Shown here: positions 1 to 64,000 of the stretch, in pieces | Position numbering within the stretch: the stretch's first letter is position 1 | Layout: each line of letters starts with the position of its first letter | DNA from: an uncultured Candidatus Rokubacteria bacterium | Lineage (GTDB): Bacteria > Methylomirabilota > Methylomirabilia > Rokubacteriales > CSP1-6 | Assembly (NCBI GenBank): GCA_963754315.1 | Contig: CAVWFS010000019.1 | Coordinates: 736,001-800,000, forward strand | Length of the DNA stretch: 64,000 bases | Direction: 5' to 3' | Position numbers and translations under genes: made by a program | Notes under the pieces: model-generated | What the model saw: only the letters and a program-made list of their open reading frames with translations | What the model was told of the DNA's origin: nothing | The model's database searches: none

Positions 1-30
1 CAGATGAACCACGGAAAGGAGCCTGGGTAA

Positions 31-1080
31 ATGAACGCGACCGAAGTCGCTCCCGTCCGGCTCAGCAGTCTCGCTCACGGGGGTGGATGCGGCTGTAAGC
101 TCGCACCGGCCGTGCTCGAACAGATCATCGCCAAGACCGCCGGTGTCGTGCCCCGCGGCTTGCTGGTAGGCATTGAAACGAGCGACGATGCTGCCGTCTA
201 CCAGATCAACGAGCGGCAGGCCATTGTGGCCACCACCGACTTCTTCATGCCCATCGTCGACGATCCCTTCGATTTCGGCGCTATCGCTGCCACCAATGCC
301 ATCTCGGACGTCTATGCGATGGGCGGCACCCCGCTCTTCGCTCTGGCCCTGGTTGGGATGCCCATCGACAAGCTCCCGGTGGAAACCATCCGCCGGATCC
401 TCGAAGGCGGTGAATCCGTATGTCAGCGCGTGGGCATCCCGATCGCGGGCGGCCATAGCATCGACTCCGTGGAGCCCATCTATGGGCTGGTAGCCATCGG
501 ACTCGTCGACCCAGCGCATCTCAAGCGCAACGCCGACGCCAGACCCGGTGATCGCATCATCCTCGGCAAGGCGCTCGGTGTCGGTATCTACAGCGCCGCC
601 CTCAAGCAAGATCGGATCACCGACACACAATATCGGGCCATGATTGCCAGCACGACCAAGCTCAACACGCCTGGAGCTCGACTGGCCCGGCTGCAGGGTG
701 TCCACGCCCTCACCGATGTGACCGGTTTCGGGCTGCTTGGCCATCTGCTCGAGGTGTGCAGGGGTTCAAAAGTGCATGCCAACATCCGGTGGAGCGCTGT
801 ACCGATGCTTCCCGAGGTGCTCGACCTAGCCGGTCGTGGCTACGTCACGGGTGCGTCGGGACGCAACTGGGCTGGATACGGATCACTGGTCGACCTCAAT
901 GGCCTCGGAAAGACCGAACAGGCCCTGCTGACCGATCCCCAGACGAGTGGAGGACTGCTGGCGACTTGCGCCCCGGACGCTGTGGACGAGGTGTTGCAGA
1001 TTTTCCGCTCTGAGGGTTTCGAACGCGCCACGGTGATCGGCGAGGTCGCGGTGGGCGCGCCTGGCGTCACGGTACTATGA
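31..1080 (+). CDS. selD: Selenide, water dikinase (selenophosphate synthetase), Cys-type active site
   Basis: N-terminal HGGGCGCK, plus DDAAVY, TTDFFMPIVDDPFDFGAIAATNAISDVYAMGG, DVTGFGLLGH and DPQTSGGLL motifs. Confidence 0.97.
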   Translation: MNATEVAPVRLSSLAHGGGCGCKLAPAVLEQIIAKTAGVVPRGLLVGIETSDDAAVYQINERQAIVATTDFFMPIVDDPFDFGAIAATNAISDVYAMGGTPLFALALVGMPIDKLPVETIRRILEGGESVCQRVGIPIAGGHSIDSVEPIYGLVAIGLVDPAHLKRNADARPGDRIILGKALGVGIYSAALKQDRITDTQYRAMIASTTKLNTPGARLARLQGVHALTDVTGFGLLGHLLEVCRGSKVHANIRWSAVPMLPEVLDLAGRGYVTGASGRNWAGYGSLVDLNGLGKTEQALLTDPQTSGGLLATCAPDAVDEVLQIFRSEGFERATVIGEVAVGAPGVTVL

Positions 1081-1128
1081 TCCAGGCCCTCTCCCCATCA
1101 CGGTCGAGACAGGAGTGATATCAGCGCC

Positions 1129-2355
1129 ATGAAGACGCTCAAGGAACTCATCGCCGAGGCCCGGGCTGCGGTCCCGGAAGAGGGGCCGAGCGACCTGCAG
1201 CGCCGCCTGACAGCCGGCGAGCCGGTCACCATCATCGACGTGCGCGATCCGGACGAGTATCGCGAGGGACACATCGAGCCTGCCACCAACATCAGTCGCG
1301 GTTTCCTCGAGTTCCGGATCGGTAGCGCGGTTGCGGATTCTGCGACCCCCATCGTCCTCTATTGCCAGACCGGACTTCGTTCCGTGCTGGCGGCCAAGGC
1401 CCTCCAGGATCTCGGCTACCGCAACGTGATCAACCTGCAGGGCGGCTTCCAGAAGTGGGCTCAGTCAGGACTCCCAGTGGTCAAAGACGTAGCCATGACC
1501 ACCGAGCAGATCCAGCGCTACAGCCGACACTTCTTGCTGAACCAGGTGGGGGAGAAGGGGCAGCGCAAGCTGCTTCGCTCAAAGACCTTGCTCATCGGCG
1601 CCGGCGGGCTCGGATCCCCGACGGCGCTCTATCTGGCCGCCGCCGGGGTGGGAACGCTCGGGCTCATGGATGGCGACAGCGTCGACATCACCAATCTGCA
1701 GCGCCAGATCTTGCACACCACCGCCGACATCGGCAAACCCAAGGTCGAGTCTGGGACGCGAACCTTGAAGGCGCTCAACCCGGACATGAATATCGTGTCC
1801 CTGCCCACGCGCATCACCGTGGACAACGTGATGGACATCATCCAGGACTACGACCTCGTCGTGGACGGCTCGGACAATTTCGAGACGCGCTACCTCGTGA
1901 ACGACGCCTGCTATCTGGCCGGCAAGACCAACGTCCACGGGTCGATCTTTCAGTTCGAGGGGATGGCCTCCGTCTTTGCTCCCAACCAGGGGCCGTGCTA
2001 TCGCTGCCTCTATCCGTCGCCACCCCCGCCGGGTCTCGTACCCTCCTGAAGCGAGGCTGGCGTCCTGGGCGTGCTCCCAGGAGTGATCGGATTGATCCAG
2101 GCCACCGAGGCCGTGAAGCTCCTGCTCGGAATCGGGGAGCCGCTGATCGGCCGACTCCTCACGTACGATGCGCTCGGCATGCGCTTCCGGGAAGTGCGCC
2201 TGCGCCGCGACCCCAAGTGCCCCCTGTGCGGGACGTCCCCCACCATCAAGGATCTGTCGATCCATCGGCCCGGGGGAGACGCATCCGCTGCGGAGGACAG
2301 GAACGGTACGGGCGAACCCGCTCTCGCCGGGACTCCCGCGCGGGCGGGGGGTTGA
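1129..2355 (+). CDS. moeB: Rhodanese-MoeB/ThiF (MoeZ-like) adenylyltransferase, probable selenoprotein (Sec307, TGA 2047-2049), 408 aa
   Basis: N-terminal rhodanese domain (DVRDPDEY, YCQTGLRS), then ThiF domain (RYSRH, GAGGLGSP, CYRC). ORFs 1129-2049 and 2071-2355 are in one frame; read-through gives PPPGLVPS-U-SEAGVLGVLPGVIG...DPKCPLCG, matching the family motif PSCxEAGVLG and supplying the second Zn CxxC. Confidence 0.9.
2050..2085 (+). promoter_or_regulatory. Putative bacterial SECIS hairpin of moeB
   Basis: Perfect stem TCCTGGG (2063-2069) / CCCAGGA (2076-2082), loop CGTGCT; loop G lies 22 nt after the TGA. Confidence 0.7.
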
Positions 2356-2369
2356 GGGGAGGACCTGAC

Positions 2370-2870
2370 GTGACACGCCACGCCAGCGCCGATCTTTCGC
2401 CACAGCTGGTCGAACGATTGTCGCAGGGCGACCTGAGAAAGCGCCTCGGAGTGGTGTTGCCTTTCGTGACCGTGGACGGCGATGGGTTTGCGCATCCGAT
2501 GCTGCTCTCCTATCTGGAGGTGCGCGCCTACGATGCTGGAACTCTCGGGCTCGTCATCCAGCGGCGTAGCGCGAGCGCACGCAACCTGGCCCAGCGTGGG
2601 ACGGGGACGTTGCTGGTAGTCGAGCCGGACATGACCGTGTACGTGAAGACCCGCCTCGTCGACGGGCCCCAGGATGTCCCGGGCGGCGAGGAGTTCGGGC
2701 TCGGCTACTTCCTACTTGGTGTGGAGGGCGTGCTGGAAGATGCGCCGACTGACTGGGAGGCGGGCATGGGCATCACAGCTGCCTCGCAGTATCGACCCCT
2801 CCCCACGCTTGGTGAGCCCTGGGCGCTGGCCACGCTCGCCGCCCTGGCGACGCCCCGCGCCCGCGCGTAG
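2370..2870 (+). CDS. Pyridoxamine 5'-phosphate oxidase-like (FMN-binding split barrel) protein
   Basis: GTG start after GGAGG; TVDGDGFAHPMLLS...SARNL...TLLVV pattern typical of the PNPOx-like family. Confidence 0.65.
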   Translation: MTRHASADLSPQLVERLSQGDLRKRLGVVLPFVTVDGDGFAHPMLLSYLEVRAYDAGTLGLVIQRRSASARNLAQRGTGTLLVVEPDMTVYVKTRLVDGPQDVPGGEEFGLGYFLLGVEGVLEDAPTDWEAGMGITAASQYRPLPTLGEPWALATLAALATPRARA

Positions 2871-2881
2871 TCGTTTGCCAC

Positions 2882-2963
2882 ATGGGGGGCCCCGACATGG
2901 CCCCCCATACCCCCCAAACGCTCGGACCCGCCCCGGGGAACCCGGGGCGGGCCTCGATCACAC
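2882..2963. repeat. GC-rich double-hairpin palindromic repeat (REP/RPE-like), copy 1
   Basis: Perfect stems ATGGGGGGCC/GGCCCCCCAT (2882-2908) and CCCGCCCCGGG/CCCGGGGCGGG (2927-2951), between convergent genes; homologous to 15954-16072 (reverse complement) and 54401-54480. Confidence 0.85.
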
Positions 2964-2967
2964 GGGG

Positions 2968-4044
<1,077 letters not shown>

Positions 4045-4085
4045 GCGATACCTCCCGTTCACAGATCCTTCAGTATAGCGCGCCC

Positions 4086-4610
4086 TCAGCGACTCACCTC
4101 GCGCACGAGATGTGGCAGCTCAGGGATGAGGAGTTTCTCTAGCGCCAACCGGCAGGCGTTGGGGGACCCCGGCAGGGAAACGACGATACGCCGGGAATGG
4201 ATCCCCATCTGGGCACGGGAGAGCATGGCGGCTGCCCCCACCTCCTGATAGGAGAGCATCCGGAACAGCTCGCCGAACCCGGGCAGTCGCTTCTCGAGGA
4301 GCGCCTCCACCGCTTCGAAGGTTGAATCACGCGAGGTGATTCCGGTACCCCCGGTGAGGATCACTGCGTTCACCTCGGGATGCCGGCAGGCCTCCCGGAC
4401 TGTTCGTTGCACGTCGACGGGTTCGTCCCGGACGATGGCGCTAGCGATCACAGGATGCCCAGCCGCCGCCAGCAGCTCGCGGATCAAGGCTCCGCTGGTG
4501 TCGGTTTCTAGTGTCTTCGTGTCGGAGATCGTCAGCACGAAACAACCCACGGTGGACGGCGCAGTAGCCTTGTGCTCGCGGGGCGTCCCGGCTGCGTCGT
4601 GGGGGCTCAC
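4086..4610 (-). CDS. moaB: Molybdenum cofactor biosynthesis protein MoaB/MogA
   Basis: VLTISD...DTSG, TGGTGITSRD, LPGFGELFR and SLPGSP motifs; GTG start overlaps the upstream stop. Confidence 0.9.
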   Translation of the reverse strand: MSPHDAAGTPREHKATAPSTVGCFVLTISDTKTLETDTSGALIRELLAAAGHPVIASAIVRDEPVDVQRTVREACRHPEVNAVILTGGTGITSRDSTFEAVEALLEKRLPGFGELFRMLSYQEVGAAAMLSRAQMGIHSRRIVVSLPGSPNACRLALEKLLIPELPHLVREVSR

Positions 4611-5927
4611 CGACCGGTGCCGTAAGCGCGGTCCAGCAACTCGACGATGTGCATCACGCGGATGGGCGAGCCGCGCGCGCGTAACCCTTTCTCGATCTGC
4701 AAGATGCAGCCCGGGTTCGCCGTCACCACGGCTTCGGCCCCGGTGGCGAGGACGTGGTCGACCTTGCGCCGGAGCAGACGGTCGGCCATCTCGGGCTCGG
4801 TGAGGTTGTAGATGCCGGCCGAGCCGCAGCACCAATCGGACTCGACCAGAGGAACCACCTTCAACGAGGGAACCTGCGCCAGGAGCTGGCGCGGCTGAGT
4901 CCTTATCTTCTGGCCGTGTACCACGTGACACGGATCGTGGTAGGCGACGGTCATCGGAACCGGTTCAAGCGGCCCGCTCAGGGGCGCTCGGGCCAGGAAC
5001 TCGGAGATGTCTTGCACGCTCGCGGCGAAATGCCGGGCACGCTCCGCGTACGCAGGATCGTTCTCGAGCAGGGCACCGTACGCTTTCATGTGGGCGCCAC
5101 ACCCCGAGGTGTTCACCACCACGGCGTCCACGCGTTGCCCCTGGAAGACGTCAATCGTGCGTCGAGCCAGCTCGAGCGCCCGCCCGTGGTCGCCTCCGTG
5201 AGCGTTCAGAGCTCCGCAGCATCCCTGGGTGGGCGGCACGACAACCTCAACGCCGTTCCGTGCCAAGACTCTGGCCGTGGCGCGATTGTGCGGGCCGAAG
5301 ACTACGGACTGGACACACCCCGTGAGCAACGCAACGCGAGCGCGACGCGCCCCTACCGGCCGGGATCAACGGGGGTAGCGAAGCTCGATCGGCCGCCGCG
5401 GGAATGGTCGGCGTCAGGGCCTCCCAGGCCGGCAAGGTGCCCGGAAGCAGACGAACCAGCCCGGTGGCCCTGGCCAGCGCCTGCATCCCGGTCGCCTGGT
5501 AGAAGCGAAGCCCGGCCGCGGCGGCCCGCAACAGCGTAGGCCGGCCGAGCAACAAGCCGAAATTGAGGGTCCGGAACAACCGACGCACGAGCCCACCCGG
5601 CCGCTGGTGCTCGATCTCGGCTTTGGCCGCCTCGATCAGGCGGCCATAGGGCACGCCGGCGGGACAGACGGTCTCGCATGCGCGGCAGTCGAGGCACAGC
5701 GACAGATGGCGCACGGTGGAGTCGGACAGTGCGATGCGTCCCTCGGCAAGCGATTTGATCAGAAAGATGCGGCCGCGGGGCGAGTCCATCTCGGTTCCGA
5801 GCTCCGAGAAGGTCGGGCAGTAAGCGAGACAAAGCCCGCAGTGCACGCACTGGTTGACACCCTCGACCGACATACCTCGAAGGGAGAGCGGCGCGGCCCG
5901 AGTCGGAGGATCGGCAGCCACGTGCAC
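4607..5927 (-). CDS. glcF: Glycolate oxidase Fe-S subunit; one +1 frameshift near 5357 (probable sequencing error)
   Basis: CVHCGLCLAYCP and CLDCRACETVCP ferredoxin motifs in one frame; CCG domains (GCCGAL, YHDPCH, WCCGSAG, ANPGC) in the other. Removing one G gives IPAVGARRARVALLTGC. Confidence 0.85.
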
Positions 5928-5944
5928 GGTCTCGGTCGTCCCCT

Positions 5945-7258
5945 TCAGATGCCGGCCACGAAGCGGCCGGGGTTGAGGATGCCCTTGGGATCGAGCTGGG
6001 CCTTGATACGCTGCATGACCCGACCCGCTGCCCCGAGGTCGTCCCATACCGGGGTCTCGGCCTTCACGGCCAACGGCGCCCATTCGAGCGTCGCGTGTCC
6101 TCCGCCAGAGCGCGCCAGGCCGCGCCATTCCGCCAGGACCGTCGCGACCGCCTTCAGCTCGGGTCGATCGCTGGGTGAAACGAGCGCCGCGGTGACCACA
6201 CCCACTCCCGCATGGGACGTCCACGCCGCCTGGAGTCCTCGCTGCCGCGCCGCGCCCGCGCCGTGCTCCATCAACTCGGTGACCAGGGCGGGAAGCACGC
6301 TAAAGCGCGCAATGGCCACCAGGCCCCTGCTCGACATCCAGGTGGGCTCGGGCCTGAGAACCGCCGAGTCTGGAAGAGGAACCACACCGTGACCGCCGAG
6401 GGGCGTGGTGACGGCAGCCAACTCGGTGCATTGCCAATCGACCTGCTCCGGCAAACCGTCGAAGGCAACGAGCAGGGTGGGCGCGCCCTCGAGGCCGAGG
6501 GCACGACTGGCCTCGGCATCGAGCAACTCGATCGCGGTGGCGATGAGATCGGCTCCCATGATCGCCCGCACGGCCACCCCTGCATCCTTCAGGTGATCGA
6601 ATCGAACACGAACCCAACGCTCCGTGTCCGGCAGAGGACGGAGCCGCACGGTCAGCTCGACGATCACGCCGAGCGTTCCGTACGAGCCCACGAATAGCTT
6701 CGGCAAGTCATAGCCGGCAACGTTCTTGACGACCTTGCCGCCGCCGCGCACGAGAGCACCCTCGGCGGTCACGACGGTGACGCCGATGAGCTGATCGCGG
6801 GCGGTACCGTAGAGGTGCCGCCGTGGGCCCGATGCGTTCGCGGCGATGACACCTCCGAGGGTCGCTCGATCGGCATCGGGCGGATCGAGCGAGAGCCACT
6901 GCCCCCTCTCCTGCAGCGCCGTCTGAAGCCGCTTGACGGTCATGCCGGCCTGGACAGTCGCTGTCAGGTCGCCCGGCACGTGCTCCAGGAGCCGGTCCAG
7001 ACGGGCGAGCCCGAGAACGATCCCTGTGCGGGCAGGCGGCGTGCCGACGCCGACGGCCGTGCCGCCTCCCCAGGGCATCAACGGAGTTTCTGTCTCGGCG
7101 GCGAGCGCAACCACGCTCTGCACTTCGTCCACCGAGCCTGGAAAGACAGCGACGTCGGGTGTGCGGCCCTCCACCACGTACGAGGACAGTTCGATGCCGG
7201 TGAGGACGTGGGCTCCCCCGACAATGCCGCGAAGCTTATCGAGAATCGCCGGCTGCAC
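5945..7258 (-). CDS. glcE: Glycolate oxidase FAD-binding subunit
   Basis: GGKVVKNVAGYDLPKLFVGSYGTLG and C-terminal DPKGILNPGRF; lies between glcD and glcF. Confidence 0.85.
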   Translation of the reverse strand: MQPAILDKLRGIVGGAHVLTGIELSSYVVEGRTPDVAVFPGSVDEVQSVVALAAETETPLMPWGGGTAVGVGTPPARTGIVLGLARLDRLLEHVPGDLTATVQAGMTVKRLQTALQERGQWLSLDPPDADRATLGGVIAANASGPRRHLYGTARDQLIGVTVVTAEGALVRGGGKVVKNVAGYDLPKLFVGSYGTLGVIVELTVRLRPLPDTERWVRVRFDHLKDAGVAVRAIMGADLIATAIELLDAEASRALGLEGAPTLLVAFDGLPEQVDWQCTELAAVTTPLGGHGVVPLPDSAVLRPEPTWMSSRGLVAIARFSVLPALVTELMEHGAGAARQRGLQAAWTSHAGVGVVTAALVSPSDRPELKAVATVLAEWRGLARSGGGHATLEWAPLAVKAETPVWDDLGAAGRVMQRIKAQLDPKGILNPGRFVAGI

Positions 7259-7279
7259 GGAGCCGCAACCAGCCCGCGC

Positions 7280-8755
7280 CTAGAAGCGCTGGGCGAGACC
7301 CTTCTCTTCGATGGCGTGGGGCTTGTAGGCCACCGGTCCCACTTCGACGCAGGATTTCTTGGTGGGAAAGACCTTGCCGGGGTTGCAAAGCCCGCCGGGA
7401 TTGAAGGCACTCTTGAGACGCTGCATGAAGTCGAGATCCGTCGCCGAGAAGATGAAGGGCATGAAGTCGGCCTTCTCGAGCCCGATTCCATGCTCTCCGG
7501 AGATCGAACCACCGACTTCGGCGCACACGCGCATGATCTCGGCGCCCGCTTCCACCACCCGCGACTCCTCCCCGGGTTTGCGCGGATCGTAGAGGATATT
7601 CGGGTGCAGATTACCGTCCCCGGCGTGAAAGACGTTTCCCACTCGGAGCCCGTGCGCAGCCACGATCTCGTTCACGCGGCGCAAGACGTAGGGCAGCTTG
7701 GTCCGTGGGATCACTCCGTCCATCACCATGTAGGCGGGCGAGACGCGGCCATACGCGCCGAAGGCCGACTTGCGCCCCTTCCACAGCAGCTGGCGCTCGG
7801 CTTCGTCCTGGGCCGTGCGAACCTCGCGGGCCCCGGAGTCCCGACACGCTTGCACGATTCGCTCCGTCTGCGCCGCCATACCTACCGCGAGCCCGTCGAG
7901 CTCGATCAGGAGGGCAGCGGCCGCATCGCGGGGATAGCCGCAATCGAAGGCATCCTCCACGGCCTGGATCGTCAGCTGGTCGATCATCTCCATGGCGGCC
8001 GGCACCAGACCACGCGCGATGACGGCTGACACCGCCTCCGACGCCTGGTCGGCCTCGTCGAAGACGGCGAGCACCGTCTTCACCGCTTGAGGCTTCTTCA
8101 GGATCCGCACGACGACAGTGGTCGCGATCCCGAAGGTTCCTTCCGAGCCTACGAACAGACCGGCCAGGTCGTAGCCAGGCGCTTCGCGCGTCTTGCCTCC
8201 CAGCCACACCACTTCCCCATCCGGCATGACGACCTCGAGCCCCAGCACATGGTTGGTGGTGACGCCATACTTGAGGGTATGCGGGCCCCCAGAGTTCTCG
8301 GCGATATTGCCGCCGATGGTGCACGCCTGCTGGCTCGACGGATCGGGGGCGTAGTAATAGCCGCGCGGAGCCACCGCCCAGGACAGGTGCAGATTGACCA
8401 GCCCCGGCTGGACCACGGCGATCTGGTTCTCGTAGTCGACCTCGAGCACACGGTTCATTCGCATGAGGGAGATGACGATGCCTCCCTCGGTCGGCAGGCA
8501 CCCACCCGACAGCCCCGTTCCTGCCCCCCGCGCCACGAACGGCAGCGCCTCACGATTGGCCAGCTTGACGATAGCGGCCACCTGAGCCGTCTCGCGGGGA
8601 AAGACCACGAAATCAGCAAGGGCTCGAAACAGGGTCAGTCCGTCAGACTCGTACGTCAGGAGCTCGTCGGGGTCGGAGAGGACGCTCCCCTGCCCGACGA
8701 TACGCTCGAGCTCCTGCCGCAAGGAGACTCGACCCGTATCGGTCAAGGCGGTCAT
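7280..8755 (-). CDS. glcD: Glycolate oxidase FAD-linked subunit
   Basis: RGAGTGLSGG, YAPDPSSQQACTIGGN, HAGDGNLHP and SGEHGIG motifs. Confidence 0.9.
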   Translation of the reverse strand: MTALTDTGRVSLRQELERIVGQGSVLSDPDELLTYESDGLTLFRALADFVVFPRETAQVAAIVKLANREALPFVARGAGTGLSGGCLPTEGGIVISLMRMNRVLEVDYENQIAVVQPGLVNLHLSWAVAPRGYYYAPDPSSQQACTIGGNIAENSGGPHTLKYGVTTNHVLGLEVVMPDGEVVWLGGKTREAPGYDLAGLFVGSEGTFGIATTVVVRILKKPQAVKTVLAVFDEADQASEAVSAVIARGLVPAAMEMIDQLTIQAVEDAFDCGYPRDAAAALLIELDGLAVGMAAQTERIVQACRDSGAREVRTAQDEAERQLLWKGRKSAFGAYGRVSPAYMVMDGVIPRTKLPYVLRRVNEIVAAHGLRVGNVFHAGDGNLHPNILYDPRKPGEESRVVEAGAEIMRVCAEVGGSISGEHGIGLEKADFMPFIFSATDLDFMQRLKSAFNPGGLCNPGKVFPTKKSCVEVGPVAYKPHAIEEKGLAQRF

Positions 8756-8792
8756 GTGCTCGCAGTATACTCGCACGCCGAGGGGGAATGCC

Positions 8793-10085
8793 ATGCGTGA
8801 CTACCTGAAGAGGGCCGTCCAGCAGCCGCCCGAGTCGGACGAGGCCGTCCGTGCCGTCGTGGCCGAGGTGCTGGCTGCCGTTCGCCGGCAGGGGGACGTC
8901 GCCGTGCGACGCTATTCCGAGCAGTTCGACCGATGGGCACCCTCGAGCTTTCGCTTGTCCGGGGAGGACATGGAACGGTCGATGGCGGCTGTGAGCGCCG
9001 CCGATCGCGCCGAGATCGACTACTGCCGGGACCAGATCGCGACCTTCGCCCGACACCAGCGCGAGAGCATGGGTGAGTTCGAGGTCGAGCAACAACCTGG
9101 CATCGTCCTGGGACAGCGCCTGATCCCAGTCGATTCGGTGGGAGCGTACGTTCCGGGCGGCCGTTACCCGCTTGTCGCCTCCGCCCTCATGAGCATTACC
9201 ACAGCCAAGGTCGCCGGTGTGCGTCGGGTGATCGCCTGCTCGCCGCCGAGCCCTCAAGGGCCCGCGAACCCAGTCCGTGGCATCTATCCGGCCACCCTCT
9301 ATGCGATGGTGTCGGCTGGCGTCGACGAGGTCTTCTGCCTGGGTGGCGTACAGGCGCTGGCGGCGATGGCGTTCGGGACCGAGAGCCTTCCCAAGGTCGA
9401 TATGGTCGTCGGCCCCGGCAACCAGTATGTCGCCGAGGCCAAGCGCCAGATCTTTGGTGCGGTAGGTATCGACCTTCTCGCGGGCCCGACCGAGATCCTG
9501 GTGATTGCCGACGAGAGCGCCGACCCGGTCGTGGTCGCCTGTGACCTGCTCGGCCAGGCCGAGCACGGACCGACCTCGCCTGCGATCCTCGTCACAACCT
9601 CGATGTCGCTCGGGCAGGCGGTGCTGCTCGAGGTCGAGCGTCAGCTCCCCGCGCTGGCCACGCGCGAGGTCGCGGGCCAGGCGTGGCAGAACAATGGCGA
9701 GGTGATCGTGGTGGACAGCGACGAAGAGGCGGTCCGGGTCGCCGACGAGCACGCGCCCGAGCACCTTGAGATCCAGACGCGGCGTGACGAGTGGTACCTG
9801 TCGCAACTTCGCAACTACGGGTCACTGTTCGTGGGGGAAGCGGCGACCGTCGCCTACTCCGACAAGACTGTCGGCCCCAACCACATCCTCCCGACCGGCC
9901 GCGCGGCCCGCTACACGGGTGGGCTGTGGGTGGGAAAGTTCATCAAGACCGTGACGTATCAGCGCCTGACCCCCGCCGCCAGCGCGAAAGTGGCACCCAC
10001 AGTGGCCCGCATTTGCGAGATCGAAGGCATGATGGCCCACAAGGCCACGGCCGACCTGCGCGAGCGCCGCTATTCGGGTCGATAG
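8793..10085 (+). CDS. Histidinol dehydrogenase-family protein (HpsN-like HisD paralog)
   Basis: YVPGGRYPL, GPGNQYVAEAKR, AGPTE, QAEH, APEHLE and NHILPT motifs; catabolic context rather than a his operon. Confidence 0.85.
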   Translation: MRDYLKRAVQQPPESDEAVRAVVAEVLAAVRRQGDVAVRRYSEQFDRWAPSSFRLSGEDMERSMAAVSAADRAEIDYCRDQIATFARHQRESMGEFEVEQQPGIVLGQRLIPVDSVGAYVPGGRYPLVASALMSITTAKVAGVRRVIACSPPSPQGPANPVRGIYPATLYAMVSAGVDEVFCLGGVQALAAMAFGTESLPKVDMVVGPGNQYVAEAKRQIFGAVGIDLLAGPTEILVIADESADPVVVACDLLGQAEHGPTSPAILVTTSMSLGQAVLLEVERQLPALATREVAGQAWQNNGEVIVVDSDEEAVRVADEHAPEHLEIQTRRDEWYLSQLRNYGSLFVGEAATVAYSDKTVGPNHILPTGRAARYTGGLWVGKFIKTVTYQRLTPAASAKVAPTVARICEIEGMMAHKATADLRERRYSGR

Positions 10086-10090
10086 AAATC

Positions 10091-10109
10091 GGGGCCTCGA
10101 GGGCTCCCC
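10091..10109. repeat. Degenerate single-hairpin copy of the palindromic repeat
   Basis: GGGGCCTCGAGGGCTCCCC directly after the stop codon, similar to GGGGGGCCTCGAAAGGGCCCCCC at 54404. Confidence 0.5.
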
Positions 10110-10146
10110 TGCCTCCCTGCTCGGGGGGCTTCTGAGTCCCATGTAC

Positions 10147-10175
10147 TTGACGCGGGGCCGGAAGGCGTCGATAGT
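10147..10175 (+). promoter_or_regulatory. Putative sigma70 promoter of the ABC transporter operon
   Basis: TTGACG-N17-GATAGT upstream of a GAGGAGG RBS. Confidence 0.4.
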
Positions 10176-10217
10176 CCAGTCATACAAGCGGCAACCTCAT
10201 TGAGGAGGCTCCTCGCA

Positions 10218-11579
10218 ATGGATCGGCGTATCAGAAACCTGGCAGATCAGCTCGACGCGGGCCTCATTGCCCGACGCGAGTTTCTCAGAAAATCGGCCGT
10301 CATCACCGGAGGAACGGCGGCAGGCCTGCACGTGCTCCGCTCGATGGCCCACGCCCAGAGCGGTCCGAAGCTCCGCGTCTGGCTCTTCAAGAGCTTCGTC
10401 ACCGCCGGCAACGACGTCCTGGCCAAGCAGATCGAGGCCTGGGGAACCGAGCGGAAGGTCCAGGTGGAAACGGACTGGGCCACCTTCGGTGATCGCGAGC
10501 AGAAGTTCGTGGCCGCCATCGAGGCCGGCAACCCCCCCGACCTGGCCGAGATGAATGCGCAGGGTCCGCTGCGCTACAAGGCGGCGCTGCGCGACGTGAC
10601 CGCACTGGGTAAGGATATCGCCGCCGCGCGGGGAGGCTTGCTTCCCCACGCTGAGAGGTACGTCGTGATCGGCGGGCAGTACTTCGCGGTGGCCCGCCAG
10701 ACGTGGCCCGATGGATTCTTCGTCCGCAAGGACCTTCTCGATGCCAAGGGCGTGAAGCTCCCCAAGACCTACGATCCCGAGGTCGTCGAGATGGCCAAGA
10801 AGTGCCAGGACCCCGCCCAGGACCTGTGGGGATTTGGCCAGACCCTGAACCGCTCCGACGATGGCAACGGCTTCATGCAGAACATCCTCTGGAATTACGG
10901 TGGCAGCTCGTGGGACAAGGACGGCAAACCCGCCCTGGCCACGACATTCTTCAAGCAGAACCTGGCCGCGCTCCAGTTCGCCGTGGACACCATCCAGAAG
11001 TACAAGATCCAGCCCCCAGGGGTCATGGGCTGGACGGATGTCCACAACAACGAGGCCTACATGGCCGGCAAGCTCGTGAGCACGAACAACGGCGCCAGCC
11101 TCTACTACGCCATGGTGGCCAAGAAGCACCCTCTAGCCGAGAAGACCCTCGTCATTCAGACCCCGGGCGGACCCGCTGGTTCCTTCCTGGCCGCCGGTTG
11201 CTACAACTGGGGGATCTTCAAGCAGTCGAAGAACGTCGAGCTCTGCGAGGACCTCATCCGCTGGGTGGAAGACGAGAAGCGCTTCGAGGAGTACATGAAG
11301 GCCTCCATCGGCCAGGCCGGTCCTGTCTACAAAGTGCGCGCGGAGAATCCGTACTGGAAGTCCGATCCGAACTTCTGGGGCATGCTCCAGAACGTCCTGC
11401 GTGGGGTATGGCCGGGCTATCCCGGTCCCATCACCCCCGCCGCCATCGAGTTGCAGGCCCAGTACATCCTGTGCGACATGGCGGGACGCGTGGTAACGGG
11501 GGGGCTGTCGGCGGAGGCTGCCCTCAAGGAAGCCCACAGGCGCGTGGAGGACATCTACAAGATCCGTAGTCGCGCCTAG
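10218..11579 (+). CDS. Carbohydrate-family ABC substrate-binding protein with Tat signal
   Basis: ARREFLR twin-arginine motif, AHAQ cleavage site, AGNPPD motif; followed by two permeases. Confidence 0.88.
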   Translation: MDRRIRNLADQLDAGLIARREFLRKSAVITGGTAAGLHVLRSMAHAQSGPKLRVWLFKSFVTAGNDVLAKQIEAWGTERKVQVETDWATFGDREQKFVAAIEAGNPPDLAEMNAQGPLRYKAALRDVTALGKDIAAARGGLLPHAERYVVIGGQYFAVARQTWPDGFFVRKDLLDAKGVKLPKTYDPEVVEMAKKCQDPAQDLWGFGQTLNRSDDGNGFMQNILWNYGGSSWDKDGKPALATTFFKQNLAALQFAVDTIQKYKIQPPGVMGWTDVHNNEAYMAGKLVSTNNGASLYYAMVAKKHPLAEKTLVIQTPGGPAGSFLAAGCYNWGIFKQSKNVELCEDLIRWVEDEKRFEEYMKASIGQAGPVYKVRAENPYWKSDPNFWGMLQNVLRGVWPGYPGPITPAAIELQAQYILCDMAGRVVTGGLSAEAALKEAHRRVEDIYKIRSRA

Positions 11580-11593
11580 CGAGGGAGACGAGC

Positions 11594-12547
11594 ATGGCCA
11601 CTCCTGCCGCGCGGCTTCGCACCGACGTCGCGCTCCCGGAACAGCGAGGCGGGTCGGTCGGTCTCAGGCGAGTGCTGGGGACCGACTACCGCCTGGGATT
11701 CATCTTCGTGGCGCCGATGGTGGTGCTGGTGCTGGCGCTGGTCGCCTATCCCTTCTGCTATGCGATCTATCTCAGCATGACCCAGAAGTTCGTGGGCATG
11801 CCGCCCGTGTTCGTCGGCCTCGAGAACTACATCCGGCTGGCCAGCGACGGGTTCTTCCAGCGCGCGGTGGTGAACTCGTTCGTCTTCACCTTCACCTCGG
11901 TGGTGGGCAAGCTGCTGCTCGGCATGCTCATGGCGCTGGTGCTGACCTCCCGGATCCGCTTCCGGAGCCTCTTCACCGGCCTGCTCCTCATCCCCTGGGT
12001 GGCCCCCACCGTCGTGTCCGCCCTCAATTTCCTCTGGATCTACGACGGCAGCCTCGGCGTCCTCAACTATCTGCTGGTCAAGGTATTCCGGATCCTGCCG
12101 CAGGGCGTGGGCTGGCTCAGCGAGCCGGGGACGGCCATGGCCTCGGTCATCTTCGTCAACATCTGGCGCGGCTTCCCCTTCTTCGGCATCTCGTTCCTGG
12201 CCGGCATGAAGAGCATCCCGGCCGAGATGTACGAGGCGGCCGCGGTGGATGGGGCCAACGTGGTCCAGCGCTTCCGCCACGTGACCCTGCCCGGCATTCG
12301 CAACATCGTGATCATCGTCATCCTGCTCTCGACCATCTGGACCTTCAACGACTTCGCCATCGTCTACATCCTCACCAAGGGCGGCCCTGGTGGCGCCACG
12401 CAGGTCTTGCCCGTCTTCGCCTACGAGATGGCCTTTGGCGCCCAGCGGCTCGGTGAAGCGATCGCCGTCGCCCTCTACATGCTGCCCGGGCTCGCTCTCG
12501 TCATCATCATGCTGGCGCGCTACATGCGGCGGGGGCAGGCGCGATGA
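11594..12547 (+). CDS. Carbohydrate ABC permease (MalF-like)
   Basis: EAA motif YEAAAVDGA, TKGGP and hydrophobic helices. Confidence 0.92.
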   Translation: MATPAARLRTDVALPEQRGGSVGLRRVLGTDYRLGFIFVAPMVVLVLALVAYPFCYAIYLSMTQKFVGMPPVFVGLENYIRLASDGFFQRAVVNSFVFTFTSVVGKLLLGMLMALVLTSRIRFRSLFTGLLLIPWVAPTVVSALNFLWIYDGSLGVLNYLLVKVFRILPQGVGWLSEPGTAMASVIFVNIWRGFPFFGISFLAGMKSIPAEMYEAAAVDGANVVQRFRHVTLPGIRNIVIIVILLSTIWTFNDFAIVYILTKGGPGGATQVLPVFAYEMAFGAQRLGEAIAVALYMLPGLALVIIMLARYMRRGQAR

Positions 12548-13383
12548 GCAAGGTGGCCATCGAACGGATGCAGAGCGGTCTCGCCTACGGGTTCCTGGGC
12601 ATCCTGCTGGTCCTCGTGCTCTTCCCCTTCTACTGGATGACCATCACCTCGTTCAAGAACGAGGACCAGATGCGGAGTCTCGTCTCCATGTTCTGGCCCT
12701 CGCCCGCCGTGCTCGAAAACTACTACCAGCTCCTGACCAAGACGGACTTCACCATCTGGTTCCGTAACAGTGCCGTGGTGGCCGTCTCCAGCACGCTCCT
12801 GGCGACCGCCATCGGCACCATCGGCGCCTACGCCCTCGCTCGGCTACGCTTCCTGGGGCGCGCGTTCCTCTCGAGCACCGTGCTCATCACGTACCTCGTA
12901 CCGCCGGCAATCCTGTTCATCCCCCTCTACGCCCAGATCCGTACGCTCGGGCTGTCCGACAGCCTGGCCGGCCTGATCGCCACGTATCCGAGCTTCACCG
13001 TGCCGTTCGTGACCTGGCTGCTCATGGGCTACTTCGAGTCCATCCCGGTGGAACTCGAGGAAGCAGCCATGATCGACGGCGCCACGCGATTCCGTGCCTT
13101 CCGGGTCATCATCCTGCCATTGGCGGCGCCGGGCCTCCTGGCCGCCGGCCTCTACGCGTTCACGCAGGCCTGGAACGAGTTCCTCTACGCCCTGGTCTTC
13201 ATCACTGACGTCAAGCAGCGGACCTTGCCGGTGGGGATCTCGGGCTTCATCACCGGCGACGTGTATGGCTGGGGCTACTTGATGGCGGGCGCCGTCCTGA
13301 CCACCTTGCCCGTCATCCTCGTCTACATTTACCTCCAGAAGTACATGGTCGAGGGGCTCACGGCCGGCAGCGTGAAGGGGTAG
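12544..13383 (+). CDS. Carbohydrate ABC permease (MalG-like)
   Basis: LEEAAMIDGA, AWNEF and GLTAGSVKG. Confidence 0.92.
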   Translation: MSKVAIERMQSGLAYGFLGILLVLVLFPFYWMTITSFKNEDQMRSLVSMFWPSPAVLENYYQLLTKTDFTIWFRNSAVVAVSSTLLATAIGTIGAYALARLRFLGRAFLSSTVLITYLVPPAILFIPLYAQIRTLGLSDSLAGLIATYPSFTVPFVTWLLMGYFESIPVELEEAAMIDGATRFRAFRVIILPLAAPGLLAAGLYAFTQAWNEFLYALVFITDVKQRTLPVGISGFITGDVYGWGYLMAGAVLTTLPVILVYIYLQKYMVEGLTAGSVKG

Positions 13384-13396
13384 ACCGAGGATCGTC

Positions 13397-13888
13397 ATGT
13401 CGGCCCTGAACGAGCTTCTGACGCAACGGGTGGCGCGCTTCGTAGACCGCCGCGGCGACTGGGACGCCTTTGCCGACGCGCGGGTGGAGGGCTACCGCCG
13501 CGCTCAGCATCGGTTCATCGGCTCGGGGGCGTCCGGCAAGATCGATCCGAGTGTGATCCCGGCCGAGCATTTCACCCTCAGCGTGATGTTCGTCCCCCCG
13601 GGCCAGGGAAACGCTGCCCACCTCCACGAAGTTGAGGAGGTCTTCTTCATCCTGGCCGGTAAGGTGCTCGTTTTCCTCGAGGACGAGGCCGGCAACCGTG
13701 CGGAGACCGTCCTGGGCCCCTGGGACTGCGTTTCGTGTCCCGCCAACGTCGTGCACGGCTTTCAGAACGTGGGGCTCGAGCCGGCCTATCTACAAGTCAT
13801 GCTGGGGAAGGCTCGACCGGACCTCATGAGCTACACCGACCGCGAGCTACAGCAGCGCCGGGACGAGCACCTGGCCCCGCGGCGCTGA
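13397..13888 (+). CDS. Cupin domain protein
   Basis: PGQGNAAHLHEVEEVFFILAG and PANVVHGF cupin motifs. Confidence 0.88.
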   Translation: MSALNELLTQRVARFVDRRGDWDAFADARVEGYRRAQHRFIGSGASGKIDPSVIPAEHFTLSVMFVPPGQGNAAHLHEVEEVFFILAGKVLVFLEDEAGNRAETVLGPWDCVSCPANVVHGFQNVGLEPAYLQVMLGKARPDLMSYTDRELQQRRDEHLAPRR

Positions 13889-13915
13889 CTTCGCGCCGCG
13901 TCCTGATCCGCTCGC

Positions 13916-15082
13916 TCAGGGAGTCGCCCGGAGAGCAGCGCGCATTCGATCGAGGGCCTGCCCTAGAACGCTGCGTGGGCATCCGAAGTTGAGCCGCACG
14001 AAGCCCTGACCGTTCTTGCCGAACAAGGCCCCGTCGTTCATGGCTACCCGGGCTCGCTCCAAGAAGAACGTAAATGGGTCTCGGGCCGCCGCGCCGGCCT
14101 CCCGACAGTCGAGCCACGCGAGATACGTCCCCTCCGGTTCCACCATTGACACCCCCGCCAGGTGCTGCCGCACGAAGCGCCCGAGAAAGTCACGGTTGGC
14201 TTCCAGGTAGCGCAGGAGGTCGTCGAGCCAGGGCTGACCATCCCGGTAGGCGGCCAGGGCCGCGGTGTACCCGAGGATGTTCACCGTCTGCACCATATCT
14301 ACCCGGGCGGCGATGAAACGCTCCCGTAATGCCTGATCGGGAATGATGGCGACCGAGCACTTGAGGCCAGCCAGATTGAAGGTTTTGCTCGGCGCCATCA
14401 AGGTCACTGTTCGCGCAGCGATCTCCTCATCGAGCGAGGCGATCGGCACGTGCCGGAGCCCCGAGAAGACGAGGTCGCAATGGATTTCGTCCGCCACGAT
14501 GGCCAGGCCACGCTTCAGGCAGACCTCGGCGAGTCGCGACAGCTCTTCACGGGTGAAGACGCGCCCGACCGGATTGTGGGGATTGCAGAGCAGCAGCACT
14601 CGCGTATCCGGCTTGATCGTCGCCTCGAGGGCAGCCTGGTCGACGCTGTAGCGGCCTGCCCCATCGCGCGCGAGCGGCACCTCGTCGAAGCGCAGGCCCA
14701 GGTTGCCGGGTACCCGGAGCAGGGGAGGATAGAGCGGCGTCTGCATGAGGATCCCCTGCCCCGGCGCGGTCAGCATCCGGCAGGCGACGTTGAAGCCCGG
14801 GATGACGCCAGGAATGGGCAGGACGGCGTCAGGCGGGACTCGCCACCCGTAGCGCTTCTGTAGGCGGTCAGCGAAGATCTCGTTGAGTTCCGTCACCTCG
14901 AGCTGATGGCCGTAACCGAAAACACCATGCTCGACCCGCTCCCGAAGAGCGCGAATCACCGGCTCCGGCGACGCGAAATCCATGTCCGCCACCCACAGCG
15001 GCAACACGTCGGAAGAATACTTGAACCACTTCGAGCTGCCAGTGCCTCGGCGCTCGACAACACGGTCGAAGTCGTGGGTCAT
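13916..15082 (-). CDS. PatB/MalY-family PLP-dependent C-S lyase
   Basis: LPLWVADMDF, LCNPHNPVGR, DEIH, PSKTFNLAG and RLNFGCP motifs. Confidence 0.92.
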   Translation of the reverse strand: MTHDFDRVVERRGTGSSKWFKYSSDVLPLWVADMDFASPEPVIRALRERVEHGVFGYGHQLEVTELNEIFADRLQKRYGWRVPPDAVLPIPGVIPGFNVACRMLTAPGQGILMQTPLYPPLLRVPGNLGLRFDEVPLARDGAGRYSVDQAALEATIKPDTRVLLLCNPHNPVGRVFTREELSRLAEVCLKRGLAIVADEIHCDLVFSGLRHVPIASLDEEIAARTVTLMAPSKTFNLAGLKCSVAIIPDQALRERFIAARVDMVQTVNILGYTAALAAYRDGQPWLDDLLRYLEANRDFLGRFVRQHLAGVSMVEPEGTYLAWLDCREAGAAARDPFTFFLERARVAMNDGALFGKNGQGFVRLNFGCPRSVLGQALDRMRAALRATP

Positions 15083-15159
15083 GGCCCCGATGATATACCG
15101 ACCGGGGCGACCAATCTCCCATCGGGTGCCTCTGTAGTACCATCGGGAATCCTTCGCAC

Positions 15160-15952
15160 ATGACGACGCACGTGACGGCTGCGGCGGAGTGGCTATCGGT
15201 CGGGAACATCGACCCTCGAGGTCGTGCGCCGGGGCGTGGGGCGGCCGGTGCTGCTCCTGCACGGGCTCCAGAACATCGATGCGCGCGCGCCGTTCCTCGA
15301 TCTACTCGGCCAGCACGCCGAGGTTATCGCCCCTTCACATCCCGGATTCGGCCGATCCACGCGCCCGTCCGACTTCGAGACGGTGTACGATCTTGTCCAT
15401 CTGTATCTGGAGCTTCTCGACGGTTTGCCCTACGAGAAGGTGAGTCTCGTGGGATTGTCCTTCGGAGGCTGGTTGGCGGCGGAGATTGCCGTGAAGTGCA
15501 GCCATCGGCTGGACCGGCTGGTCCTGGTGGACGCATTGGGTATAAAGCTCAGCGACCGGGAGACGCCCGACATTCTCGACGTCTTCAACGCCTCCCCGCA
15601 CGAGGTGCAGCAACGAAGCTGGCATGATCCGGCGAGATGGGCGCCGAACTTCGACGCGATGACGGACGACGAGCTGGTCATTCGGGCCCGAAACTGGGAG
15701 GCGCTGTGTCTGTACGGCTGGCACCCCTATATGTACAACCCACAGTTGAAACGCTGGCTCCGACGCGTCAAGACGCCGACGCTCGTGCTGTGGGGCGCCA
15801 GTGACCAAATCGTGACGTGTTCCTACGGCCAGGCGTTCAGCGACTTGATCCCGGGCGCGCGTTTCCAGCTGATCGAGGGGGCAGGACACCACCCCGAGAT
15901 CGAGCAGCCCGAGATCTTCGTCGATCGCCTAGTGAATTTCTTGGACCATTAA
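15160..15952 (+). CDS. Alpha/beta hydrolase; +1 frameshift at CCC 15213-15215 (probable sequencing error)
   Basis: LLLHG, HPGFGRS, GLSFGG nucleophile elbow and GAGH; deleting one C joins ATG 15160 to give NIDLEVVRRGVGRPVLLLHG. Confidence 0.85.
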
Positions 15953-15953
15953 G

Positions 15954-16072
15954 TTTGGGGGGCCATGTCGGGGCCCCCCAATGGACGACCAGTGTGACCG
16001 AGGCGCGCCACGGGTCCCCCGGGGCGTGCCGAGCGTTGGGGGGTTTGGGGGGCCATGTCGGGGCCCCCCATC
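15954..16072. repeat. Palindromic repeat: full copy plus a duplicated first hairpin
   Basis: TTGGGGGGCCATGTCGGGGCCCCCCA occurs twice, 90 nt apart (about 15955 and 16045); 15991-16071 is a reverse-complement homolog of 2882-2963. Confidence 0.85.
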
Positions 16073-16088
16073 CAAAAAGGAGCGCACC

Positions 16089-17309
16089 ATGGACGTGTGG
16101 TTCCACAACGAAAATCCATATCCCTTCGTGCCGCCCGAGGTCCTCAACCGGGCCGACTCCGTGCGCGCCAGCCTGCCCAACAAGTACTGTGATCCCAAGA
16201 TTGCCGCCGACCTGTTCGAGGAGGTCCTCGACGAGTTTCTCCTGTGCGATGACGAGGGGCTGAACGTCGTAGCCATCGAGCACCATGCCGGCATCAACTC
16301 CCTCTTCGGAGCCAACCCGCTCATTCTCGGCATCCTCGCACGCCAGACGCGCAAGTCCCGGATCCTTAGCCTGGGGACGTTGATCTCCCTGAGGGCTGAC
16401 CCGGTGAGAGTGGCCGAGGAGTACGCAACGGCCGACGTCATCTCCCGAGGGCGGCTGGAGATCGGCTACGTGAAGTCAGGGGGCAGCGAGATGGCGTCAA
16501 ACAACGCGAACCCCGTGAACAACATCGAGCGCTACTGGGAGGCCATAGATCTCGTCACCAAAGCCCTCACGCACCAGGAGGGGCCGTTCAGCTGGGAAGG
16601 GAAGCACTACACGCACCGCCACGTCAACATCTGGCCCCGGCCGTGGCAGCAGCCCCATCCTCGGATGTGGGCGGCCACGGGCGATCCAGACACGGCAGGT
16701 GAGGTGGGTCGCCGAGGCCTGGTCAACGTTCTCGTTCTGCGAGGCCCGGAGGGAACGAAGCGCGCGTGGACTGCCTACCGTAAGGCGCGCGTGGAGGCTG
16801 GGCTGCCCGCGGTGAGCTCCGACCACTTCGGCTACGCGGCGCTCCTCTACGTCGGTGACACCCACGAAGAAGGCGTCCGCGTGGGTAGCAAGCTCCTGTG
16901 GTTCCTCAATACCAGCCTCAAGTCGGCGCCGCAGTATGCGAGGTTCCTTCCGGGGACAGTGCCGCCCACGCACGCCCCGCAGGTCTACCGCAGCGCCGCC
17001 AAGCCGGGGGCTGTGACGAACGGAGGGGCTGGAACCAAGCCGGTTGCCTCGGCCAGCCAGAACGCGGCCACTCTCATGGGTATGAACGCCGACCAGGCGA
17101 TGCAAGCAGGCATACTGTTCGCGGGAAGCCCCGACACCGTCTACCGGCAGATCATGGAGTTCTCCGACAAGGTTGGCCCCTTCGGACATCTCGTCATGGT
17201 CGGGCGTTCAGGATTCATGACACACGCGGAGACCGAGAAGGGCATCAAGCTGTTCGCGAAGGAAGTGCTGCCGCGCCTCAAAGAGATTGCGCCCGTCACC
17301 GTACGCTAA
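16089..17309 (+). CDS. LLM-class flavin-dependent monooxygenase
   Basis: IEHH, PVRVAEEYATADVISRGRL, WPRPWQQPHP and LFAKEVLP; ATG follows AAGGAG. Confidence 0.9.
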   Translation: MDVWFHNENPYPFVPPEVLNRADSVRASLPNKYCDPKIAADLFEEVLDEFLLCDDEGLNVVAIEHHAGINSLFGANPLILGILARQTRKSRILSLGTLISLRADPVRVAEEYATADVISRGRLEIGYVKSGGSEMASNNANPVNNIERYWEAIDLVTKALTHQEGPFSWEGKHYTHRHVNIWPRPWQQPHPRMWAATGDPDTAGEVGRRGLVNVLVLRGPEGTKRAWTAYRKARVEAGLPAVSSDHFGYAALLYVGDTHEEGVRVGSKLLWFLNTSLKSAPQYARFLPGTVPPTHAPQVYRSAAKPGAVTNGGAGTKPVASASQNAATLMGMNADQAMQAGILFAGSPDTVYRQIMEFSDKVGPFGHLVMVGRSGFMTHAETEKGIKLFAKEVLPRLKEIAPVTVR

Positions 17310-17348
17310 GGATCGCGTCAGGCACGGTTGCCCGCCTGACTGCGCCAC

Positions 17349-18689
17349 GTGGATGAGAGGAGGCTGTGGATGGTCGCTTGGCGATTGACCCGTCGTGGTT
17401 TTCTGCAGACGGCTGCCGTAGGCATTAGCGCGGGGCCCTTCGTCTGGACTCCAGCGGGCGCGCAGGGTTTCAACTGGAAGCGCTTCCAGGGCAAAGAGCT
17501 TTTCCTTCTCCTGACCAAGCATCCCTTCATCGATGTGCTCGAGAAGAACATTCCCGAGTTCGAGTCACTCTCGGGAATGAAGGTGAAGTGGGAAACACTG
17601 CCCGAGATCCAAGCACGGCAGAAGCTCACGGTCGAGATGACGGCAAATTCCGGGGGGATCGACGCCTTCTTCACCTCGCTCCATGTGGAGAAGAAACGGT
17701 TCTGGAAGGCCGGCTGGTACCATCCGCTGAATCAGTTTCTCCAGGATGCGACCTTGACCAGCCCCGACTTCGACTGGAACGATTTCTCCTCAGGCGCCCG
17801 GGCCGGCGTCACCCAGCCGGACGGCAGCATCTCCGCCCTGGCCGCCTTTATCGACGCCAACGTGTTTTTCTACCGGAAGGATCTTTTCGGTCCCAAAGGG
17901 CTCACCCCGCCCAAAACCCTTGCCGATCTCGAGACCCTGGCCCAGAAGCTCCATGCTCCACCGAGCACATACGGCATCGTGCTACGTGGGCTGAAGAACG
18001 CCAATGCCACTCAGTACCCCAGTATTCTCTTCCCGATGGGCGGGACCTACCTCAAGGATGGTAAGGCTGCTCTGGACAGCAAGGAGCAGGTGGCCGCGCT
18101 CGATCTGTATACTCGCCTCCTCCGGCAATACGGACCGCCCGGCGTGGTCAACTTCAACTGGTACGAGTGCTCGGCGTCTTTCATGCAGGGGCAAGTGGCC
18201 ATCTACATGGACGGTGTCAATTTTGCGAGCCAGTTCGAGGATGCCGCCAAGTCCAAGGTGATCGGCAAGGTTGGCTACGCTGTTCTGCCCTCAGGACCTG
18301 GGGGGCATTTCTCGCCCATCTACATCACCGGAATGGCCGTCTCCGCGCAAAGCCGGAACAAGGAGGCCGCCTATCTCTTTGCCCAGTGGGCAACGAACAA
18401 GTCGAACGCCGTGCGTGAGCTGATGGCCGGCGTGGGGGTCGGTCGGACCTCGACGTGGGACAGTCCGGAGGTGAAGGCCAAGCCGAAGATGCCCGCTGAC
18501 TGGTATCAGGCCTACCAGGCCTCGCTCAAGATCGGCCGCCAGGGATTGCCGGAGATCGTCGGTGTCACTGAATATCGGGACATCATCGGAGTGGCCATCC
18601 AGAAGGGCATCGAGGGGGCGCCGGCCGCCCAGGTTCTCGCCCACGCCCAGAAGGATTTTCAGGATCTCCTCAATCGGACAGAGGGCTAG
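17349..18689 (+). CDS. Sugar-family ABC substrate-binding protein with Tat signal
   Basis: TRRGFLQ twin-arginine signal, FYRKDLF and FMQGQVA; permeases downstream. Confidence 0.88.
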   Translation: MDERRLWMVAWRLTRRGFLQTAAVGISAGPFVWTPAGAQGFNWKRFQGKELFLLLTKHPFIDVLEKNIPEFESLSGMKVKWETLPEIQARQKLTVEMTANSGGIDAFFTSLHVEKKRFWKAGWYHPLNQFLQDATLTSPDFDWNDFSSGARAGVTQPDGSISALAAFIDANVFFYRKDLFGPKGLTPPKTLADLETLAQKLHAPPSTYGIVLRGLKNANATQYPSILFPMGGTYLKDGKAALDSKEQVAALDLYTRLLRQYGPPGVVNFNWYECSASFMQGQVAIYMDGVNFASQFEDAAKSKVIGKVGYAVLPSGPGGHFSPIYITGMAVSAQSRNKEAAYLFAQWATNKSNAVRELMAGVGVGRTSTWDSPEVKAKPKMPADWYQAYQASLKIGRQGLPEIVGVTEYRDIIGVAIQKGIEGAPAAQVLAHAQKDFQDLLNRTEG

Positions 18690-18706
18690 CGCGCACTAAG
18701 GGCCGC

Positions 18707-19597
18707 ATGTTCCTCGGCCCCTTGGGGCGGTGGGCGCACCACCGCGCGCAGTGGCTCTTCCCGGCCCCGGCCGTGCTGCTGGTGGCGGTCATCATCGTCT
18801 ACCCGATCGCCTATACAGTATGGATGAGCCTTCAGGAATGGTTCGCCTCGAGCCTGACCCCGCCTCGCTTCGTCGGTGCGTCGAACTACGGCAAGATCCT
18901 TTTCGGGGACGTGCGGTTCCGCGATGCGGTGGCCCGGACCATCTACTTCACCGTCCTGGCCGTGGCCGCCGAGACGGTGCTCGGCGTGGCGATGGCACTG
19001 CTCTTCAACCGCGAGTTCTGGGGGCGGGGGTTGCTCCGCACCCTGGCCATCTTGCCCATGGTGGCGACCCCAACCGCCATCGCCCTCGTGTTTGTCATGA
19101 TGTATCACCCGACGCTGGGCGTCGCGAACTATCTGTTGTCGTTGACCGGACTGCCTCCCTTTCGCTGGACATACTCGAGCCAAACCGCCCTCTATGCCCT
19201 GGCCTTGGTGGATGTCTGGCAGTGGACGCCACTGATCATGCTTATCGCCCTGGCCGGGCTCGCCAGCCTGCCCCGGGAACCCTACGAAGCCGCTCACCTG
19301 GACGGGGCCTCACCGCTCCGGGCGTTCTGGCACATCACCTTGCCGCTACTCCGGCCGACGCTCGTGGTGGCGATCCTCTTTCGGGCCATCGACGCGCTGA
19401 AGACCTTTGACATCATCTTCGTGATGACCCAGGGCGGTCCCGCCAACGCCACCGAGACCATCAACATCCTGCTCTTCAACCAGGCGTTCTCCTATTTCAA
19501 CATGGGCTATGCCGCCTCGATGGCCGTCGCCCTCTTCGCCCTGGTCATGGGCGCCTCGCTGATCCTGATCAAGGTGCGGAGGACGACCGCGTGGTAA
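18707..19597 (+). CDS. Carbohydrate ABC permease
   Basis: DVWQWTP, YEAAHLDGA and TQGGP. Confidence 0.92.
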   Translation: MFLGPLGRWAHHRAQWLFPAPAVLLVAVIIVYPIAYTVWMSLQEWFASSLTPPRFVGASNYGKILFGDVRFRDAVARTIYFTVLAVAAETVLGVAMALLFNREFWGRGLLRTLAILPMVATPTAIALVFVMMYHPTLGVANYLLSLTGLPPFRWTYSSQTALYALALVDVWQWTPLIMLIALAGLASLPREPYEAAHLDGASPLRAFWHITLPLLRPTLVVAILFRAIDALKTFDIIFVMTQGGPANATETINILLFNQAFSYFNMGYAASMAVALFALVMGASLILIKVRRTTAW

Positions 19598-20424
19598 GGG
19601 GAGGCTCTCGGTACCAGTGGCTGTCCACCGTCGGATTCTATGGGCTGGCCGCCCTCTTCATGCTCCCCACGATCTTCGTCTTCTACTGGATGATTACTCT
19701 GTCCCTCAAGCCTCAGGTGGAAGCGACCGCCTTTCCGCCCTCCTTCGTACGCTTCAACATCACTGCGGCCGGGTATCGGGAGGTCTTCACCAAGTATCCG
19801 TTCTTCCTCTACACCTGGAACAGCCTGGTGGTGGCCACGGGCTGTACGGCGCTCGGACTCGCGGTGGGATTGCCGGCCGCCTACTCCATCGCTCACTGGC
19901 GCCAGCAGCGGTTAGCCGTGGTCATTCTGGTCGCACGGATCATTCCCGGCATCGCCTATCTCATTCCCTGGTACATCGTGTTCAGGCACCTCCGGATGGT
20001 GGACACCTACGGAGCTCTGATCCTGACTCACCTCATCGTCGGGCTCCCTATCATCATCTGGGTCATGATCTCGTTCTTCGAAGACGTGCCGGCCGACCTC
20101 GAGGACGCCGCCCTCATCGACGGCTGCTCCCACCTCGGCGTTTTTTGGCTCATCGCGCTGCCGCTCGTCAAGCCGGGGGTGGTGGCAACGGGGATTCTGT
20201 CCTTCGTGTTCTCCTGGAACAATTTCCTGTTCTCGGTGATCCTGGCCGGACGGACCACCCGCACGCTCCCCATCGCCGTGTACAACATGATCTCGTACGA
20301 GGAGATCAACTGGGGTACGCTGGCCGCCGCCGCCACCCTCATTACGCTGCCCGTGCTCTTGGTGGCCCTCCTCGCCCAGCGCCACATCGTGACCGGCCTC
20401 ACCTTCGGGGCCGTGAAGCAGTAG
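19591..20424 (+). CDS. Carbohydrate ABC permease
   Basis: LEDAALIDG, FSWNNF and GLTFGAVK. Confidence 0.92.
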   Translation: MVRGGSRYQWLSTVGFYGLAALFMLPTIFVFYWMITLSLKPQVEATAFPPSFVRFNITAAGYREVFTKYPFFLYTWNSLVVATGCTALGLAVGLPAAYSIAHWRQQRLAVVILVARIIPGIAYLIPWYIVFRHLRMVDTYGALILTHLIVGLPIIIWVMISFFEDVPADLEDAALIDGCSHLGVFWLIALPLVKPGVVATGILSFVFSWNNFLFSVILAGRTTRTLPIAVYNMISYEEINWGTLAAAATLITLPVLLVALLAQRHIVTGLTFGAVKQ

Positions 20425-20566
20425 CTATCCTAGGGCGCCATTCCCGACGCCTCGATCCATGACCCGTGACCTCTCCCTCATGCTATCTTCGTCACTCGTG
20501 GGGGCGCCAAGGCTCCGTGAGCGCCTCGCTCGCAACGCTATCCGCGTATGACGGGAGAGCCGTCCC

Positions 20567-21412
20567 ATGGGTGAGATCGTGTTTGCCGGTGCGATGTCGC
20601 ACGTCCTGGACCCGGAGTACTACGAGAATGCGTGTGGCGCTACCGGACGCCGCAAGGTCGAGGCGTGCATGACGGAGATTCGCGCGATGGGTGCCCGCTT
20701 TCTGGGCCGACGGCCGGACGCGCTGATCGTCGTCGCCGACGATCACCTCAATGCCTTCTCCTTCAACGCCGTGCCCGCCATGTGTGTTCGGATTGGCCGC
20801 TCCGTCAACCGGATGATCCAGGAGGAGGCCGAGGCCTTCGACCGAGCGCTGGAGGGGATGCCCGACCAGTACGCGCTGCATGAAGAGCTGGCCAACCGCA
20901 TCCTGGCGGAGGGCATCGAGGCCGGGTTCGACCTTGCCCTCTCATGGGAGGCTGCCATCGATCACGCGTTTCTCAGCCCCGTGATGACCATGCACGGCGC
21001 CTCCCCGGTGACGCCGCTGGTGCCCATCTGGGTGAACTGCTTCGTCGCGCCCCAGCCGATCCCCGCTCGCTGCTTCGCCCTCGGTCAACACCTGGCCCGG
21101 ACGGTGGCCCGGTCACCCTGGAACGTCGGTATCATCGCGACCGGGGGTCTTTCCCACTTCCCCGAGCTGCTGCTGGCTCGCGTGGGTGAGACGGACACCG
21201 TGTTCGACCGCAAGCTTCTGCACTGGATGGAGCGCGGGGAGCACGCACCGCTGGCGGCGCTGACGATGAGCGAGCTGCACAAGACCGGCGGCCACGAGTT
21301 TCTCAACTGGATGGTGTTGCTGGGCGCAGTCACTCCCGCCCGCGCCGACGTGCGCTACTTCGGAGAGCTCCCGCGGATCAACTTGGCTGCTGTCGAGTGG
21401 AGAGTGCCATGA
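20567..21412 (+). CDS. Class III extradiol ring-cleavage dioxygenase, LigB-like catalytic subunit
   Basis: MSH, ADDH, IDHA, TGGLSH and GGHEFLNW motifs. Confidence 0.85.
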   Translation: MGEIVFAGAMSHVLDPEYYENACGATGRRKVEACMTEIRAMGARFLGRRPDALIVVADDHLNAFSFNAVPAMCVRIGRSVNRMIQEEAEAFDRALEGMPDQYALHEELANRILAEGIEAGFDLALSWEAAIDHAFLSPVMTMHGASPVTPLVPIWVNCFVAPQPIPARCFALGQHLARTVARSPWNVGIIATGGLSHFPELLLARVGETDTVFDRKLLHWMERGEHAPLAALTMSELHKTGGHEFLNWMVLLGAVTPARADVRYFGELPRINLAAVEWRVP

Positions 21413-21666
21413 GCCGCTACGCGATCAACAGCCTTCTCTATCGGCTGAAGAAGGATCGGGCATTTCGCGACAGCTTCAATCGGGATCCGAGAGGAACGCT
21501 GGCCGACCTGGACCTGACCGAGGCCGAGCGATCGGCCTTCGTCGCCCGTGATATGTATCGGATCAATCAGCTGGGCGGCTATCTCCACCTCACCATGTCG
21601 ATCCCCGGCATGGCTGCCCACGTGACACACGAGGACATCGAGACACAAGGCGATCGGCCGCAGTAG
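21409..21666 (+). CDS. LigA-like small subunit of the extradiol dioxygenase
   Basis: MSRYAINSLLYRL...F..DP...DLTEAERSAF..RD; ATGA overlap with the ligB-like gene. Confidence 0.75.
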   Translation: MSRYAINSLLYRLKKDRAFRDSFNRDPRGTLADLDLTEAERSAFVARDMYRINQLGGYLHLTMSIPGMAAHVTHEDIETQGDRPQ

Positions 21667-21686
21667 GAAAAGGGGGCTCGCTCCCG

Positions 21687-22574
21687 TCAAGCGCTGGCCA
21701 GAAAGCGAGCGAGCTCGTCGAAGGTCTCCTGGGGTGCCTGCTCTTGCGGGTAGTGCCCGGATGGTACCGCCCGCATCCCGACGATATTGGCGGCGTACTG
21801 CGGCCAGATCTCGCGTGGCTTGAAGTGATGCTCCACGTGACTCTTGTCACCCCAGAGCACCAGCACCGGGCAGGCCACCTTGTTACCGGCGACGTAGTCC
21901 GCGGTGTCCATCTCCAAGTCCAGGGTGGCGGCGGCCCGGTAGTCCTCACACACCGCGTGGATTTGCTCGGGCGTGCAGCACCGGATGTACTCGGCCACCG
22001 CCTCCGGCTCGAGTCCGCCCTGCCCGTGCATGTGCTTCTCCAGCTTCTTCCGCATGTAGTACTCGAGGTTGCCCGAGAGCAAGCGCTCGGGGAAGTCGTA
22101 CGGCTGCGCCATGAACATCCAGTGGTACGAGTGCAAGGCCCAGCCGCGCGGGAAGGCAGTCCACACGTGATGCGTTGGCACGATATCGATCGAAGCGAAC
22201 TTCCGCACACGATCCGGATGATCGAGCGCCATGCGAAAGGCCGTGCGGGCGCCACGATCGTGGCCAACCACGAAGAACTGCCGGTGACCCAGCGCCTCCA
22301 TCACTTCCACCTGATCCTGCCCCATCCGACGAAACGTGTAGTTGCTGTGATCAGGCCGCCCGCGCGGCTTGGAGCTGTCCCCGTAGCCGCGCAGGTCGGC
22401 GGCGACCACCGTGAAGTGCTCCGCGAGCTTCGTGGCGATCTTGTGCCACGTCACGTGGGTGAGCGGATTGCCGTGCAGAAGCAACAGCCCCGGCCCCTGG
22501 CCGCCGTGGCGCACGTTGATCTTCACCTCGGGATCACTGGTCTGAATCTGGGTGAGCGTGAAGCCCTCGAACAT
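21687..22574 (-). CDS. Haloacetate (fluoroacetate) dehalogenase-family alpha/beta hydrolase
   Basis: DLRGYGDS, VGHDRGAR (Asp nucleophile with Arg pair), YHW, CEDYRA and GHY. Confidence 0.85.
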   Translation of the reverse strand: MFEGFTLTQIQTSDPEVKINVRHGGQGPGLLLLHGNPLTHVTWHKIATKLAEHFTVVAADLRGYGDSSKPRGRPDHSNYTFRRMGQDQVEVMEALGHRQFFVVGHDRGARTAFRMALDHPDRVRKFASIDIVPTHHVWTAFPRGWALHSYHWMFMAQPYDFPERLLSGNLEYYMRKKLEKHMHGQGGLEPEAVAEYIRCCTPEQIHAVCEDYRAAATLDLEMDTADYVAGNKVACPVLVLWGDKSHVEHHFKPREIWPQYAANIVGMRAVPSGHYPQEQAPQETFDELARFLASA

Positions 22575-22650
22575 GGCGCAGAGACTAGCACAGCTTCCCC
22601 GATCCGCCCGGGTGACCAGCCGTTCAGTTGCCTGGCCACCCGGCCCGTGC

Positions 22651-23004
22651 TCAGCCGATGCGCTGGTACAGCACGTGCCGACGGTTCTTGGTGAACGGCC
22701 GCACCTGCCCGGGCCAGCGTCCGGCGTCGACGGCCTTCGCCCACGGCTCGCTCGTCAGGACCTCGGGACTCTCCAGCTCGTAGAGCGCGTTGTAGGTGGG
22801 CTCACCTTCGATCACGATGGTCTTGCGCTCACCGCCGATGATCATGGTCAGCTCTCGCTTCTTGAACCGCGCGGCACTGATGACCCCAGGCACCTTGAGG
22901 ATGAGCGGGATGTGTTCCTGCTCGTAGACCTCGTGGAAGAGGGCATCCTGGGCAGGCTCGACGTCCATGGCGGCCGAGAACAGGTAGCGGCTCTGAATGG
23001 GCAT
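22651..23004 (-). CDS. Hypothetical protein (EthD-like dimeric alpha/beta barrel)
   Basis: F...Y..EHIP...VPG...ARF...YEL pattern; AGGAG RBS. Confidence 0.6.
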   Translation of the reverse strand: MPIQSRYLFSAAMDVEPAQDALFHEVYEQEHIPLILKVPGVISAARFKKRELTMIIGGERKTIVIEGEPTYNALYELESPEVLTSEPWAKAVDAGRWPGQVRPFTKNRRHVLYQRIG

Positions 23005-23090
23005 GGCACAATTGCTCCTCGTCGTGGATTGCGCTACACGGCTGACACTATAATCCGGACGGCACCCAAAGGGCTTCCCGGAGGTACCGC

Positions 23091-23843
23091 ATGCGGTTTC
23101 GTGATCAGGTGGTGGTCGTGACTGGAGCGGCGGTCGGCATCGGGGCGACCATGGCCGGCCTGTTCGCGCGCGAAGGGGCGCGGGTGGCCGTCCTCGACAT
23201 CGACGTCGCGCGGCTGGACGAGGTCGTGCGTGGCATCGCGGCCGGCGGCGCCGAGGTGGTGGCCCAGCGCTGCGACGTGACGTCGCCGGCTGACGTCGGG
23301 CGCGCCGTCGACACCGTGGTGGGGCGTTGGGGCCGGATCGACGTTCTCGTGAACAATGCCGGAGGATTCTACAAGATCGCCTCCATCGAGGAAATCGACC
23401 ACGACGAGTGGGAAACCATCCTGCGCCTCAACCTCACCAGCGTTTTCATCTGTACGAAAGCGGTCGTGCCCATCATGAAGCGCCAGGGCCATGGGCGGAT
23501 CGTCAACATGGCGTCGATTGCCGGCCGCACCGGCAACATCCCCACCGCCGCCCACTACGCGGCGGCCAAGGCTGGCATCATCGGTTTCACGCGTCAGTTG
23601 GCGCGGGAGGTGGCCTCCCACGGTGTCCTCGTCAACGCGGTGGCGCCGGGCACTACGGCCACCCCACGTGTTCTCGCCGCGCGGTCACCGGAGGCTACGC
23701 GCGCGCTCGCCGCCGCCATGCCCATCGGTCGTCTGGGCGAGCCGGCCGACATCGCCGAGGCGGTGCTCTTCCTGGCCTCGGACGCGGCACGCTTTGTGAC
23801 AGGCGCCACCCTCGACGTCAACGGGGGCCAGGCGATGCTGTAA
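23091..23843 (+). CDS. Short-chain dehydrogenase/reductase
   Basis: TGAAVGIG, NNAG, YAAAK and VNGG. Confidence 0.93.
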   Translation: MRFRDQVVVVTGAAVGIGATMAGLFAREGARVAVLDIDVARLDEVVRGIAAGGAEVVAQRCDVTSPADVGRAVDTVVGRWGRIDVLVNNAGGFYKIASIEEIDHDEWETILRLNLTSVFICTKAVVPIMKRQGHGRIVNMASIAGRTGNIPTAAHYAAAKAGIIGFTRQLAREVASHGVLVNAVAPGTTATPRVLAARSPEATRALAAAMPIGRLGEPADIAEAVLFLASDAARFVTGATLDVNGGQAML

Positions 23844-23849
23844 TGCAGC

Positions 23850-24356
23850 GTGGACCGCACATCGCGGAAAGTCGCACCTAGGGTGACTGAGCTGCGTCGC
23901 GTCATCGAGCTGGCGGCCGCACCCGCCGTGGTGTGGGCGCGCCTCTGGGACATCTCCGCCCTCGCGAGCTGCATCCCTGGGTGTGACGGCGTGGAGCCTG
24001 TCGAGGAACGCAAACGATATCGCGCGACCATTCGCGATCGAGTGGGCCCCTTCCGGATCGCTATCCCCCTCGACGTCACGGTCGAGGCGCACGACGCCGA
24101 ATCATCTCTCCGTCATCGCCACCGGACGCGATGCCACGCTCGGGAGTCCCGTCAAGGTCGGACTCACGGTCACCCTGGAACCGCGGCCGGACGGGGGCAG
24201 CTGTCTCCGCGTGAACGGGCAAGCGGACATTGGGGGCAAGCTCGCCGCCCTCGGGCAGGGTGTCATCCAGCGAAAGACCAGGGATGTGCTCGACCAGTTC
24301 GCCACCAACCTCGAGGCGCTGTTCCTCGGCGGACGCTGGGCCTGGCCCCAGCATGA
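23850..24356 (+). CDS. CoxG/SRPBCC-family protein; frameshift near 24090, 3' end uncertain
   Basis: AVVWARLWDISALASCIPGC in the first frame; ADIGGKLAALGQGVIQRKT..VLDQFATNL in the second. Confidence 0.7.
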   Translation: MDRTSRKVAPRVTELRRVIELAAAPAVVWARLWDISALASCIPGCDGVEPVEERKRYRATIRDRVGPFRIAIPLDVTVEAHDAESSLRHRHRTRCHARESRQGRTHGHPGTAAGRGQLSPRERASGHWGQARRPRAGCHPAKDQGCARPVRHQPRGAVPRRTLGLAPA

Positions 24357-24738
24357 CGTGCCAACGCTCAACCGAGACGAGGCCCAGTCACCCTCGGGCT
24401 CGGCTCTCCCCACTGTCGCTCGGGCCCGAGCACGCGGCCACGTGTGCGTGGGCAGAAGGTCAAGGAGTATCTACGACACGCCGCTATCCCCTCGCCGCCG
24501 GCGAGATCGTCGTACCGTGGTGGCGCTGGCAAGCACTCGTCCTGGCAACCCACCTTCGGCAACGGCACGGGAACCACGCGCCGGGTCATCACCCGGAAGG
24601 ACGGGACGCCCCTGCGGACCGTGGCCGAGCTGCGACGGTAGCTCGGAGAAGCACGACGTGCCCGTCCCGTTCCGTTTGCTGACGTTCGCGCAAGCAGGGA
24701 GCGGGTAGTCGCGCGCCTCGCGACCGGGGCGCTCTTTT

Positions 24739-25695
24739 CTATTGGCTGCGCAGGGCGGGCCAGACCTCGGCGGTGAAGCGCTCGAACTGGGCGAGCTGAT
24801 CGTCGCCGACGAACCGGATGCAGAGGTCGCTGACGCCGGCCGCGGCATACCGATTGAGCGCGGCGACGACCACGTCGGCGGGACCAAGCCCCATCGTGCC
24901 GCGCGAGTGCACGCCCCCGCCGTAGTAGGTGGCCAGGAATTGCTCGGTGACGCGCTCGGCCGTTCGGGGATCGTCCTCCAGGCGGACCGTGGTGTACACG
25001 CAGAGCGCGAAGTCGGTACCGGCGCGTCCGTGACGCGCCAGCGCCTCCTCGGCGCGCTCGCGCACCAGCCGGCACTCCTCGGCATGCACATAGGTGGTGA
25101 TGATGCCGTCGCCGAGCCGGCCGAAGCGGTCGAACTGGGCGGCCAGCATCTCGCCGCGGTTGGCGGCGGTGATGAGCACGGGGGGCCCGGCCGCGTTCCA
25201 CGGCAGCGGTCCGATGGTGTGATCGGTCAGTTCCACGTCGCCGTCGCGATGAGTCACCGGCTCCCCGCGCCAGAGCATCCGCCAGAGCGCGACATGCTCC
25301 TCGAGGCGCCGCACGCGACGCTTGTGATCGGCGCCGCACGCCGCCCATTCACGCTCGGCCGAGGGTAAGCTCCACCCCACCCCGAGTCCGAGCACCACCC
25401 GTCCGCCTGAGATCTGGTCGACGTTGGCGATCTGATGAGCCAGCACGACCGGGTGGCGCAGGGCTGGCAGCAGGACCGCTGTCCCCAGCCGTACCTGCGT
25501 CGTGATCCCGGCCAGATAGGCGAGGGTCGTCAGCGGCTCCAGTCGCGGCTTGGCCACGATGCTGTCGCCGACCCAAACGGCGTCGTAGCCAGCCCGGTCG
25601 GCGAGCCGCGCCATCGTCCAGCATTCGTCGACGGGCGGCCGGCGCGCCGACTGCATGACCACGCCGCGGGTGGGAACGAGCACGCCGAGTCGCAT
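24739..25695 (-). CDS. LLM-class (F420/FMN-type) oxidoreductase
   Basis: GYDAVWVGD, RLGTAVLLPALRHPVVLAHQIANVDQISGGRVVLGLGVGW. Confidence 0.9.
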   Translation of the reverse strand: MRLGVLVPTRGVVMQSARRPPVDECWTMARLADRAGYDAVWVGDSIVAKPRLEPLTTLAYLAGITTQVRLGTAVLLPALRHPVVLAHQIANVDQISGGRVVLGLGVGWSLPSAEREWAACGADHKRRVRRLEEHVALWRMLWRGEPVTHRDGDVELTDHTIGPLPWNAAGPPVLITAANRGEMLAAQFDRFGRLGDGIITTYVHAEECRLVRERAEEALARHGRAGTDFALCVYTTVRLEDDPRTAERVTEQFLATYYGGGVHSRGTMGLGPADVVVAALNRYAAAGVSDLCIRFVGDDQLAQFERFTAEVWPALRSQ

Positions 25696-25739
25696 GAGGC
25701 CGCTAGTGTAACCGCCGCCGCAACCCCGAGTCTCCTAGG

Positions 25740-27262
25740 TCACGAGGCCGTGGTGGGCAGCGAGGCACCTGCCGCCCGTTGCCGGCGGAGGAGCCGTACC
25801 AGTGGGGGCGCAACGAGGACCACGGCCCCGAGTACGAGAAGGGCGGCCGTTAGTGGGCGTCCGGCCAGGGCCAGGACGTTGCCGCGCTCCAGGAAAAGGG
25901 CCTGGCGGAGGGTCTTCTCCATCATCGGCCCGAGAACGAGGGCCACGACCAGCGGCGACGGATCGATGGCGAGCTTGCGCAGCCCGTAGCCGAAGATGCC
26001 GAAGCCGACGAGGATCCACAGATCGAGCTGGCTATTGTTCAAGCTATAGGCGCCCACCAGGCAGAGCAACAGCACCAAGGTCGCCAGCACGTGTTGGGGA
26101 AGGCGTAGCACGCTCACGAACAGCCCGACCAGCGGGAGGTTGAGGATCAGCAGGATGAAGTTGCCCACGTACATGCTGGCGACGACGCCCCAGAACACCT
26201 CGGGCCGCTGGCTGATGAGCAGCGGTCCCGGCTGGATGCCGGTGATCGTCAGGGCGCCCAGGAGAATCGCGGTGGCCGGCGAGAAGGGAATACCGAGCGA
26301 CAGCAGAGGCACCATGGCGCCGGCGGTGGCGCCGTTGTTGGCGGCCTCCGGCCCGGCCACGCCCTCGATGGCGCCCTGGCCAAATCGCTCGGGCGTCCGG
26401 GAAACCCGACGTTCGATCGTGTAGGAGATGAACGTCGACAGGACCGAGGCCGGGCCGGGAACGAGGCCGGTGATGAATCCCACGACCGAGCCCCGCGCGA
26501 TCGGCATCGCCGACTGCTTCCACTCCGCACGGGTGGGCAGCAGCTCACGTAGCCGAACCGTGGCGATATGCGCCCTCTTGAGGCCGGCTTCGGCGATCAG
26601 CATCACCTCCGCCACGCCGTACAGGCCCATGATCACCGGGACGAGCTCGACACCTTGGGAGAGCTGGGTGGAGCCGAAGGTGAAGCGCCGGACGGCCGAG
26701 ATCGAATCCATGCCCGACCGTGCCCAGGGCGAGGCCAATCGCCACCAGCACGAACGCGTGCATGCACCTTGCCGCCCGACAGGCGCGAGAGCAAGAGGAG
26801 GCCCGTCAGTGCCAGCGCAAAGTACTCGGGCGGCCCAAAACGCAGAGCCTGGTCGGCGAGCCACGAGGCGGCCAGCATGATACCCACGACGCCGAGCGAA
26901 CCGGCAATGAACGACCCGGCGGCCGCCACCGCCAGCGCGGCGCCAGCCCGGCCCTTCCTGGTCATTTGGTAGCCGTCGATGGCGGTCACCACGGACCCCG
27001 CTTCGCCGGGGACGTTCACGAGGATCGACGTCGTCGAGCCGCCGTACATCGCACCGTAGTAGATGCCGGCGAGCATGATGAGCGCGGTCGCCGGCTGCAG
27101 CGCGAAGGTCGAGGGCAGGAGCAGGGCCATCGCGCCCACCGGCCCGATCCCGGGGAGGATGCCAACGATCGTTCCGACCAGCACGCCGATGAAGCAGGCG
27201 AGGAGGTTGGTGGGCAACAGCGCGACGGAGAAGCCGTAGGCAAGCCCTTCGAACGGACCCAA
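25740..27262 (-). CDS. tctA: Tripartite tricarboxylate transporter large permease; two +1 frameshifts near 26764 and 26715
   Basis: GILPGIGP, YYGAMYGGS, NVPGE, GPEAANN and GIQPGP spread over three frames; removing one C and one G restores GGKVMHAFVLVAIGLALGTVGMDSIS. Confidence 0.85.
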
Positions 27263-27276
27263 TGTTCTCTTGCCCC

Positions 27277-27722
27277 TCAGTCGAAGAGGGTGCCCCGCGG
27301 CAGCGGCACGCCGAGCAGCACTCCGAACACGTAGTACGACCCTAGCGCGCTGACAGCAGCGATGGCCGCCGCCGCACTCCATCGCGCACCGAGCCCACGT
27401 AGCAGAAGACCGGTGAAGAGCAGCGCCGCCAGGGAATATCCGATCCAGGGCAGAAGCAGGCAGAAACCGATGAGAAGGCCAGCCGTCACGCTCACTCGCG
27501 CCCGGCCTTGCCTATCCAGCGCCGGAGCCGTCGACCGTGACGGCCCTGCCGAAATGCGCTGACGACCCACACGAGGGCGACGGCGGCCCCGAATACTCCG
27601 ACGGCCATCGGATAGAAGCCCGATCCGGGGCGCGCCGCTGAGCCCGACGGCAGTAGCCACGCGTTCGCCAGGTACACCCCGCTGGCCGCGAGCACCGCGA
27701 GGGCCAGAAGCCGTCCGACCAT
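27277..27722 (-). CDS. tctB: TTT small permease; frameshifted near 27530-27548
   Basis: N-terminal PGSGFYP and C-terminal FGVLLGVPLPRG in different frames; located between tctC and tctA. Confidence 0.8.
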
Positions 27723-27725
27723 CGC

Positions 27726-28685
27726 TTACTTCTTCTTGATCATCCCCAACCGCGTGAGGATCTCGGTGTGGTACTTGTACTCTTTCCAGAGATCGGCGCG
27801 GAGCTGGTCGCCCGCGCGGTAATCGATGTCAATCACGCGCTGCTTGATCGTGTCCACGAACAGCGGTTCTTCCATGGCGGTCTTGACGGCGTCGTGAATG
27901 TACTTCTGCACGGGGGCGGGTGTGCCCTTGGGGACCACGAACGCGAACGTCACGCCGCTGACGGGAGACCAGCCCATGTCGGCGGTGCTCGGAGCATCGG
28001 GGTAGGCCGGATGGCGTTTGGCCTGGAAGACCATGAGCACCCGCATCTTCTTGCCCTCGACGAGCGGCTTCACCTCGCCCGGCTGGGCGATCAGGCCCTC
28101 GATGTGTCCCCCGAGCAGGGCCGGGCTCGATTCACCCCAGCCCGAGAATGGCACATGCGTGAAATTGACATTTCCCTGGCGCTGCAGCTCTTCGAGGCTC
28201 AAGTGGCTGGAGGTACCGATCCCCGGCGTGCCAACACGTAGCTTGCCGGGGCTGGCCTTGCCGGCGGCGATGAAGTCCTGCACGGTTTTCCATGGCGCGT
28301 CGGCTCTCACCGCGAACAGAGAGTAGAACGAGACCACGTTAATGATGGCCTCGTAGTCGTCCGGGGTTTTGTACGGGAGGTCATTGAGCTGCGGGTGGAT
28401 GACGAGCGTCGAGAGCGGCGCCAGGATGATCGTGTAGCCATCGGGCTTGGCCTGGACAAGCTCCGCCACGGCCAGCGAGCCACCGGCCCCCGGCCGAGTC
28501 ACGATGCCGATCCCCTTGGGAAACTTCTTCTTGAGACCCTCGGCGAGCGCACGGGCCACGATGTCGACCATCCCACCGGCCGGGTAGCCGGTCAGAACAG
28601 TGACGGGACGGTCAGGGTACTGGGCGGCGGCTGACCAGGGGGTAGCCGCCACGAGCAGCAGGACGATCGCGATGATCCGCAGCAT
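27726..28685 (-). CDS. tctC: TTT substrate-binding protein (Bug family)
   Basis: AQYPDRPV, PAGGMVD, PGAGG, PDGYTI and HVPFSG; GGAGG RBS. Confidence 0.9.
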   Translation of the reverse strand: MLRIIAIVLLLVAATPWSAAAQYPDRPVTVLTGYPAGGMVDIVARALAEGLKKKFPKGIGIVTRPGAGGSLAVAELVQAKPDGYTIILAPLSTLVIHPQLNDLPYKTPDDYEAIINVVSFYSLFAVRADAPWKTVQDFIAAGKASPGKLRVGTPGIGTSSHLSLEELQRQGNVNFTHVPFSGWGESSPALLGGHIEGLIAQPGEVKPLVEGKKMRVLMVFQAKRHPAYPDAPSTADMGWSPVSGVTFAFVVPKGTPAPVQKYIHDAVKTAMEEPLFVDTIKQRVIDIDYRAGDQLRADLWKEYKYHTEILTRLGMIKKK

Positions 28686-28852
28686 GCAGTCTCCTCCGTG
28701 TCGAGGTGGATCCGGCGACACCAGGGCGAGAATCAAAGGACTCTAGCACAACTCCGGGAGCGAATCCTGGAGCGGCCCGGCGGCGCCACCGGATCGACAC
28801 CGCGAGCATGGTGGTCTACGATCAACTACGCACTCACTGGGAGTACCGGCGC

Positions 28853-29266
28853 ATGCACGTCAAGGATCTCTATACGATCGTGGTGACCGAGAAGCGCGCC
28901 GAGTGTCGCGACTTCTACGTGAGGTGGTTCGGCTTTCAGGTGGTGTTCGAGGCGTCCTGGTTCGTCTATCTCGCTGCCCGCGGGGACCATCCGTTTGGCC
29001 TGGCCTTCATGGCCCCTGATCATCCGTCCCAGCCGCCCGGTCGCGATTCGTTCAACGGCAAAGGCATGCTGCTCACCCTGCAAGTCGAGGATGCCGCCGC
29101 CGAGCTCAGGCGGCTCGAGGGTGGGGGTGTCGCGATCGCATATCCGCTGCACGACGAGCCTTGGGGTCAGCGCCGTTTTGCCGTGCACGATCCAGCCGGG
29201 ACGTGGGTCGATGTCATTCAGCAGATCGATCCGGCGCCGGGGTTCTGGGACAAGTACCTGCCCTGA
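28853..29266 (+). CDS. VOC/glyoxalase-family protein
   Basis: DFYVRWFGF and DEPWGQRRFAVHDPAG. Confidence 0.88.
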   Translation: MHVKDLYTIVVTEKRAECRDFYVRWFGFQVVFEASWFVYLAARGDHPFGLAFMAPDHPSQPPGRDSFNGKGMLLTLQVEDAAAELRRLEGGGVAIAYPLHDEPWGQRRFAVHDPAGTWVDVIQQIDPAPGFWDKYLP

Positions 29267-29291
29267 ACGACGGGCCGGGTTCTCTTCTCCT

Positions 29292-31643
29292 TCACGCTGA
29301 CCGGTGGCGGAGCAGGTTGGCGAGGCGATCGGGGGTGAGAGGCAGGTCGCGGATCTCGAGGCCGAAGGAGGCGAGGGCGTCGGCGACGGCGTTGGCGACC
29401 GCGCCGGTGGCGCCGATGGTTCCTCCCTCCGCCATGCCTTTGAAGCCTGAGACGCTCACCGCGGGCGGCGTCTCCACGTGGATAAGAGTCATGGCCGGCA
29501 CCTCGCCGGCGCCCGGGATTATGTAATCCATGAAGCTCGTGGTAAGAGGCTGGCCCGTTTCGTCGTAGACGAAGTCTTCGTAGAGGGCATTGCCGATGCC
29601 CTGGGCCACCGCTCCCTGGAGCTGTCCTTCCACGATCATCGGATTGACCATCCGGCCGCAGTCTTCGACCACGACATAGCGCATGATCTCCACCTGACCT
29701 GTCTCGACATCCACCTCGACCATGGCCAGGTGCGTGCCGTTGGAGAAGGTGGCCGGAGGGGGGTCATAGTACTGAGTTGTTTCCAGGGCTGGATCCTCTC
29801 CCTCGGGCAGCGTCCCGCCCGCCGGATGATAGGCCAGACGCGCCACCTCGGTGACGGTAACGCTGCGGCCCGGCGCACCGCGCACCGCGATCGTTCCCGC
29901 GTCGATGACAAGATCAGTCGGTGCCGCCTCCAGCATGTGCCCCGCGATGCGCGCGATCTTGTCGCGAACGCGTCGGGCGGCAAGCACGAGCGCTCCTCCG
30001 CTCACCACAACGCTGCGGCTCGCGAAGGACCCGCTCCCGTACGGGCAGCGCTCGGTGTCGCCCTCGATGACCGTGACCGCCTCCAGGGCGACGCCCAGCT
30101 CGTCCGCGACGATTTGGGCCAGGGTGGTGGCGTGCCCCTGGCCCTGGGAGGCCGCGCTGACGAAGGCGCGCACCTCACCGGTCGGCTCGACGCGCACCGT
30201 TCCCGCGTCGTATCCCGAGACCTGGACCATGCCGCGACGTCGAAACATCCCCGAGCCCATGCCGGTGAACTCGGTGTAGGCGCAGAGGCCGATTCCCCGA
30301 TACCGTCCATTTGCACTGCGCTTCGGCCTCGGCCCGCAAATGGTCGTAGTCGGCCGCCTCGAGCGCACGCGCCAGTGAGGCAGCCGGATCGCCGCTGTCG
30401 AGGACAAGGCCGGTGAGTGGTGGCGAAAGGGCAGTTCGCGGGCATCGATGAAGTTGCGCCGCCGGACCTCGGCCGGATCGAGGCCCGTCCGCCGCGCCAC
30501 CATGTCGACGGCACGTTCGCGCACGAAGGTTCCCAGCGCCATCCCGACCCCCCGGTAGGCGCCGGTGGGGCACTTGTTCGTCGCCACCGCGTAGGTGTCG
30601 TAGGCGAGGGCGGGAATGCGATAGGGCCCCGGGAGGATGCCGGCCGCCGTGAGCGGTTCGAGCGACGAGGTGACGGGATACACGGAGTACGCGCCCGTAT
30701 CACAAATGAGGGTGGACCTGAGCGCGACGATCGTGCCATCCGGTCGGGCTCCAACCTCGATGTGGTTGACGTGGTCCCGCGCCTGCGTGCTCGCCAGGAG
30801 ATTCTCGCGACGATCCTCCAGCCACCGGAGGGGGCATCCCAGCCTCCGCGCGAGCGCCGCCACCACGATGTCCTCCGGATAGAGGTGCATCTTGGGGCCG
30901 AACCCGCCCCCGACGGCTGGGCACAGCACGCGCAGACGCGAGTCAGGCATGCCGAGTGCTTCTGCCAGTCCCGTGCGCAGCAGATGAGGCGTCTGAGTGG
31001 TAGCCCATACGGTCAAGCTGTCGTCGAGAGGGTCGAAGGCGGCCATGACACCCCGTCCCTCCATGGGGGCGGCGGTGCACCGCGCATGGCGGAACGTCTC
31101 TCGCAGTCGCACCTCCGCGGCCTCCAGCGCGAGGTTCACCTCTCCTTTCTCGTAGCGAGCGTGAAAGATGATGTTGTCGGCCAGCTCCTCGTGCAGGCGG
31201 GGTGCGTCCGCTCGCATACTGGCTTCGGCATCGACCACCGCCGCCAGCGGCTCATAGGTGACTCGAATCGCATCGAGGGCATCTTCTGCCAGGTAGCGGT
31301 CGCGGGCCACGACAGCAGCGACGGGCTCGCCCACGAAACGGACCTTGTCGAGGGCGAGCGGCGGCCACACGCTCTGCCTGTAACCAGGATCGTTCATCAC
31401 CGCTCGAATGGAGTGAATGCTGCTGCGAAGGTCGGCGCCGGTCACGACTGCCTCCACCCCCGGGATACGAAGGGCGCCGCTGGTGTCGATCGCCACCAGG
31501 CGGGCGTGAGCGTGGGGACTTCTCAGAAAGGCCACGACCCGCAGGCCGGGCACGCGCATGTCGCCCATGAACCGAGCCTGACCCTTCAGAAGCGGTGGGT
31601 CTTCCGTCCGCTTGACGTTGCTGCTCACGTAGCGAGTAGGCAT
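29292..31643 (-). CDS. Xanthine dehydrogenase-family molybdopterin-binding large subunit (CoxL-like, AYRGVG loop); three compensating +1 insertions at 30330-30430
   Basis: RSPHAHA, VGGGFGPK, AYRGVG, SQGQGH, GSFASR, GGTIG; the segment LTGLVLDSGDP...ADYDHLR lies in another frame within the ORF. Confidence 0.9.
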   Translation of the reverse strand: MPTRYVSSNVKRTEDPPLLKGQARFMGDMRVPGLRVVAFLRSPHAHARLVAIDTSGALRIPGVEAVVTGADLRSSIHSIRAVMNDPGYRQSVWPPLALDKVRFVGEPVAAVVARDRYLAEDALDAIRVTYEPLAAVVDAEASMRADAPRLHEELADNIIFHARYEKGEVNLALEAAEVRLRETFRHARCTAAPMEGRGVMAAFDPLDDSLTVWATTQTPHLLRTGLAEALGMPDSRLRVLCPAVGGGFGPKMHLYPEDIVVAALARRLGCPLRWLEDRRENLLASTQARDHVNHIEVGARPDGTIVALRSTLICDTGAYSVYPVTSSLEPLTAAGILPGPYRIPALAYDTYAVATNKCPTGAYRGVGMALGTFVRERAVDMVARRTGLDPAEVRRRNFIDARELPFRHHSPALSSTAAIRLPHWRVRSRRPTTTICGPRPKRSANGRYRGIGLCAYTEFTGMGSGMFRRRGMVQVSGYDAGTVRVEPTGEVRAFVSAASQGQGHATTLAQIVADELGVALEAVTVIEGDTERCPYGSGSFASRSVVVSGGALVLAARRVRDKIARIAGHMLEAAPTDLVIDAGTIAVRGAPGRSVTVTEVARLAYHPAGGTLPEGEDPALETTQYYDPPPATFSNGTHLAMVEVDVETGQVEIMRYVVVEDCGRMVNPMIVEGQLQGAVAQGIGNALYEDFVYDETGQPLTTSFMDYIIPGAGEVPAMTLIHVETPPAVSVSGFKGMAEGGTIGATGAVANAVADALASFGLEIRDLPLTPDRLANLLRHRSA

Positions 31644-31669
31644 CAGCAACTACGGCCCTTCGAGGACCG

Positions 31670-31745
31670 GCCTTACCGCGGCCGGTGAGCAACCGCGCAT
31701 CTTCCTTACGGAGGATCGATTTGCCGAAAGTCCGGAATCCGTCAC
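31670..31745 (-). pseudogene. Stub of the N-terminus of a second Mo-hydroxylase large subunit
   Basis: Encodes FRTFGKSILRKEDARLLTGRG, the family's N-terminal motif, immediately before the intact gene that has its own version (VKRTEDPPLLKGQ). Confidence 0.6.
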
Positions 31746-32773
31746 GCGTAGTCTTTCCCGAGACGGAAGATGCGGGCGGCGTTCCCGCCGACGATGGCGG
31801 CCTGCGCCTCCGCAGCGAGGCCAGCCGCACGCACAATGGCGAGAGGCTCAGGATCGCCCAGCCAGAACGGATGGTCGCTGCCGAGCACGACACGGTCCTC
31901 GCCAACCGTCTGCACCAGATAGGCCAGCGCGGGAGGATGCTGCACGAGCGTGTCGTAGTAGAAACGCCGCAGGTAACTGCTCGGCAGCTGTGCGCCGTCG
32001 ATGCGTGCTTCCGGACGAGCCTGGTGGCCACGATCGAAGCGGCCGATGTGATATGGCAAGAAGCCGCCGCCGTGCACGAGGACGACGTCGAGCGTCGTGA
32101 AGCGATCGAGCGTACCCCCTAGAATGAGGCTGGCGGCGGCCAGCGTCGTCTCGAAGGGGTAGCCGACGAGATTGTGCAGATAGTGGCGACCATAGCGCTC
32201 GACGGCCTCGAGCAGGAAGGGATGCAGGACGACGGGGACGGCGAGCTCGGCGGCCGCCCGCCAGAACGGGTCGAAGGCTCGATCACCAAGGTGACGACCG
32301 AGCGCATTGGGATCGATCATGGCCCCGCGCAGTCCGAAGGACGTCACCGCCACCCGCAGCTCGTCGGCGGCGCGCTGCGGGTCCTGGAGCGGCACCGTGG
32401 CCAGCCCCGCATGAGAGCCCCCCTTCTCGGCAAGGGAAACGGCCAGCGCCTCATTCTGCAGGCGGCTCCACGCGGCGGCCTGGGCGGGCGGGAGCGCGTA
32501 GCCAGCCACGTCCATGAGCGGGCCGAAAACCGCCGTGTCGATGCCCTGGGCGTCGAGGAAGGCGAGGTGACGTTCGAGCGAGTAGAGCGCGGGCAGCAGA
32601 GGGCGGGTCGGCGACTCGGTTCCAATCTGCAACCGCGGATGCTCCGCGTCGTCGAGAACACGCACGCCATAGTGGCCGGGGGAGCGGCGGACTGTCTCGA
32701 TGGCACCAGGTGACAGCACGTGGATGTGCACATCGACGACCACGGCACCGACAGGGTTCGAGGCCCGACTCAT
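31742..32773 (-). CDS. Amidohydrolase 2 family (ACMSD-like decarboxylase/hydratase)
   Basis: DVHIH, VVLHP, VHGGGFLPY, FYYDT and LGSDHPF. Confidence 0.9.
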   Translation of the reverse strand: MSRASNPVGAVVVDVHIHVLSPGAIETVRRSPGHYGVRVLDDAEHPRLQIGTESPTRPLLPALYSLERHLAFLDAQGIDTAVFGPLMDVAGYALPPAQAAAWSRLQNEALAVSLAEKGGSHAGLATVPLQDPQRAADELRVAVTSFGLRGAMIDPNALGRHLGDRAFDPFWRAAAELAVPVVLHPFLLEAVERYGRHYLHNLVGYPFETTLAAASLILGGTLDRFTTLDVVLVHGGGFLPYHIGRFDRGHQARPEARIDGAQLPSSYLRRFYYDTLVQHPPALAYLVQTVGEDRVVLGSDHPFWLGDPEPLAIVRAAGLAAEAQAAIVGGNAARIFRLGKDYA

Positions 32774-32893
32774 GTCACCGCATTGTGCGCGGCGCTGGAC
32801 GCGCCCTTCGTCACCGCCGACCAGCGTCTGACCCGCGCCCTGCGTGGAATCGGCGCCGGTAGTATCTACCTCGGTACCCTCTCCCGAGCCTGA
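32771..32893 (+). pseudogene. C-terminal remnant of a PIN-domain (VapC-like) toxin
   Basis: Translates HVTALCAALDAPFVTADQRLTRAL..., matching the PIN C-terminal pattern ALAxxLxxPLVTADxRL; no N-terminal part is present. Confidence 0.5.
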
Positions 32894-32926
32894 GCGCAGT
32901 CGGGCCGTTGAGGTTGGCGAGAGCCA

Positions 32927-33562
32927 CTATTCGAGGATCTCCACCTTGACCGGTGTGCAGCGGTAGGCGTTGCAGGGCGCCAGCGCGTCGAGGGGGCAGT
33001 TGGAGAAGCCGACGATGCAGTCCATCTCGGCACGGAACTCGATGTAGTCTCCCGGCTTCGACACCGGCGCCCCGATGACCCAGCGCCCGCGCGCGCAGTC
33101 GTGGTGGTAGTTCATGAAGAGGTCCATGGTGTCGGGGATGTCCTCGGGGAGGATCCCGTAGGGCGCGACAGCATTCGCGATGTTCTCGTGGCAGCCGTCG
33201 CGCGGACCAAGTCCATAGGACTCGTAGAGAAACCGGTTGCACATGCGGTTGTGGGTATCGTGAACCCCCTTCGGCTCCGGTGTCTCCTTGACGATCGTCA
33301 TCAGGGGGCGGCAGATCGTCGACATGAGCGTGTCGCCCTCGACGAGCTTGTCGCGCGGTACATACTCCGCCCCTGGCGTGGGGAGGTACCGCGTGCGCGA
33401 GTAAGACGTCGACAGCTTTTCGCGGGGGTTGGCGGCATTGAACACCGCCATGTCGACGACCTGCTGGCCTTCGAGATCGGTCACCCGCAGATGCTGCCCG
33501 TGGCGGATGGTCAGCGCGAATCCCTGCTTGGGCGGGATGACCTGCTCGAGCACGACACGCAT
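32927..33562 (-). CDS. Urea carboxylase-associated family (DUF1989) protein
   Basis: DLEGQQVVD, GVHD..C, GCHEN, SKPGDYIEFRAEMD and SNCP. Confidence 0.88.
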   Translation of the reverse strand: MRVVLEQVIPPKQGFALTIRHGQHLRVTDLEGQQVVDMAVFNAANPREKLSTSYSRTRYLPTPGAEYVPRDKLVEGDTLMSTICRPLMTIVKETPEPKGVHDTHNRMCNRFLYESYGLGPRDGCHENIANAVAPYGILPEDIPDTMDLFMNYHHDCARGRWVIGAPVSKPGDYIEFRAEMDCIVGFSNCPLDALAPCNAYRCTPVKVEILE

Positions 33563-33578
33563 CGGACGGCGCCCGATC

Positions 33579-34374
33579 TCAGTCGAGGAGGGCTTTGCGC
33601 TGCCCGCCGTCGAGGGTGATGATCGCTCCGTTCATGAAGCTCGCGCGCTCCGAGGCCACGAACACGGCCACGTTGGCGACCTCCTCCGGCGTGCAGATGC
33701 GGCCAAGGGGGATGCTCAGCTCCGCCCGCTTCTGCGCCTCGTCGACGGGGATCCGACGGATGCGGGCGATACCCGAGATGAGCCCGTCCCAGCGCTCGGT
33801 GGCCACCGGGCCGGGGTTGATCGCGTTGATGCAGATGTTCTGACGGCCATACTGCTCGGCGAGGGCAACGGTGACGGCGAGGTCGGCGGCATTGGCTGCG
33901 CTCGGCGTCAGCTCGATGCCAATGGGCTTCACGCCGTCGTTGCCGACGATATTCACGATTCGCCCGCCGCCCTGCTTGAGCATCTGAGGAATGACGGCCT
34001 TCATGCAGCGAACGTATCCCATGAATTTGAGCTGGAGGGCTTTCTGCCAGTCCTCTTCACTGAGGTCGAGGAGCAGGCCGCCGGGCGCGGCCCCCGCATT
34101 GTTCACCAGGATATCGATGCGTCCGAAGCGCGCCACGGCGGCATCGACGATCTTCTGGACATCTGCCTGCCGCGTGAGGTCGCCGGCCACCCCGAACACA
34201 TCGCTTCCGGTTTCCTTGGCGAGCGAGGCCGCCGTCTCGTCGAGCTCGCTCTGGGTGCGCGCACAGATCGCCACCTTGGCGCCCTCGTGGGCCAGGCCTC
34301 GCGCCACGGCCTTCCCGATCCCCTTGCTGCCACCGGTAACGAGCGCCACTTTGCCCTTCAGAGCCGAGATCCAT
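33579..34374 (-). CDS. Short-chain dehydrogenase/reductase; +1 insertion near 34362
   Basis: TGGSKGIG, NNAG and DGG; removing one base gives the canonical start MDLGLKGKVALVTGG. Confidence 0.88.
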
Positions 34375-34447
34375 GGCATTGGCTCCTTTGTCGCTGTGGC
34401 CGCGTTGGCAACCTAGACAAGCGACCACCGATTGTCAATCGTCCCTC

Positions 34448-35446
34448 TCAGCGTTGTAACAGAGGGAGCACTTCACGTCCGAACATCTCGACGGTGCGCT
34501 GCGGGTCGGCGGCGAGGCTCACGGTGAACATCAGCTGCGTCGCGCCCGCGGCGATGGCCGCGCGTGTCTGCTCAACGCAGTCTGCCGGAGTTCCGGCCAC
34601 CGCCAGGCGTCCACGCAAGTAGTCGAAGAGGCCGAGCCGCTTCACCAGGGTCGGGTCCATGGCCCGCTGCTTGGTGGTGTAGGTCGCGCGCAGCTGTCGC
34701 ATCGCCGGCACCAATTCCGGAGGAACGCCCCGCCCCGGAGGATCGGGCCCGAGGACGTAGGCCGCGACGAAGCCAAGGATGTTTCCGAGCTTCTCGAAGG
34801 CGGTTTCCCGCCGTTCGCTCACATCAAGACAGGCTACGTACCAGAGATCGATCTCGCGGATCAGTCTGCCACCCTCGCGTGCTCCCTCGTGCACGAGGGC
34901 CGCCACCCGACTGACGTGCTCGTGCTGCAACCCATGGTTCACGAACGCGCCATCGGCAGCGACCCCCACCGTGCGAAGAGCGCCCGGGCCGGACGCGGCG
35001 GCATACACCGGAATGTGTCGGCCCAGCCCGGGTAGGTGCGCGGCTTCGCCCTGCCACGACGCGGGCTCCCCGCGCAGCACCGATCGCAAGAACGTGACGC
35101 CCTCGCGCAGGGCGCTCACGCCGGATGGAGCGGCGCCGACGTTGGCGACCCCACTGTGCCCAGCGCCAACCCCAAGGATCGAGCGTCCACCCGAGACCAG
35201 ATCGACCGACGCCGCCGCCGAGGCGGTAATCGACGGGTGCCGGGTCACGAGGTTGGTCACACAGGTGGCCAGCCGGATACGCGAGGTGGCCGACGCCGCC
35301 AGGGTCATGGCCACCCACGGGTCCATGGCGTTGCCGGGCGTGTCGGCGATGCCGATCAGGTCGAAGCCGAGATCCTCGCCGAGGCGCGCCATGCGCACCG
35401 TGTACTCGGGGGTGTAGGGCCAGAAGAAGAAGCCGACCTTGGCCAC
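34448..35446 (-). CDS. LLM-class oxidoreductase (Mer-like)
   Basis: GFDLIGIAD, VTNLVTRHP, SGGRSILGVGAG and AASGP. Confidence 0.88.
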   Translation of the reverse strand: MAKVGFFFWPYTPEYTVRMARLGEDLGFDLIGIADTPGNAMDPWVAMTLAASATSRIRLATCVTNLVTRHPSITASAAASVDLVSGGRSILGVGAGHSGVANVGAAPSGVSALREGVTFLRSVLRGEPASWQGEAAHLPGLGRHIPVYAAASGPGALRTVGVAADGAFVNHGLQHEHVSRVAALVHEGAREGGRLIREIDLWYVACLDVSERRETAFEKLGNILGFVAAYVLGPDPPGRGVPPELVPAMRQLRATYTTKQRAMDPTLVKRLGLFDYLRGRLAVAGTPADCVEQTRAAIAAGATQLMFTVSLAADPQRTVEMFGREVLPLLQR

Positions 35447-35448
35447 GG

Positions 35449-36684
35449 TTAAGGTTTGGCCGGCGGATAATCGCGGCTATACGCCGGTTGCTTCAGAAAC
35501 TCCGCTGGCGGATAGGTCCAGAACTGCGACACCATCGGATAGGTGTGGATCACGGTGTTCACGAGCTTGCCGCCCACCTTGTCGACCCGCAGGATATAGA
35601 CGTTCTCAGTAGGGTTGCCGTACTCGTCGAGCTTGATCGGGCCGCGTGGGTCGGGAGTGGTCTCGATGGCCCGCCGGATGGCGGTGACGAACTTCTCTCG
35701 GTCCTCGACCTGGCCTCCTAGCGATTTCGCCGCCTCCGTGACCCAGCGTCCCGAGCTGTACATGACCGCGTGAAAATAGGCTGGTGTTCGCCCGAACTTG
35801 GCCTCGGCCAGCTTCATGAAAGTCTGATTGGCAGGATTCTGAAGAGTCGGGCTCCACAGGAGAGCGCTGACCACGCCTACCGCCTCGTCGCCCATGCCCC
35901 GCAGCGCGCTTTCGTCGGTCATGACCCCGGTGCCGATGAGGGGCAGTCGGCCCTTGAGCCCGGACTCGCCGTACTGCTTGACGAAGCGCACGGCCTGTCC
36001 GGCCACGAAGACGGCGCACACAGCATCGACGTCCTTGGGGATCTGCGCCAGGTACGGCCCGAAATCGAGGGCGTTGAGGGGCACCCAGACCCTCTGCACC
36101 ACGCGGCCGCCGTTGTCCTCGAACACACGCTGAAAGCCGCCGATCTGCTCGTGCCCGAAGGGATTGTCCATCGCCACCACCGCCACCCGGCGGTACTTGA
36201 GCGTCTTCGCAGCGTAGTCGCCGAGCGGATGCATGATCTGGCTTGCCGCGAAATTCGATCGCAGGATCCACTTGGCGATCTTCCGCTTGGTGAGGTCGTC
36301 GGGACTGGTCAGGAACAGGGTCGGCAGCTGGTCGCGCTCGATCAAGGGGACCAGCCCGTAGCCGATGTGGGAGAGGAGGACCCCCGTGAGGACGTTGACC
36401 CGGTCTTGGGTCACCAGCTTGCGATACTTGGCCACCGCGGTCGTCGGGATGCCTTCCGTATCGTCATCGAACAGCTCGATCTTGCGCCCTGCCACCTGAT
36501 AATTCGTCTGTTCGAACGAGAGTTTGAGACCGTCGAGCATGTCCTTGCCGGCCTGAGCGAAGATTCCGGTGAGCGGACCGAGGAAACCCACGCGGATCGT
36601 CTCCTGAGCGGGCGCGGGGGACGTGACGAACAGCGCGAGAGGGAGCACGAACGCCAAGGGGAGCGTGAAGCGGAGCGATCTCAT
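35449..36684 (-). CDS. Branched-chain amino acid-family ABC substrate-binding protein
   Basis: Signal peptide, IRVGFLGPLTG, GRKIEL and PRGPIKLD. Confidence 0.88.
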   Translation of the reverse strand: MRSLRFTLPLAFVLPLALFVTSPAPAQETIRVGFLGPLTGIFAQAGKDMLDGLKLSFEQTNYQVAGRKIELFDDDTEGIPTTAVAKYRKLVTQDRVNVLTGVLLSHIGYGLVPLIERDQLPTLFLTSPDDLTKRKIAKWILRSNFAASQIMHPLGDYAAKTLKYRRVAVVAMDNPFGHEQIGGFQRVFEDNGGRVVQRVWVPLNALDFGPYLAQIPKDVDAVCAVFVAGQAVRFVKQYGESGLKGRLPLIGTGVMTDESALRGMGDEAVGVVSALLWSPTLQNPANQTFMKLAEAKFGRTPAYFHAVMYSSGRWVTEAAKSLGGQVEDREKFVTAIRRAIETTPDPRGPIKLDEYGNPTENVYILRVDKVGGKLVNTVIHTYPMVSQFWTYPPAEFLKQPAYSRDYPPAKP

Positions 36685-36795
36685 GCGAGCCTCCTTGCTG
36701 GTGGGCGACGACCGAACGGCGCCTTACGCTACCTGCTCGCCTCGCCCAGGGTCAAGGGCGGTCCTGCTCGGGGGAAGTGTGGTATTCCTCGCGTC

Positions 36796-37638
36796 ATGAC
36801 AAATGTGGGTTTGGTTGGACTCGGGCTGCTGGGGCATGCGCTCGCCACACGCTTGCGCGCGGCGGGGCACACGGTGATCGGGTATGACGTGTTACCGGAG
36901 CGGCGAGACGCCCTGGTGGCGCTGGGGGGCGTCGCGACCTCCGCCGCGGCCGAGGTCGCGACGCGCACCGAGGCCGTCTGCATCGTGCTGCCCTCCTTGG
37001 CCGTGGTGGAAGAGGTCATCACCACCCTGGATGCGGCGCGCGTGGTGATCCAAATGAGCACGATCTCCCCAGGTCTCACGGAACGCCTCGCGCGGTTGAC
37101 CGGGGAGCGAGGGCAAGCCTTCCTCGATTGTCCAGTGAGCGGGACGGCGGGCATGGTGGCGCGCGGCGACGGCGTCATTTTCGTGGGGGGAGAACACGCG
37201 ATCTACGAGCGCTGGCGACCCATACTGGAGGCTATGTTGCCGCGGGTGGTCCATGTGGGGCAGGCGGGCCAGGCCATGACCCTCAAGCTCGTGGCCAATC
37301 TGCTCGTTGGCGTGCACAGCGCCGCCGCCGCCGAGGCTCTGGCCATGGCGCGCCGGGCCGGGCTCGATATGAGCATCGCCTTTGATGTCCTGACCTCGGG
37401 CGCGGCCGGGTCGCGAATGCTGGAAGTGCGCGGCCCAATGATGATCCGCGACGAGTTTCCGCCCCAGATGAAGCTCGACCTCTTCATGAAAGACCTTCAC
37501 CTCATCCAGGCGGCGGCCCGTGAGGTCGGCGCCGCAACTCCTCTCACTGATGTGGCTGAACGTCTGTACGCGGCAGTTCACGATCGTGGGCACGGCGGCC
37601 AAGATCTCGCCGCCGTCGTGAAGGCGTTGGATCCATGA
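36796..37638 (+). CDS. 3-hydroxyisobutyrate/beta-hydroxyacid dehydrogenase-family oxidoreductase
   Basis: VGLVGLGLLG, MSTISP, DCPVSG, KLVAN and KDL. Confidence 0.9.
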   Translation: MTNVGLVGLGLLGHALATRLRAAGHTVIGYDVLPERRDALVALGGVATSAAAEVATRTEAVCIVLPSLAVVEEVITTLDAARVVIQMSTISPGLTERLARLTGERGQAFLDCPVSGTAGMVARGDGVIFVGGEHAIYERWRPILEAMLPRVVHVGQAGQAMTLKLVANLLVGVHSAAAAEALAMARRAGLDMSIAFDVLTSGAAGSRMLEVRGPMMIRDEFPPQMKLDLFMKDLHLIQAAAREVGAATPLTDVAERLYAAVHDRGHGGQDLAAVVKALDP

Positions 37639-37997
37639 GCAAGGTGCTGGTCAAGAGCGCGTGGGGATCTGACGATCCGACCAAGGCCGCCTTCGCCTTT
37701 CTGCATGGCAACGCGCTGGCCGAAGCCGGTCACGAAGTTCAGATCTTTCTGCTCGGCGAGGCCGTCTCCTTGATGCGAGCACCAGTCGCGAACGCCGTGG
37801 TGCCCGTCGGCTGGCCGCCCTTGGCGGAGACCTTACAAACGACGGTAACGCTTGGCATTCCCATTCACGTCTGAGGCGCATGCTCCAGGGCCCGGGGGGT
37901 CCTCGAGTCAGACCTGTCAGGAAAGAACGCCGCCTTCGCCAACCCCTCGATCCTGGTAGGCCTGATCGAGTGGGCCGACAAACTCCTCACGGAGTGA
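37635..37997 (+). CDS. DsrE/DsrF-like protein, probable selenoprotein (UxxC; TGA 37872-37874), 120 aa
   Basis: DDPTKA..F...A...GHEVQIFLLGEAV; read-through gives IHV-U-GACSRARGVLESDL...LIEWADKLLTE, matching the family motif CxxCxxARG. Confidence 0.88.
37875..37910 (+). promoter_or_regulatory. Putative SECIS hairpin of the DsrE-like gene
   Basis: Stem AGGGCCC (37887-37893) / GGGTCCT (37897-37903), loop GGG starting 20 nt after the TGA; lower stem CTC/GAG. Confidence 0.7.
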
Positions 37998-38041
37998 CGA
38001 GCGACCGTGAGCGTCGGCTCAATGACGGTGCCCCGCCTATG

Positions 38042-38470
38042 TCAGGAGCAGCAATCTCCGTCGGCCCCGCCGGCGATCTTACGGGGCTCCACCAGCTCGA
38101 GCCGGGTATCGTCGGGCCCGCGCAGGAAGGCGATGCGGCCGCCGTTCGGGTTCTGAATGGGCCCTTCGAGCAACGCCGCGCCCAGCCCCTGTAGGCGGGC
38201 GATGTCGGCCTCGATGTCCGTCGAGTCGAAGCCGAAGTGCTCGAGGCCATGGTGGGGGTTGGCGTCTCCCGGCCCCAGCTTCTCGCCGGTGCGTGCCCCC
38301 GAGATGTTCACGGCGAGGCCCCCACCTTCGCTCATGCAGCGTACGAAGCGATCGCCGAACACGCGAGTCTCGTCGTTGACGATGGTGAAGTTGAAGGCCC
38401 GCACGTACCACTCGGCGGTCTGGCGGGGGTCGGGGGATTTCAGATGGATGTGATTGATCCGGTACGGCAT
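38042..38470 (-). CDS. VOC-family protein with C-terminal CCS
   Basis: INHIHL, GLEHFGF and AFLRGPDDTRLELVE. Confidence 0.85.
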   Translation of the reverse strand: MPYRINHIHLKSPDPRQTAEWYVRAFNFTIVNDETRVFGDRFVRCMSEGGGLAVNISGARTGEKLGPGDANPHHGLEHFGFDSTDIEADIARLQGLGAALLEGPIQNPNGGRIAFLRGPDDTRLELVEPRKIAGGADGDCCS

Positions 38471-38472
38471 GG

Positions 38473-39204
38473 TCACCTCGTGATGGCAGACGACTGGATG
38501 CGCTGCACGCCGATTCCTTGCATGTCGGTCCACGCCTTGGCCAGAGAACCTCCGGCGTCGATGCCCCGGCAGGCGTCCTCGATGACAAGGGCCGCGAAGC
38601 CCGCCTTGCGCGCGTCGATGGCCGACCACGCCACGCAGAAGTCGGTGGCGAGACCGGCGACGAACACCCGTTGCAGTCCGCGTTCGCGCAAATACCCGAC
38701 GAGGCCGGTGGGCGTCTTGCTGTCGGCCTCGAAGAAGGCAGAATACGAGTCCACCCCCTTGCGATATCCCTTCCGGATGATCAGCTGGGCGTGCGGAATC
38801 CTGAGCCCCGGATGCAAGTCCGCGTCGGGTGTGCCCTGCACGCAGTGATCGGGCCATAGCACCTGGGTGCCGTAGGCGAGCTGCGCGGTCTCGAAGGGCT
38901 TCTTTCCGGGATGCGACGACGCGAAGGAGACGTGGCCAGGGGTGTGCCAGTCCTGCGTGAGGACCACGTGATCGAACATGGGGGCGAGCCGGTTGATGAC
39001 CGGCACCACCTGATCACCCTCCTTGACAGGGAGCGTTCCCCCCGGCACGAAGCAGTTCTGGACGTCCACCACCAGAAACACGTCCTGAGGGGTCAGGGTG
39101 ATTCTCGGTCCACTTTGTGCGAACGCGACCGAGGCGCGGGCGGCGAGGTCGGCCATCGCAACACCTCCGAGCACGAGCGTGAGAAATTGTCGACGAGTGG
39201 ACAT
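38473..39204 (-). CDS. pncA: Nicotinamidase/pyrazinamidase with Tat signal
   Basis: VDVQNCF, TQDWH, WPDHCVQG, RKG...DSYSAF and GLATDFCV; N-terminal TRRQFL...AFAQ. Confidence 0.9.
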   Translation of the reverse strand: MSTRRQFLTLVLGGVAMADLAARASVAFAQSGPRITLTPQDVFLVVDVQNCFVPGGTLPVKEGDQVVPVINRLAPMFDHVVLTQDWHTPGHVSFASSHPGKKPFETAQLAYGTQVLWPDHCVQGTPDADLHPGLRIPHAQLIIRKGYRKGVDSYSAFFEADSKTPTGLVGYLRERGLQRVFVAGLATDFCVAWSAIDARKAGFAALVIEDACRGIDAGGSLAKAWTDMQGIGVQRIQSSAITR

Positions 39205-39235
39205 CGATAGCTCCTCCTCGTGGCGCCGACAGACG

Positions 39236-40276
39236 CTAGAAGACGAACACGCCTTTGCCGGTGGTCTGGGTGTCGAAGAGGCGATAGGCTCCGACGGCAT
39301 CCTCGAGCTTGAAACGATGAGTCAAGAGCTTCTTGAGGGGCACCGTGCGCCGGGCGACGAAGCGCGCGCATTCCTCCTGTCCGGTGGCGCTGAACGTCCA
39401 CGAGGCATGGATGGTGAGCTGGCGCCGCAGCATATGCTGGCTGATGTCGAAGGTGGCGGTTCCGCCCTCCCCGACGAAGCAGACTCGTCCCCAGGTTCCC
39501 GCGCTCCGGACGGCGGCCACCCGCGCCTCGGCCTGCCCGGTGCAGTCCATCGTCGTCTCGGCACCCTCACCGCCAGTGAGATCGTGGATCGCTTTCACCG
39601 GATCGGCGTCCTTCGGGTTCACGAGCGCGTCGGCCCCGAGCTCCTTGGCCAGCGCCAGACGCTCGGGCGAGATATCGACGGCAATGACCCGCGCGCCCAT
39701 TGCCACGCCGAGCATGGTCGCGCTCAGTCCTACCGGTCCCTGACCGTACACGGCGAGCGTGTCCCGGCCGGAGACGTCCAGGCGCTTGAGAGCGCCGTAG
39801 GCCGTTCCCGTTCCGCACGAGACGGCTGCTCCCTCTTCGAAGGTCAGCTCGTCCGGCAGGGGAACCATGGTGCTGGCTGGCGCCTTCATGTACTGGGCGT
39901 GAGCACCGTGGCCGGTGACCCCGTACACCGTGATGCCGGCGCGGCAGAGCTGCGACCAACCTACACGGCAGTGGCGGCAGCGCCCGCACCCCTTGTAGTG
40001 ATGGTTCATGACCCGCTCGCCGACAGCGAGGCCGTTGACGCCTGCCCCCACCGCGCTGACCACGCCGCAGGGCTCGTGTCCGGCGATAACAGGACCGCCG
40101 GCGCCGCCAAGCCCGAGAGCAGAGGCGGCGTTGCTGGTGGCGCGGTAGGCGTGCAGATCGCTCCCGCACATCCCCGATGCTTTGATGGCGATGACGGCCT
40201 CGCCCGGCCCTGGCGCCGGATCCGGAAAATCACGAAGCTCCAAGGTGCGATTACCGAGAAAGACGACACCGCGCAT
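39236..40276 (-). CDS. Zn-dependent alcohol dehydrogenase (MDR family)
   Basis: CGSDLH, GHE, CGRCRHC...C and GQGPVG. Confidence 0.93.
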   Translation of the reverse strand: MRGVVFLGNRTLELRDFPDPAPGPGEAVIAIKASGMCGSDLHAYRATSNAASALGLGGAGGPVIAGHEPCGVVSAVGAGVNGLAVGERVMNHHYKGCGRCRHCRVGWSQLCRAGITVYGVTGHGAHAQYMKAPASTMVPLPDELTFEEGAAVSCGTGTAYGALKRLDVSGRDTLAVYGQGPVGLSATMLGVAMGARVIAVDISPERLALAKELGADALVNPKDADPVKAIHDLTGGEGAETTMDCTGQAEARVAAVRSAGTWGRVCFVGEGGTATFDISQHMLRRQLTIHASWTFSATGQEECARFVARRTVPLKKLLTHRFKLEDAVGAYRLFDTQTTGKGVFVF

Positions 40277-40277
40277 C

Positions 40278-41240
40278 CTAGTAGCCCTTTCGCTTGTCGA
40301 TCAGTGCGAGCAGCGGCTCGCCCGTCTGCAGGCGCCGGAGATTCTCGACGAAGGTGTCGATGGCGCGCCCGGCCCGGCGCGGCGATCCCCCTGCCGTGTG
40401 GGGCGTCACGATCACGCGGGGATGGGTCCAGAAAGGGTGACTCGCGGGGAGGGGCTCGGGGTCGGTCACGTCGAGGCCAGCCCCCCAGATCAACCCCTCG
40501 TCGATCGCCTTCAACAGATCCTCGCCGTACACGATGGCGCCCCGCGTGACGTTGATGAGAATGGCGTGCCGCCGCATCTGGCGAAAGAGATCGCGGGTGA
40601 AGAGATGATGCGTTGCCTTGGTGAGAGGGAGCCCGATCACCACCACGTCCGACTCGCTCAGAAGTTGCGGGAGCCGGTCGGGTTTCCAGATGGCCTCCAC
40701 GCCGGGCTCGGGCGGTACGTCTTCGATGTCCACCGCCAGCACGCGCAGGCCGAAGCCGAGGGCGCGCCGGGCCACCGCGCGACCGGTGCCCCCGAAGCCA
40801 ACGATGCCCATGGTCTGCTCGTAGAGTTCACGCTGGGCGAGCCGGATGGATTCGCGCAGATCGAAGTCGGGCTTGCGGATGACCGTGTGCAGCCCGCGGG
40901 TGAGGGCAAGGAGCAACGCGAAGGCGTGCTCGGCCAGATGGATGCCGACCTCGCCCTTCTCGCTGGTGAGAATCACGTCACTCTCCACCAACTCTGGGGT
41001 GAGGATGGCGTCGACTCCCGCTCCCAGCGAATGGTAGTAGCGAAGACGACGGTTCAGCGCGAAGATGTCGTTGCTCACGCGCCCGAGCAAGGCCTCGGCA
41101 TCAACGATCTGCTCGCGCTGGCGGGCCGGGTCCTTGGCTTCCACGAGGGCGGCGGCGGGGCCGGCCGCTTTGAGGATTCGGGCCCGCTGTTCGTCGGTGA
41201 GAGACGGTGCGATCAGGTTGGGTGTATAGAGAATTTTCAT
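40278..41240 (-). CDS. D-2-hydroxyacid dehydrogenase-family protein
   Basis: GIVGFGGTG, INVTRG, LDVTDPEPLP and TPHTAG. Confidence 0.92.
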   Translation of the reverse strand: MKILYTPNLIAPSLTDEQRARILKAAGPAAALVEAKDPARQREQIVDAEALLGRVSNDIFALNRRLRYYHSLGAGVDAILTPELVESDVILTSEKGEVGIHLAEHAFALLLALTRGLHTVIRKPDFDLRESIRLAQRELYEQTMGIVGFGGTGRAVARRALGFGLRVLAVDIEDVPPEPGVEAIWKPDRLPQLLSESDVVVIGLPLTKATHHLFTRDLFRQMRRHAILINVTRGAIVYGEDLLKAIDEGLIWGAGLDVTDPEPLPASHPFWTHPRVIVTPHTAGGSPRRAGRAIDTFVENLRRLQTGEPLLALIDKRKGY

Positions 41241-41269
41241 GGGGCGTTTAGTGTAGCAGCGGGAGGCAG

Positions 41270-42424
41270 ATGATGGAACCGCCAGCGAAGCCTGGCCGGA
41301 TGCCATACCTGGACGGGCTTCGCGGCCTGGCCATCGTGGCCATGGTCGTCAACCACACTGGTCGCTGGTGGATCGACCGCTCCTTCGGCTGGCCGCGCTA
41401 TCACCTGATCTACATCACCACCACGGTGGCCGCGCCGATCTTCCTCTTCCTGGTGGGCTTCTGCCAGGCCATCGCCCACTACAACGCCACCGTGCGCAGA
41501 GGGCAGAGCTTCGCGACGGTAGCGCCCCGCTACCTCCGGCGGGGAGTGGAGGTCATCCTGGCCGGCTATCTCCTGAACCTCATCGTGTTCTGTGACTTCT
41601 GGCGGGCGCTTGAGGCCATAGCGGTGGGCTCCCCGGGTCTAGGAGGGCTTTGCATCGATCCGCCATGGCAGCTCGGGGTGCTGCAGACCATCGGGTTCAG
41701 CATCATTGCGCTCGTACCGGCTTTGGCCGTGGTAGGACGTCGCTGGGGTCGCGTCCTGATCGTCGTCGTTTCGGTGGCGCTGTACGTGCTCTTCAGTGTG
41801 CTCGCCACGCCTCTCAATCACTGGTTGCCCCACCATCCCTTGGTCGCGCAACTCGTCTTCGCCGACTTTCCCCCGTGGCCCTGGACAACTCTGGTCTGCA
41901 TCTCGGCGGTCTTCGGCTGGAACTTCTGTGTCGCCAACCAGCGCGGTCCGCATGCCCTCACCCGCTATTTCGCCCTCATGGCCGGAGCCGGCGTCCTCTG
42001 CCTCCTCACCTTCGTCGCCTACGATACCTGGACCCACACGCCGGTCCGTTTCGGATTCATGCGCGATTTCATCGTCAACAAGCACTGGACGCCGCGCGGA
42101 ATCTCGCTCTTGTGGATTGGCACCGTGCTGTTTCTCTCGACACCGGTCGCCTACTACCTGATGGACGTCCGGGGGTGGGCGCCGCGCTGGCTGGTCGACC
42201 TGGGGCAAACGGCCATGGTGCTCTACTTCGTCCATCAGGTCATCGTGTTCACGATCGTGAAGCGCTGGATGGGGGTCGCGTTCGATTCGTGGCTGTACTA
42301 CGGGATCGCCAACGCCGCCCTCATGGTTCTCCTGCTCTACCTCGGGCGAGCGTGGCTCATCATCCGGCCGCGCCTCAGGCGCCGTCCCTCCTCCGACCGC
42401 GAACTGGCCCGCTCTCCAGCGTGA
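41270..42424 (+). CDS. Membrane acyltransferase-like protein (HGSNAT/DUF1624 family)
   Basis: LDGLRGLAIVAMVVNH, AAPIFLFLVG, GVLQTIG and multiple TM helices. Confidence 0.75.
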   Translation: MMEPPAKPGRMPYLDGLRGLAIVAMVVNHTGRWWIDRSFGWPRYHLIYITTTVAAPIFLFLVGFCQAIAHYNATVRRGQSFATVAPRYLRRGVEVILAGYLLNLIVFCDFWRALEAIAVGSPGLGGLCIDPPWQLGVLQTIGFSIIALVPALAVVGRRWGRVLIVVVSVALYVLFSVLATPLNHWLPHHPLVAQLVFADFPPWPWTTLVCISAVFGWNFCVANQRGPHALTRYFALMAGAGVLCLLTFVAYDTWTHTPVRFGFMRDFIVNKHWTPRGISLLWIGTVLFLSTPVAYYLMDVRGWAPRWLVDLGQTAMVLYFVHQVIVFTIVKRWMGVAFDSWLYYGIANAALMVLLLYLGRAWLIIRPRLRRRPSSDRELARSPA

Positions 42425-42436
42425 ATCGCAAGGCCC

Positions 42437-42466
42437 TTGACGCCCGCGGCACCGCCCCGTTACGAT
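42437..42466 (+). promoter_or_regulatory. Putative sigma70 promoter of the pqq operon
   Basis: TTGACG-N18-TACGAT upstream of pqqA. Confidence 0.45.
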
Positions 42467-42511
42467 GTGCGCAAGTACCCGGCCCGGGTGCTCTTCATTG
42501 GAGGTGAGGTT

Positions 42512-42610
42512 ATGGCTTGGGAAGCGCCGGACTTCATTGAAGTCAGGATGGACGCCGAGATCAATTCCTACCAAGACGACTTCGACCGGGAGCAGGACGA
42601 CCGCTTCTGA
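42512..42610 (+). CDS. pqqA: PQQ precursor peptide, 32 aa (MAWEAPDFIEVRMDAEINSYQDDFDREQDDRF)
   Basis: GGAGGTGAGG RBS; WxxPxF leader and ExxxY core; directly upstream of pqqB; absent from the ORF track. Confidence 0.92.
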   Translation: MAWEAPDFIEVRMDAEINSYQDDFDREQDDRF

Positions 42611-42616
42611 TGACAC

Positions 42617-42640
42617 GGGGGGCCCTCGGGCGGCCCCCCA
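42617..42640 (+). repeat. Hairpin between pqqA and pqqB, similar to the first hairpin of the repeat family
   Basis: GGGGGGCC-CTCGGGC-GGCCCCCC(ATC). Confidence 0.7.
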
Positions 42641-42665
42641 TCTGCAGTAACAGCGGGGCCCGACC

Positions 42666-43586
42666 GTGCGCGTTCGCGTCCTGGGCTCGGCAGCTGGTGG
42701 AGGTTTTCCACAGTGGAACTGCGGCTGTCCTAACTGTCGCGGTCTCCGTGCTGGAACCTTGCGAGCCGCGCCGCGCACCCAAGAATCCGTCGCGCTGAGT
42801 CCTGACGGGAAGGCCTGGTTTCTCCTCAACGCCTCGCCCGAGATTCGCCAGCAGATCGAGGGCTTCCCAGAGCTGCATCCTCGTGGTCCGCGGCACTGTC
42901 CCATCGAGGCCATCGTGCTCACCAACGGCGATCTCGACCACACCTTGGGCCTGCTCTCCTTGCGCGAGTCCCATCCGCTCGTCGTCTATGCCACCGCGAG
43001 CGTCCAACGCGGCTTTACCGAGGGCAACGTCCTCTACCGGACCCTTCAGCGATTTCCCGGCCAGATCACGTGGCGTGTCCTTGCCCTCGGGCGCGAAGTC
43101 GAACTGGCGGGTGCAGACGGTCCGGGGTACGGTCTGTACGTGGAAGCCGTGACGGTACCGGGCAAACCTCCCGTTCATCTCGAGGGGCTCTTCCCTCCCG
43201 GTCCCGAGGACAACATCGGGCTCAAGATTCGGGCAGAGTCAACGAGAACCCGCCTGGCCTATTTCCCGGCCGCAGGGCGCATCACGCCCGCGGTCGCTGC
43301 CGCCCTCGAGGCCGCCGCTTGCCTGTTCTTCGACGGGACATTCTGGTCGAGCGACGAGCTGCCCGCCCTGGGCCTGGGAAGCAAGCGCGCCGAGGACATG
43401 GCGCACCTGCCGGTGGGCGGGACGGAGGGCAGCCTCGTGGCGCTGGCCGGGTTGCGCGCGGCCCGTCGAATCTACATTCACCTCAACAACACGAACCCAC
43501 TCCTGCGCGACGATTCTCCCGAGCGAAGGGCCGCGGAGGAGGCCGGTTGGGAGATCGCCTACGATGCCATGGAACTGACGCTGTGA
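42666..43586 (+). CDS. pqqB: PQQ biosynthesis protein B
   Basis: LGSAAGGGFPQWNCGCPNC, NASPEIRQQI, DGTFW and HLNNTNP. Confidence 0.96.
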   Translation: MRVRVLGSAAGGGFPQWNCGCPNCRGLRAGTLRAAPRTQESVALSPDGKAWFLLNASPEIRQQIEGFPELHPRGPRHCPIEAIVLTNGDLDHTLGLLSLRESHPLVVYATASVQRGFTEGNVLYRTLQRFPGQITWRVLALGREVELAGADGPGYGLYVEAVTVPGKPPVHLEGLFPPGPEDNIGLKIRAESTRTRLAYFPAAGRITPAVAAALEAAACLFFDGTFWSSDELPALGLGSKRAEDMAHLPVGGTEGSLVALAGLRAARRIYIHLNNTNPLLRDDSPERRAAEEAGWEIAYDAMELTL

Positions 43587-44323
43587 CGGGGAAAACGGTG
43601 CGAGCGCCGCTCGCCCAGGAGGATTTCATCGGATGGATCCGCCGCGAGGGCGAGCAGCGCTACCATGATCACCATCGTTACCACGTGCTGATGCACGAGG
43701 GCGCTCTCACCAAGCTTCAGCTCCAGCAGTGGGTACTGAACCGCTACTACTATCAGACCCGGATCCCCATCAAGGACGCCGTCATCGTGGCCAAGTCCGA
43801 GGACCCGGACTTCCGTCGGATGTGGGTGCGTCGCATCCGTGATCACGACGGTGACGAGGCCGGCCAGGGCGGGCTCGAGCTGTGGTTGCGGCTGGCGGAG
43901 GGCGTGGGGCTCGATCGCGAGGAGGTGGCCAGCTGCCGCTCCGTCCTGCCCGGGGTGCGCTTCGCCTGCGACGCCTATGTCGAGCTTGTCCGCGAACGCA
44001 GTTTGCTGGAAGCCGTGGCCTCGTCGCTGACCGAGTTTTTCGCTCCCGACCTGATGTCCAAGCGTGTGCTGGCCTGGGAGAAGCACTACCCATGGGTGAG
44101 CCCCGACATGCTCGCCTACTTCCGCTCGCGCGTGCCGCGTGCCCGCCGCGATTCCGAGGAGGCCATCGAGTTCGTGGTGCGCCACGCCACCACCTATGCG
44201 CTTCAGGAGCGCTGCGTGGCTGCCCTCATCCGCAAGACGGAGATCCTCTGGCACCTCCTGGACTGCACCTATGCCGCCTATATCGAGCCGGGCTGGGGTG
44301 TGGTCGGGCCCCGTGCCACGTGA
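43583..44323 (+). CDS. pqqC: PQQ synthase
   Basis: RYHDHH, WVLNRYYYQTRIPIKDA, RFACDAY and SSLTEFFAP; GTGA overlap with pqqB. Confidence 0.96.
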   Translation: MTGKTVRAPLAQEDFIGWIRREGEQRYHDHHRYHVLMHEGALTKLQLQQWVLNRYYYQTRIPIKDAVIVAKSEDPDFRRMWVRRIRDHDGDEAGQGGLELWLRLAEGVGLDREEVASCRSVLPGVRFACDAYVELVRERSLLEAVASSLTEFFAPDLMSKRVLAWEKHYPWVSPDMLAYFRSRVPRARRDSEEAIEFVVRHATTYALQERCVAALIRKTEILWHLLDCTYAAYIEPGWGVVGPRAT

Positions 44324-44598
44324 TTTCGCCCGAGAGTCGGCTCCGGCTGGCAGCCAAGGCGCGCTTGCGTTTCGACCGCAAATCGTCGCGCTACATGCTG
44401 CTCTATCCAGAGCGCGGTCTGGTCCTCAACCCTACCGCGGCCGACGTTCTCCAGCTGTGCACGGGGGAGCGCACGGTGGGCGCCATCGTGGACGAGCTGG
44501 CCCGCAAGTACGGTCAGGAGCCACCCGCGGTGGAGCGTCAGGTCATGGACTTTCTGCGGACGATGGCCGACCGAGGCCTCGTGCAGACCGCGCCGTGA
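44320..44598 (+). CDS. pqqD: PQQ peptide chaperone (RRE)
   Basis: LLYPERGLVLNPTAADVLQLC.G..TV; GTGA overlap with pqqC. Confidence 0.93.
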   Translation: MISPESRLRLAAKARLRFDRKSSRYMLLYPERGLVLNPTAADVLQLCTGERTVGAIVDELARKYGQEPPAVERQVMDFLRTMADRGLVQTAP

Positions 44599-45719
44599 GC
44601 GAACCGTATCGTCCGTACACCTTGGTGGCCGAGCTGACCTACCGCTGCCCGCTTCGCTGTGTGTATTGTTCCAACCCGCTGGACTATGCGAGCCACCAGC
44701 CCGAGGTGGACACCGTGACCTGGCTGCGTGTCTTCGACGAGGCCGAAGACCTGGGAGTGGTCCAGCTCAACCTCAGTGGAGGTGAACCGCTCGTCCGCGA
44801 CGATCTGGAGGTCCTGGTGGAGCGAGCGCGCCGCCTCGATCTCTACACCAACCTCATCACCAGTGGCATTCCCCTCACGCGCGACCGGCTGGAGCGTCTG
44901 CGCGATCTCGGGCTCGACAATGTGCAGATCTCCATCCAGGACGTGACGGCAGCCGCGTCCGATCGGATCGCGGGCACACGATCCTTCGAGCGCAAGCTGC
45001 AGGCGGCCGCCTGGGTCAAGGAGCTGGGGTTCCCCCTCACCCTCAACACCGTCCTTCATCGGGAGAACCTTGCCCAGACGGCCGCAGTCATCGCGCTCGC
45101 CGAGCGTCTCGGCGCCGATCGTCTGGAGCTGGCCAACACGCAGTATCTCGGCTGGGCGCTGGCCAACCGGGAGGGGCTCCTGCCCACCCGTGAGCAGCTC
45201 GAGCGCGCACGGGGGGTTGCGGCGGACGCGCGTCGCCGGCTGCGGGGCCGCATGGAAGTGCTCTTCGTCACTCCCGACTACTTCTCCGATCTACCGAAAG
45301 CCTGCGTGGACGGCTGGGGACGGCGGTTCATCGTGGTGAGCCCCGACGGCCTCGCCCTCCCCTGCCATGCGGCCCACACCATGCCCGATCTGAGCTTCGA
45401 GAACGTGAAGGATCGCTCGCTCGGCGATATCTGGCGCGACTCGCCGGGCTTCAACGCCTTCCGCGGCGAGGCCTGGATGCCCGAACCGTGCCGGAGCTGT
45501 GATCGGCGTGGCATCGACTTCGGCGGCTGCCGCTGTCAGGCCTTCCACCTGACCGGGCGCGCCACAGCCACCGATCCTGCGTGTCACCTCTCGCCTGACC
45601 ATGGCCTCATCGAGCACGCTCGCACCGTTGCCGCCGAGGGTGTCCCCGCACCGTTCGTGTATCGGACGGCCAAGGCTGGGGAGGCACCATCGTCCGGGCC
45701 TCGGGGCACCACACCTTGA
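44595..45719 (+). CDS. pqqE: PQQ biosynthesis radical SAM/SPASM enzyme
   Basis: AELTYRCPLRCVYCSNP, ELANTQYLGWA, PCH and DFGGCRCQA. Confidence 0.96.
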   Translation: MSEPYRPYTLVAELTYRCPLRCVYCSNPLDYASHQPEVDTVTWLRVFDEAEDLGVVQLNLSGGEPLVRDDLEVLVERARRLDLYTNLITSGIPLTRDRLERLRDLGLDNVQISIQDVTAAASDRIAGTRSFERKLQAAAWVKELGFPLTLNTVLHRENLAQTAAVIALAERLGADRLELANTQYLGWALANREGLLPTREQLERARGVAADARRRLRGRMEVLFVTPDYFSDLPKACVDGWGRRFIVVSPDGLALPCHAAHTMPDLSFENVKDRSLGDIWRDSPGFNAFRGEAWMPEPCRSCDRRGIDFGGCRCQAFHLTGRATATDPACHLSPDHGLIEHARTVAAEGVPAPFVYRTAKAGEAPSSGPRGTTP

Positions 45720-45815
45720 CAAACCGGGATGACGAGACGTATCGTCCGGCCCGCGTAGGCCTTGCGTGGTCGGAAAATCACCAATAGTGATCGATCCTCA
45801 AAGGGGAGGCTCACC

Positions 45816-47012
45816 ATGCGGCGTATCGTCGTGACATCGCTCGCGGTGGCACTCGTAGTCGGGCTCGCGCTCGCTCAACTGGCTCCCGCCCAGCAGCCTC
45901 CACCGGCGTGGAAGCAGGGCCAGCCGGCCGAAATGGCCAACTCACCGCTCGCCCCCGTTCCTCTGCCGCCGGCGCCGACCCCGGCCAACCAGATCAAGGT
46001 CGACCAAATCAAGCTGCCGCCCGGCTTCACGATCAGCGTCTGGGCCGACGGAATCCCGAATGCCCGGGAGATGGCCTGGGGCTCGAAGGGCACCTTGTTC
46101 CTGGGCAGCAGGGTCGCAGGCAACGTCTACGCGGTAGTCGACCGGGGCGGCCGACGCGAAGTCAAGGTCATCGCCAAAGGACTGACCCAGCCGAGCGGAG
46201 TGGCCTTCCGGGACGGGGCGCTCTACGTGGCCGAGATTCCTCGCCTTCTGAAGTTCGAGAACATCGAGGCCAACCTGGACAATCCGCCCGCGCCCAAAGT
46301 CGTGTACACGTATCCGCCGGACGCGCATCATAACTGGCGCTATCTAGCCTTTGGGCCGGATGGAAAGCTCTACTTCAACATGGGGGCGCCCTGCAACATC
46401 TGCATTCCGCCAGCCACCCATGCCAACATCTCGCGTGTCAACCCCGACGGGTCTGGTTTTGAGTACTTCGCCTATGGTGTCCGCAACAGCGTCGGCTTCG
46501 ACTTCCACCCCGTGACCAAGGAGCTGTACTTCACGAACCATGGGCGTGACTGGATGGGCGACGATGTGCCCAACGACACCTTGCATCACGCCCCACGGGC
46601 CGGTCTGCACTTCGGTTACCCCTACTGCCACCAGGGCGACATTCTCGACCCCGACTTCGGGGTCGGTCGCTCGTGCAGCGAATTCGCTCCTCCGTTGCTC
46701 AAGCTTGGACCGCACGTGGCGGGCATGGGCATCAAGTTCTACACGGGGAGCATGTTTCCGGCGCAGTATCGCAACGTCGCCTTCGTGGCGCTCAAAGGCT
46801 CCTGGAACCGCACCCAGAAGAGCGGCTACAAGGTGATGACAGTCGATCTCAAGCCCGGCATGGCCCCGAAGTATGAGACCTTTGCCGATGGGTTCACGGA
46901 CGGGACCACGGTGTTCGGCCGGCCGACATACATCGAGTGGATGCCCGACGGCTCGATGCTCCTATCCGACGACTACCTCGGCGCTATCTTCCGCATCGCC
47001 TACCAGCGCTGA
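45816..47012 (+). CDS. Exported PQQ-dependent sugar/sorbosone dehydrogenase-family beta-propeller
   Basis: Signal peptide; LPPGF, FGPDGKLY, GVRNSVGFDFHP, FGYPYCH, GSWNR and LSDD. Confidence 0.88.
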   Translation: MRRIVVTSLAVALVVGLALAQLAPAQQPPPAWKQGQPAEMANSPLAPVPLPPAPTPANQIKVDQIKLPPGFTISVWADGIPNAREMAWGSKGTLFLGSRVAGNVYAVVDRGGRREVKVIAKGLTQPSGVAFRDGALYVAEIPRLLKFENIEANLDNPPAPKVVYTYPPDAHHNWRYLAFGPDGKLYFNMGAPCNICIPPATHANISRVNPDGSGFEYFAYGVRNSVGFDFHPVTKELYFTNHGRDWMGDDVPNDTLHHAPRAGLHFGYPYCHQGDILDPDFGVGRSCSEFAPPLLKLGPHVAGMGIKFYTGSMFPAQYRNVAFVALKGSWNRTQKSGYKVMTVDLKPGMAPKYETFADGFTDGTTVFGRPTYIEWMPDGSMLLSDDYLGAIFRIAYQR

Positions 47013-47105
47013 TTCCGGTCTTCCTGTAGCGGTCCCGGCGGGATGGTTCCGGCCGGGGCCGCACGGGAAGCCGCTCAGTCTTCCCTGCTTTCATTCACGG
47101 AAATC

Positions 47106-47717
47106 ATGAGACGTGTGGTGGCGCGTCGCCGGCGGGTAGCCGTTGCGACTCTCGTCGTGGCCCTCGGGGCGGCAAGCGCGAACGTTTCCGGCGCCGATCT
47201 GAATGCCGCGCGAAAGAAGGCAGAGCCCTGCGGGGCGTGCCACGGGGCCGATGGCAATGGCGCCACCCCCGGTACGCCTTCCCTGGCTGGGATGCCCACC
47301 TTCTACACGCACTGGCAGCTGATCATGTATCGGGATGGACGTCGCCGCGACCCGCAGATGTCACCCTTTGCCGTTAACCTCAGCGACGCGGACATGGCCG
47401 ATCTCGCCGCCTATTACGCCGCCCAGCCTCCACGGGCCCGACCCGCTCGGATCGACGCGGCGCGAGCGGCAGCCGGACAGCCCATCGCCCAGCAGCAAAA
47501 CTGCACCTCGTGCCACGGGCCCCGGCTCATGGGCCAGCAGGGGGTCCCCCGGCTGGCGGGACAGGATTTCGACTACCTCCTCAAGCGGCTGCGCGGGTAC
47601 AAGTCCAAGACCACCAGCGATCTGGACGGGATGATGACGATGGTGGCCCAGCCGCTGACCGAGGCGGACATCGAGAATCTCGTGCATTTCATGGCCAGCC
47701 TCGCTACCGCGCCCTGA
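47106..47717 (+). CDS. Diheme cytochrome c4-type
   Basis: Signal peptide; CGACH and CTSCH; PSLAG and PRLAGQ; Met ligands. Confidence 0.92.
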   Translation: MRRVVARRRRVAVATLVVALGAASANVSGADLNAARKKAEPCGACHGADGNGATPGTPSLAGMPTFYTHWQLIMYRDGRRRDPQMSPFAVNLSDADMADLAAYYAAQPPRARPARIDAARAAAGQPIAQQQNCTSCHGPRLMGQQGVPRLAGQDFDYLLKRLRGYKSKTTSDLDGMMTMVAQPLTEADIENLVHFMASLATAP

Positions 47718-47748
47718 GGGCGCAGAACTCGGCAGGCCCTCTGCCGGA

Positions 47749-48444
47749 TCAGGACACGCCAAGATAGCGCGACTTCACCTCTTCGTTGGCCAGCAGTTCG
47801 GCCGGGGTGGAGGAGTGCACGACGCGGCCCCGGCTGATGACGTGCACCCGATCGGCCACCGCCAGTCCCAGAGCCAGGTTCTGTTCCACAAGCAGGATCG
47901 GGAGGCCCTGCCGCTTCAGCTCTCCGATGACCTGGCCGACCTGGCGCACCAGCAACGGCGCCAGTCCCTCCGTGGGCTCGTCCATGAGGATCAGCTCCGG
48001 ATTCGTCATGAGGGCGCGGCCGATGGCCAGCATCTGCTGCTCACCTCCCGAGAGCGTGTTGCCGCCGTGACCCTCGCGCTCGCGCAAGCGGGGGAACAAC
48101 TCGTACACGCTCTCGAGAGTCCAGCGTCCCGAACGACCCGTACGTGCCACGAGCAGATTCTCCCGGACGGAGAGTGAAGGGAAGATACGGCGCCCCTGGG
48201 GAACCAGAGCCATCCCGCGCTCGACTGCCCGGAAAGGAGGCCAGCGCGTGATGTCGTCGCCTTTGAAGCACACCCGGCCGCGGCGAGGTGGGGTGAACCC
48301 GATGATCGAGCGGACGAGCGTGGTCTTCCCTACGCCGTTACGTCCCAGGATAGTCAGCACCTCACCAGAGTTCAGCGTGAGAGATATTCCCTGCAGCACG
48401 TGGCTGGTGCCGTAGTACGTATGGACGTCCTCGACCTCAAGCAC
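47749..48444 (-). CDS. livF: Branched-chain ABC ATPase
   Basis: GRNGVGKTT, LSGGEQQML, DEPTEGLAP and VEQN. Confidence 0.9.
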   Translation of the reverse strand: MLEVEDVHTYYGTSHVLQGISLTLNSGEVLTILGRNGVGKTTLVRSIIGFTPPRRGRVCFKGDDITRWPPFRAVERGMALVPQGRRIFPSLSVRENLLVARTGRSGRWTLESVYELFPRLREREGHGGNTLSGGEQQMLAIGRALMTNPELILMDEPTEGLAPLLVRQVGQVIGELKRQGLPILLVEQNLALGLAVADRVHVISRGRVVHSSTPAELLANEEVKSRYLGVS

Positions 48445-49195
48445 CGAGATAAATCTCGCGGACCTGGGGATTCGCCTTGATCTCGTCCCGCAACCCGTCG
48501 GCGATGACCCGCCCGAAGTGCAGCACGGTCACGTGCTGGCTGACCTCGAGGGCGATATCCATGTCGTGCTCGATCATGAGTACCGTGATGCCAGGATCCA
48601 GCCCCTTCAGCAGGTCGGCCATCAGGCGCGACTCGGCGGGCGAGAGCCCCGCTGTCGGCTCGTCCAGCAGGAGCACGCGCGGCTGCCCGGCCAGGGCCAG
48701 CGCGATCTCTAGCTGACGCTGCTCGCCGTGGGAGAGGTTCTTGACCATCGCCGTGGAGGTATGGCCGAGGCCCACCATCTCGAGGACGTCATGCGAGCGC
48801 TCGTGGAGGGCGGGCAGGGAGGCCAGGGGCCGCCACATCGCGAACTTGGCGGGGGTGAGCGCCTGCACGGCGAGCAGGCAGTTTTCCATCACGGAGAGGT
48901 CGGGAAACAGGTTGGTGACCTGAAAGGTCCGCGTGAGCCCGAGGGCAGCCCGGCGATGAGCGGGCGCGTCAGTGACATCGCGGCCGAACAGCAAGATCGA
49001 GCCCGACGTCACCGCAAGGGCGCCGCTGATCAGGTTGAAGAGCGTGGTCTTGCCTGCTCCGTTCGGCCCGATGAGCGCGCGGCGCTCGCCTCGTTGCACG
49101 GCGAGGGTCACCCCGTCAACAGCTCGCAAGCCGCCGAACGCCCTGGAAACCCCGCGCAACTCGAGCGCCAGCATACGTTGCGAAGGCGGTGTCAT
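48437..49195 (-). CDS. livG: Branched-chain ABC ATPase
   Basis: GPNGAGKTT, LSHGEQR, DEPTAG and IEHDM. Confidence 0.9.
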   Translation of the reverse strand: MTPPSQRMLALELRGVSRAFGGLRAVDGVTLAVQRGERRALIGPNGAGKTTLFNLISGALAVTSGSILLFGRDVTDAPAHRRAALGLTRTFQVTNLFPDLSVMENCLLAVQALTPAKFAMWRPLASLPALHERSHDVLEMVGLGHTSTAMVKNLSHGEQRQLEIALALAGQPRVLLLDEPTAGLSPAESRLMADLLKGLDPGITVLMIEHDMDIALEVSQHVTVLHFGRVIADGLRDEIKANPQVREIYLGA

Positions 49196-49270
49196 GCGAG
49201 GTCGAGTGCGGCCCGCAAACCCTCCTCGATTCGAGCCAAGACCTCAAGGGGAAGTGCGCGGACACGCACT

Positions 49271-50185
49271 TCAGCGGCCCCGGAGGGCGCCCACGATGCC
49301 GCGGGGGGCGAAGAGGGTCACCCCGATGTAGACGGCACCGAGGATAAGCAGCCAGCGCTTGGTGTAGACGCTCACGAAGTTCTTGAGGAAGACGATGACG
49401 GCAGCGCCAAGAGCAGGTCCGGCCAGGGTGCCGGGCCCCCCAAGGGCGACCATGAGGAGCGTCTCCACCGAGGTCAGGAGCTGCACGTCGGTGGGGGCCA
49501 CGAAGCCGTTGAAATAGGCCCACAGCACGCCCGCGAACCCGGCCACCGTCCCCGACAGCACGAAGGCCACGTACTTGTGAAGCCACACGTTGTAGCCGAG
49601 AGCGCGCATGCGGGACTCGCTCTCCCGGATGCCCTTGAGGCCAAGGCCGAAGGGAGAGCTCACCAGCAATCCGAGGAGGGCCCAGGCCACGGTGGCGGCC
49701 ACCAGGGCGAGATAGAAGAAGGGCACCGGAGAGGAGAAGTCGAGGGCGCCCAGCGCGGGGCGGGGAACGCCGGAGACACCATTGTCGCCCTTGGTGAGGG
49801 ACGTCCACCGAAAGGCGAGGCCCCATACGACCATCCCGAGGGCAAGCGTGATCATCAGGAAGTATGTCCCCGTCGCACGGATGGCCACCAGCCCAAAGAC
49901 GGCGGCGGCGACGGCGGCGAGCGCCACACCCGTCAGCACACATCCAGCGAAACCGACCCCACGCTCGGTGGTGAGGAGCGCGACGGCATAGGCCCCTACC
50001 CCGAAGTACGCGGAGTGCCCAAGGGAGGGAAGCCCGGTATAGCCCAGGAGCACGTCGAGGCTCATGGCCAGGATCGCCACGATCAGGGTCTGGGTCAGCA
50101 ACGTCAGCGGATAGGAAGGCAACCCCGGCGCCGAGATGGCAAGAATCGCGACGATGAGGGTGCCCAGGAGCGCCTTGTGTCTCAT
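49271..50185 (-). CDS. livM: Branched-chain ABC permease
   Basis: GYTGLPSLGH, YFLMITLA, IRESE and LGGPGTLAGP. Confidence 0.88.
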   Translation of the reverse strand: MRHKALLGTLIVAILAISAPGLPSYPLTLLTQTLIVAILAMSLDVLLGYTGLPSLGHSAYFGVGAYAVALLTTERGVGFAGCVLTGVALAAVAAAVFGLVAIRATGTYFLMITLALGMVVWGLAFRWTSLTKGDNGVSGVPRPALGALDFSSPVPFFYLALVAATVAWALLGLLVSSPFGLGLKGIRESESRMRALGYNVWLHKYVAFVLSGTVAGFAGVLWAYFNGFVAPTDVQLLTSVETLLMVALGGPGTLAGPALGAAVIVFLKNFVSVYTKRWLLILGAVYIGVTLFAPRGIVGALRGR

Positions 50186-51042
50186 GCTCGACCGAAAAGC
50201 CCGGTCGGCCTGAGCGCGAGGATCACGGCCATCGGCGCGAACAGGGTGAAGTAGGACAGCTCGGGAAAGAGCGCCTTGCCGAAGTTGTCGAGGAGCCCGA
50301 CCAGCAGGCTCCCTGCCATAGCTCCCGGCAAGCTCCCCAGGCCCCCGACGATCACCACGACGAAGGCATATGGCAGCATCTCGAAGTCCGCCCCGGGATA
50401 GACGCCGAGGAAGCCTCCTCCGATCACCCCGCCCAGGGCGGCCAGGGCGGCTCCCAGTCCGAAGATGCCGAGCGATACTGTGGGCACTCGAATGCCCACC
50501 CCCTGGGCCATCTCGGCGTCGTCGACGGCCGCGCGGATCATGGCACCCACCCGGGTCCGATCGAGGAGCAGCCAGAGCCCGATGCCGATCGCGACCGCCA
50601 CCACCACCATGAAGATCCGATACACGGGGAAAACAAAGGCCCCCGCGCGGAGGACGCCGCTGAGCACGGAGGGAGTCGGGATCGTGTAGGGGTCGCCGCC
50701 CCAAATCAGCAGCGCCAGGTCCTGGAAGATGAGAGCGAAGCCGATCGTCATCAGGACCTGCCCGAGCGTCTTGCCCTTGAGCCGACGGAGAAAGAGCCGT
50801 TCCATGCCCATCCCGATGAGCGCGATGGCCACCGCCCCGACGGCCAGGGCCAGCCAGAAGCTCGCCGTCTTCCACACCACGGACAGCCCGACGTACCCGC
50901 CCAACATGAAGTATGAGCCGTGCGACAGATTGACGATCCGCATGACGCCGAAGATCAGGGAGAGACCGCTCGCGAGCAGGAAGAGCAGCGCCCCGTAGGA
51001 GATGCCGTTGAATGCCTGCGTGACCCAGAACTCGATGGTCAC
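50182..51042 (-). CDS. livH: Branched-chain ABC permease
   Basis: GLSLIFGVMRIVNLSHG, GGLGSLPGA and RPTGLFG. Confidence 0.9.
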   Translation of the reverse strand: MTIEFWVTQAFNGISYGALLFLLASGLSLIFGVMRIVNLSHGSYFMLGGYVGLSVVWKTASFWLALAVGAVAIALIGMGMERLFLRRLKGKTLGQVLMTIGFALIFQDLALLIWGGDPYTIPTPSVLSGVLRAGAFVFPVYRIFMVVVAVAIGIGLWLLLDRTRVGAMIRAAVDDAEMAQGVGIRVPTVSLGIFGLGAALAALGGVIGGGFLGVYPGADFEMLPYAFVVVIVGGLGSLPGAMAGSLLVGLLDNFGKALFPELSYFTLFAPMAVILALRPTGLFGRA

Positions 51043-51155
51043 CGGCGGAAATTCTACTATGGATGGCCAGGACCAGGGCCCGCCATGGGGCGTAATACTC
51101 CCGGAGTGGTGGGACATGCCGTATAGTGCGGGTGGCCGTGGCCAAGGAGGGGACC

Positions 51156-52028
51156 GTGAAGCTGCCCTCGGAGCGCTTCGATTACTCGCCGATCATCAGC
51201 CGGCGCCCCTGGCGGCTTCCCAAGGGCGCCCGCCTTGCGGTATGGACGATCGTGAACATCGAAGACTGGGACATCCAGCGGCCCATGGCCCGCCAGTACC
51301 TCACGGCGCCGCAAGGGGTGTCGACCGTCCCGGATGTGCCCAACTGGGCGTGGCACGACTACGGGATGCGGGTGGGGTTCTGGCGACTCCTGGAAGCGCT
51401 CGGCAAGCGCAAGCTGCGAGCAACCACCTCCATCAACGCCCGGGTGTGCCAGAGTTACGAGCCGGTGGCGCGCGCCATGCTAGACGCCGGTTGGGAGTTC
51501 ATGGGACACGGGGTCGTCCAGGGGGCGCTTCACCTGGTCCCGGACCAGCGCGCAACTATCCGCGAGTCGATGGAGATCATCCAGAAATTCACCGGCAAGA
51601 AACCCCGGGGGTGGCTCGGCCCGGGCCTCACGGAGACGTGGGACACGCTCGACCTCCTGGCCGAGGAGGGGATCGAGTACGTCTCCGACTGGGTCAACGA
51701 CGACCAGCCGTATGAGATCCGCACGACGGCGGGACCGCTCGTGTCCGTGCCCTATACCCTGGAGCTGAACGACATCCCGGTGATGGTCATCCAGCATCAT
51801 GCCTCCCAGGCATGGGTCCAGCGCTGCCGGGACCAGTTCGACCGCCTCTACGCCGAGGGGGCCCGGAACCCTCGGGTGATGGCGATCGCCGTCCACCCGT
51901 ACATTTCCGGTGTCCCGCATCGGATCAAGTACTTCGAGGGCGTCTACGATTACATGCGCAAGCACAAGGGGGTCTGGTTCACCACTGGCGAGGAGATCTA
52001 CGAGTGGTGGAAGACGACCCGACTCTAG
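51156..52028 (+). CDS. Polysaccharide deacetylase-family protein (PuuE-like)
   Basis: VNIEDW, DYGMRVGFWR, GWLGPGL, DDQPY and AVHPY. Confidence 0.88.
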   Translation: MKLPSERFDYSPIISRRPWRLPKGARLAVWTIVNIEDWDIQRPMARQYLTAPQGVSTVPDVPNWAWHDYGMRVGFWRLLEALGKRKLRATTSINARVCQSYEPVARAMLDAGWEFMGHGVVQGALHLVPDQRATIRESMEIIQKFTGKKPRGWLGPGLTETWDTLDLLAEEGIEYVSDWVNDDQPYEIRTTAGPLVSVPYTLELNDIPVMVIQHHASQAWVQRCRDQFDRLYAEGARNPRVMAIAVHPYISGVPHRIKYFEGVYDYMRKHKGVWFTTGEEIYEWWKTTRL

Positions 52029-52070
52029 CCACCCTTTACTCCCCACGTCCGTCCCACGGGAGGTCCAATC

Positions 52071-52544
52071 ATGAACGGCGCTCGCTTCGGCCAGCCGGCA
52101 CCCGATTTCGCACTTCCCGCCACGAGCCAACCCGAGATCACGCTGTCGTCTTTCAAGGGCAAGTCCGACGTCGTTCTCGTCTTCTATTGCTACGACTGGG
52201 GCACCATCTGAACGCCGGAGCTCACCGACCTGGTCAAGGTCGAGCCGCGCATCCGAGAGCGCGGGGCCACGGTGCTGGCCATCAGCGCTGATAGCACGCT
52301 ATCGCACGCGGCCTGGCACAAGGCGCACAACTTTCCCTTCCCGCTCCTGAGCGACATTCACCGGACGGTAATCCGCGCGTACGGTGTGCTGGACGAGGCA
52401 CGCAACGTGGCCTGGCGTTCGACGTTCATCGTGGACCGTGACGGCGTCCTGCGCTGGGGTCAGGCGGGCGACCGGCACATGGTACGGGACGGCGCGGAGA
52501 TCCTTCGCGTGCTCGGTATCATCGCGAGCGTCAGGGGCGCGTAG
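52071..52544 (+). CDS. Peroxiredoxin (AhpC/TSA family), probable selenoprotein (Sec47; TGA 52209-52211), 157 aa
   Basis: GGAGG RBS; GQPAPDFALP...VVLVFYCYDWGTI-U-TPEL continues in frame into AISAD..SH..W...PFPLLSD...YGV...RSTFIVD..G (ORF 52272-52544). Confidence 0.9.
52212..52245 (+). promoter_or_regulatory. Putative SECIS hairpin of the peroxiredoxin
   Basis: Stem CGACCT (52226-52231) / AGGTCG (52237-52242), loop GGTCA starting 21 nt after the TGA; bulged lower stem GCT/AGC. Confidence 0.78.
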
Positions 52545-52547
52545 TCC

Positions 52548-54131
52548 CTAGCCGCGCCTTTTGCGGCTCCGGAGATCGATCACGCCTGTCCGCTGACGCG
52601 GATCGTCTCCGCGCGGGAAGATCTGACCCTTCTGCACCTTCTGGGTTCCGGTAGTCGGCAGGCGGTCCACGAATAGCATCCAGCCCGGGGCCTTGAAGTA
52701 GGCGAGCCGAGCCAGACACCAGTCGAGGAGACGATCGGCCAGCGCAGCGTCACCAGAGACTCCCGGTACGGGAACGACGCAGGCCATGACCTCCTCCTCG
52801 CGGATCTCATCGGGCACCGCCAGCACCGCCACCTGCGCCACCGCCTCATGGGCCTGCAGGATTGCCTCGATTTCGGCGGCAGCAATGTTCTCACCCGAGC
52901 GGCGAATGATGTTCTTCTTGCGATCGACGAAGACCAACATGCCGTCGGCCATCTGCCGGACGACATCACCGGTGTGAAACCAACCACCTCGCCACGCTTC
53001 TTCCGTAGCCTCCGGGTTCTTGAGATAGCCTGAGAAGAAACCGCGGCGAGGATCGGGCCCGGCGCACCGTACGATGAGCTCGCCTTCGCTGCCGTGCGGC
53101 ACCGTGCGGTCATCATCGTCAACGACGCGTGCCTCCAGCTCGCCGCGGGGCCGTCCGAAGGCACGGGAGTGAATCTGGCGGGGCTCGACGTTGTCAGCAT
53201 AGAGGCGCCCGGTCTCGGTCATCCCCCACACCTCGATCAGCGGGAACCCGAAGCGCTTCTCGAACTGCGCGTGCAGCTCCGGTTCCACGCCGGCCCCGAG
53301 GCCGAACCTCACGTGATGCGCACGCTCCTCGGGCCGTGGCGGCTGTTTCAACAGAAGGGGAGGCATCACACCGAGATAGTGGATGACGGTGGCCCGCGCG
53401 GCCGCGACGTCCTGCCACCAGCGTCCCGGACTGAACCGCTCGGGCATGGCCAGGCAATTCGCGGTCAGGATGCACATGGTCGCGGTGATCCCCTGGCTGT
53501 TCACGTGATAGAGCGGGAGGGGATTGAGGACGCGTTCGGCTCCATGCTCGAATCGGACCAGGCCGCCGAGGTCGCGATACCAGGCCGCGGAGTTCAGGTA
53601 GTAGTAGTTGGTCAGAATGCATCCCTTCGGCCGGCCGGTTGTCCCCGACGTGTAAAGGAGGCTGCACTCGGTATCGAATCCCGGTGCCTCCTCTCGCGGC
53701 GCCGTCTCGGGTTTCGGCAGCCTGTCGGGGAGGCTCGCCGCATCGACGATGGGCAGCGGTTTCGAGCGCTCTCGCGCGACGACCTCGAGATCGGCCACGC
53801 GCGTGGCCAAGCACACGACGAGGTCGGCCTCCGAGTGATCCATCTGGTACACCATCTCGTCCCGCTGGTAGTCAGGGTTGATGGGCACGATCCCGCAGCC
53901 CAGGCCGTTCAGGGCGAGATAGTGAAAAAAGAACTCAGGGCGGTTTTCGAGGAGCAGGGCGACTCGATGGCCGTGCCCGTAGCCGGCGGCGGCATACCGT
54001 TCGCGCAGCTCCAGCACCTGTCCGCGGGTCTGGGCGTAGGTGTACTCGATGCCATCCGGGAAGTAGGCGCGGCCGGGCGCGGGCGGAGCGCAGAAGAAGG
54101 CGTTATCGGGCCGCTGGGCGGCCGTGGTCAT
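52548..54131 (-). CDS. AMP-dependent acyl-CoA ligase (CaiC-like)
   Basis: YTSGTTGRPKG, WGMTETG, WFHTGD, RRSGENI and TGTQKV. Confidence 0.9.
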   Translation of the reverse strand: MTTAAQRPDNAFFCAPPAPGRAYFPDGIEYTYAQTRGQVLELRERYAAAGYGHGHRVALLLENRPEFFFHYLALNGLGCGIVPINPDYQRDEMVYQMDHSEADLVVCLATRVADLEVVARERSKPLPIVDAASLPDRLPKPETAPREEAPGFDTECSLLYTSGTTGRPKGCILTNYYYLNSAAWYRDLGGLVRFEHGAERVLNPLPLYHVNSQGITATMCILTANCLAMPERFSPGRWWQDVAAARATVIHYLGVMPPLLLKQPPRPEERAHHVRFGLGAGVEPELHAQFEKRFGFPLIEVWGMTETGRLYADNVEPRQIHSRAFGRPRGELEARVVDDDDRTVPHGSEGELIVRCAGPDPRRGFFSGYLKNPEATEEAWRGGWFHTGDVVRQMADGMLVFVDRKKNIIRRSGENIAAAEIEAILQAHEAVAQVAVLAVPDEIREEEVMACVVPVPGVSGDAALADRLLDWCLARLAYFKAPGWMLFVDRLPTTGTQKVQKGQIFPRGDDPRQRTGVIDLRSRKRRG

Positions 54132-54151
54132 GAAGGCTCCGAATACGGTGG

Positions 54152-56153
54152 TCAGCGACTCGCCTCCGAAGGGCTATCACCATCGAACGCCAGGATGGCA
54201 TCGATGAAGCGCGCCCCGAACTGTTCGGATTTCCACACGCCAACGCCTTTGACCGCCAGAAACGCCGCAGGCGTGGCCGGCCGCAGCCGAGCGAGCTCAC
54301 GCAGGGTCAGGTCGCTGAAGATTATGTAGGGCGGGACCTTGCGCTCGTCGGCCAACTCGCGCCGCACCTGGCGAAGCACCTCGAACAGGTTGTTTGTCTA
54401 TATGGGGGGCCTCGAAAGGGCCCCCCAGGCCCCCCATACGTTCGGGGCGCCCCGGGATACCCGGGGCACCCCTCTGGATCCCGCCAGCTTCCCGGGCCTC
54501 GAAAGGGCCCCCGCATGGGCCCCGCGTACCGGGCCTGACCCTCCGGGCCTCGAAGGGCCGCCGGGGTGCTCCTCTGTCAGACGCGGTGACGACCGAATCG
54601 GCACGTCGGCGGTGGCGCATCACGCGGCTGAGGGGTCCGGCGGGCGTCTCGCCCCGGAGGACCTGGGCGCCACGCTTCGTCAGGGCGACGGTGGGGTACT
54701 CGCCAGGTGTGCGCGCGAGGAGCCCTTGACCGACGAGCTGATCGATCCAGGCACGCGCGTCGCGCTTGGCGACATCGCCAAGGGCACGGTACGAATCGCT
54801 GCGGTCGTGTTCGAGAGCACGGATGCGGTCGGTCGAGGCGCCGGTGAGCACGTCGGCCACGTGGGCGGCGCCAAAACGTCCCCGCAGCTCGGCCACCGCA
54901 CGGAGAATCGTGGTGACGATCTCCTGCGCGCCGTCAACCGAGGCCACCTCGCCCAGACAGACATCGCATCGACCGCAGCTCGGCGCTGGGTACTCCTGAC
55001 CAAAGTACATAGCCAGCGCGCGATGGCGGCAGACGGCGTTCCGACAGAAGGCGAAGATTTCACCGAGCTTGCGCACAGCCCCGGGTGCCGTCGCCGCCTC
55101 GGTCTCCAGCAGTGACTTCCAGGCTGCGTAGTCCGCGCCGCTCCAGAGCAGTAGGCACTCCGCTTCCAATCCGTCGCGGCCGGCGCGCCCGGCCTCCTGT
55201 TGGTAGTGCTCGAGTGATTTCGGCATGCCCGTGTGGACGACGTAGCGCACGTTGGAGCGATCGATGCCCATGCCAAAGGCGACCGTGGCGACCACGATGT
55301 CCACACGCTCCCTGACGAAGGCGTCCTGGTTGGCACGACGTACGTGGTCAGGAAGACCTGCGTGGTACGGGACCGCACGCAGACCACGTCCGACAAGGGC
55401 GGCGCCCAGCTCATCGACCTCCGAACGGCGAATGCAATACACGATACCCGCTTGATCGCGGTGGCGATCGATGGCGGCGAGGACCTGGCGCAACCGGTCG
55501 GCACGCGATTGCACACGATAGACCAGGTTGGGTCGGTCGACCGGGCCGACGAGTGTCGCGGGGCGCGTCAGGCGCAGCTCGCTGACGATGTCGGCCTGCA
55601 CCTCTCGGGTGGCGGTGGCGGTGTAGGCATGGACGGCCGTACCCGGAAAGCTTTCCTTCAGTCCGCGGAGCTGACGGTATTCGGGACGAAAGTCGTGACC
55701 CCACTGGCTGATGCAATGAGCTTCATCGATCGCGAAGAACGTCGGACGAGCCAACCGGAGCCTTTCCAAGAAGCCGGGCATCGTCAGCCGCTCTGGCGCG
55801 ATGTACAGAAGGGTGAGGCGGCCCGCCGCCAGCTCTCGATCGATCGCGGCACGTTCGGCCGGGGTCTGGCTGCTGTTCAAATAGGCGGCGCGGACTCCGT
55901 TCTGACGGAGAGCATCGACTTGGTCCTTCATGAGTGCAATGAGTGGGGACACCACGACCGCGAGATGGTCGAGATGCACGGCCGGCGCCTGGTAGCAGAT
56001 CGACTTTCCGCCACCCGTGGGCAGCACCACCAGCGAGTCTCGGCCCATGAGGACGGCACGTACGGCACGCTCCTGGAGCGGGAGGAAGGCGGAGTAGCCC
56101 CAGACGCGTCGGAGACTCTCCAGGACGGCAGCAACCTCGGCTGGCTCTGGCAC
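54152..56153 (-). CDS. recQ: ATP-dependent DNA helicase RecQ (helicase-RQC-HRDC); repeat-derived linker and +1 frameshift near 54394
   Basis: PTGGGKS, DEAHCISQWGHDFRPEY, AFGMGID, QEAGRAGRDG and Zn-binding CRH/CGRCDVC; HRDC (RRELADERKVPPYIIFSD) in the adjacent frame. Confidence 0.93.
54401..54570. repeat. Array of palindromic repeat units inside recQ
   Basis: Three GGGCCTCGAA(A)GGGCC cores (about 54407, 54494, 54545); 54402-54480 aligns along its length with 2882-2960. Confidence 0.85.
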
Positions 56154-56198
56154 AGCTCGATGGTAGTCGAGGCTTCCTTCAGAAGAAACACGTGCACA

Positions 56199-56870
56199 AT
56201 GAGAGACATGGTGAGCATCGAGCCGTTCGAGTTCGTTCCGGACGGGGGACCGGCCGTGTACGGCTTCCTGCACCGTCCTGCGAAACCTGGAGGGGACGGC
56301 ATCATCCTCACGCATGGCGCCGGCTCAGACTCGGATGCTCCATTGCTGGTCGCGCTCGCTTCGGCATTCGCCGAGCGGAGTGTCGCCGCTCTCCGGTGCG
56401 ACTTGCCCTACCGGCAAGCGAGACGCCGCGGGCCGCCCTCACCGGCCACTGCCGAGCGCGATCGCGAGGGCATCCGTCAGGCTATTCGTGCCCTGCGCGG
56501 GATCGTCCGAGGAGCGATCTTCGTCGGCGGGCACTCCTATGGGGGCCGCCAGTGCAGCATGGTACTCGCCGAGGCGCCTGGCCTCGCCGAGGCTCTTCTG
56601 CTGCTTTCCTATCCCCTGCACCCGCCGGGTCGGCCTGCCGATCGCCGCTGCGCGCACCTGCCAAGCCTCCGAGTGCCGACTCTCTTCGTTCACGGAACGA
56701 CCGATCCGTTCGGGACCATCGAAGAGATCGAGGCGGGCCGCGCGCTGATCCCTGCCCGCACGGCGCTCCTCACGGTGAGAGCTGGGCACGATCTGGGTCA
56801 GGCTCGCGCCCGCGCCCCGCTGCCGGTCCTCGCCGAGCAGGTCGTCTCGAGCTTCCTCGAGGTTGTGTAG
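56199..56870 (+). CDS. Alpha/beta hydrolase (KANL3/Tex30-like)
   Basis: THGAG, GGHSYGGR, YPLHPPG, HGTTDPFG and GHDL. Confidence 0.85.
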   Translation: MRDMVSIEPFEFVPDGGPAVYGFLHRPAKPGGDGIILTHGAGSDSDAPLLVALASAFAERSVAALRCDLPYRQARRRGPPSPATAERDREGIRQAIRALRGIVRGAIFVGGHSYGGRQCSMVLAEAPGLAEALLLLSYPLHPPGRPADRRCAHLPSLRVPTLFVHGTTDPFGTIEEIEAGRALIPARTALLTVRAGHDLGQARARAPLPVLAEQVVSSFLEVV

Positions 56871-56883
56871 TTCCAGTTCTCGG

Positions 56884-57531
56884 CTACCGCGATGCGGCGT
56901 TGATGCTGCTGTGGACCTTGGGTGAGTAGCCTGCGCGCAGAGCGTTGACTGTCGAGCGGGGAGTGAGCACGGCTACCCAACCGTGGCAACCGCGTACGGT
57001 AGGCTCGGCATACCCGGTCAGCGACCAGGCCCACAGCGCGCCGCCCCACACGAGATGGGGTGTCGGATGGTCAGGCCGAATCACGAAGACGCCGTCGGCA
57101 AGCTCGTCGAGGGCGGCGACAAAGACGTGCTGGGTACCATCGGGAAGCAGACGGTCCCGATGCATGACGCGATCGATGGAAGTGATCGGTGGCTCCCGGT
57201 CGCATCCGAGCGTCGGATTCCCCTTCAGCCAGGCCGCCTTGAATCGCCGATAGTCGGCGCGGCGGCACTCTGCACAGGGGCGGTGGCCCGCTGCCAGCGC
57301 GGTGGCTTCGTCCAGGAAGAACAGCTCGGTGTAGCGTCCCGGAGTCATGGGGGTTCGCCGACGGGCCTTGAAGGCAAGCACGCAGGTGACCCAGGCTCGA
57401 TAGCTTCCGACATGACGGCGGACGAGGCGGCGACTGCTGTCGTGCAGGCGCCCGCGGTTGCCCATGAGTGTTCCGCGGGCTGACGTCGCCACGATGTCGC
57501 CCTGGGGCGTGACCCGATTCTGCAGTGGCAC
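56884..57531 (-). CDS. Conserved hypothetical protein with an Ada-like Zn-binding motif
   Basis: QNRVTP.G, MGNRG.LH and YTELFFLDEATALAAGHRPCAECR. Confidence 0.7.
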   Translation of the reverse strand: MPLQNRVTPQGDIVATSARGTLMGNRGRLHDSSRRLVRRHVGSYRAWVTCVLAFKARRRTPMTPGRYTELFFLDEATALAAGHRPCAECRRADYRRFKAAWLKGNPTLGCDREPPITSIDRVMHRDRLLPDGTQHVFVAALDELADGVFVIRPDHPTPHLVWGGALWAWSLTGYAEPTVRGCHGWVAVLTPRSTVNALRAGYSPKVHSSINAASR

Positions 57532-57617
57532 CCGTCTGACATACCATGAGGGGGGCCGTGCTATCGTGCGAAGTATGGGCCCGGTACCCGGGCGCCGGCA
57601 GAAGGAGGACAAGCTCC

Positions 57618-58076
57618 GTGAGCGAACCCGCCTGTGTGTTCTGTCCGGTGGTGGAGGCCCTCGCGAGCAACGAAACGTATCAGCCCGCTGGCTCCACCTC
57701 CGTGTATCGTCGGATCAAGGTCCTTCCGGCCTCCATCGCCATTCTCGGCAACGACCAGTTCTATCCCGGTTACTCGCTGGTGATCGCCAAGTCTCACGCC
57801 ACCGAGCTCTACCAGCTGCCCGAGCGAGAAAGCACCCAGTACTTCGAGGACATGCTGAAGGTGGCCAAGGCGATGGCGGCCGCCTTCACCCCCAACAAGA
57901 TGAACTACGAGCTGCTGGGAAACACGGTGGCGCACCTGCACTGGCATCTCTTCCCTCGCTACACGTGGGATCCCAACCCCACCCGGCCGACCTGGGAGCA
58001 CGCCCACGCGCCGAAGAGCCTGAGCCCGGGCGAGTATGCGAAAACCATCGCCGCTATCCGCCAACACCTTGCCTGA
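57618..58076 (+). CDS. HIT-family hydrolase
   Basis: CVFC, NYELLGN and HLHWHLFPR; AGGAGG RBS. Confidence 0.9.
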   Translation: MSEPACVFCPVVEALASNETYQPAGSTSVYRRIKVLPASIAILGNDQFYPGYSLVIAKSHATELYQLPERESTQYFEDMLKVAKAMAAAFTPNKMNYELLGNTVAHLHWHLFPRYTWDPNPTRPTWEHAHAPKSLSPGEYAKTIAAIRQHLA

Positions 58077-58143
58077 CGAGCGATTGCTGGGAGGCCCCTT
58101 CACCGAGCTGGCATCAGTCACCTGATTTCTCGAGGAGGACACT

Positions 58144-58623
58144 ATGGGAGCCCGTGCCGAGCAACTAGCCAACACGTTCGAGCAAGCGTGTCGTGACTTC
58201 AACGTCCTCGTGGAGCGTCTCACCGACGCGGAGTGGAAGAAGATCACCGCCGCCGATAAGTGGCCGGTCGGCGTGGTCGCCCATCACGTGGCCCAGGGGC
58301 ACGCCGGTATCATGGGCATTCTGCAAGCGGTCGCCAAGGGACAGTCCATGCCCAACGTCACCATGGACATGATCCACGACATGAACGCGAAACACGCCAA
58401 GGAGCATGCCAACACGACCAAAGTGGTGACGCTCGAGCTGCTGCAGACCAACGGCGCCAAGGCAGCGGAGGCCGTGCGGGGGCTGAGCGACGCCGATCTC
58501 GACCGCAGCGGCACCGTGCTGACCGGCATGCCTCCCATGTCGGCCGCACAAGTCATCGAGCGAATTCTCATCAACCACGTGAACGAGCACATGGGTAGCA
58601 TCCGCGCCACTGTCGGGCGTTAA
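58144..58623 (+). CDS. DinB/YfiT-like protein
   Basis: LTDAEW...WPVGVVAHH and C-terminal HVNEH. Confidence 0.75.
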   Translation: MGARAEQLANTFEQACRDFNVLVERLTDAEWKKITAADKWPVGVVAHHVAQGHAGIMGILQAVAKGQSMPNVTMDMIHDMNAKHAKEHANTTKVVTLELLQTNGAKAAEAVRGLSDADLDRSGTVLTGMPPMSAAQVIERILINHVNEHMGSIRATVGR

Positions 58624-58639
58624 CGCGATCGAGGACTCG

Positions 58640-58673
58640 CGGGCGTCGGGGACGCCCCGGTCCCCGACGCCCG
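58640..58673. terminator. Perfect 14-bp hairpin between convergent genes
   Basis: CGGGCGTCGGGGAC-GCCCCG-GTCCCCGACGCCCG; no clear U-tract. Confidence 0.6.
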
Positions 58674-58676
58674 TCG

Positions 58677-59702
58677 TTAACGGGTGCCCGCGTACTCCTT
58701 ACGGTGGAAATAGTTGGCGTTGTAGAACTGCAGCACGAGGTCGCGATAGACGGCTGGGGGGTAGCGCGGCGGGTTGTCGAGACCGACGCAACTGGGAAGA
58801 CACTCGATGACCGAGTCGACGTTGGGGCTGAAGAAGAACGCGATCGAGTAGCGGTCCTTCCCCGAATCGTTCACCACGCCGTGGGGCGTCGACAGGAACC
58901 GATCGTTCGACCACCGCTTCATCATGTTGCCAAGGTTGACGAGGAATGTGCCCGGAATGAGCGGGGGAGCCAGCCACTCACCGCTGGGCAGGCACACCGC
59001 CAGGCCCGGGACGTCCATCCGGGCCAGGATGGTGATGAACGAGTTGTCCGTGTGGGGCCCCTGCCCGAACTGCTCGTCGTCGTCCACGTCCTGAGGCGGA
59101 TAGTGCAGGAAGCGTAGATTGATGTGCGCCTCGTTCGCGAAGAACGGTGCGAAGTAGTCGGTCGGCATGTCGAGGGCACGGGCCAGCACGGGGAGCATCT
59201 GCTGTCCCACTCTCTCCAAGGTCTTGAAGTAGCCGACCATCGCCGACCGCATCCCGGGATGTCCCTCGGGCCACTGGTTGCGCCCGCGTAGAGGAGTGCC
59301 ACCCACCACGTCCGGGTGATCGGCGCCGCGATCGTGACTGATGAAGAAGCTCTCGTTGAAGTTGGGGCGGGTGGCCTTGTGGACGGTCGAGGCTCCCTGG
59401 ATACTCTGGTTCGGCGCCAGGTAGCCGATGTTGTTCTCGTTCAGCGCGAGCCGCTGTTTCGTCTCCAGGGGCAGCGCGTGGAACTCGCGCGACGCTGCGA
59501 AGGCGGCGTCGACGACCTGCGGGGCCACCCCGTGGCCCGCGAGATAGAAGAAGCCGACCCGTTCGCTTGCGCATCGCACCTCGCGCGCCACCGCGTCCAG
59601 GCCGCCCGGCTCGCGCTTGAAGGCAGGCGCGAAATCGATCACGGGAATAGCCTTGGTCGCCTCCTCGAGGTTCGTGACCGCCTTGGCCTTGAAAAGGTTC
59701 AT
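58677..59702 (-). CDS. 2-oxoglutarate/Fe(II) oxygenase (isopenicillin N synthase family)
   Basis: IPVIDF, GFFYLAGHG, LHYPP, HTD, STPH and RYS. Confidence 0.92.
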   Translation of the reverse strand: MNLFKAKAVTNLEEATKAIPVIDFAPAFKREPGGLDAVAREVRCASERVGFFYLAGHGVAPQVVDAAFAASREFHALPLETKQRLALNENNIGYLAPNQSIQGASTVHKATRPNFNESFFISHDRGADHPDVVGGTPLRGRNQWPEGHPGMRSAMVGYFKTLERVGQQMLPVLARALDMPTDYFAPFFANEAHINLRFLHYPPQDVDDDEQFGQGPHTDNSFITILARMDVPGLAVCLPSGEWLAPPLIPGTFLVNLGNMMKRWSNDRFLSTPHGVVNDSGKDRYSIAFFFSPNVDSVIECLPSCVGLDNPPRYPPAVYRDLVLQFYNANYFHRKEYAGTR

Positions 59703-59749
59703 GCGCCGATGGTAGCGCCCGCGCCTGACGAAAGCCAGGGTCCGATCCG

Positions 59750-60997
59750 CTAGGGCATCGCCGCGATCAGATCGACCTCGACCAGCGCGCCAGGGACCAG
59801 CAGCCCGGTGGTCCCCACCGTGGTGCGGGGTGGGGGCGTCGGAAAGAACTCCTTCCACACCTCGTCGAAGTCGTTGAAGCAGTCGAGATCCACCATGAAC
59901 ACCTGAGCCTTGACCACGTTAGCCAACGACGTCCCGGCCGCTTCGAACGTCCTGGCATAGTTGTCCAGGATATAGCGGGTCTGTCGCTTGATATCCGAGC
60001 CGTAGAACGGAAACGCGGGATCCGTGCGGGCTTCGGCGGGGATGCCCGTCTTGAAATCGCTGGCGAGATGCCCAGCCGTGAACACCAGGTTGTCCACGCG
60101 CACGGCCGGTGTGTAGTGGGCGAGGGGCTGCGGAATACTGGAAACGGCGATGGGGTGCCGCGGCGCCGACGGGAGGGCGGCAATGAGGTCGATCTCCACA
60201 AGTGTGTCCCGCACGAGCAGCCCGGTGGTCCCCACCGTCGTCCGCGGCGGGGGGGTCGGGAAGAACTCCCTCCACACCTCGTCAAAGCCATTGAAGTCCA
60301 TCAGATCCGTCAGGAACACCTGACCTTTCACCACGTTCGCCAGGGAGGTACCCGCGGCGGCAAGGGTCTTGGCGAGATTGTTCAAGATATAGCGCGTCTG
60401 CTTCTTGATAGCGGATCCGTAGTACGGGAACGCGGGATCGACGCGAGCCTCCGGCGGCACCCCACGCTCGAAATCGCTCGCCAGCTGCCCCGCCGCGAAC
60501 ACCAGGTTACCCACCCGCACCGCCTCGGCGTAGTGAGCGAGCGGCCGGGGAGCGGAAGACATCACGCGCTCGGCGGGGCTGCTCGGCATACTGGCGATGA
60601 GGTCGATCTCCACGAGCGTGTCCCGCACCAGCAGCCCGGTGGTCCCCACCGTCGTCCGCGGCGGGGGGGTCGGGAAGAACTCTCTCCACACTTCGTCGAA
60701 GCCATTGAAGTTCATGAGGTCAGTGTGAAAAACCTGGGCCTTGACCACATGCTCCAGGGACGTGCCCGCCGCCTGAAACGTCAGCGCCAGGTTCTTTAGG
60801 ACATAGCGCGTCTGCTTCTTGATAGCGGATCCGTAGTACGGAAAGGCTGGATCGACCAGGGCTTCACGGGGCACGCCTGTCCGGTAGTCGCTGGCGATCT
60901 GGCCCGCGGCAAACACCAATGGCGCGGCGCGGGCAGCCGGGGTGTAGTGGGCCAGCGGCTTGGGGATATCGGGCACGTCGATGCGTTCTCTCGGCAC
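59750..60997 (-). CDS. Protein made of three tandem RidA/YjgF domains
   Basis: Three units of about 138 aa, each with PLAHY, VF.AG, QTRY, FDEVW.EFFPTPPPRTTV and VE.DLIA. Confidence 0.9.
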   Translation of the reverse strand: MPRERIDVPDIPKPLAHYTPAARAAPLVFAAGQIASDYRTGVPREALVDPAFPYYGSAIKKQTRYVLKNLALTFQAAGTSLEHVVKAQVFHTDLMNFNGFDEVWREFFPTPPPRTTVGTTGLLVRDTLVEIDLIASMPSSPAERVMSSAPRPLAHYAEAVRVGNLVFAAGQLASDFERGVPPEARVDPAFPYYGSAIKKQTRYILNNLAKTLAAAGTSLANVVKGQVFLTDLMDFNGFDEVWREFFPTPPPRTTVGTTGLLVRDTLVEIDLIAALPSAPRHPIAVSSIPQPLAHYTPAVRVDNLVFTAGHLASDFKTGIPAEARTDPAFPFYGSDIKRQTRYILDNYARTFEAAGTSLANVVKAQVFMVDLDCFNDFDEVWKEFFPTPPPRTTVGTTGLLVPGALVEVDLIAAMP

Positions 60998-61094
60998 GAT
61001 GCTTCTCCCTCATGCTCGGCGATCTGGGCGGCTTATGACGCCCTGGTGGGTCTTCACGCAGCCGTCTTCAAATAGGCGGCGCACGCGTGACGAG

Positions 61095-62333
<1,239 letters not shown>

Positions 62334-62365
62334 CTAGTCCGCGCCGGGTCTGGGCCTCCCGCTCG

Positions 62366-63190
62366 TCACGGGCGCGTGATCTCCGGCGGCACGATGGTGA
62401 GGCGAAACCGATACGGAGTTCCGGCGTCACCGAGCGCGACCTCGTTCGTCCAGTCCTTGAGCTCCACGCAACCCGCCCGCTCACGGCCACCGATGGTGAC
62501 ACCGTTGACGAGCGTCCCGAGACGGCTGCCGCGGTCGATGAGAAAGTACCGCTGGCCCAAGCGGACGAGGGCGCAGTGATTCAACGAGATCTGGTACGGT
62601 TCCTGGTCTCTCAGCCCTAGCTCGTTGCGCGAGAGCGGATCGAGGCCATCCGTTTTTCGGCCAATGCGAAAGGGGAAGCGCTTCACGGAGACACACGCTT
62701 CCGGCAGGCTCCCGGTGGCTTCAGGCGTGAGTCCTTCGAGATACAGGACAGGCGCGGAGAGGATGCTGGCGGGAGAGGGGTGGAGCACGGTTTCGCCGAA
62801 TGACATCAGCGCGTTAGCAGAATCGCTGTCGAGCCCAGACTGCCGGGCCAGCTCGATGGCCAGCGCGTCGAGGATGCGGATTCGTTCACACAGCATGGCC
62901 ACCAGTGGAATCATCGAATCCGGATCCGAGCGCCACACGCGAAGGAATGCCTCGCGGTCGAGAACACGAACGTCCACATCTTCGAGGGCCCGCACGCTGG
63001 CCGAGCGGGAGCGCTCGGTGATCAGCGCCATCTCGCCGAAGATGTCGCCGGGGCCTAGAATCGACAGGCGCTGTTCGGGTGGTCCGGCTCTGTAGATCTC
63101 CACGAACCCCGCGTTGATGATGTAGGCATCCGAGGTGAACTCGCCCTCGGCGATGATGACGTCGCCCTTCTGGTAGCTGGAGCGCCTCAC
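62366..63190 (-). CDS. Cyclic-nucleotide-binding plus FHA domain protein
   Basis: FGEMALI...RSASVRA (cNMP domain); FRIGR...QISLNH...DRGSRLGTLVNG (FHA domain). Confidence 0.85.
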   Translation of the reverse strand: MRRSSYQKGDVIIAEGEFTSDAYIINAGFVEIYRAGPPEQRLSILGPGDIFGEMALITERSRSASVRALEDVDVRVLDREAFLRVWRSDPDSMIPLVAMLCERIRILDALAIELARQSGLDSDSANALMSFGETVLHPSPASILSAPVLYLEGLTPEATGSLPEACVSVKRFPFRIGRKTDGLDPLSRNELGLRDQEPYQISLNHCALVRLGQRYFLIDRGSRLGTLVNGVTIGGRERAGCVELKDWTNEVALGDAGTPYRFRLTIVPPEITRP

Positions 63191-63357
63191 GTGCGCCTTC
63201 TTTCTAACATGGGGTCCCGAAAATCGCCCCTGGCCAGTCAGGGCACAGCGACTTTGTCCCTGCCAGATACCCCCAGTCCCTGAGAGCCACCCCAATGGGC
63301 CTTTCCAAGTTCGACAGTACCCAACCCTTATCGGCCGTAGAAAGGTTGCCCTGGCGC

Positions 63358-63388
63358 TTGACAGTCCCCTCGAGAGCCGCTATATGAT
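63358..63388 (+). promoter_or_regulatory. Putative sigma70 promoter of hsp20
   Basis: TTGACA followed 17-19 nt later by TATATGAT, in an AT-rich intergenic region. Confidence 0.5.
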
Positions 63389-63443
63389 GTTTAGAGAGTT
63401 ATAAAATATTAGTCGTAGACACTAAATAGGAGGTAGAAGAATC

Positions 63444-63926
63444 ATGTTGCATGTCACCCGGTTCGCCCCTTTGACCCCGATGTTCCAGCTGCGCCGCGAT
63501 ATCGATGATCTTTTCGGCCGTGTTTTCGGGCAGATGTCCGGAGGCTCCCAGGGATCCTCGGGGGACTGGAACGCCTGGACTCCCGCGGTCGAGGGTTCTG
63601 AGGACGAGCGGCACTACGTGATCCGAATTGCGCTTCCAGGCATTGATCCGAAGGATGTCGACGTGACGATGGCCGACAGCCAACTGACGATCAAGGGGCA
63701 GCGCAAGCGCGATGCGGAGACCAAACAGGAGAGTTATTTCGCGCGGGAGTTGTCCTACGGCGCGTTCGAGCGCAGCTTCACCCTTCCCGAGGGTGTCGAC
63801 GTGACGAAGATCAGTGCCCGCTACAGCAACGGCATGCTCGAAGTGACGGTGCCCAAGCCTGTCGCCGAAGCGCCACGGAAGGTGGCGATCGAGGTGGAGG
63901 GGGCCTCGCAGAAGGTACTGTCCTGA
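63444..63926 (+). CDS. Hsp20/alpha-crystallin small heat-shock protein
   Basis: LPGIDPKDV, YGAFERSFTLP and A.YSNGMLEVTVPK; AGGAGG RBS. Confidence 0.95.
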   Translation: MLHVTRFAPLTPMFQLRRDIDDLFGRVFGQMSGGSQGSSGDWNAWTPAVEGSEDERHYVIRIALPGIDPKDVDVTMADSQLTIKGQRKRDAETKQESYFARELSYGAFERSFTLPEGVDVTKISARYSNGMLEVTVPKPVAEAPRKVAIEVEGASQKVLS

Positions 63927-63966
63927 TCTCGCAGAGCGCACTCTCCAACTAGGCTGACCCACACAG

Positions 63967-63998
63967 CAGGAGTGCCCCGGCAAGCCGGGGCACTCCTG
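63967..63998 (+). terminator. Hairpin terminator after hsp20
   Basis: CAGGAGTGCCCCGG-CAAG-CCGGGGCACTCCTG; the window ends before any U-tract could be seen. Confidence 0.65.
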
Positions 63999-64000
63999 TA

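Follow-up and report, generated by a model that had tools for sequence, protein, structure and literature searches.

A zinc-dependent dehydrogenase of Rokubacteriales probably holds its catalytic zinc through selenocysteine (Sec). Its UGA codon would be decoded by a SECIS element inside the open reading frame, about 130 nt downstream, docked through a 17-bp helix. Three further families that are not listed among selenoproteins probably join it. The lead to this gene came from three selenoprotein genes in the window, by which the whole analysed stretch of 64,000 nucleotides is meant, and the dehydrogenase matters more than they do. As a whole, this account of window genes and dehydrogenase is very probably the best explanation of the data.

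The window holds the following features.

31..1080, plus strand: selD, selenophosphate synthetase of the Cys type (GGGCGCK) with no Sec codon; TIGR00476 416.7 bits, cut-off 125.
1129..2355, plus strand: rhodanese-MoeB (E1-like adenylyltransferase) fusion selenoprotein, ATG at 1129, 408 aa, U307; Pfam ThiF 131-365 spans the TGA.
2047..2049, plus strand: Sec codon TGA of moeB; TGA in 29/30 and 78/80 homolog loci, the rest TGC.
2063..2082, plus strand: proximal SECIS hairpin of moeB, 7 bp, loop CGUGCU starting at +21; loop invariant in 80/80 distinct TGA copies.
37635..37997, plus strand: DsrE-like selenoprotein, ATG at 37635, 120 aa, U80 in a UxxC motif; Pfam DsrE 15-119 spans the TGA.
37872..37874, plus strand: Sec codon TGA of the dsrE-like gene; TGA in 26/26 aligned loci.
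37887..37903, plus strand: proximal SECIS hairpin of the dsrE-like gene, 7 bp, loop GGG/GUG starting at +20.
52071..52544, plus strand: AhpC/TSA peroxiredoxin (AhpE-like) selenoprotein, ATG at 52071, 157 aa, U47; Pfam AhpC-TSA 7-129 spans the TGA.
52209..52211, plus strand: Sec codon TGA of the peroxiredoxin; TGA in 19/19 aligned loci.
52226..52242, plus strand: proximal SECIS hairpin of the peroxiredoxin, 6 bp, loop GGUCA starting at +21; 111/114 pairs kept in 19 distinct copies.

A sequence-only reading of the window had placed in-frame TGA codons at 2047, 37872 and 52209 inside continuous homology. The Pfam domains that span each codon bear this out, and the TGA is conserved in relatives at all three sites (the two MoeB locus sets, of 30 and 80, overlap). 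MoeB passes the model NF006444 (cut-off 449) only with read-through, scoring 532 bits read through and 404 truncated.

The same reading held that Sec replaces cysteine (Cys). Alignment agrees for MoeB, whose U307 falls on the Cys of E. coli ThiF 'RNCRTAG', and for the peroxiredoxin, whose U47 falls on the Cys of mycobacterial Rv2238c 'FTGICQGEL'. For the DsrE-like protein, no Cys homolog was retrieved among the 26 aligned loci and a PDB search gave no match; its UxxC matches the motif published for the family. In each of the three proteins, we infer that Sec occupies the catalytic Cys position. The peroxiredoxin sequence YCYDWGTIU lacks the PxxxTxxU motif, having GTIU and not the textbook TxxU, and on sequence the protein is filed as AhpC/TSA-domain, AhpE-like. 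Judging from homologs, the three would serve as a sulfur-carrier activating enzyme (MoeB), a sulfur/redox protein (DsrE-like) and an AhpE-like peroxiredoxin.

The bacterial SECIS model places, 16-37 nt past the UGA, a hairpin whose first two loop positions include a G (PMC13188914), and all three window genes have a G-loop hairpin in that range. The 6-7 bp stems read from the sequence, with loops starting 20-22 nt downstream, were found again (CGUGCU at +21, GGG at +20, GGUCA at +21). Their identical spacing, taken to be special, turned out to be the modal value of the genome: the loop G lies at +17 to +31 genome-wide, and at +20 to +22 in 25 of 50 cases. Folding energy alone was rejected as support, the hairpins being no more stable than shuffles (60 nt; z 0.04, 0.03 and -1.12). 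A comparable hairpin with G at +20 to +22 follows 34 of 1205 ordinary TGA stops, so that finding one in 3/3 window genes by chance is unlikely, bearing in mind that the three were chosen after being seen. The moeB stem keeps 530/560 pairs in TGA copies versus 10/21 in Cys copies, and it is broken in all 3 Cys copies. In the dsrE-like gene, 24 distinct copies retain 157/168 pairs, among them G-C, U-A and A-U variants.

Profile searches of the genome, which is of Rokubacteriales type (Methylomirabilota), found selA, selB and selC on contig C3, all above family cut-offs; a search for these genes had been proposed as a check on the sequence-only reading. Together with selD, which lies in the window as had been noticed, the set is complete. 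By the standard bacterial route, SelD would supply selenophosphate, SelA would charge tRNA-Sec, and Sec would be delivered by SelB sitting on a hairpin with a G-loop some 20 nt past the UGA. The claim that the organism recodes UGA as Sec is supported by this machinery, by the conserved TGA in relatives and by the loss of the stem in Cys copies. To judge from these sequences, the three window genes almost certainly decode TGA by that route. A conserved operon link between selD and moeB was rejected: selD stands beside moeB in 0/109 relative loci.

Two other ways of reading the TGA codons are each very improbable. The first takes them for true stops, due to a split gene, a pseudogene or an assembly error. 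No stop is used more often in this genome, where TGA ends 1629 of 2522 long (training) genes, and the assembly does contain errors: three Sec genes carry frameshifts, and a glyoxalase TGA at C10:242, rejected as a new selenoprotein, is CGG or another sense codon in 9/9 relatives. Yet TGA stands at the same catalytic position across dozens of genera, in many separate assemblies, and is exchanged only with TGC; the part 3' of the codon stays conserved in frame, and the hairpin disappears where Cys returns. Under the second, a reassigned code or a tRNA resembling tRNA-ReC would make UGA a codon for Cys or Trp and not for Sec. Insertion of Cys by tRNA-ReC in a SECIS-dependent manner is known (PMC13582414), and a weak match to the tRNA-Sec model comes from an odd tRNA at C3:14188-14279. 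That tRNA has a CAAA loop, however, and the sole TCA-anticodon tRNA detected is a canonical tRNA-Sec (69.7 bits) adjoining selA and selB. A UGA-reassigned code (tables 4 or 25) finds no support in a genome where TGA terminates most genes.

A screen of the whole genome yielded 53 Sec-TGA genes, 49 in known families and 4 in new ones: the zinc-dependent dehydrogenase, DUF411, a PCP_red-like protein and a periplasmic-binding-like protein. The screen selected 136 TGA candidates, of which 18 were dropped unscanned as gene junctions. Of the 118 scanned, 45 of known families and the 4 new ones passed; 1 was rejected, and the remaining 68 fell out for having no domain or Cys-type motif spanning the TGA; 4 further Sec genes were added from later checks outside the screen. 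It is incomplete: 12 of the 13 AhpC/TSA matches with a TGA were caught, and FdhA and a radical SAM gene escaped it. Self-BLAST matches arising from GC-rich intergenic repeats were discarded. A large selenoproteome had been anticipated and was found; the window is denser in such genes than the genome, where 53 genes in 6.5 Mb make about 0.5 per 64 kb. A proximal hairpin of -8 kcal/mol or lower follows the TGA in 48/53 Sec genes versus 142/1205 true TGA stops.

The four new families are absent from the 119-family table of the 2026 catalogue, and the supplements of Deng et al. 2026 may list some of them. For the PCP_red-like protein no Cys homolog was seen, and one database homolog has Arg at the site. 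In one family, 119 of the 120 homologs listed end at the TGA, and probably about 50 genes per genome are cut short in databases in this lineage.

The family that stands out lies outside the window.

G000:C1:50198-51247, plus strand: zinc-dependent medium-chain dehydrogenase, TGA at G000:C1:50306.

Its protein belongs with the threonine/sorbitol dehydrogenase group (PF08240, PF00107), matching PDB 2dfv over its full length (E 1e-49) and carrying the GHE motif and four-Cys cluster. The difference is that the codon of the first zinc-ligand Cys is TGA: U37 aligns to the catalytic zinc-ligand Cys of threonine dehydrogenase 'SICGTD'. This codon is TGA in 82 of 98 loci and TGC or TGT in the other 16, with no other codon and no other stop (46/60 TGA and 14/60 Cys after dereplication), making a TGA/Cys pair that Sec-using genomes conserve at a catalytic site. 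Four of five carrier genomes tested have selB, the exception being an 89% complete Cys carrier. The gene tree requires 4 Sec/Cys changes, and most Cys copies fall in one clade. Among the best 25 of 26 NCBIfam matches there was no Sec-specific model, and a Sec-ligated catalytic zinc in this dehydrogenase superfamily was not found in the selenoprotein catalogues searched.

A contig from one DNA sequencing run spans the TGA and the helix with one letter different; the run may be the source sample. Contigs from RNA runs do not cover the TGA. Sequencing runs with a small share give no evidence of habitat.

No canonical proximal SECIS, with its loop 16-37 nt after the UGA, was found in the dehydrogenase; the candidate loop is at +134. 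Proximal hairpins and one at +48 were rejected as not specific to TGA copies. A hairpin with a GGGU loop lies at +127..+144 and adjoins a 17-bp helix in which +8..+25 pairs with +108..+125. The helix would loop out about 82 nt of coding sequence and bring the hairpin to the normal SECIS position. We infer that SelB would bind it there, allowing Sec insertion at the UGA.

In this GC-rich mRNA, a duplex of -23 kcal/mol or lower occurs at 1507 of 2500 Cys codons. Because chance duplexes are so frequent, only comparative data count for the dehydrogenase. A single-sequence scan found a duplex plus adjacent hairpin at 12/2500 Cys codons and at 4/680 TGA candidates. The latter is the chance rate, and further bridged SECIS genes were rejected, leaving the dehydrogenase alone as credible.

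Protein sequence and common descent could have produced the structure as a by-product, the true signal lying elsewhere. Besides the frequency of such duplexes, the single clade with most Cys copies speaks for this, as does the 77.7% of the bridge that Cys copies still pair because the protein sequence favours pairing. Over the named structure, TGA copies are 96.0% paired, with 23 double-sided changes at 4 pairs and 0/500 shuffles as high, versus 80.4%, 1 double-sided change and 146/500 shuffles in Cys copies; since the copies share ancestry, the shuffle result should not be taken as a probability. One double-sided change in this genome comes with an amino-acid replacement, F77L (A-U to G-C). 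The GGGU hairpin itself hardly varies and so shows no covariation, its loop being kept in 46/46 TGA copies versus 5/14 Cys copies.

In TGA copies, no stretch of the gene is under stronger synonymous constraint than codons 77-85 (1.00 against a median of 0.77), with no elevation in Cys copies (0.73-0.75). Codon 77 is TTT or CTT in 82/82 TGA loci and TTC in 15/16 Cys loci; other Phe codons are TTT in 14/446, so that a rare codon is fixed only where it pairs. In held-out loci, 8/8 TGA copies, two of them from another order, keep the full hairpin and a duplex of -23.8 to -34.5 kcal/mol, against -14.4 to -19.8 kcal/mol in 7 close Cys copies. Separate Cys lineages, L269 and L434 among them, each have a weakened structure; the Cys copy L264 retains a strong duplex. 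These observations make the by-product explanation improbable.

Somewhat less improbable, though still unlikely, is that the helix stimulates read-through in a general way, or serves regulation or stability, and that the UGA is decoded with no SelB on the distal hairpin. The helix starts 8 nt 3' of the UGA, and viral read-through stems start at a similar distance. Of the bacterial selenoprotein genes catalogued in BSepDB, about one in eight (12.6% of entries) has no canonical SECIS (PMC13326102), and the complementary 7+10 nt flanks that reposition the SECIS of Methanococcales fdhA1, which lies in the 5'-UTR, were not required in a reporter (PMC11881835). Against this, the adjacent hairpin carries the SECIS loop of the lineage (GG first), invariant only in TGA copies, and the codon swaps only with Cys. 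The most likely reading of the sequences is that the dehydrogenase places Sec at its catalytic zinc ligand through a distant SECIS, and the distal SECIS in itself is quite likely.

Compared with E. coli fdhF-type insertion, the genome likewise has the full SelA, SelB, SelC and SelD and the model hairpin in 48 of its 53 genes; the dehydrogenase differs, with no hairpin in the 16-37 nt range. The nearest layout is the archaeal fdhA1 repositioning, where the coding sequence immediately after the UGA would likewise base-pair and so draw a remote SECIS near the codon. The dehydrogenase is bacterial, and its two arms and hairpin all fall within the reading frame, with a helix of 17 bp. No bacterial distal-SECIS layout of this type was found in the literature searched.

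MoeB (PF00899), DsrE-like (PF02635, UxxC) and peroxiredoxin (PF00578) are published selenoprotein families (PMC1088965; PMC13188914), sharing with the window genes their domains, Sec at a Cys position and a SECIS-like hairpin. The present members differ in coming from Rokubacteriales, in the N-terminal rhodanese of MoeB and in GTIU versus TxxU in the peroxiredoxin. The 53 genes are in the range of the BSepDB top ten (46-63 genes), which include no Methylomirabilota genome (PMC13326102), and the phylum is that of a metagenome-assembled genome credited with 63 (Deng et al. 2026, as cited in PMC13188914). Because the three families are published and the phylum is reported to be Sec-rich, the window finding is ordinary, a point that the sequence-only reading had missed; its result corrects three annotations.

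If the dehydrogenase reading is true, the position of a bacterial SECIS is set in three dimensions and not by linear spacing, and a class of selenoproteins escapes searches for proximal SECIS elements. For SECIS-less genes, the dehydrogenase supplies an explanation that is specific and open to mutation, its natural Sec and Cys alleles serving as controls. A distal SECIS would also release the residues after Sec from coding for a hairpin, which is relevant to selenoprotein engineering.

The in-frame TGA codons that the sequence-only reading placed at 2047 (moeB), 37872 (dsrE-like) and 52209 (peroxiredoxin) are all at these positions and in frame, and the claimed homology across each holds, one Pfam domain covering each of the three. 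When TGA is read as selenocysteine (Sec, U), moeB encodes a 408-aa rhodanese-MoeB fusion (U307), the dsrE-like gene a 120-aa protein (ATG at 37635, U80), and the peroxiredoxin (Prx) gene an AhpC/TSA protein of 157 aa (U47). Against NF006444 (cut-off 449 bits), MoeB scores 532 bits read through and 404 truncated, and passes only when read through.

The aligned codon is TGA for moeB in 29/30 relative loci and 78/80 GTDB loci (overlapping sets; the remainder have TGC), for the dsrE-like gene in 26/26 loci (two of which are one gene), and for Prx in all 19 aligned sequences from 20 loci. The 80 nearest named MoeB loci mostly carry the label Rokuibacteriota or Methylomirabilota, which points to this lineage for the source genome. 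Sec stands opposite Cys in homologs of MoeB and Prx: U307 aligns with the ThiF Cys in RNCRTAG, as well as with Cys in the TGC copies, and U47 with the Cys of Rv2238c, both of these being the catalytic Cys residues. Neither the aligned relative loci nor a PDB search yielded a Cys form of the DsrE-like protein. One DsrE-like homolog (L079, in G015:C12, another genome) carries two TGAs as UxxU.

The downstream hairpins first described from sequence are present, with loops starting 21, 20 and 21 nt after the TGA, but in folding energy they do not surpass shuffled sequences. Stem pairing in MoeB is 530/560 in TGA copies versus 10/21 in three Cys copies; it is 157/168 in the DsrE-like family and 111/114 in Prx, and alternative pairs occur there. 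The gene selD, also reported in the window, lies at 31-1080 and has Cys instead of Sec; the genome has more than 50 selenoproteins. Its adjacency to moeB is unique to the window (0/109 relative loci).

A search for selA, selB and tRNA-Sec found all three, each over cut-off, grouped on contig C3 of the source genome, G000 (6.5 Mb, 20 contigs, 95.6% complete, 4.5% contamination). The tRNA-like gene at G000:C3:14188-14279 (+) has a CAAA anticodon loop and a long variable arm, and its match to the tRNA-Sec model is weak. Tandem GC-rich palindromic repeats of ~120 nt lie upstream of selC (locus L009:1-490), and many intergenic sites, including G000:C19:580092 and 580262, carry related copies. Because TGA is still the main stop codon (1629 of 2522 long genes), recoding is site-specific. 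The observation of three recoded TGAs is confirmed, and its interpretation as Sec recoding is supported.

The Sargasso Sea paper (PMC1088965) covers all three families in its available text, and a 2026 review (PMC13188914) lists them in its table of 119 families. The finding on the window genes is correct and ordinary; they are new members of already-known families.

The large selenoproteome that had been predicted is borne out by a genome-wide search, which found 53 Sec-TGA genes, 3 of them frameshifted in the assembly; contamination could account for a few extra. In total, 163,528 TGA codons were scored by coding model, hairpin test and self-BLAST. Of the 136 selected, 118 went through Pfam and NCBIfam scans, which searches by family supplemented. 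The screen is incomplete, recovering 12 of 13 TGA-bearing AhpC/TSA matches. A proximal hairpin is found in 48/53 Sec-TGA genes versus 142/1205 true TGA stops, the loop G of the Sec-TGA genes lying at +17 to +31 (nt downstream of the TGA). Known families account for 49 of the 53.

Known-family Sec-TGA genes in G000
UGSC, 8; Prx/AhpC, 7; AhpD/CMD, 5
DsbA, TlpA and WAxxUGC, 3 each
GrdB, PrdB-like, Grx, SelW and rhodanese, 2 each
GrdA, PDO, Trx, VKOR-Trx, OsmC, SelL-related, FdhA, radical SAM CUAEP, MoeB and DsrE, 1 each

TGA occurs in 13 of 24 AhpC/TSA-domain matches across G000. A glycine/sarcosine/betaine reductase-type cluster (L450, G000:C8:116000-132000) contains GrdA and two GrdB selenoproteins; this system is best known from anaerobes. 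A glyoxalase-family candidate (L218:66-407, -) was rejected, its TGA being a sense codon in all relatives; it is a nonsense change or an assembly error. For comparison, the top ten of BSepDB have 46-63 genes in the text available (PMC13326102), and PMC13188914 cites 63 predicted selenoprotein genes for a Methylomirabilota MAG.

The remaining 4 of the 53 genes are absent from the PMC13188914 table as available.

Sec-TGA genes of the four unlisted families
G000:C1:50198-51247 (L260:1501-2550), + strand, Zn-dependent dehydrogenase, TGA at L260:1609-1611
C1:132704 (L182:3846-4283), + strand, DUF411 protein, U in PTUxCC
C7:217011 (L197:301-777), - strand, PCP_red-like hypothetical protein, FUQC motif 25 codons before the end
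C14:272387 (L229:301-770), + strand, NMT1-like periplasmic-binding-type protein, UECG where Cys forms have CEWG

Literature searches on these four gave nothing relevant among the matches listed; work by Deng and by Haft-Tolstoy may bear on them. They are not mentioned in the available parts of the deep-Sep paper (PMC12013277) or PMC10298544, and the BSepDB text and one supplement (PMC13326102) gave no match for Methylomirabilota, Rokubacteria, alcohol dehydrogenase or DUF411.

In DUF411, 29 aligned loci divide into 21 with TGA and 8 with TGC; the exchange and a proximal SECIS extend across the order, and stem pairing is 161/168 versus 39/64. The gene adjoins a VKOR-thioredoxin selenoprotein gene on the opposite strand. 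The PCP_red-like gene has TGA in 23/23 loci, in 22/22 its frame closes exactly 25 codons downstream, and its stem pairs at 157/162; no Cys form was seen among homologs, one of which has Arg there, and 119 of 120 listed database homologs end at the TGA. For the periplasmic-binding-like protein, the 11 loci comprise 6 with TGA and 5 with TGC (stem pairing 25/25 versus 11/25). This gene is frameshifted in G000 near residue 160; an ortholog lies at L353:1501-2400.

The dehydrogenase matches threonine/sorbitol-type medium-chain dehydrogenases over its full length. Its U37, numbered with the second of two neighbouring ATGs as the start, aligns with the Cys of SICGTD, which is established as the catalytic zinc ligand. 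TGA is present in 15/18 close orthologs in the order and 67/80 metagenome loci; the others have Cys, with no other stops. Dereplication at 95% leaves 46 TGA and 14 Cys copies, and the tree needs 4 changes. Rows from unpublished genomes (G011, G071, G132) enter the homolog counts, including those for DsrE-like, Prx, the unlisted families and the dehydrogenase; no claim rests solely on them. Two tandem Sec-type paralogs, both with the helix and hairpin described below, occur in another order (L454:2700-5023, genome G163), and Pup ligase and proteasome genes adjoin the dehydrogenase at L447:7477-11861 (-).

No hairpin was found in the canonical SECIS range of the dehydrogenase. Synonymous codons differ between TGA and Cys copies in a way that pointed to codons 39-42 and 77-87. 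Consensus folding gives a helix, here called the bridge, pairing +8..+25 with +108..+125 (L260:1619-1636 and 1719-1736), directly followed by a 7-bp hairpin, GGCGACC-GGGU-GGUCGUC, at +127..+144 (L260:1738-1755). The G000 sequence alone gives the same fold (z -2.3). In TGA copies only, constraint along the gene peaks at codons 77-85; codon 77 is TTT or CTT in 82/82 TGA loci and TTC in 15/16 Cys loci, and the GGGU loop is kept in 46/46 TGA versus 5/14 Cys copies.

In TGA copies the helix and hairpin are 96.0% paired, 4 pairs account for 23 double-sided changes, and 0/500 shuffles score as high; Cys copies give 80.4%, 1 change and 146/500. The relatedness of the sequences inflates this shuffle test. 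The duplex averages -26.0 kcal/mol in TGA copies and -14.9 kcal/mol in Cys copies. Among 15 held-out close copies, some of which may be near copies already used, the two groups separate fully; the set includes two TGA copies from another order (79% and 73% identity). Against this, bridge-type duplexes are frequent by chance in G000 (duplex plus hairpin at 0.5% of Cys codons), the protein sequence alone accounts for pairing of 78%, the hairpin varies too little to show covariation, and a strong duplex persists in one Cys copy.

In E. coli, the mRNA tunnel is where the lower SECIS is unwound, ~11 nt become inaccessible, and SelB may already be bound when the ribosome reaches it (PMC4513850); a SECIS has also been fused to 16S rRNA helix 16, engineered from spatial closeness (PMC10945757). 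The bridge may keep the distal hairpin positioned at the tunnel entrance while the UGA occupies the A site. Opening of the first bridge pairs would let +118..+126 extend the hairpin, and the looped-out segment, which contains the GHE motif, would remain coding. The distal layout likely arises because no G-loop hairpin can be encoded within GTDLKIxH, the stretch that follows Sec.

No distal bacterial SECIS was found in the literature searched; Su et al. (2005) reportedly described a 3'-UTR SECIS in E. coli. Reviews, including the available text of PMC13188914, locate the SECIS of bacteria 16-37 nt downstream of the UGA. The closest published case to the bridge is the repositioning of the archaeal fdhA1 SECIS, in which the flanks were not required (PMC11881835). 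The dehydrogenase is probably a Sec-zinc enzyme with a candidate bridged distal SECIS.
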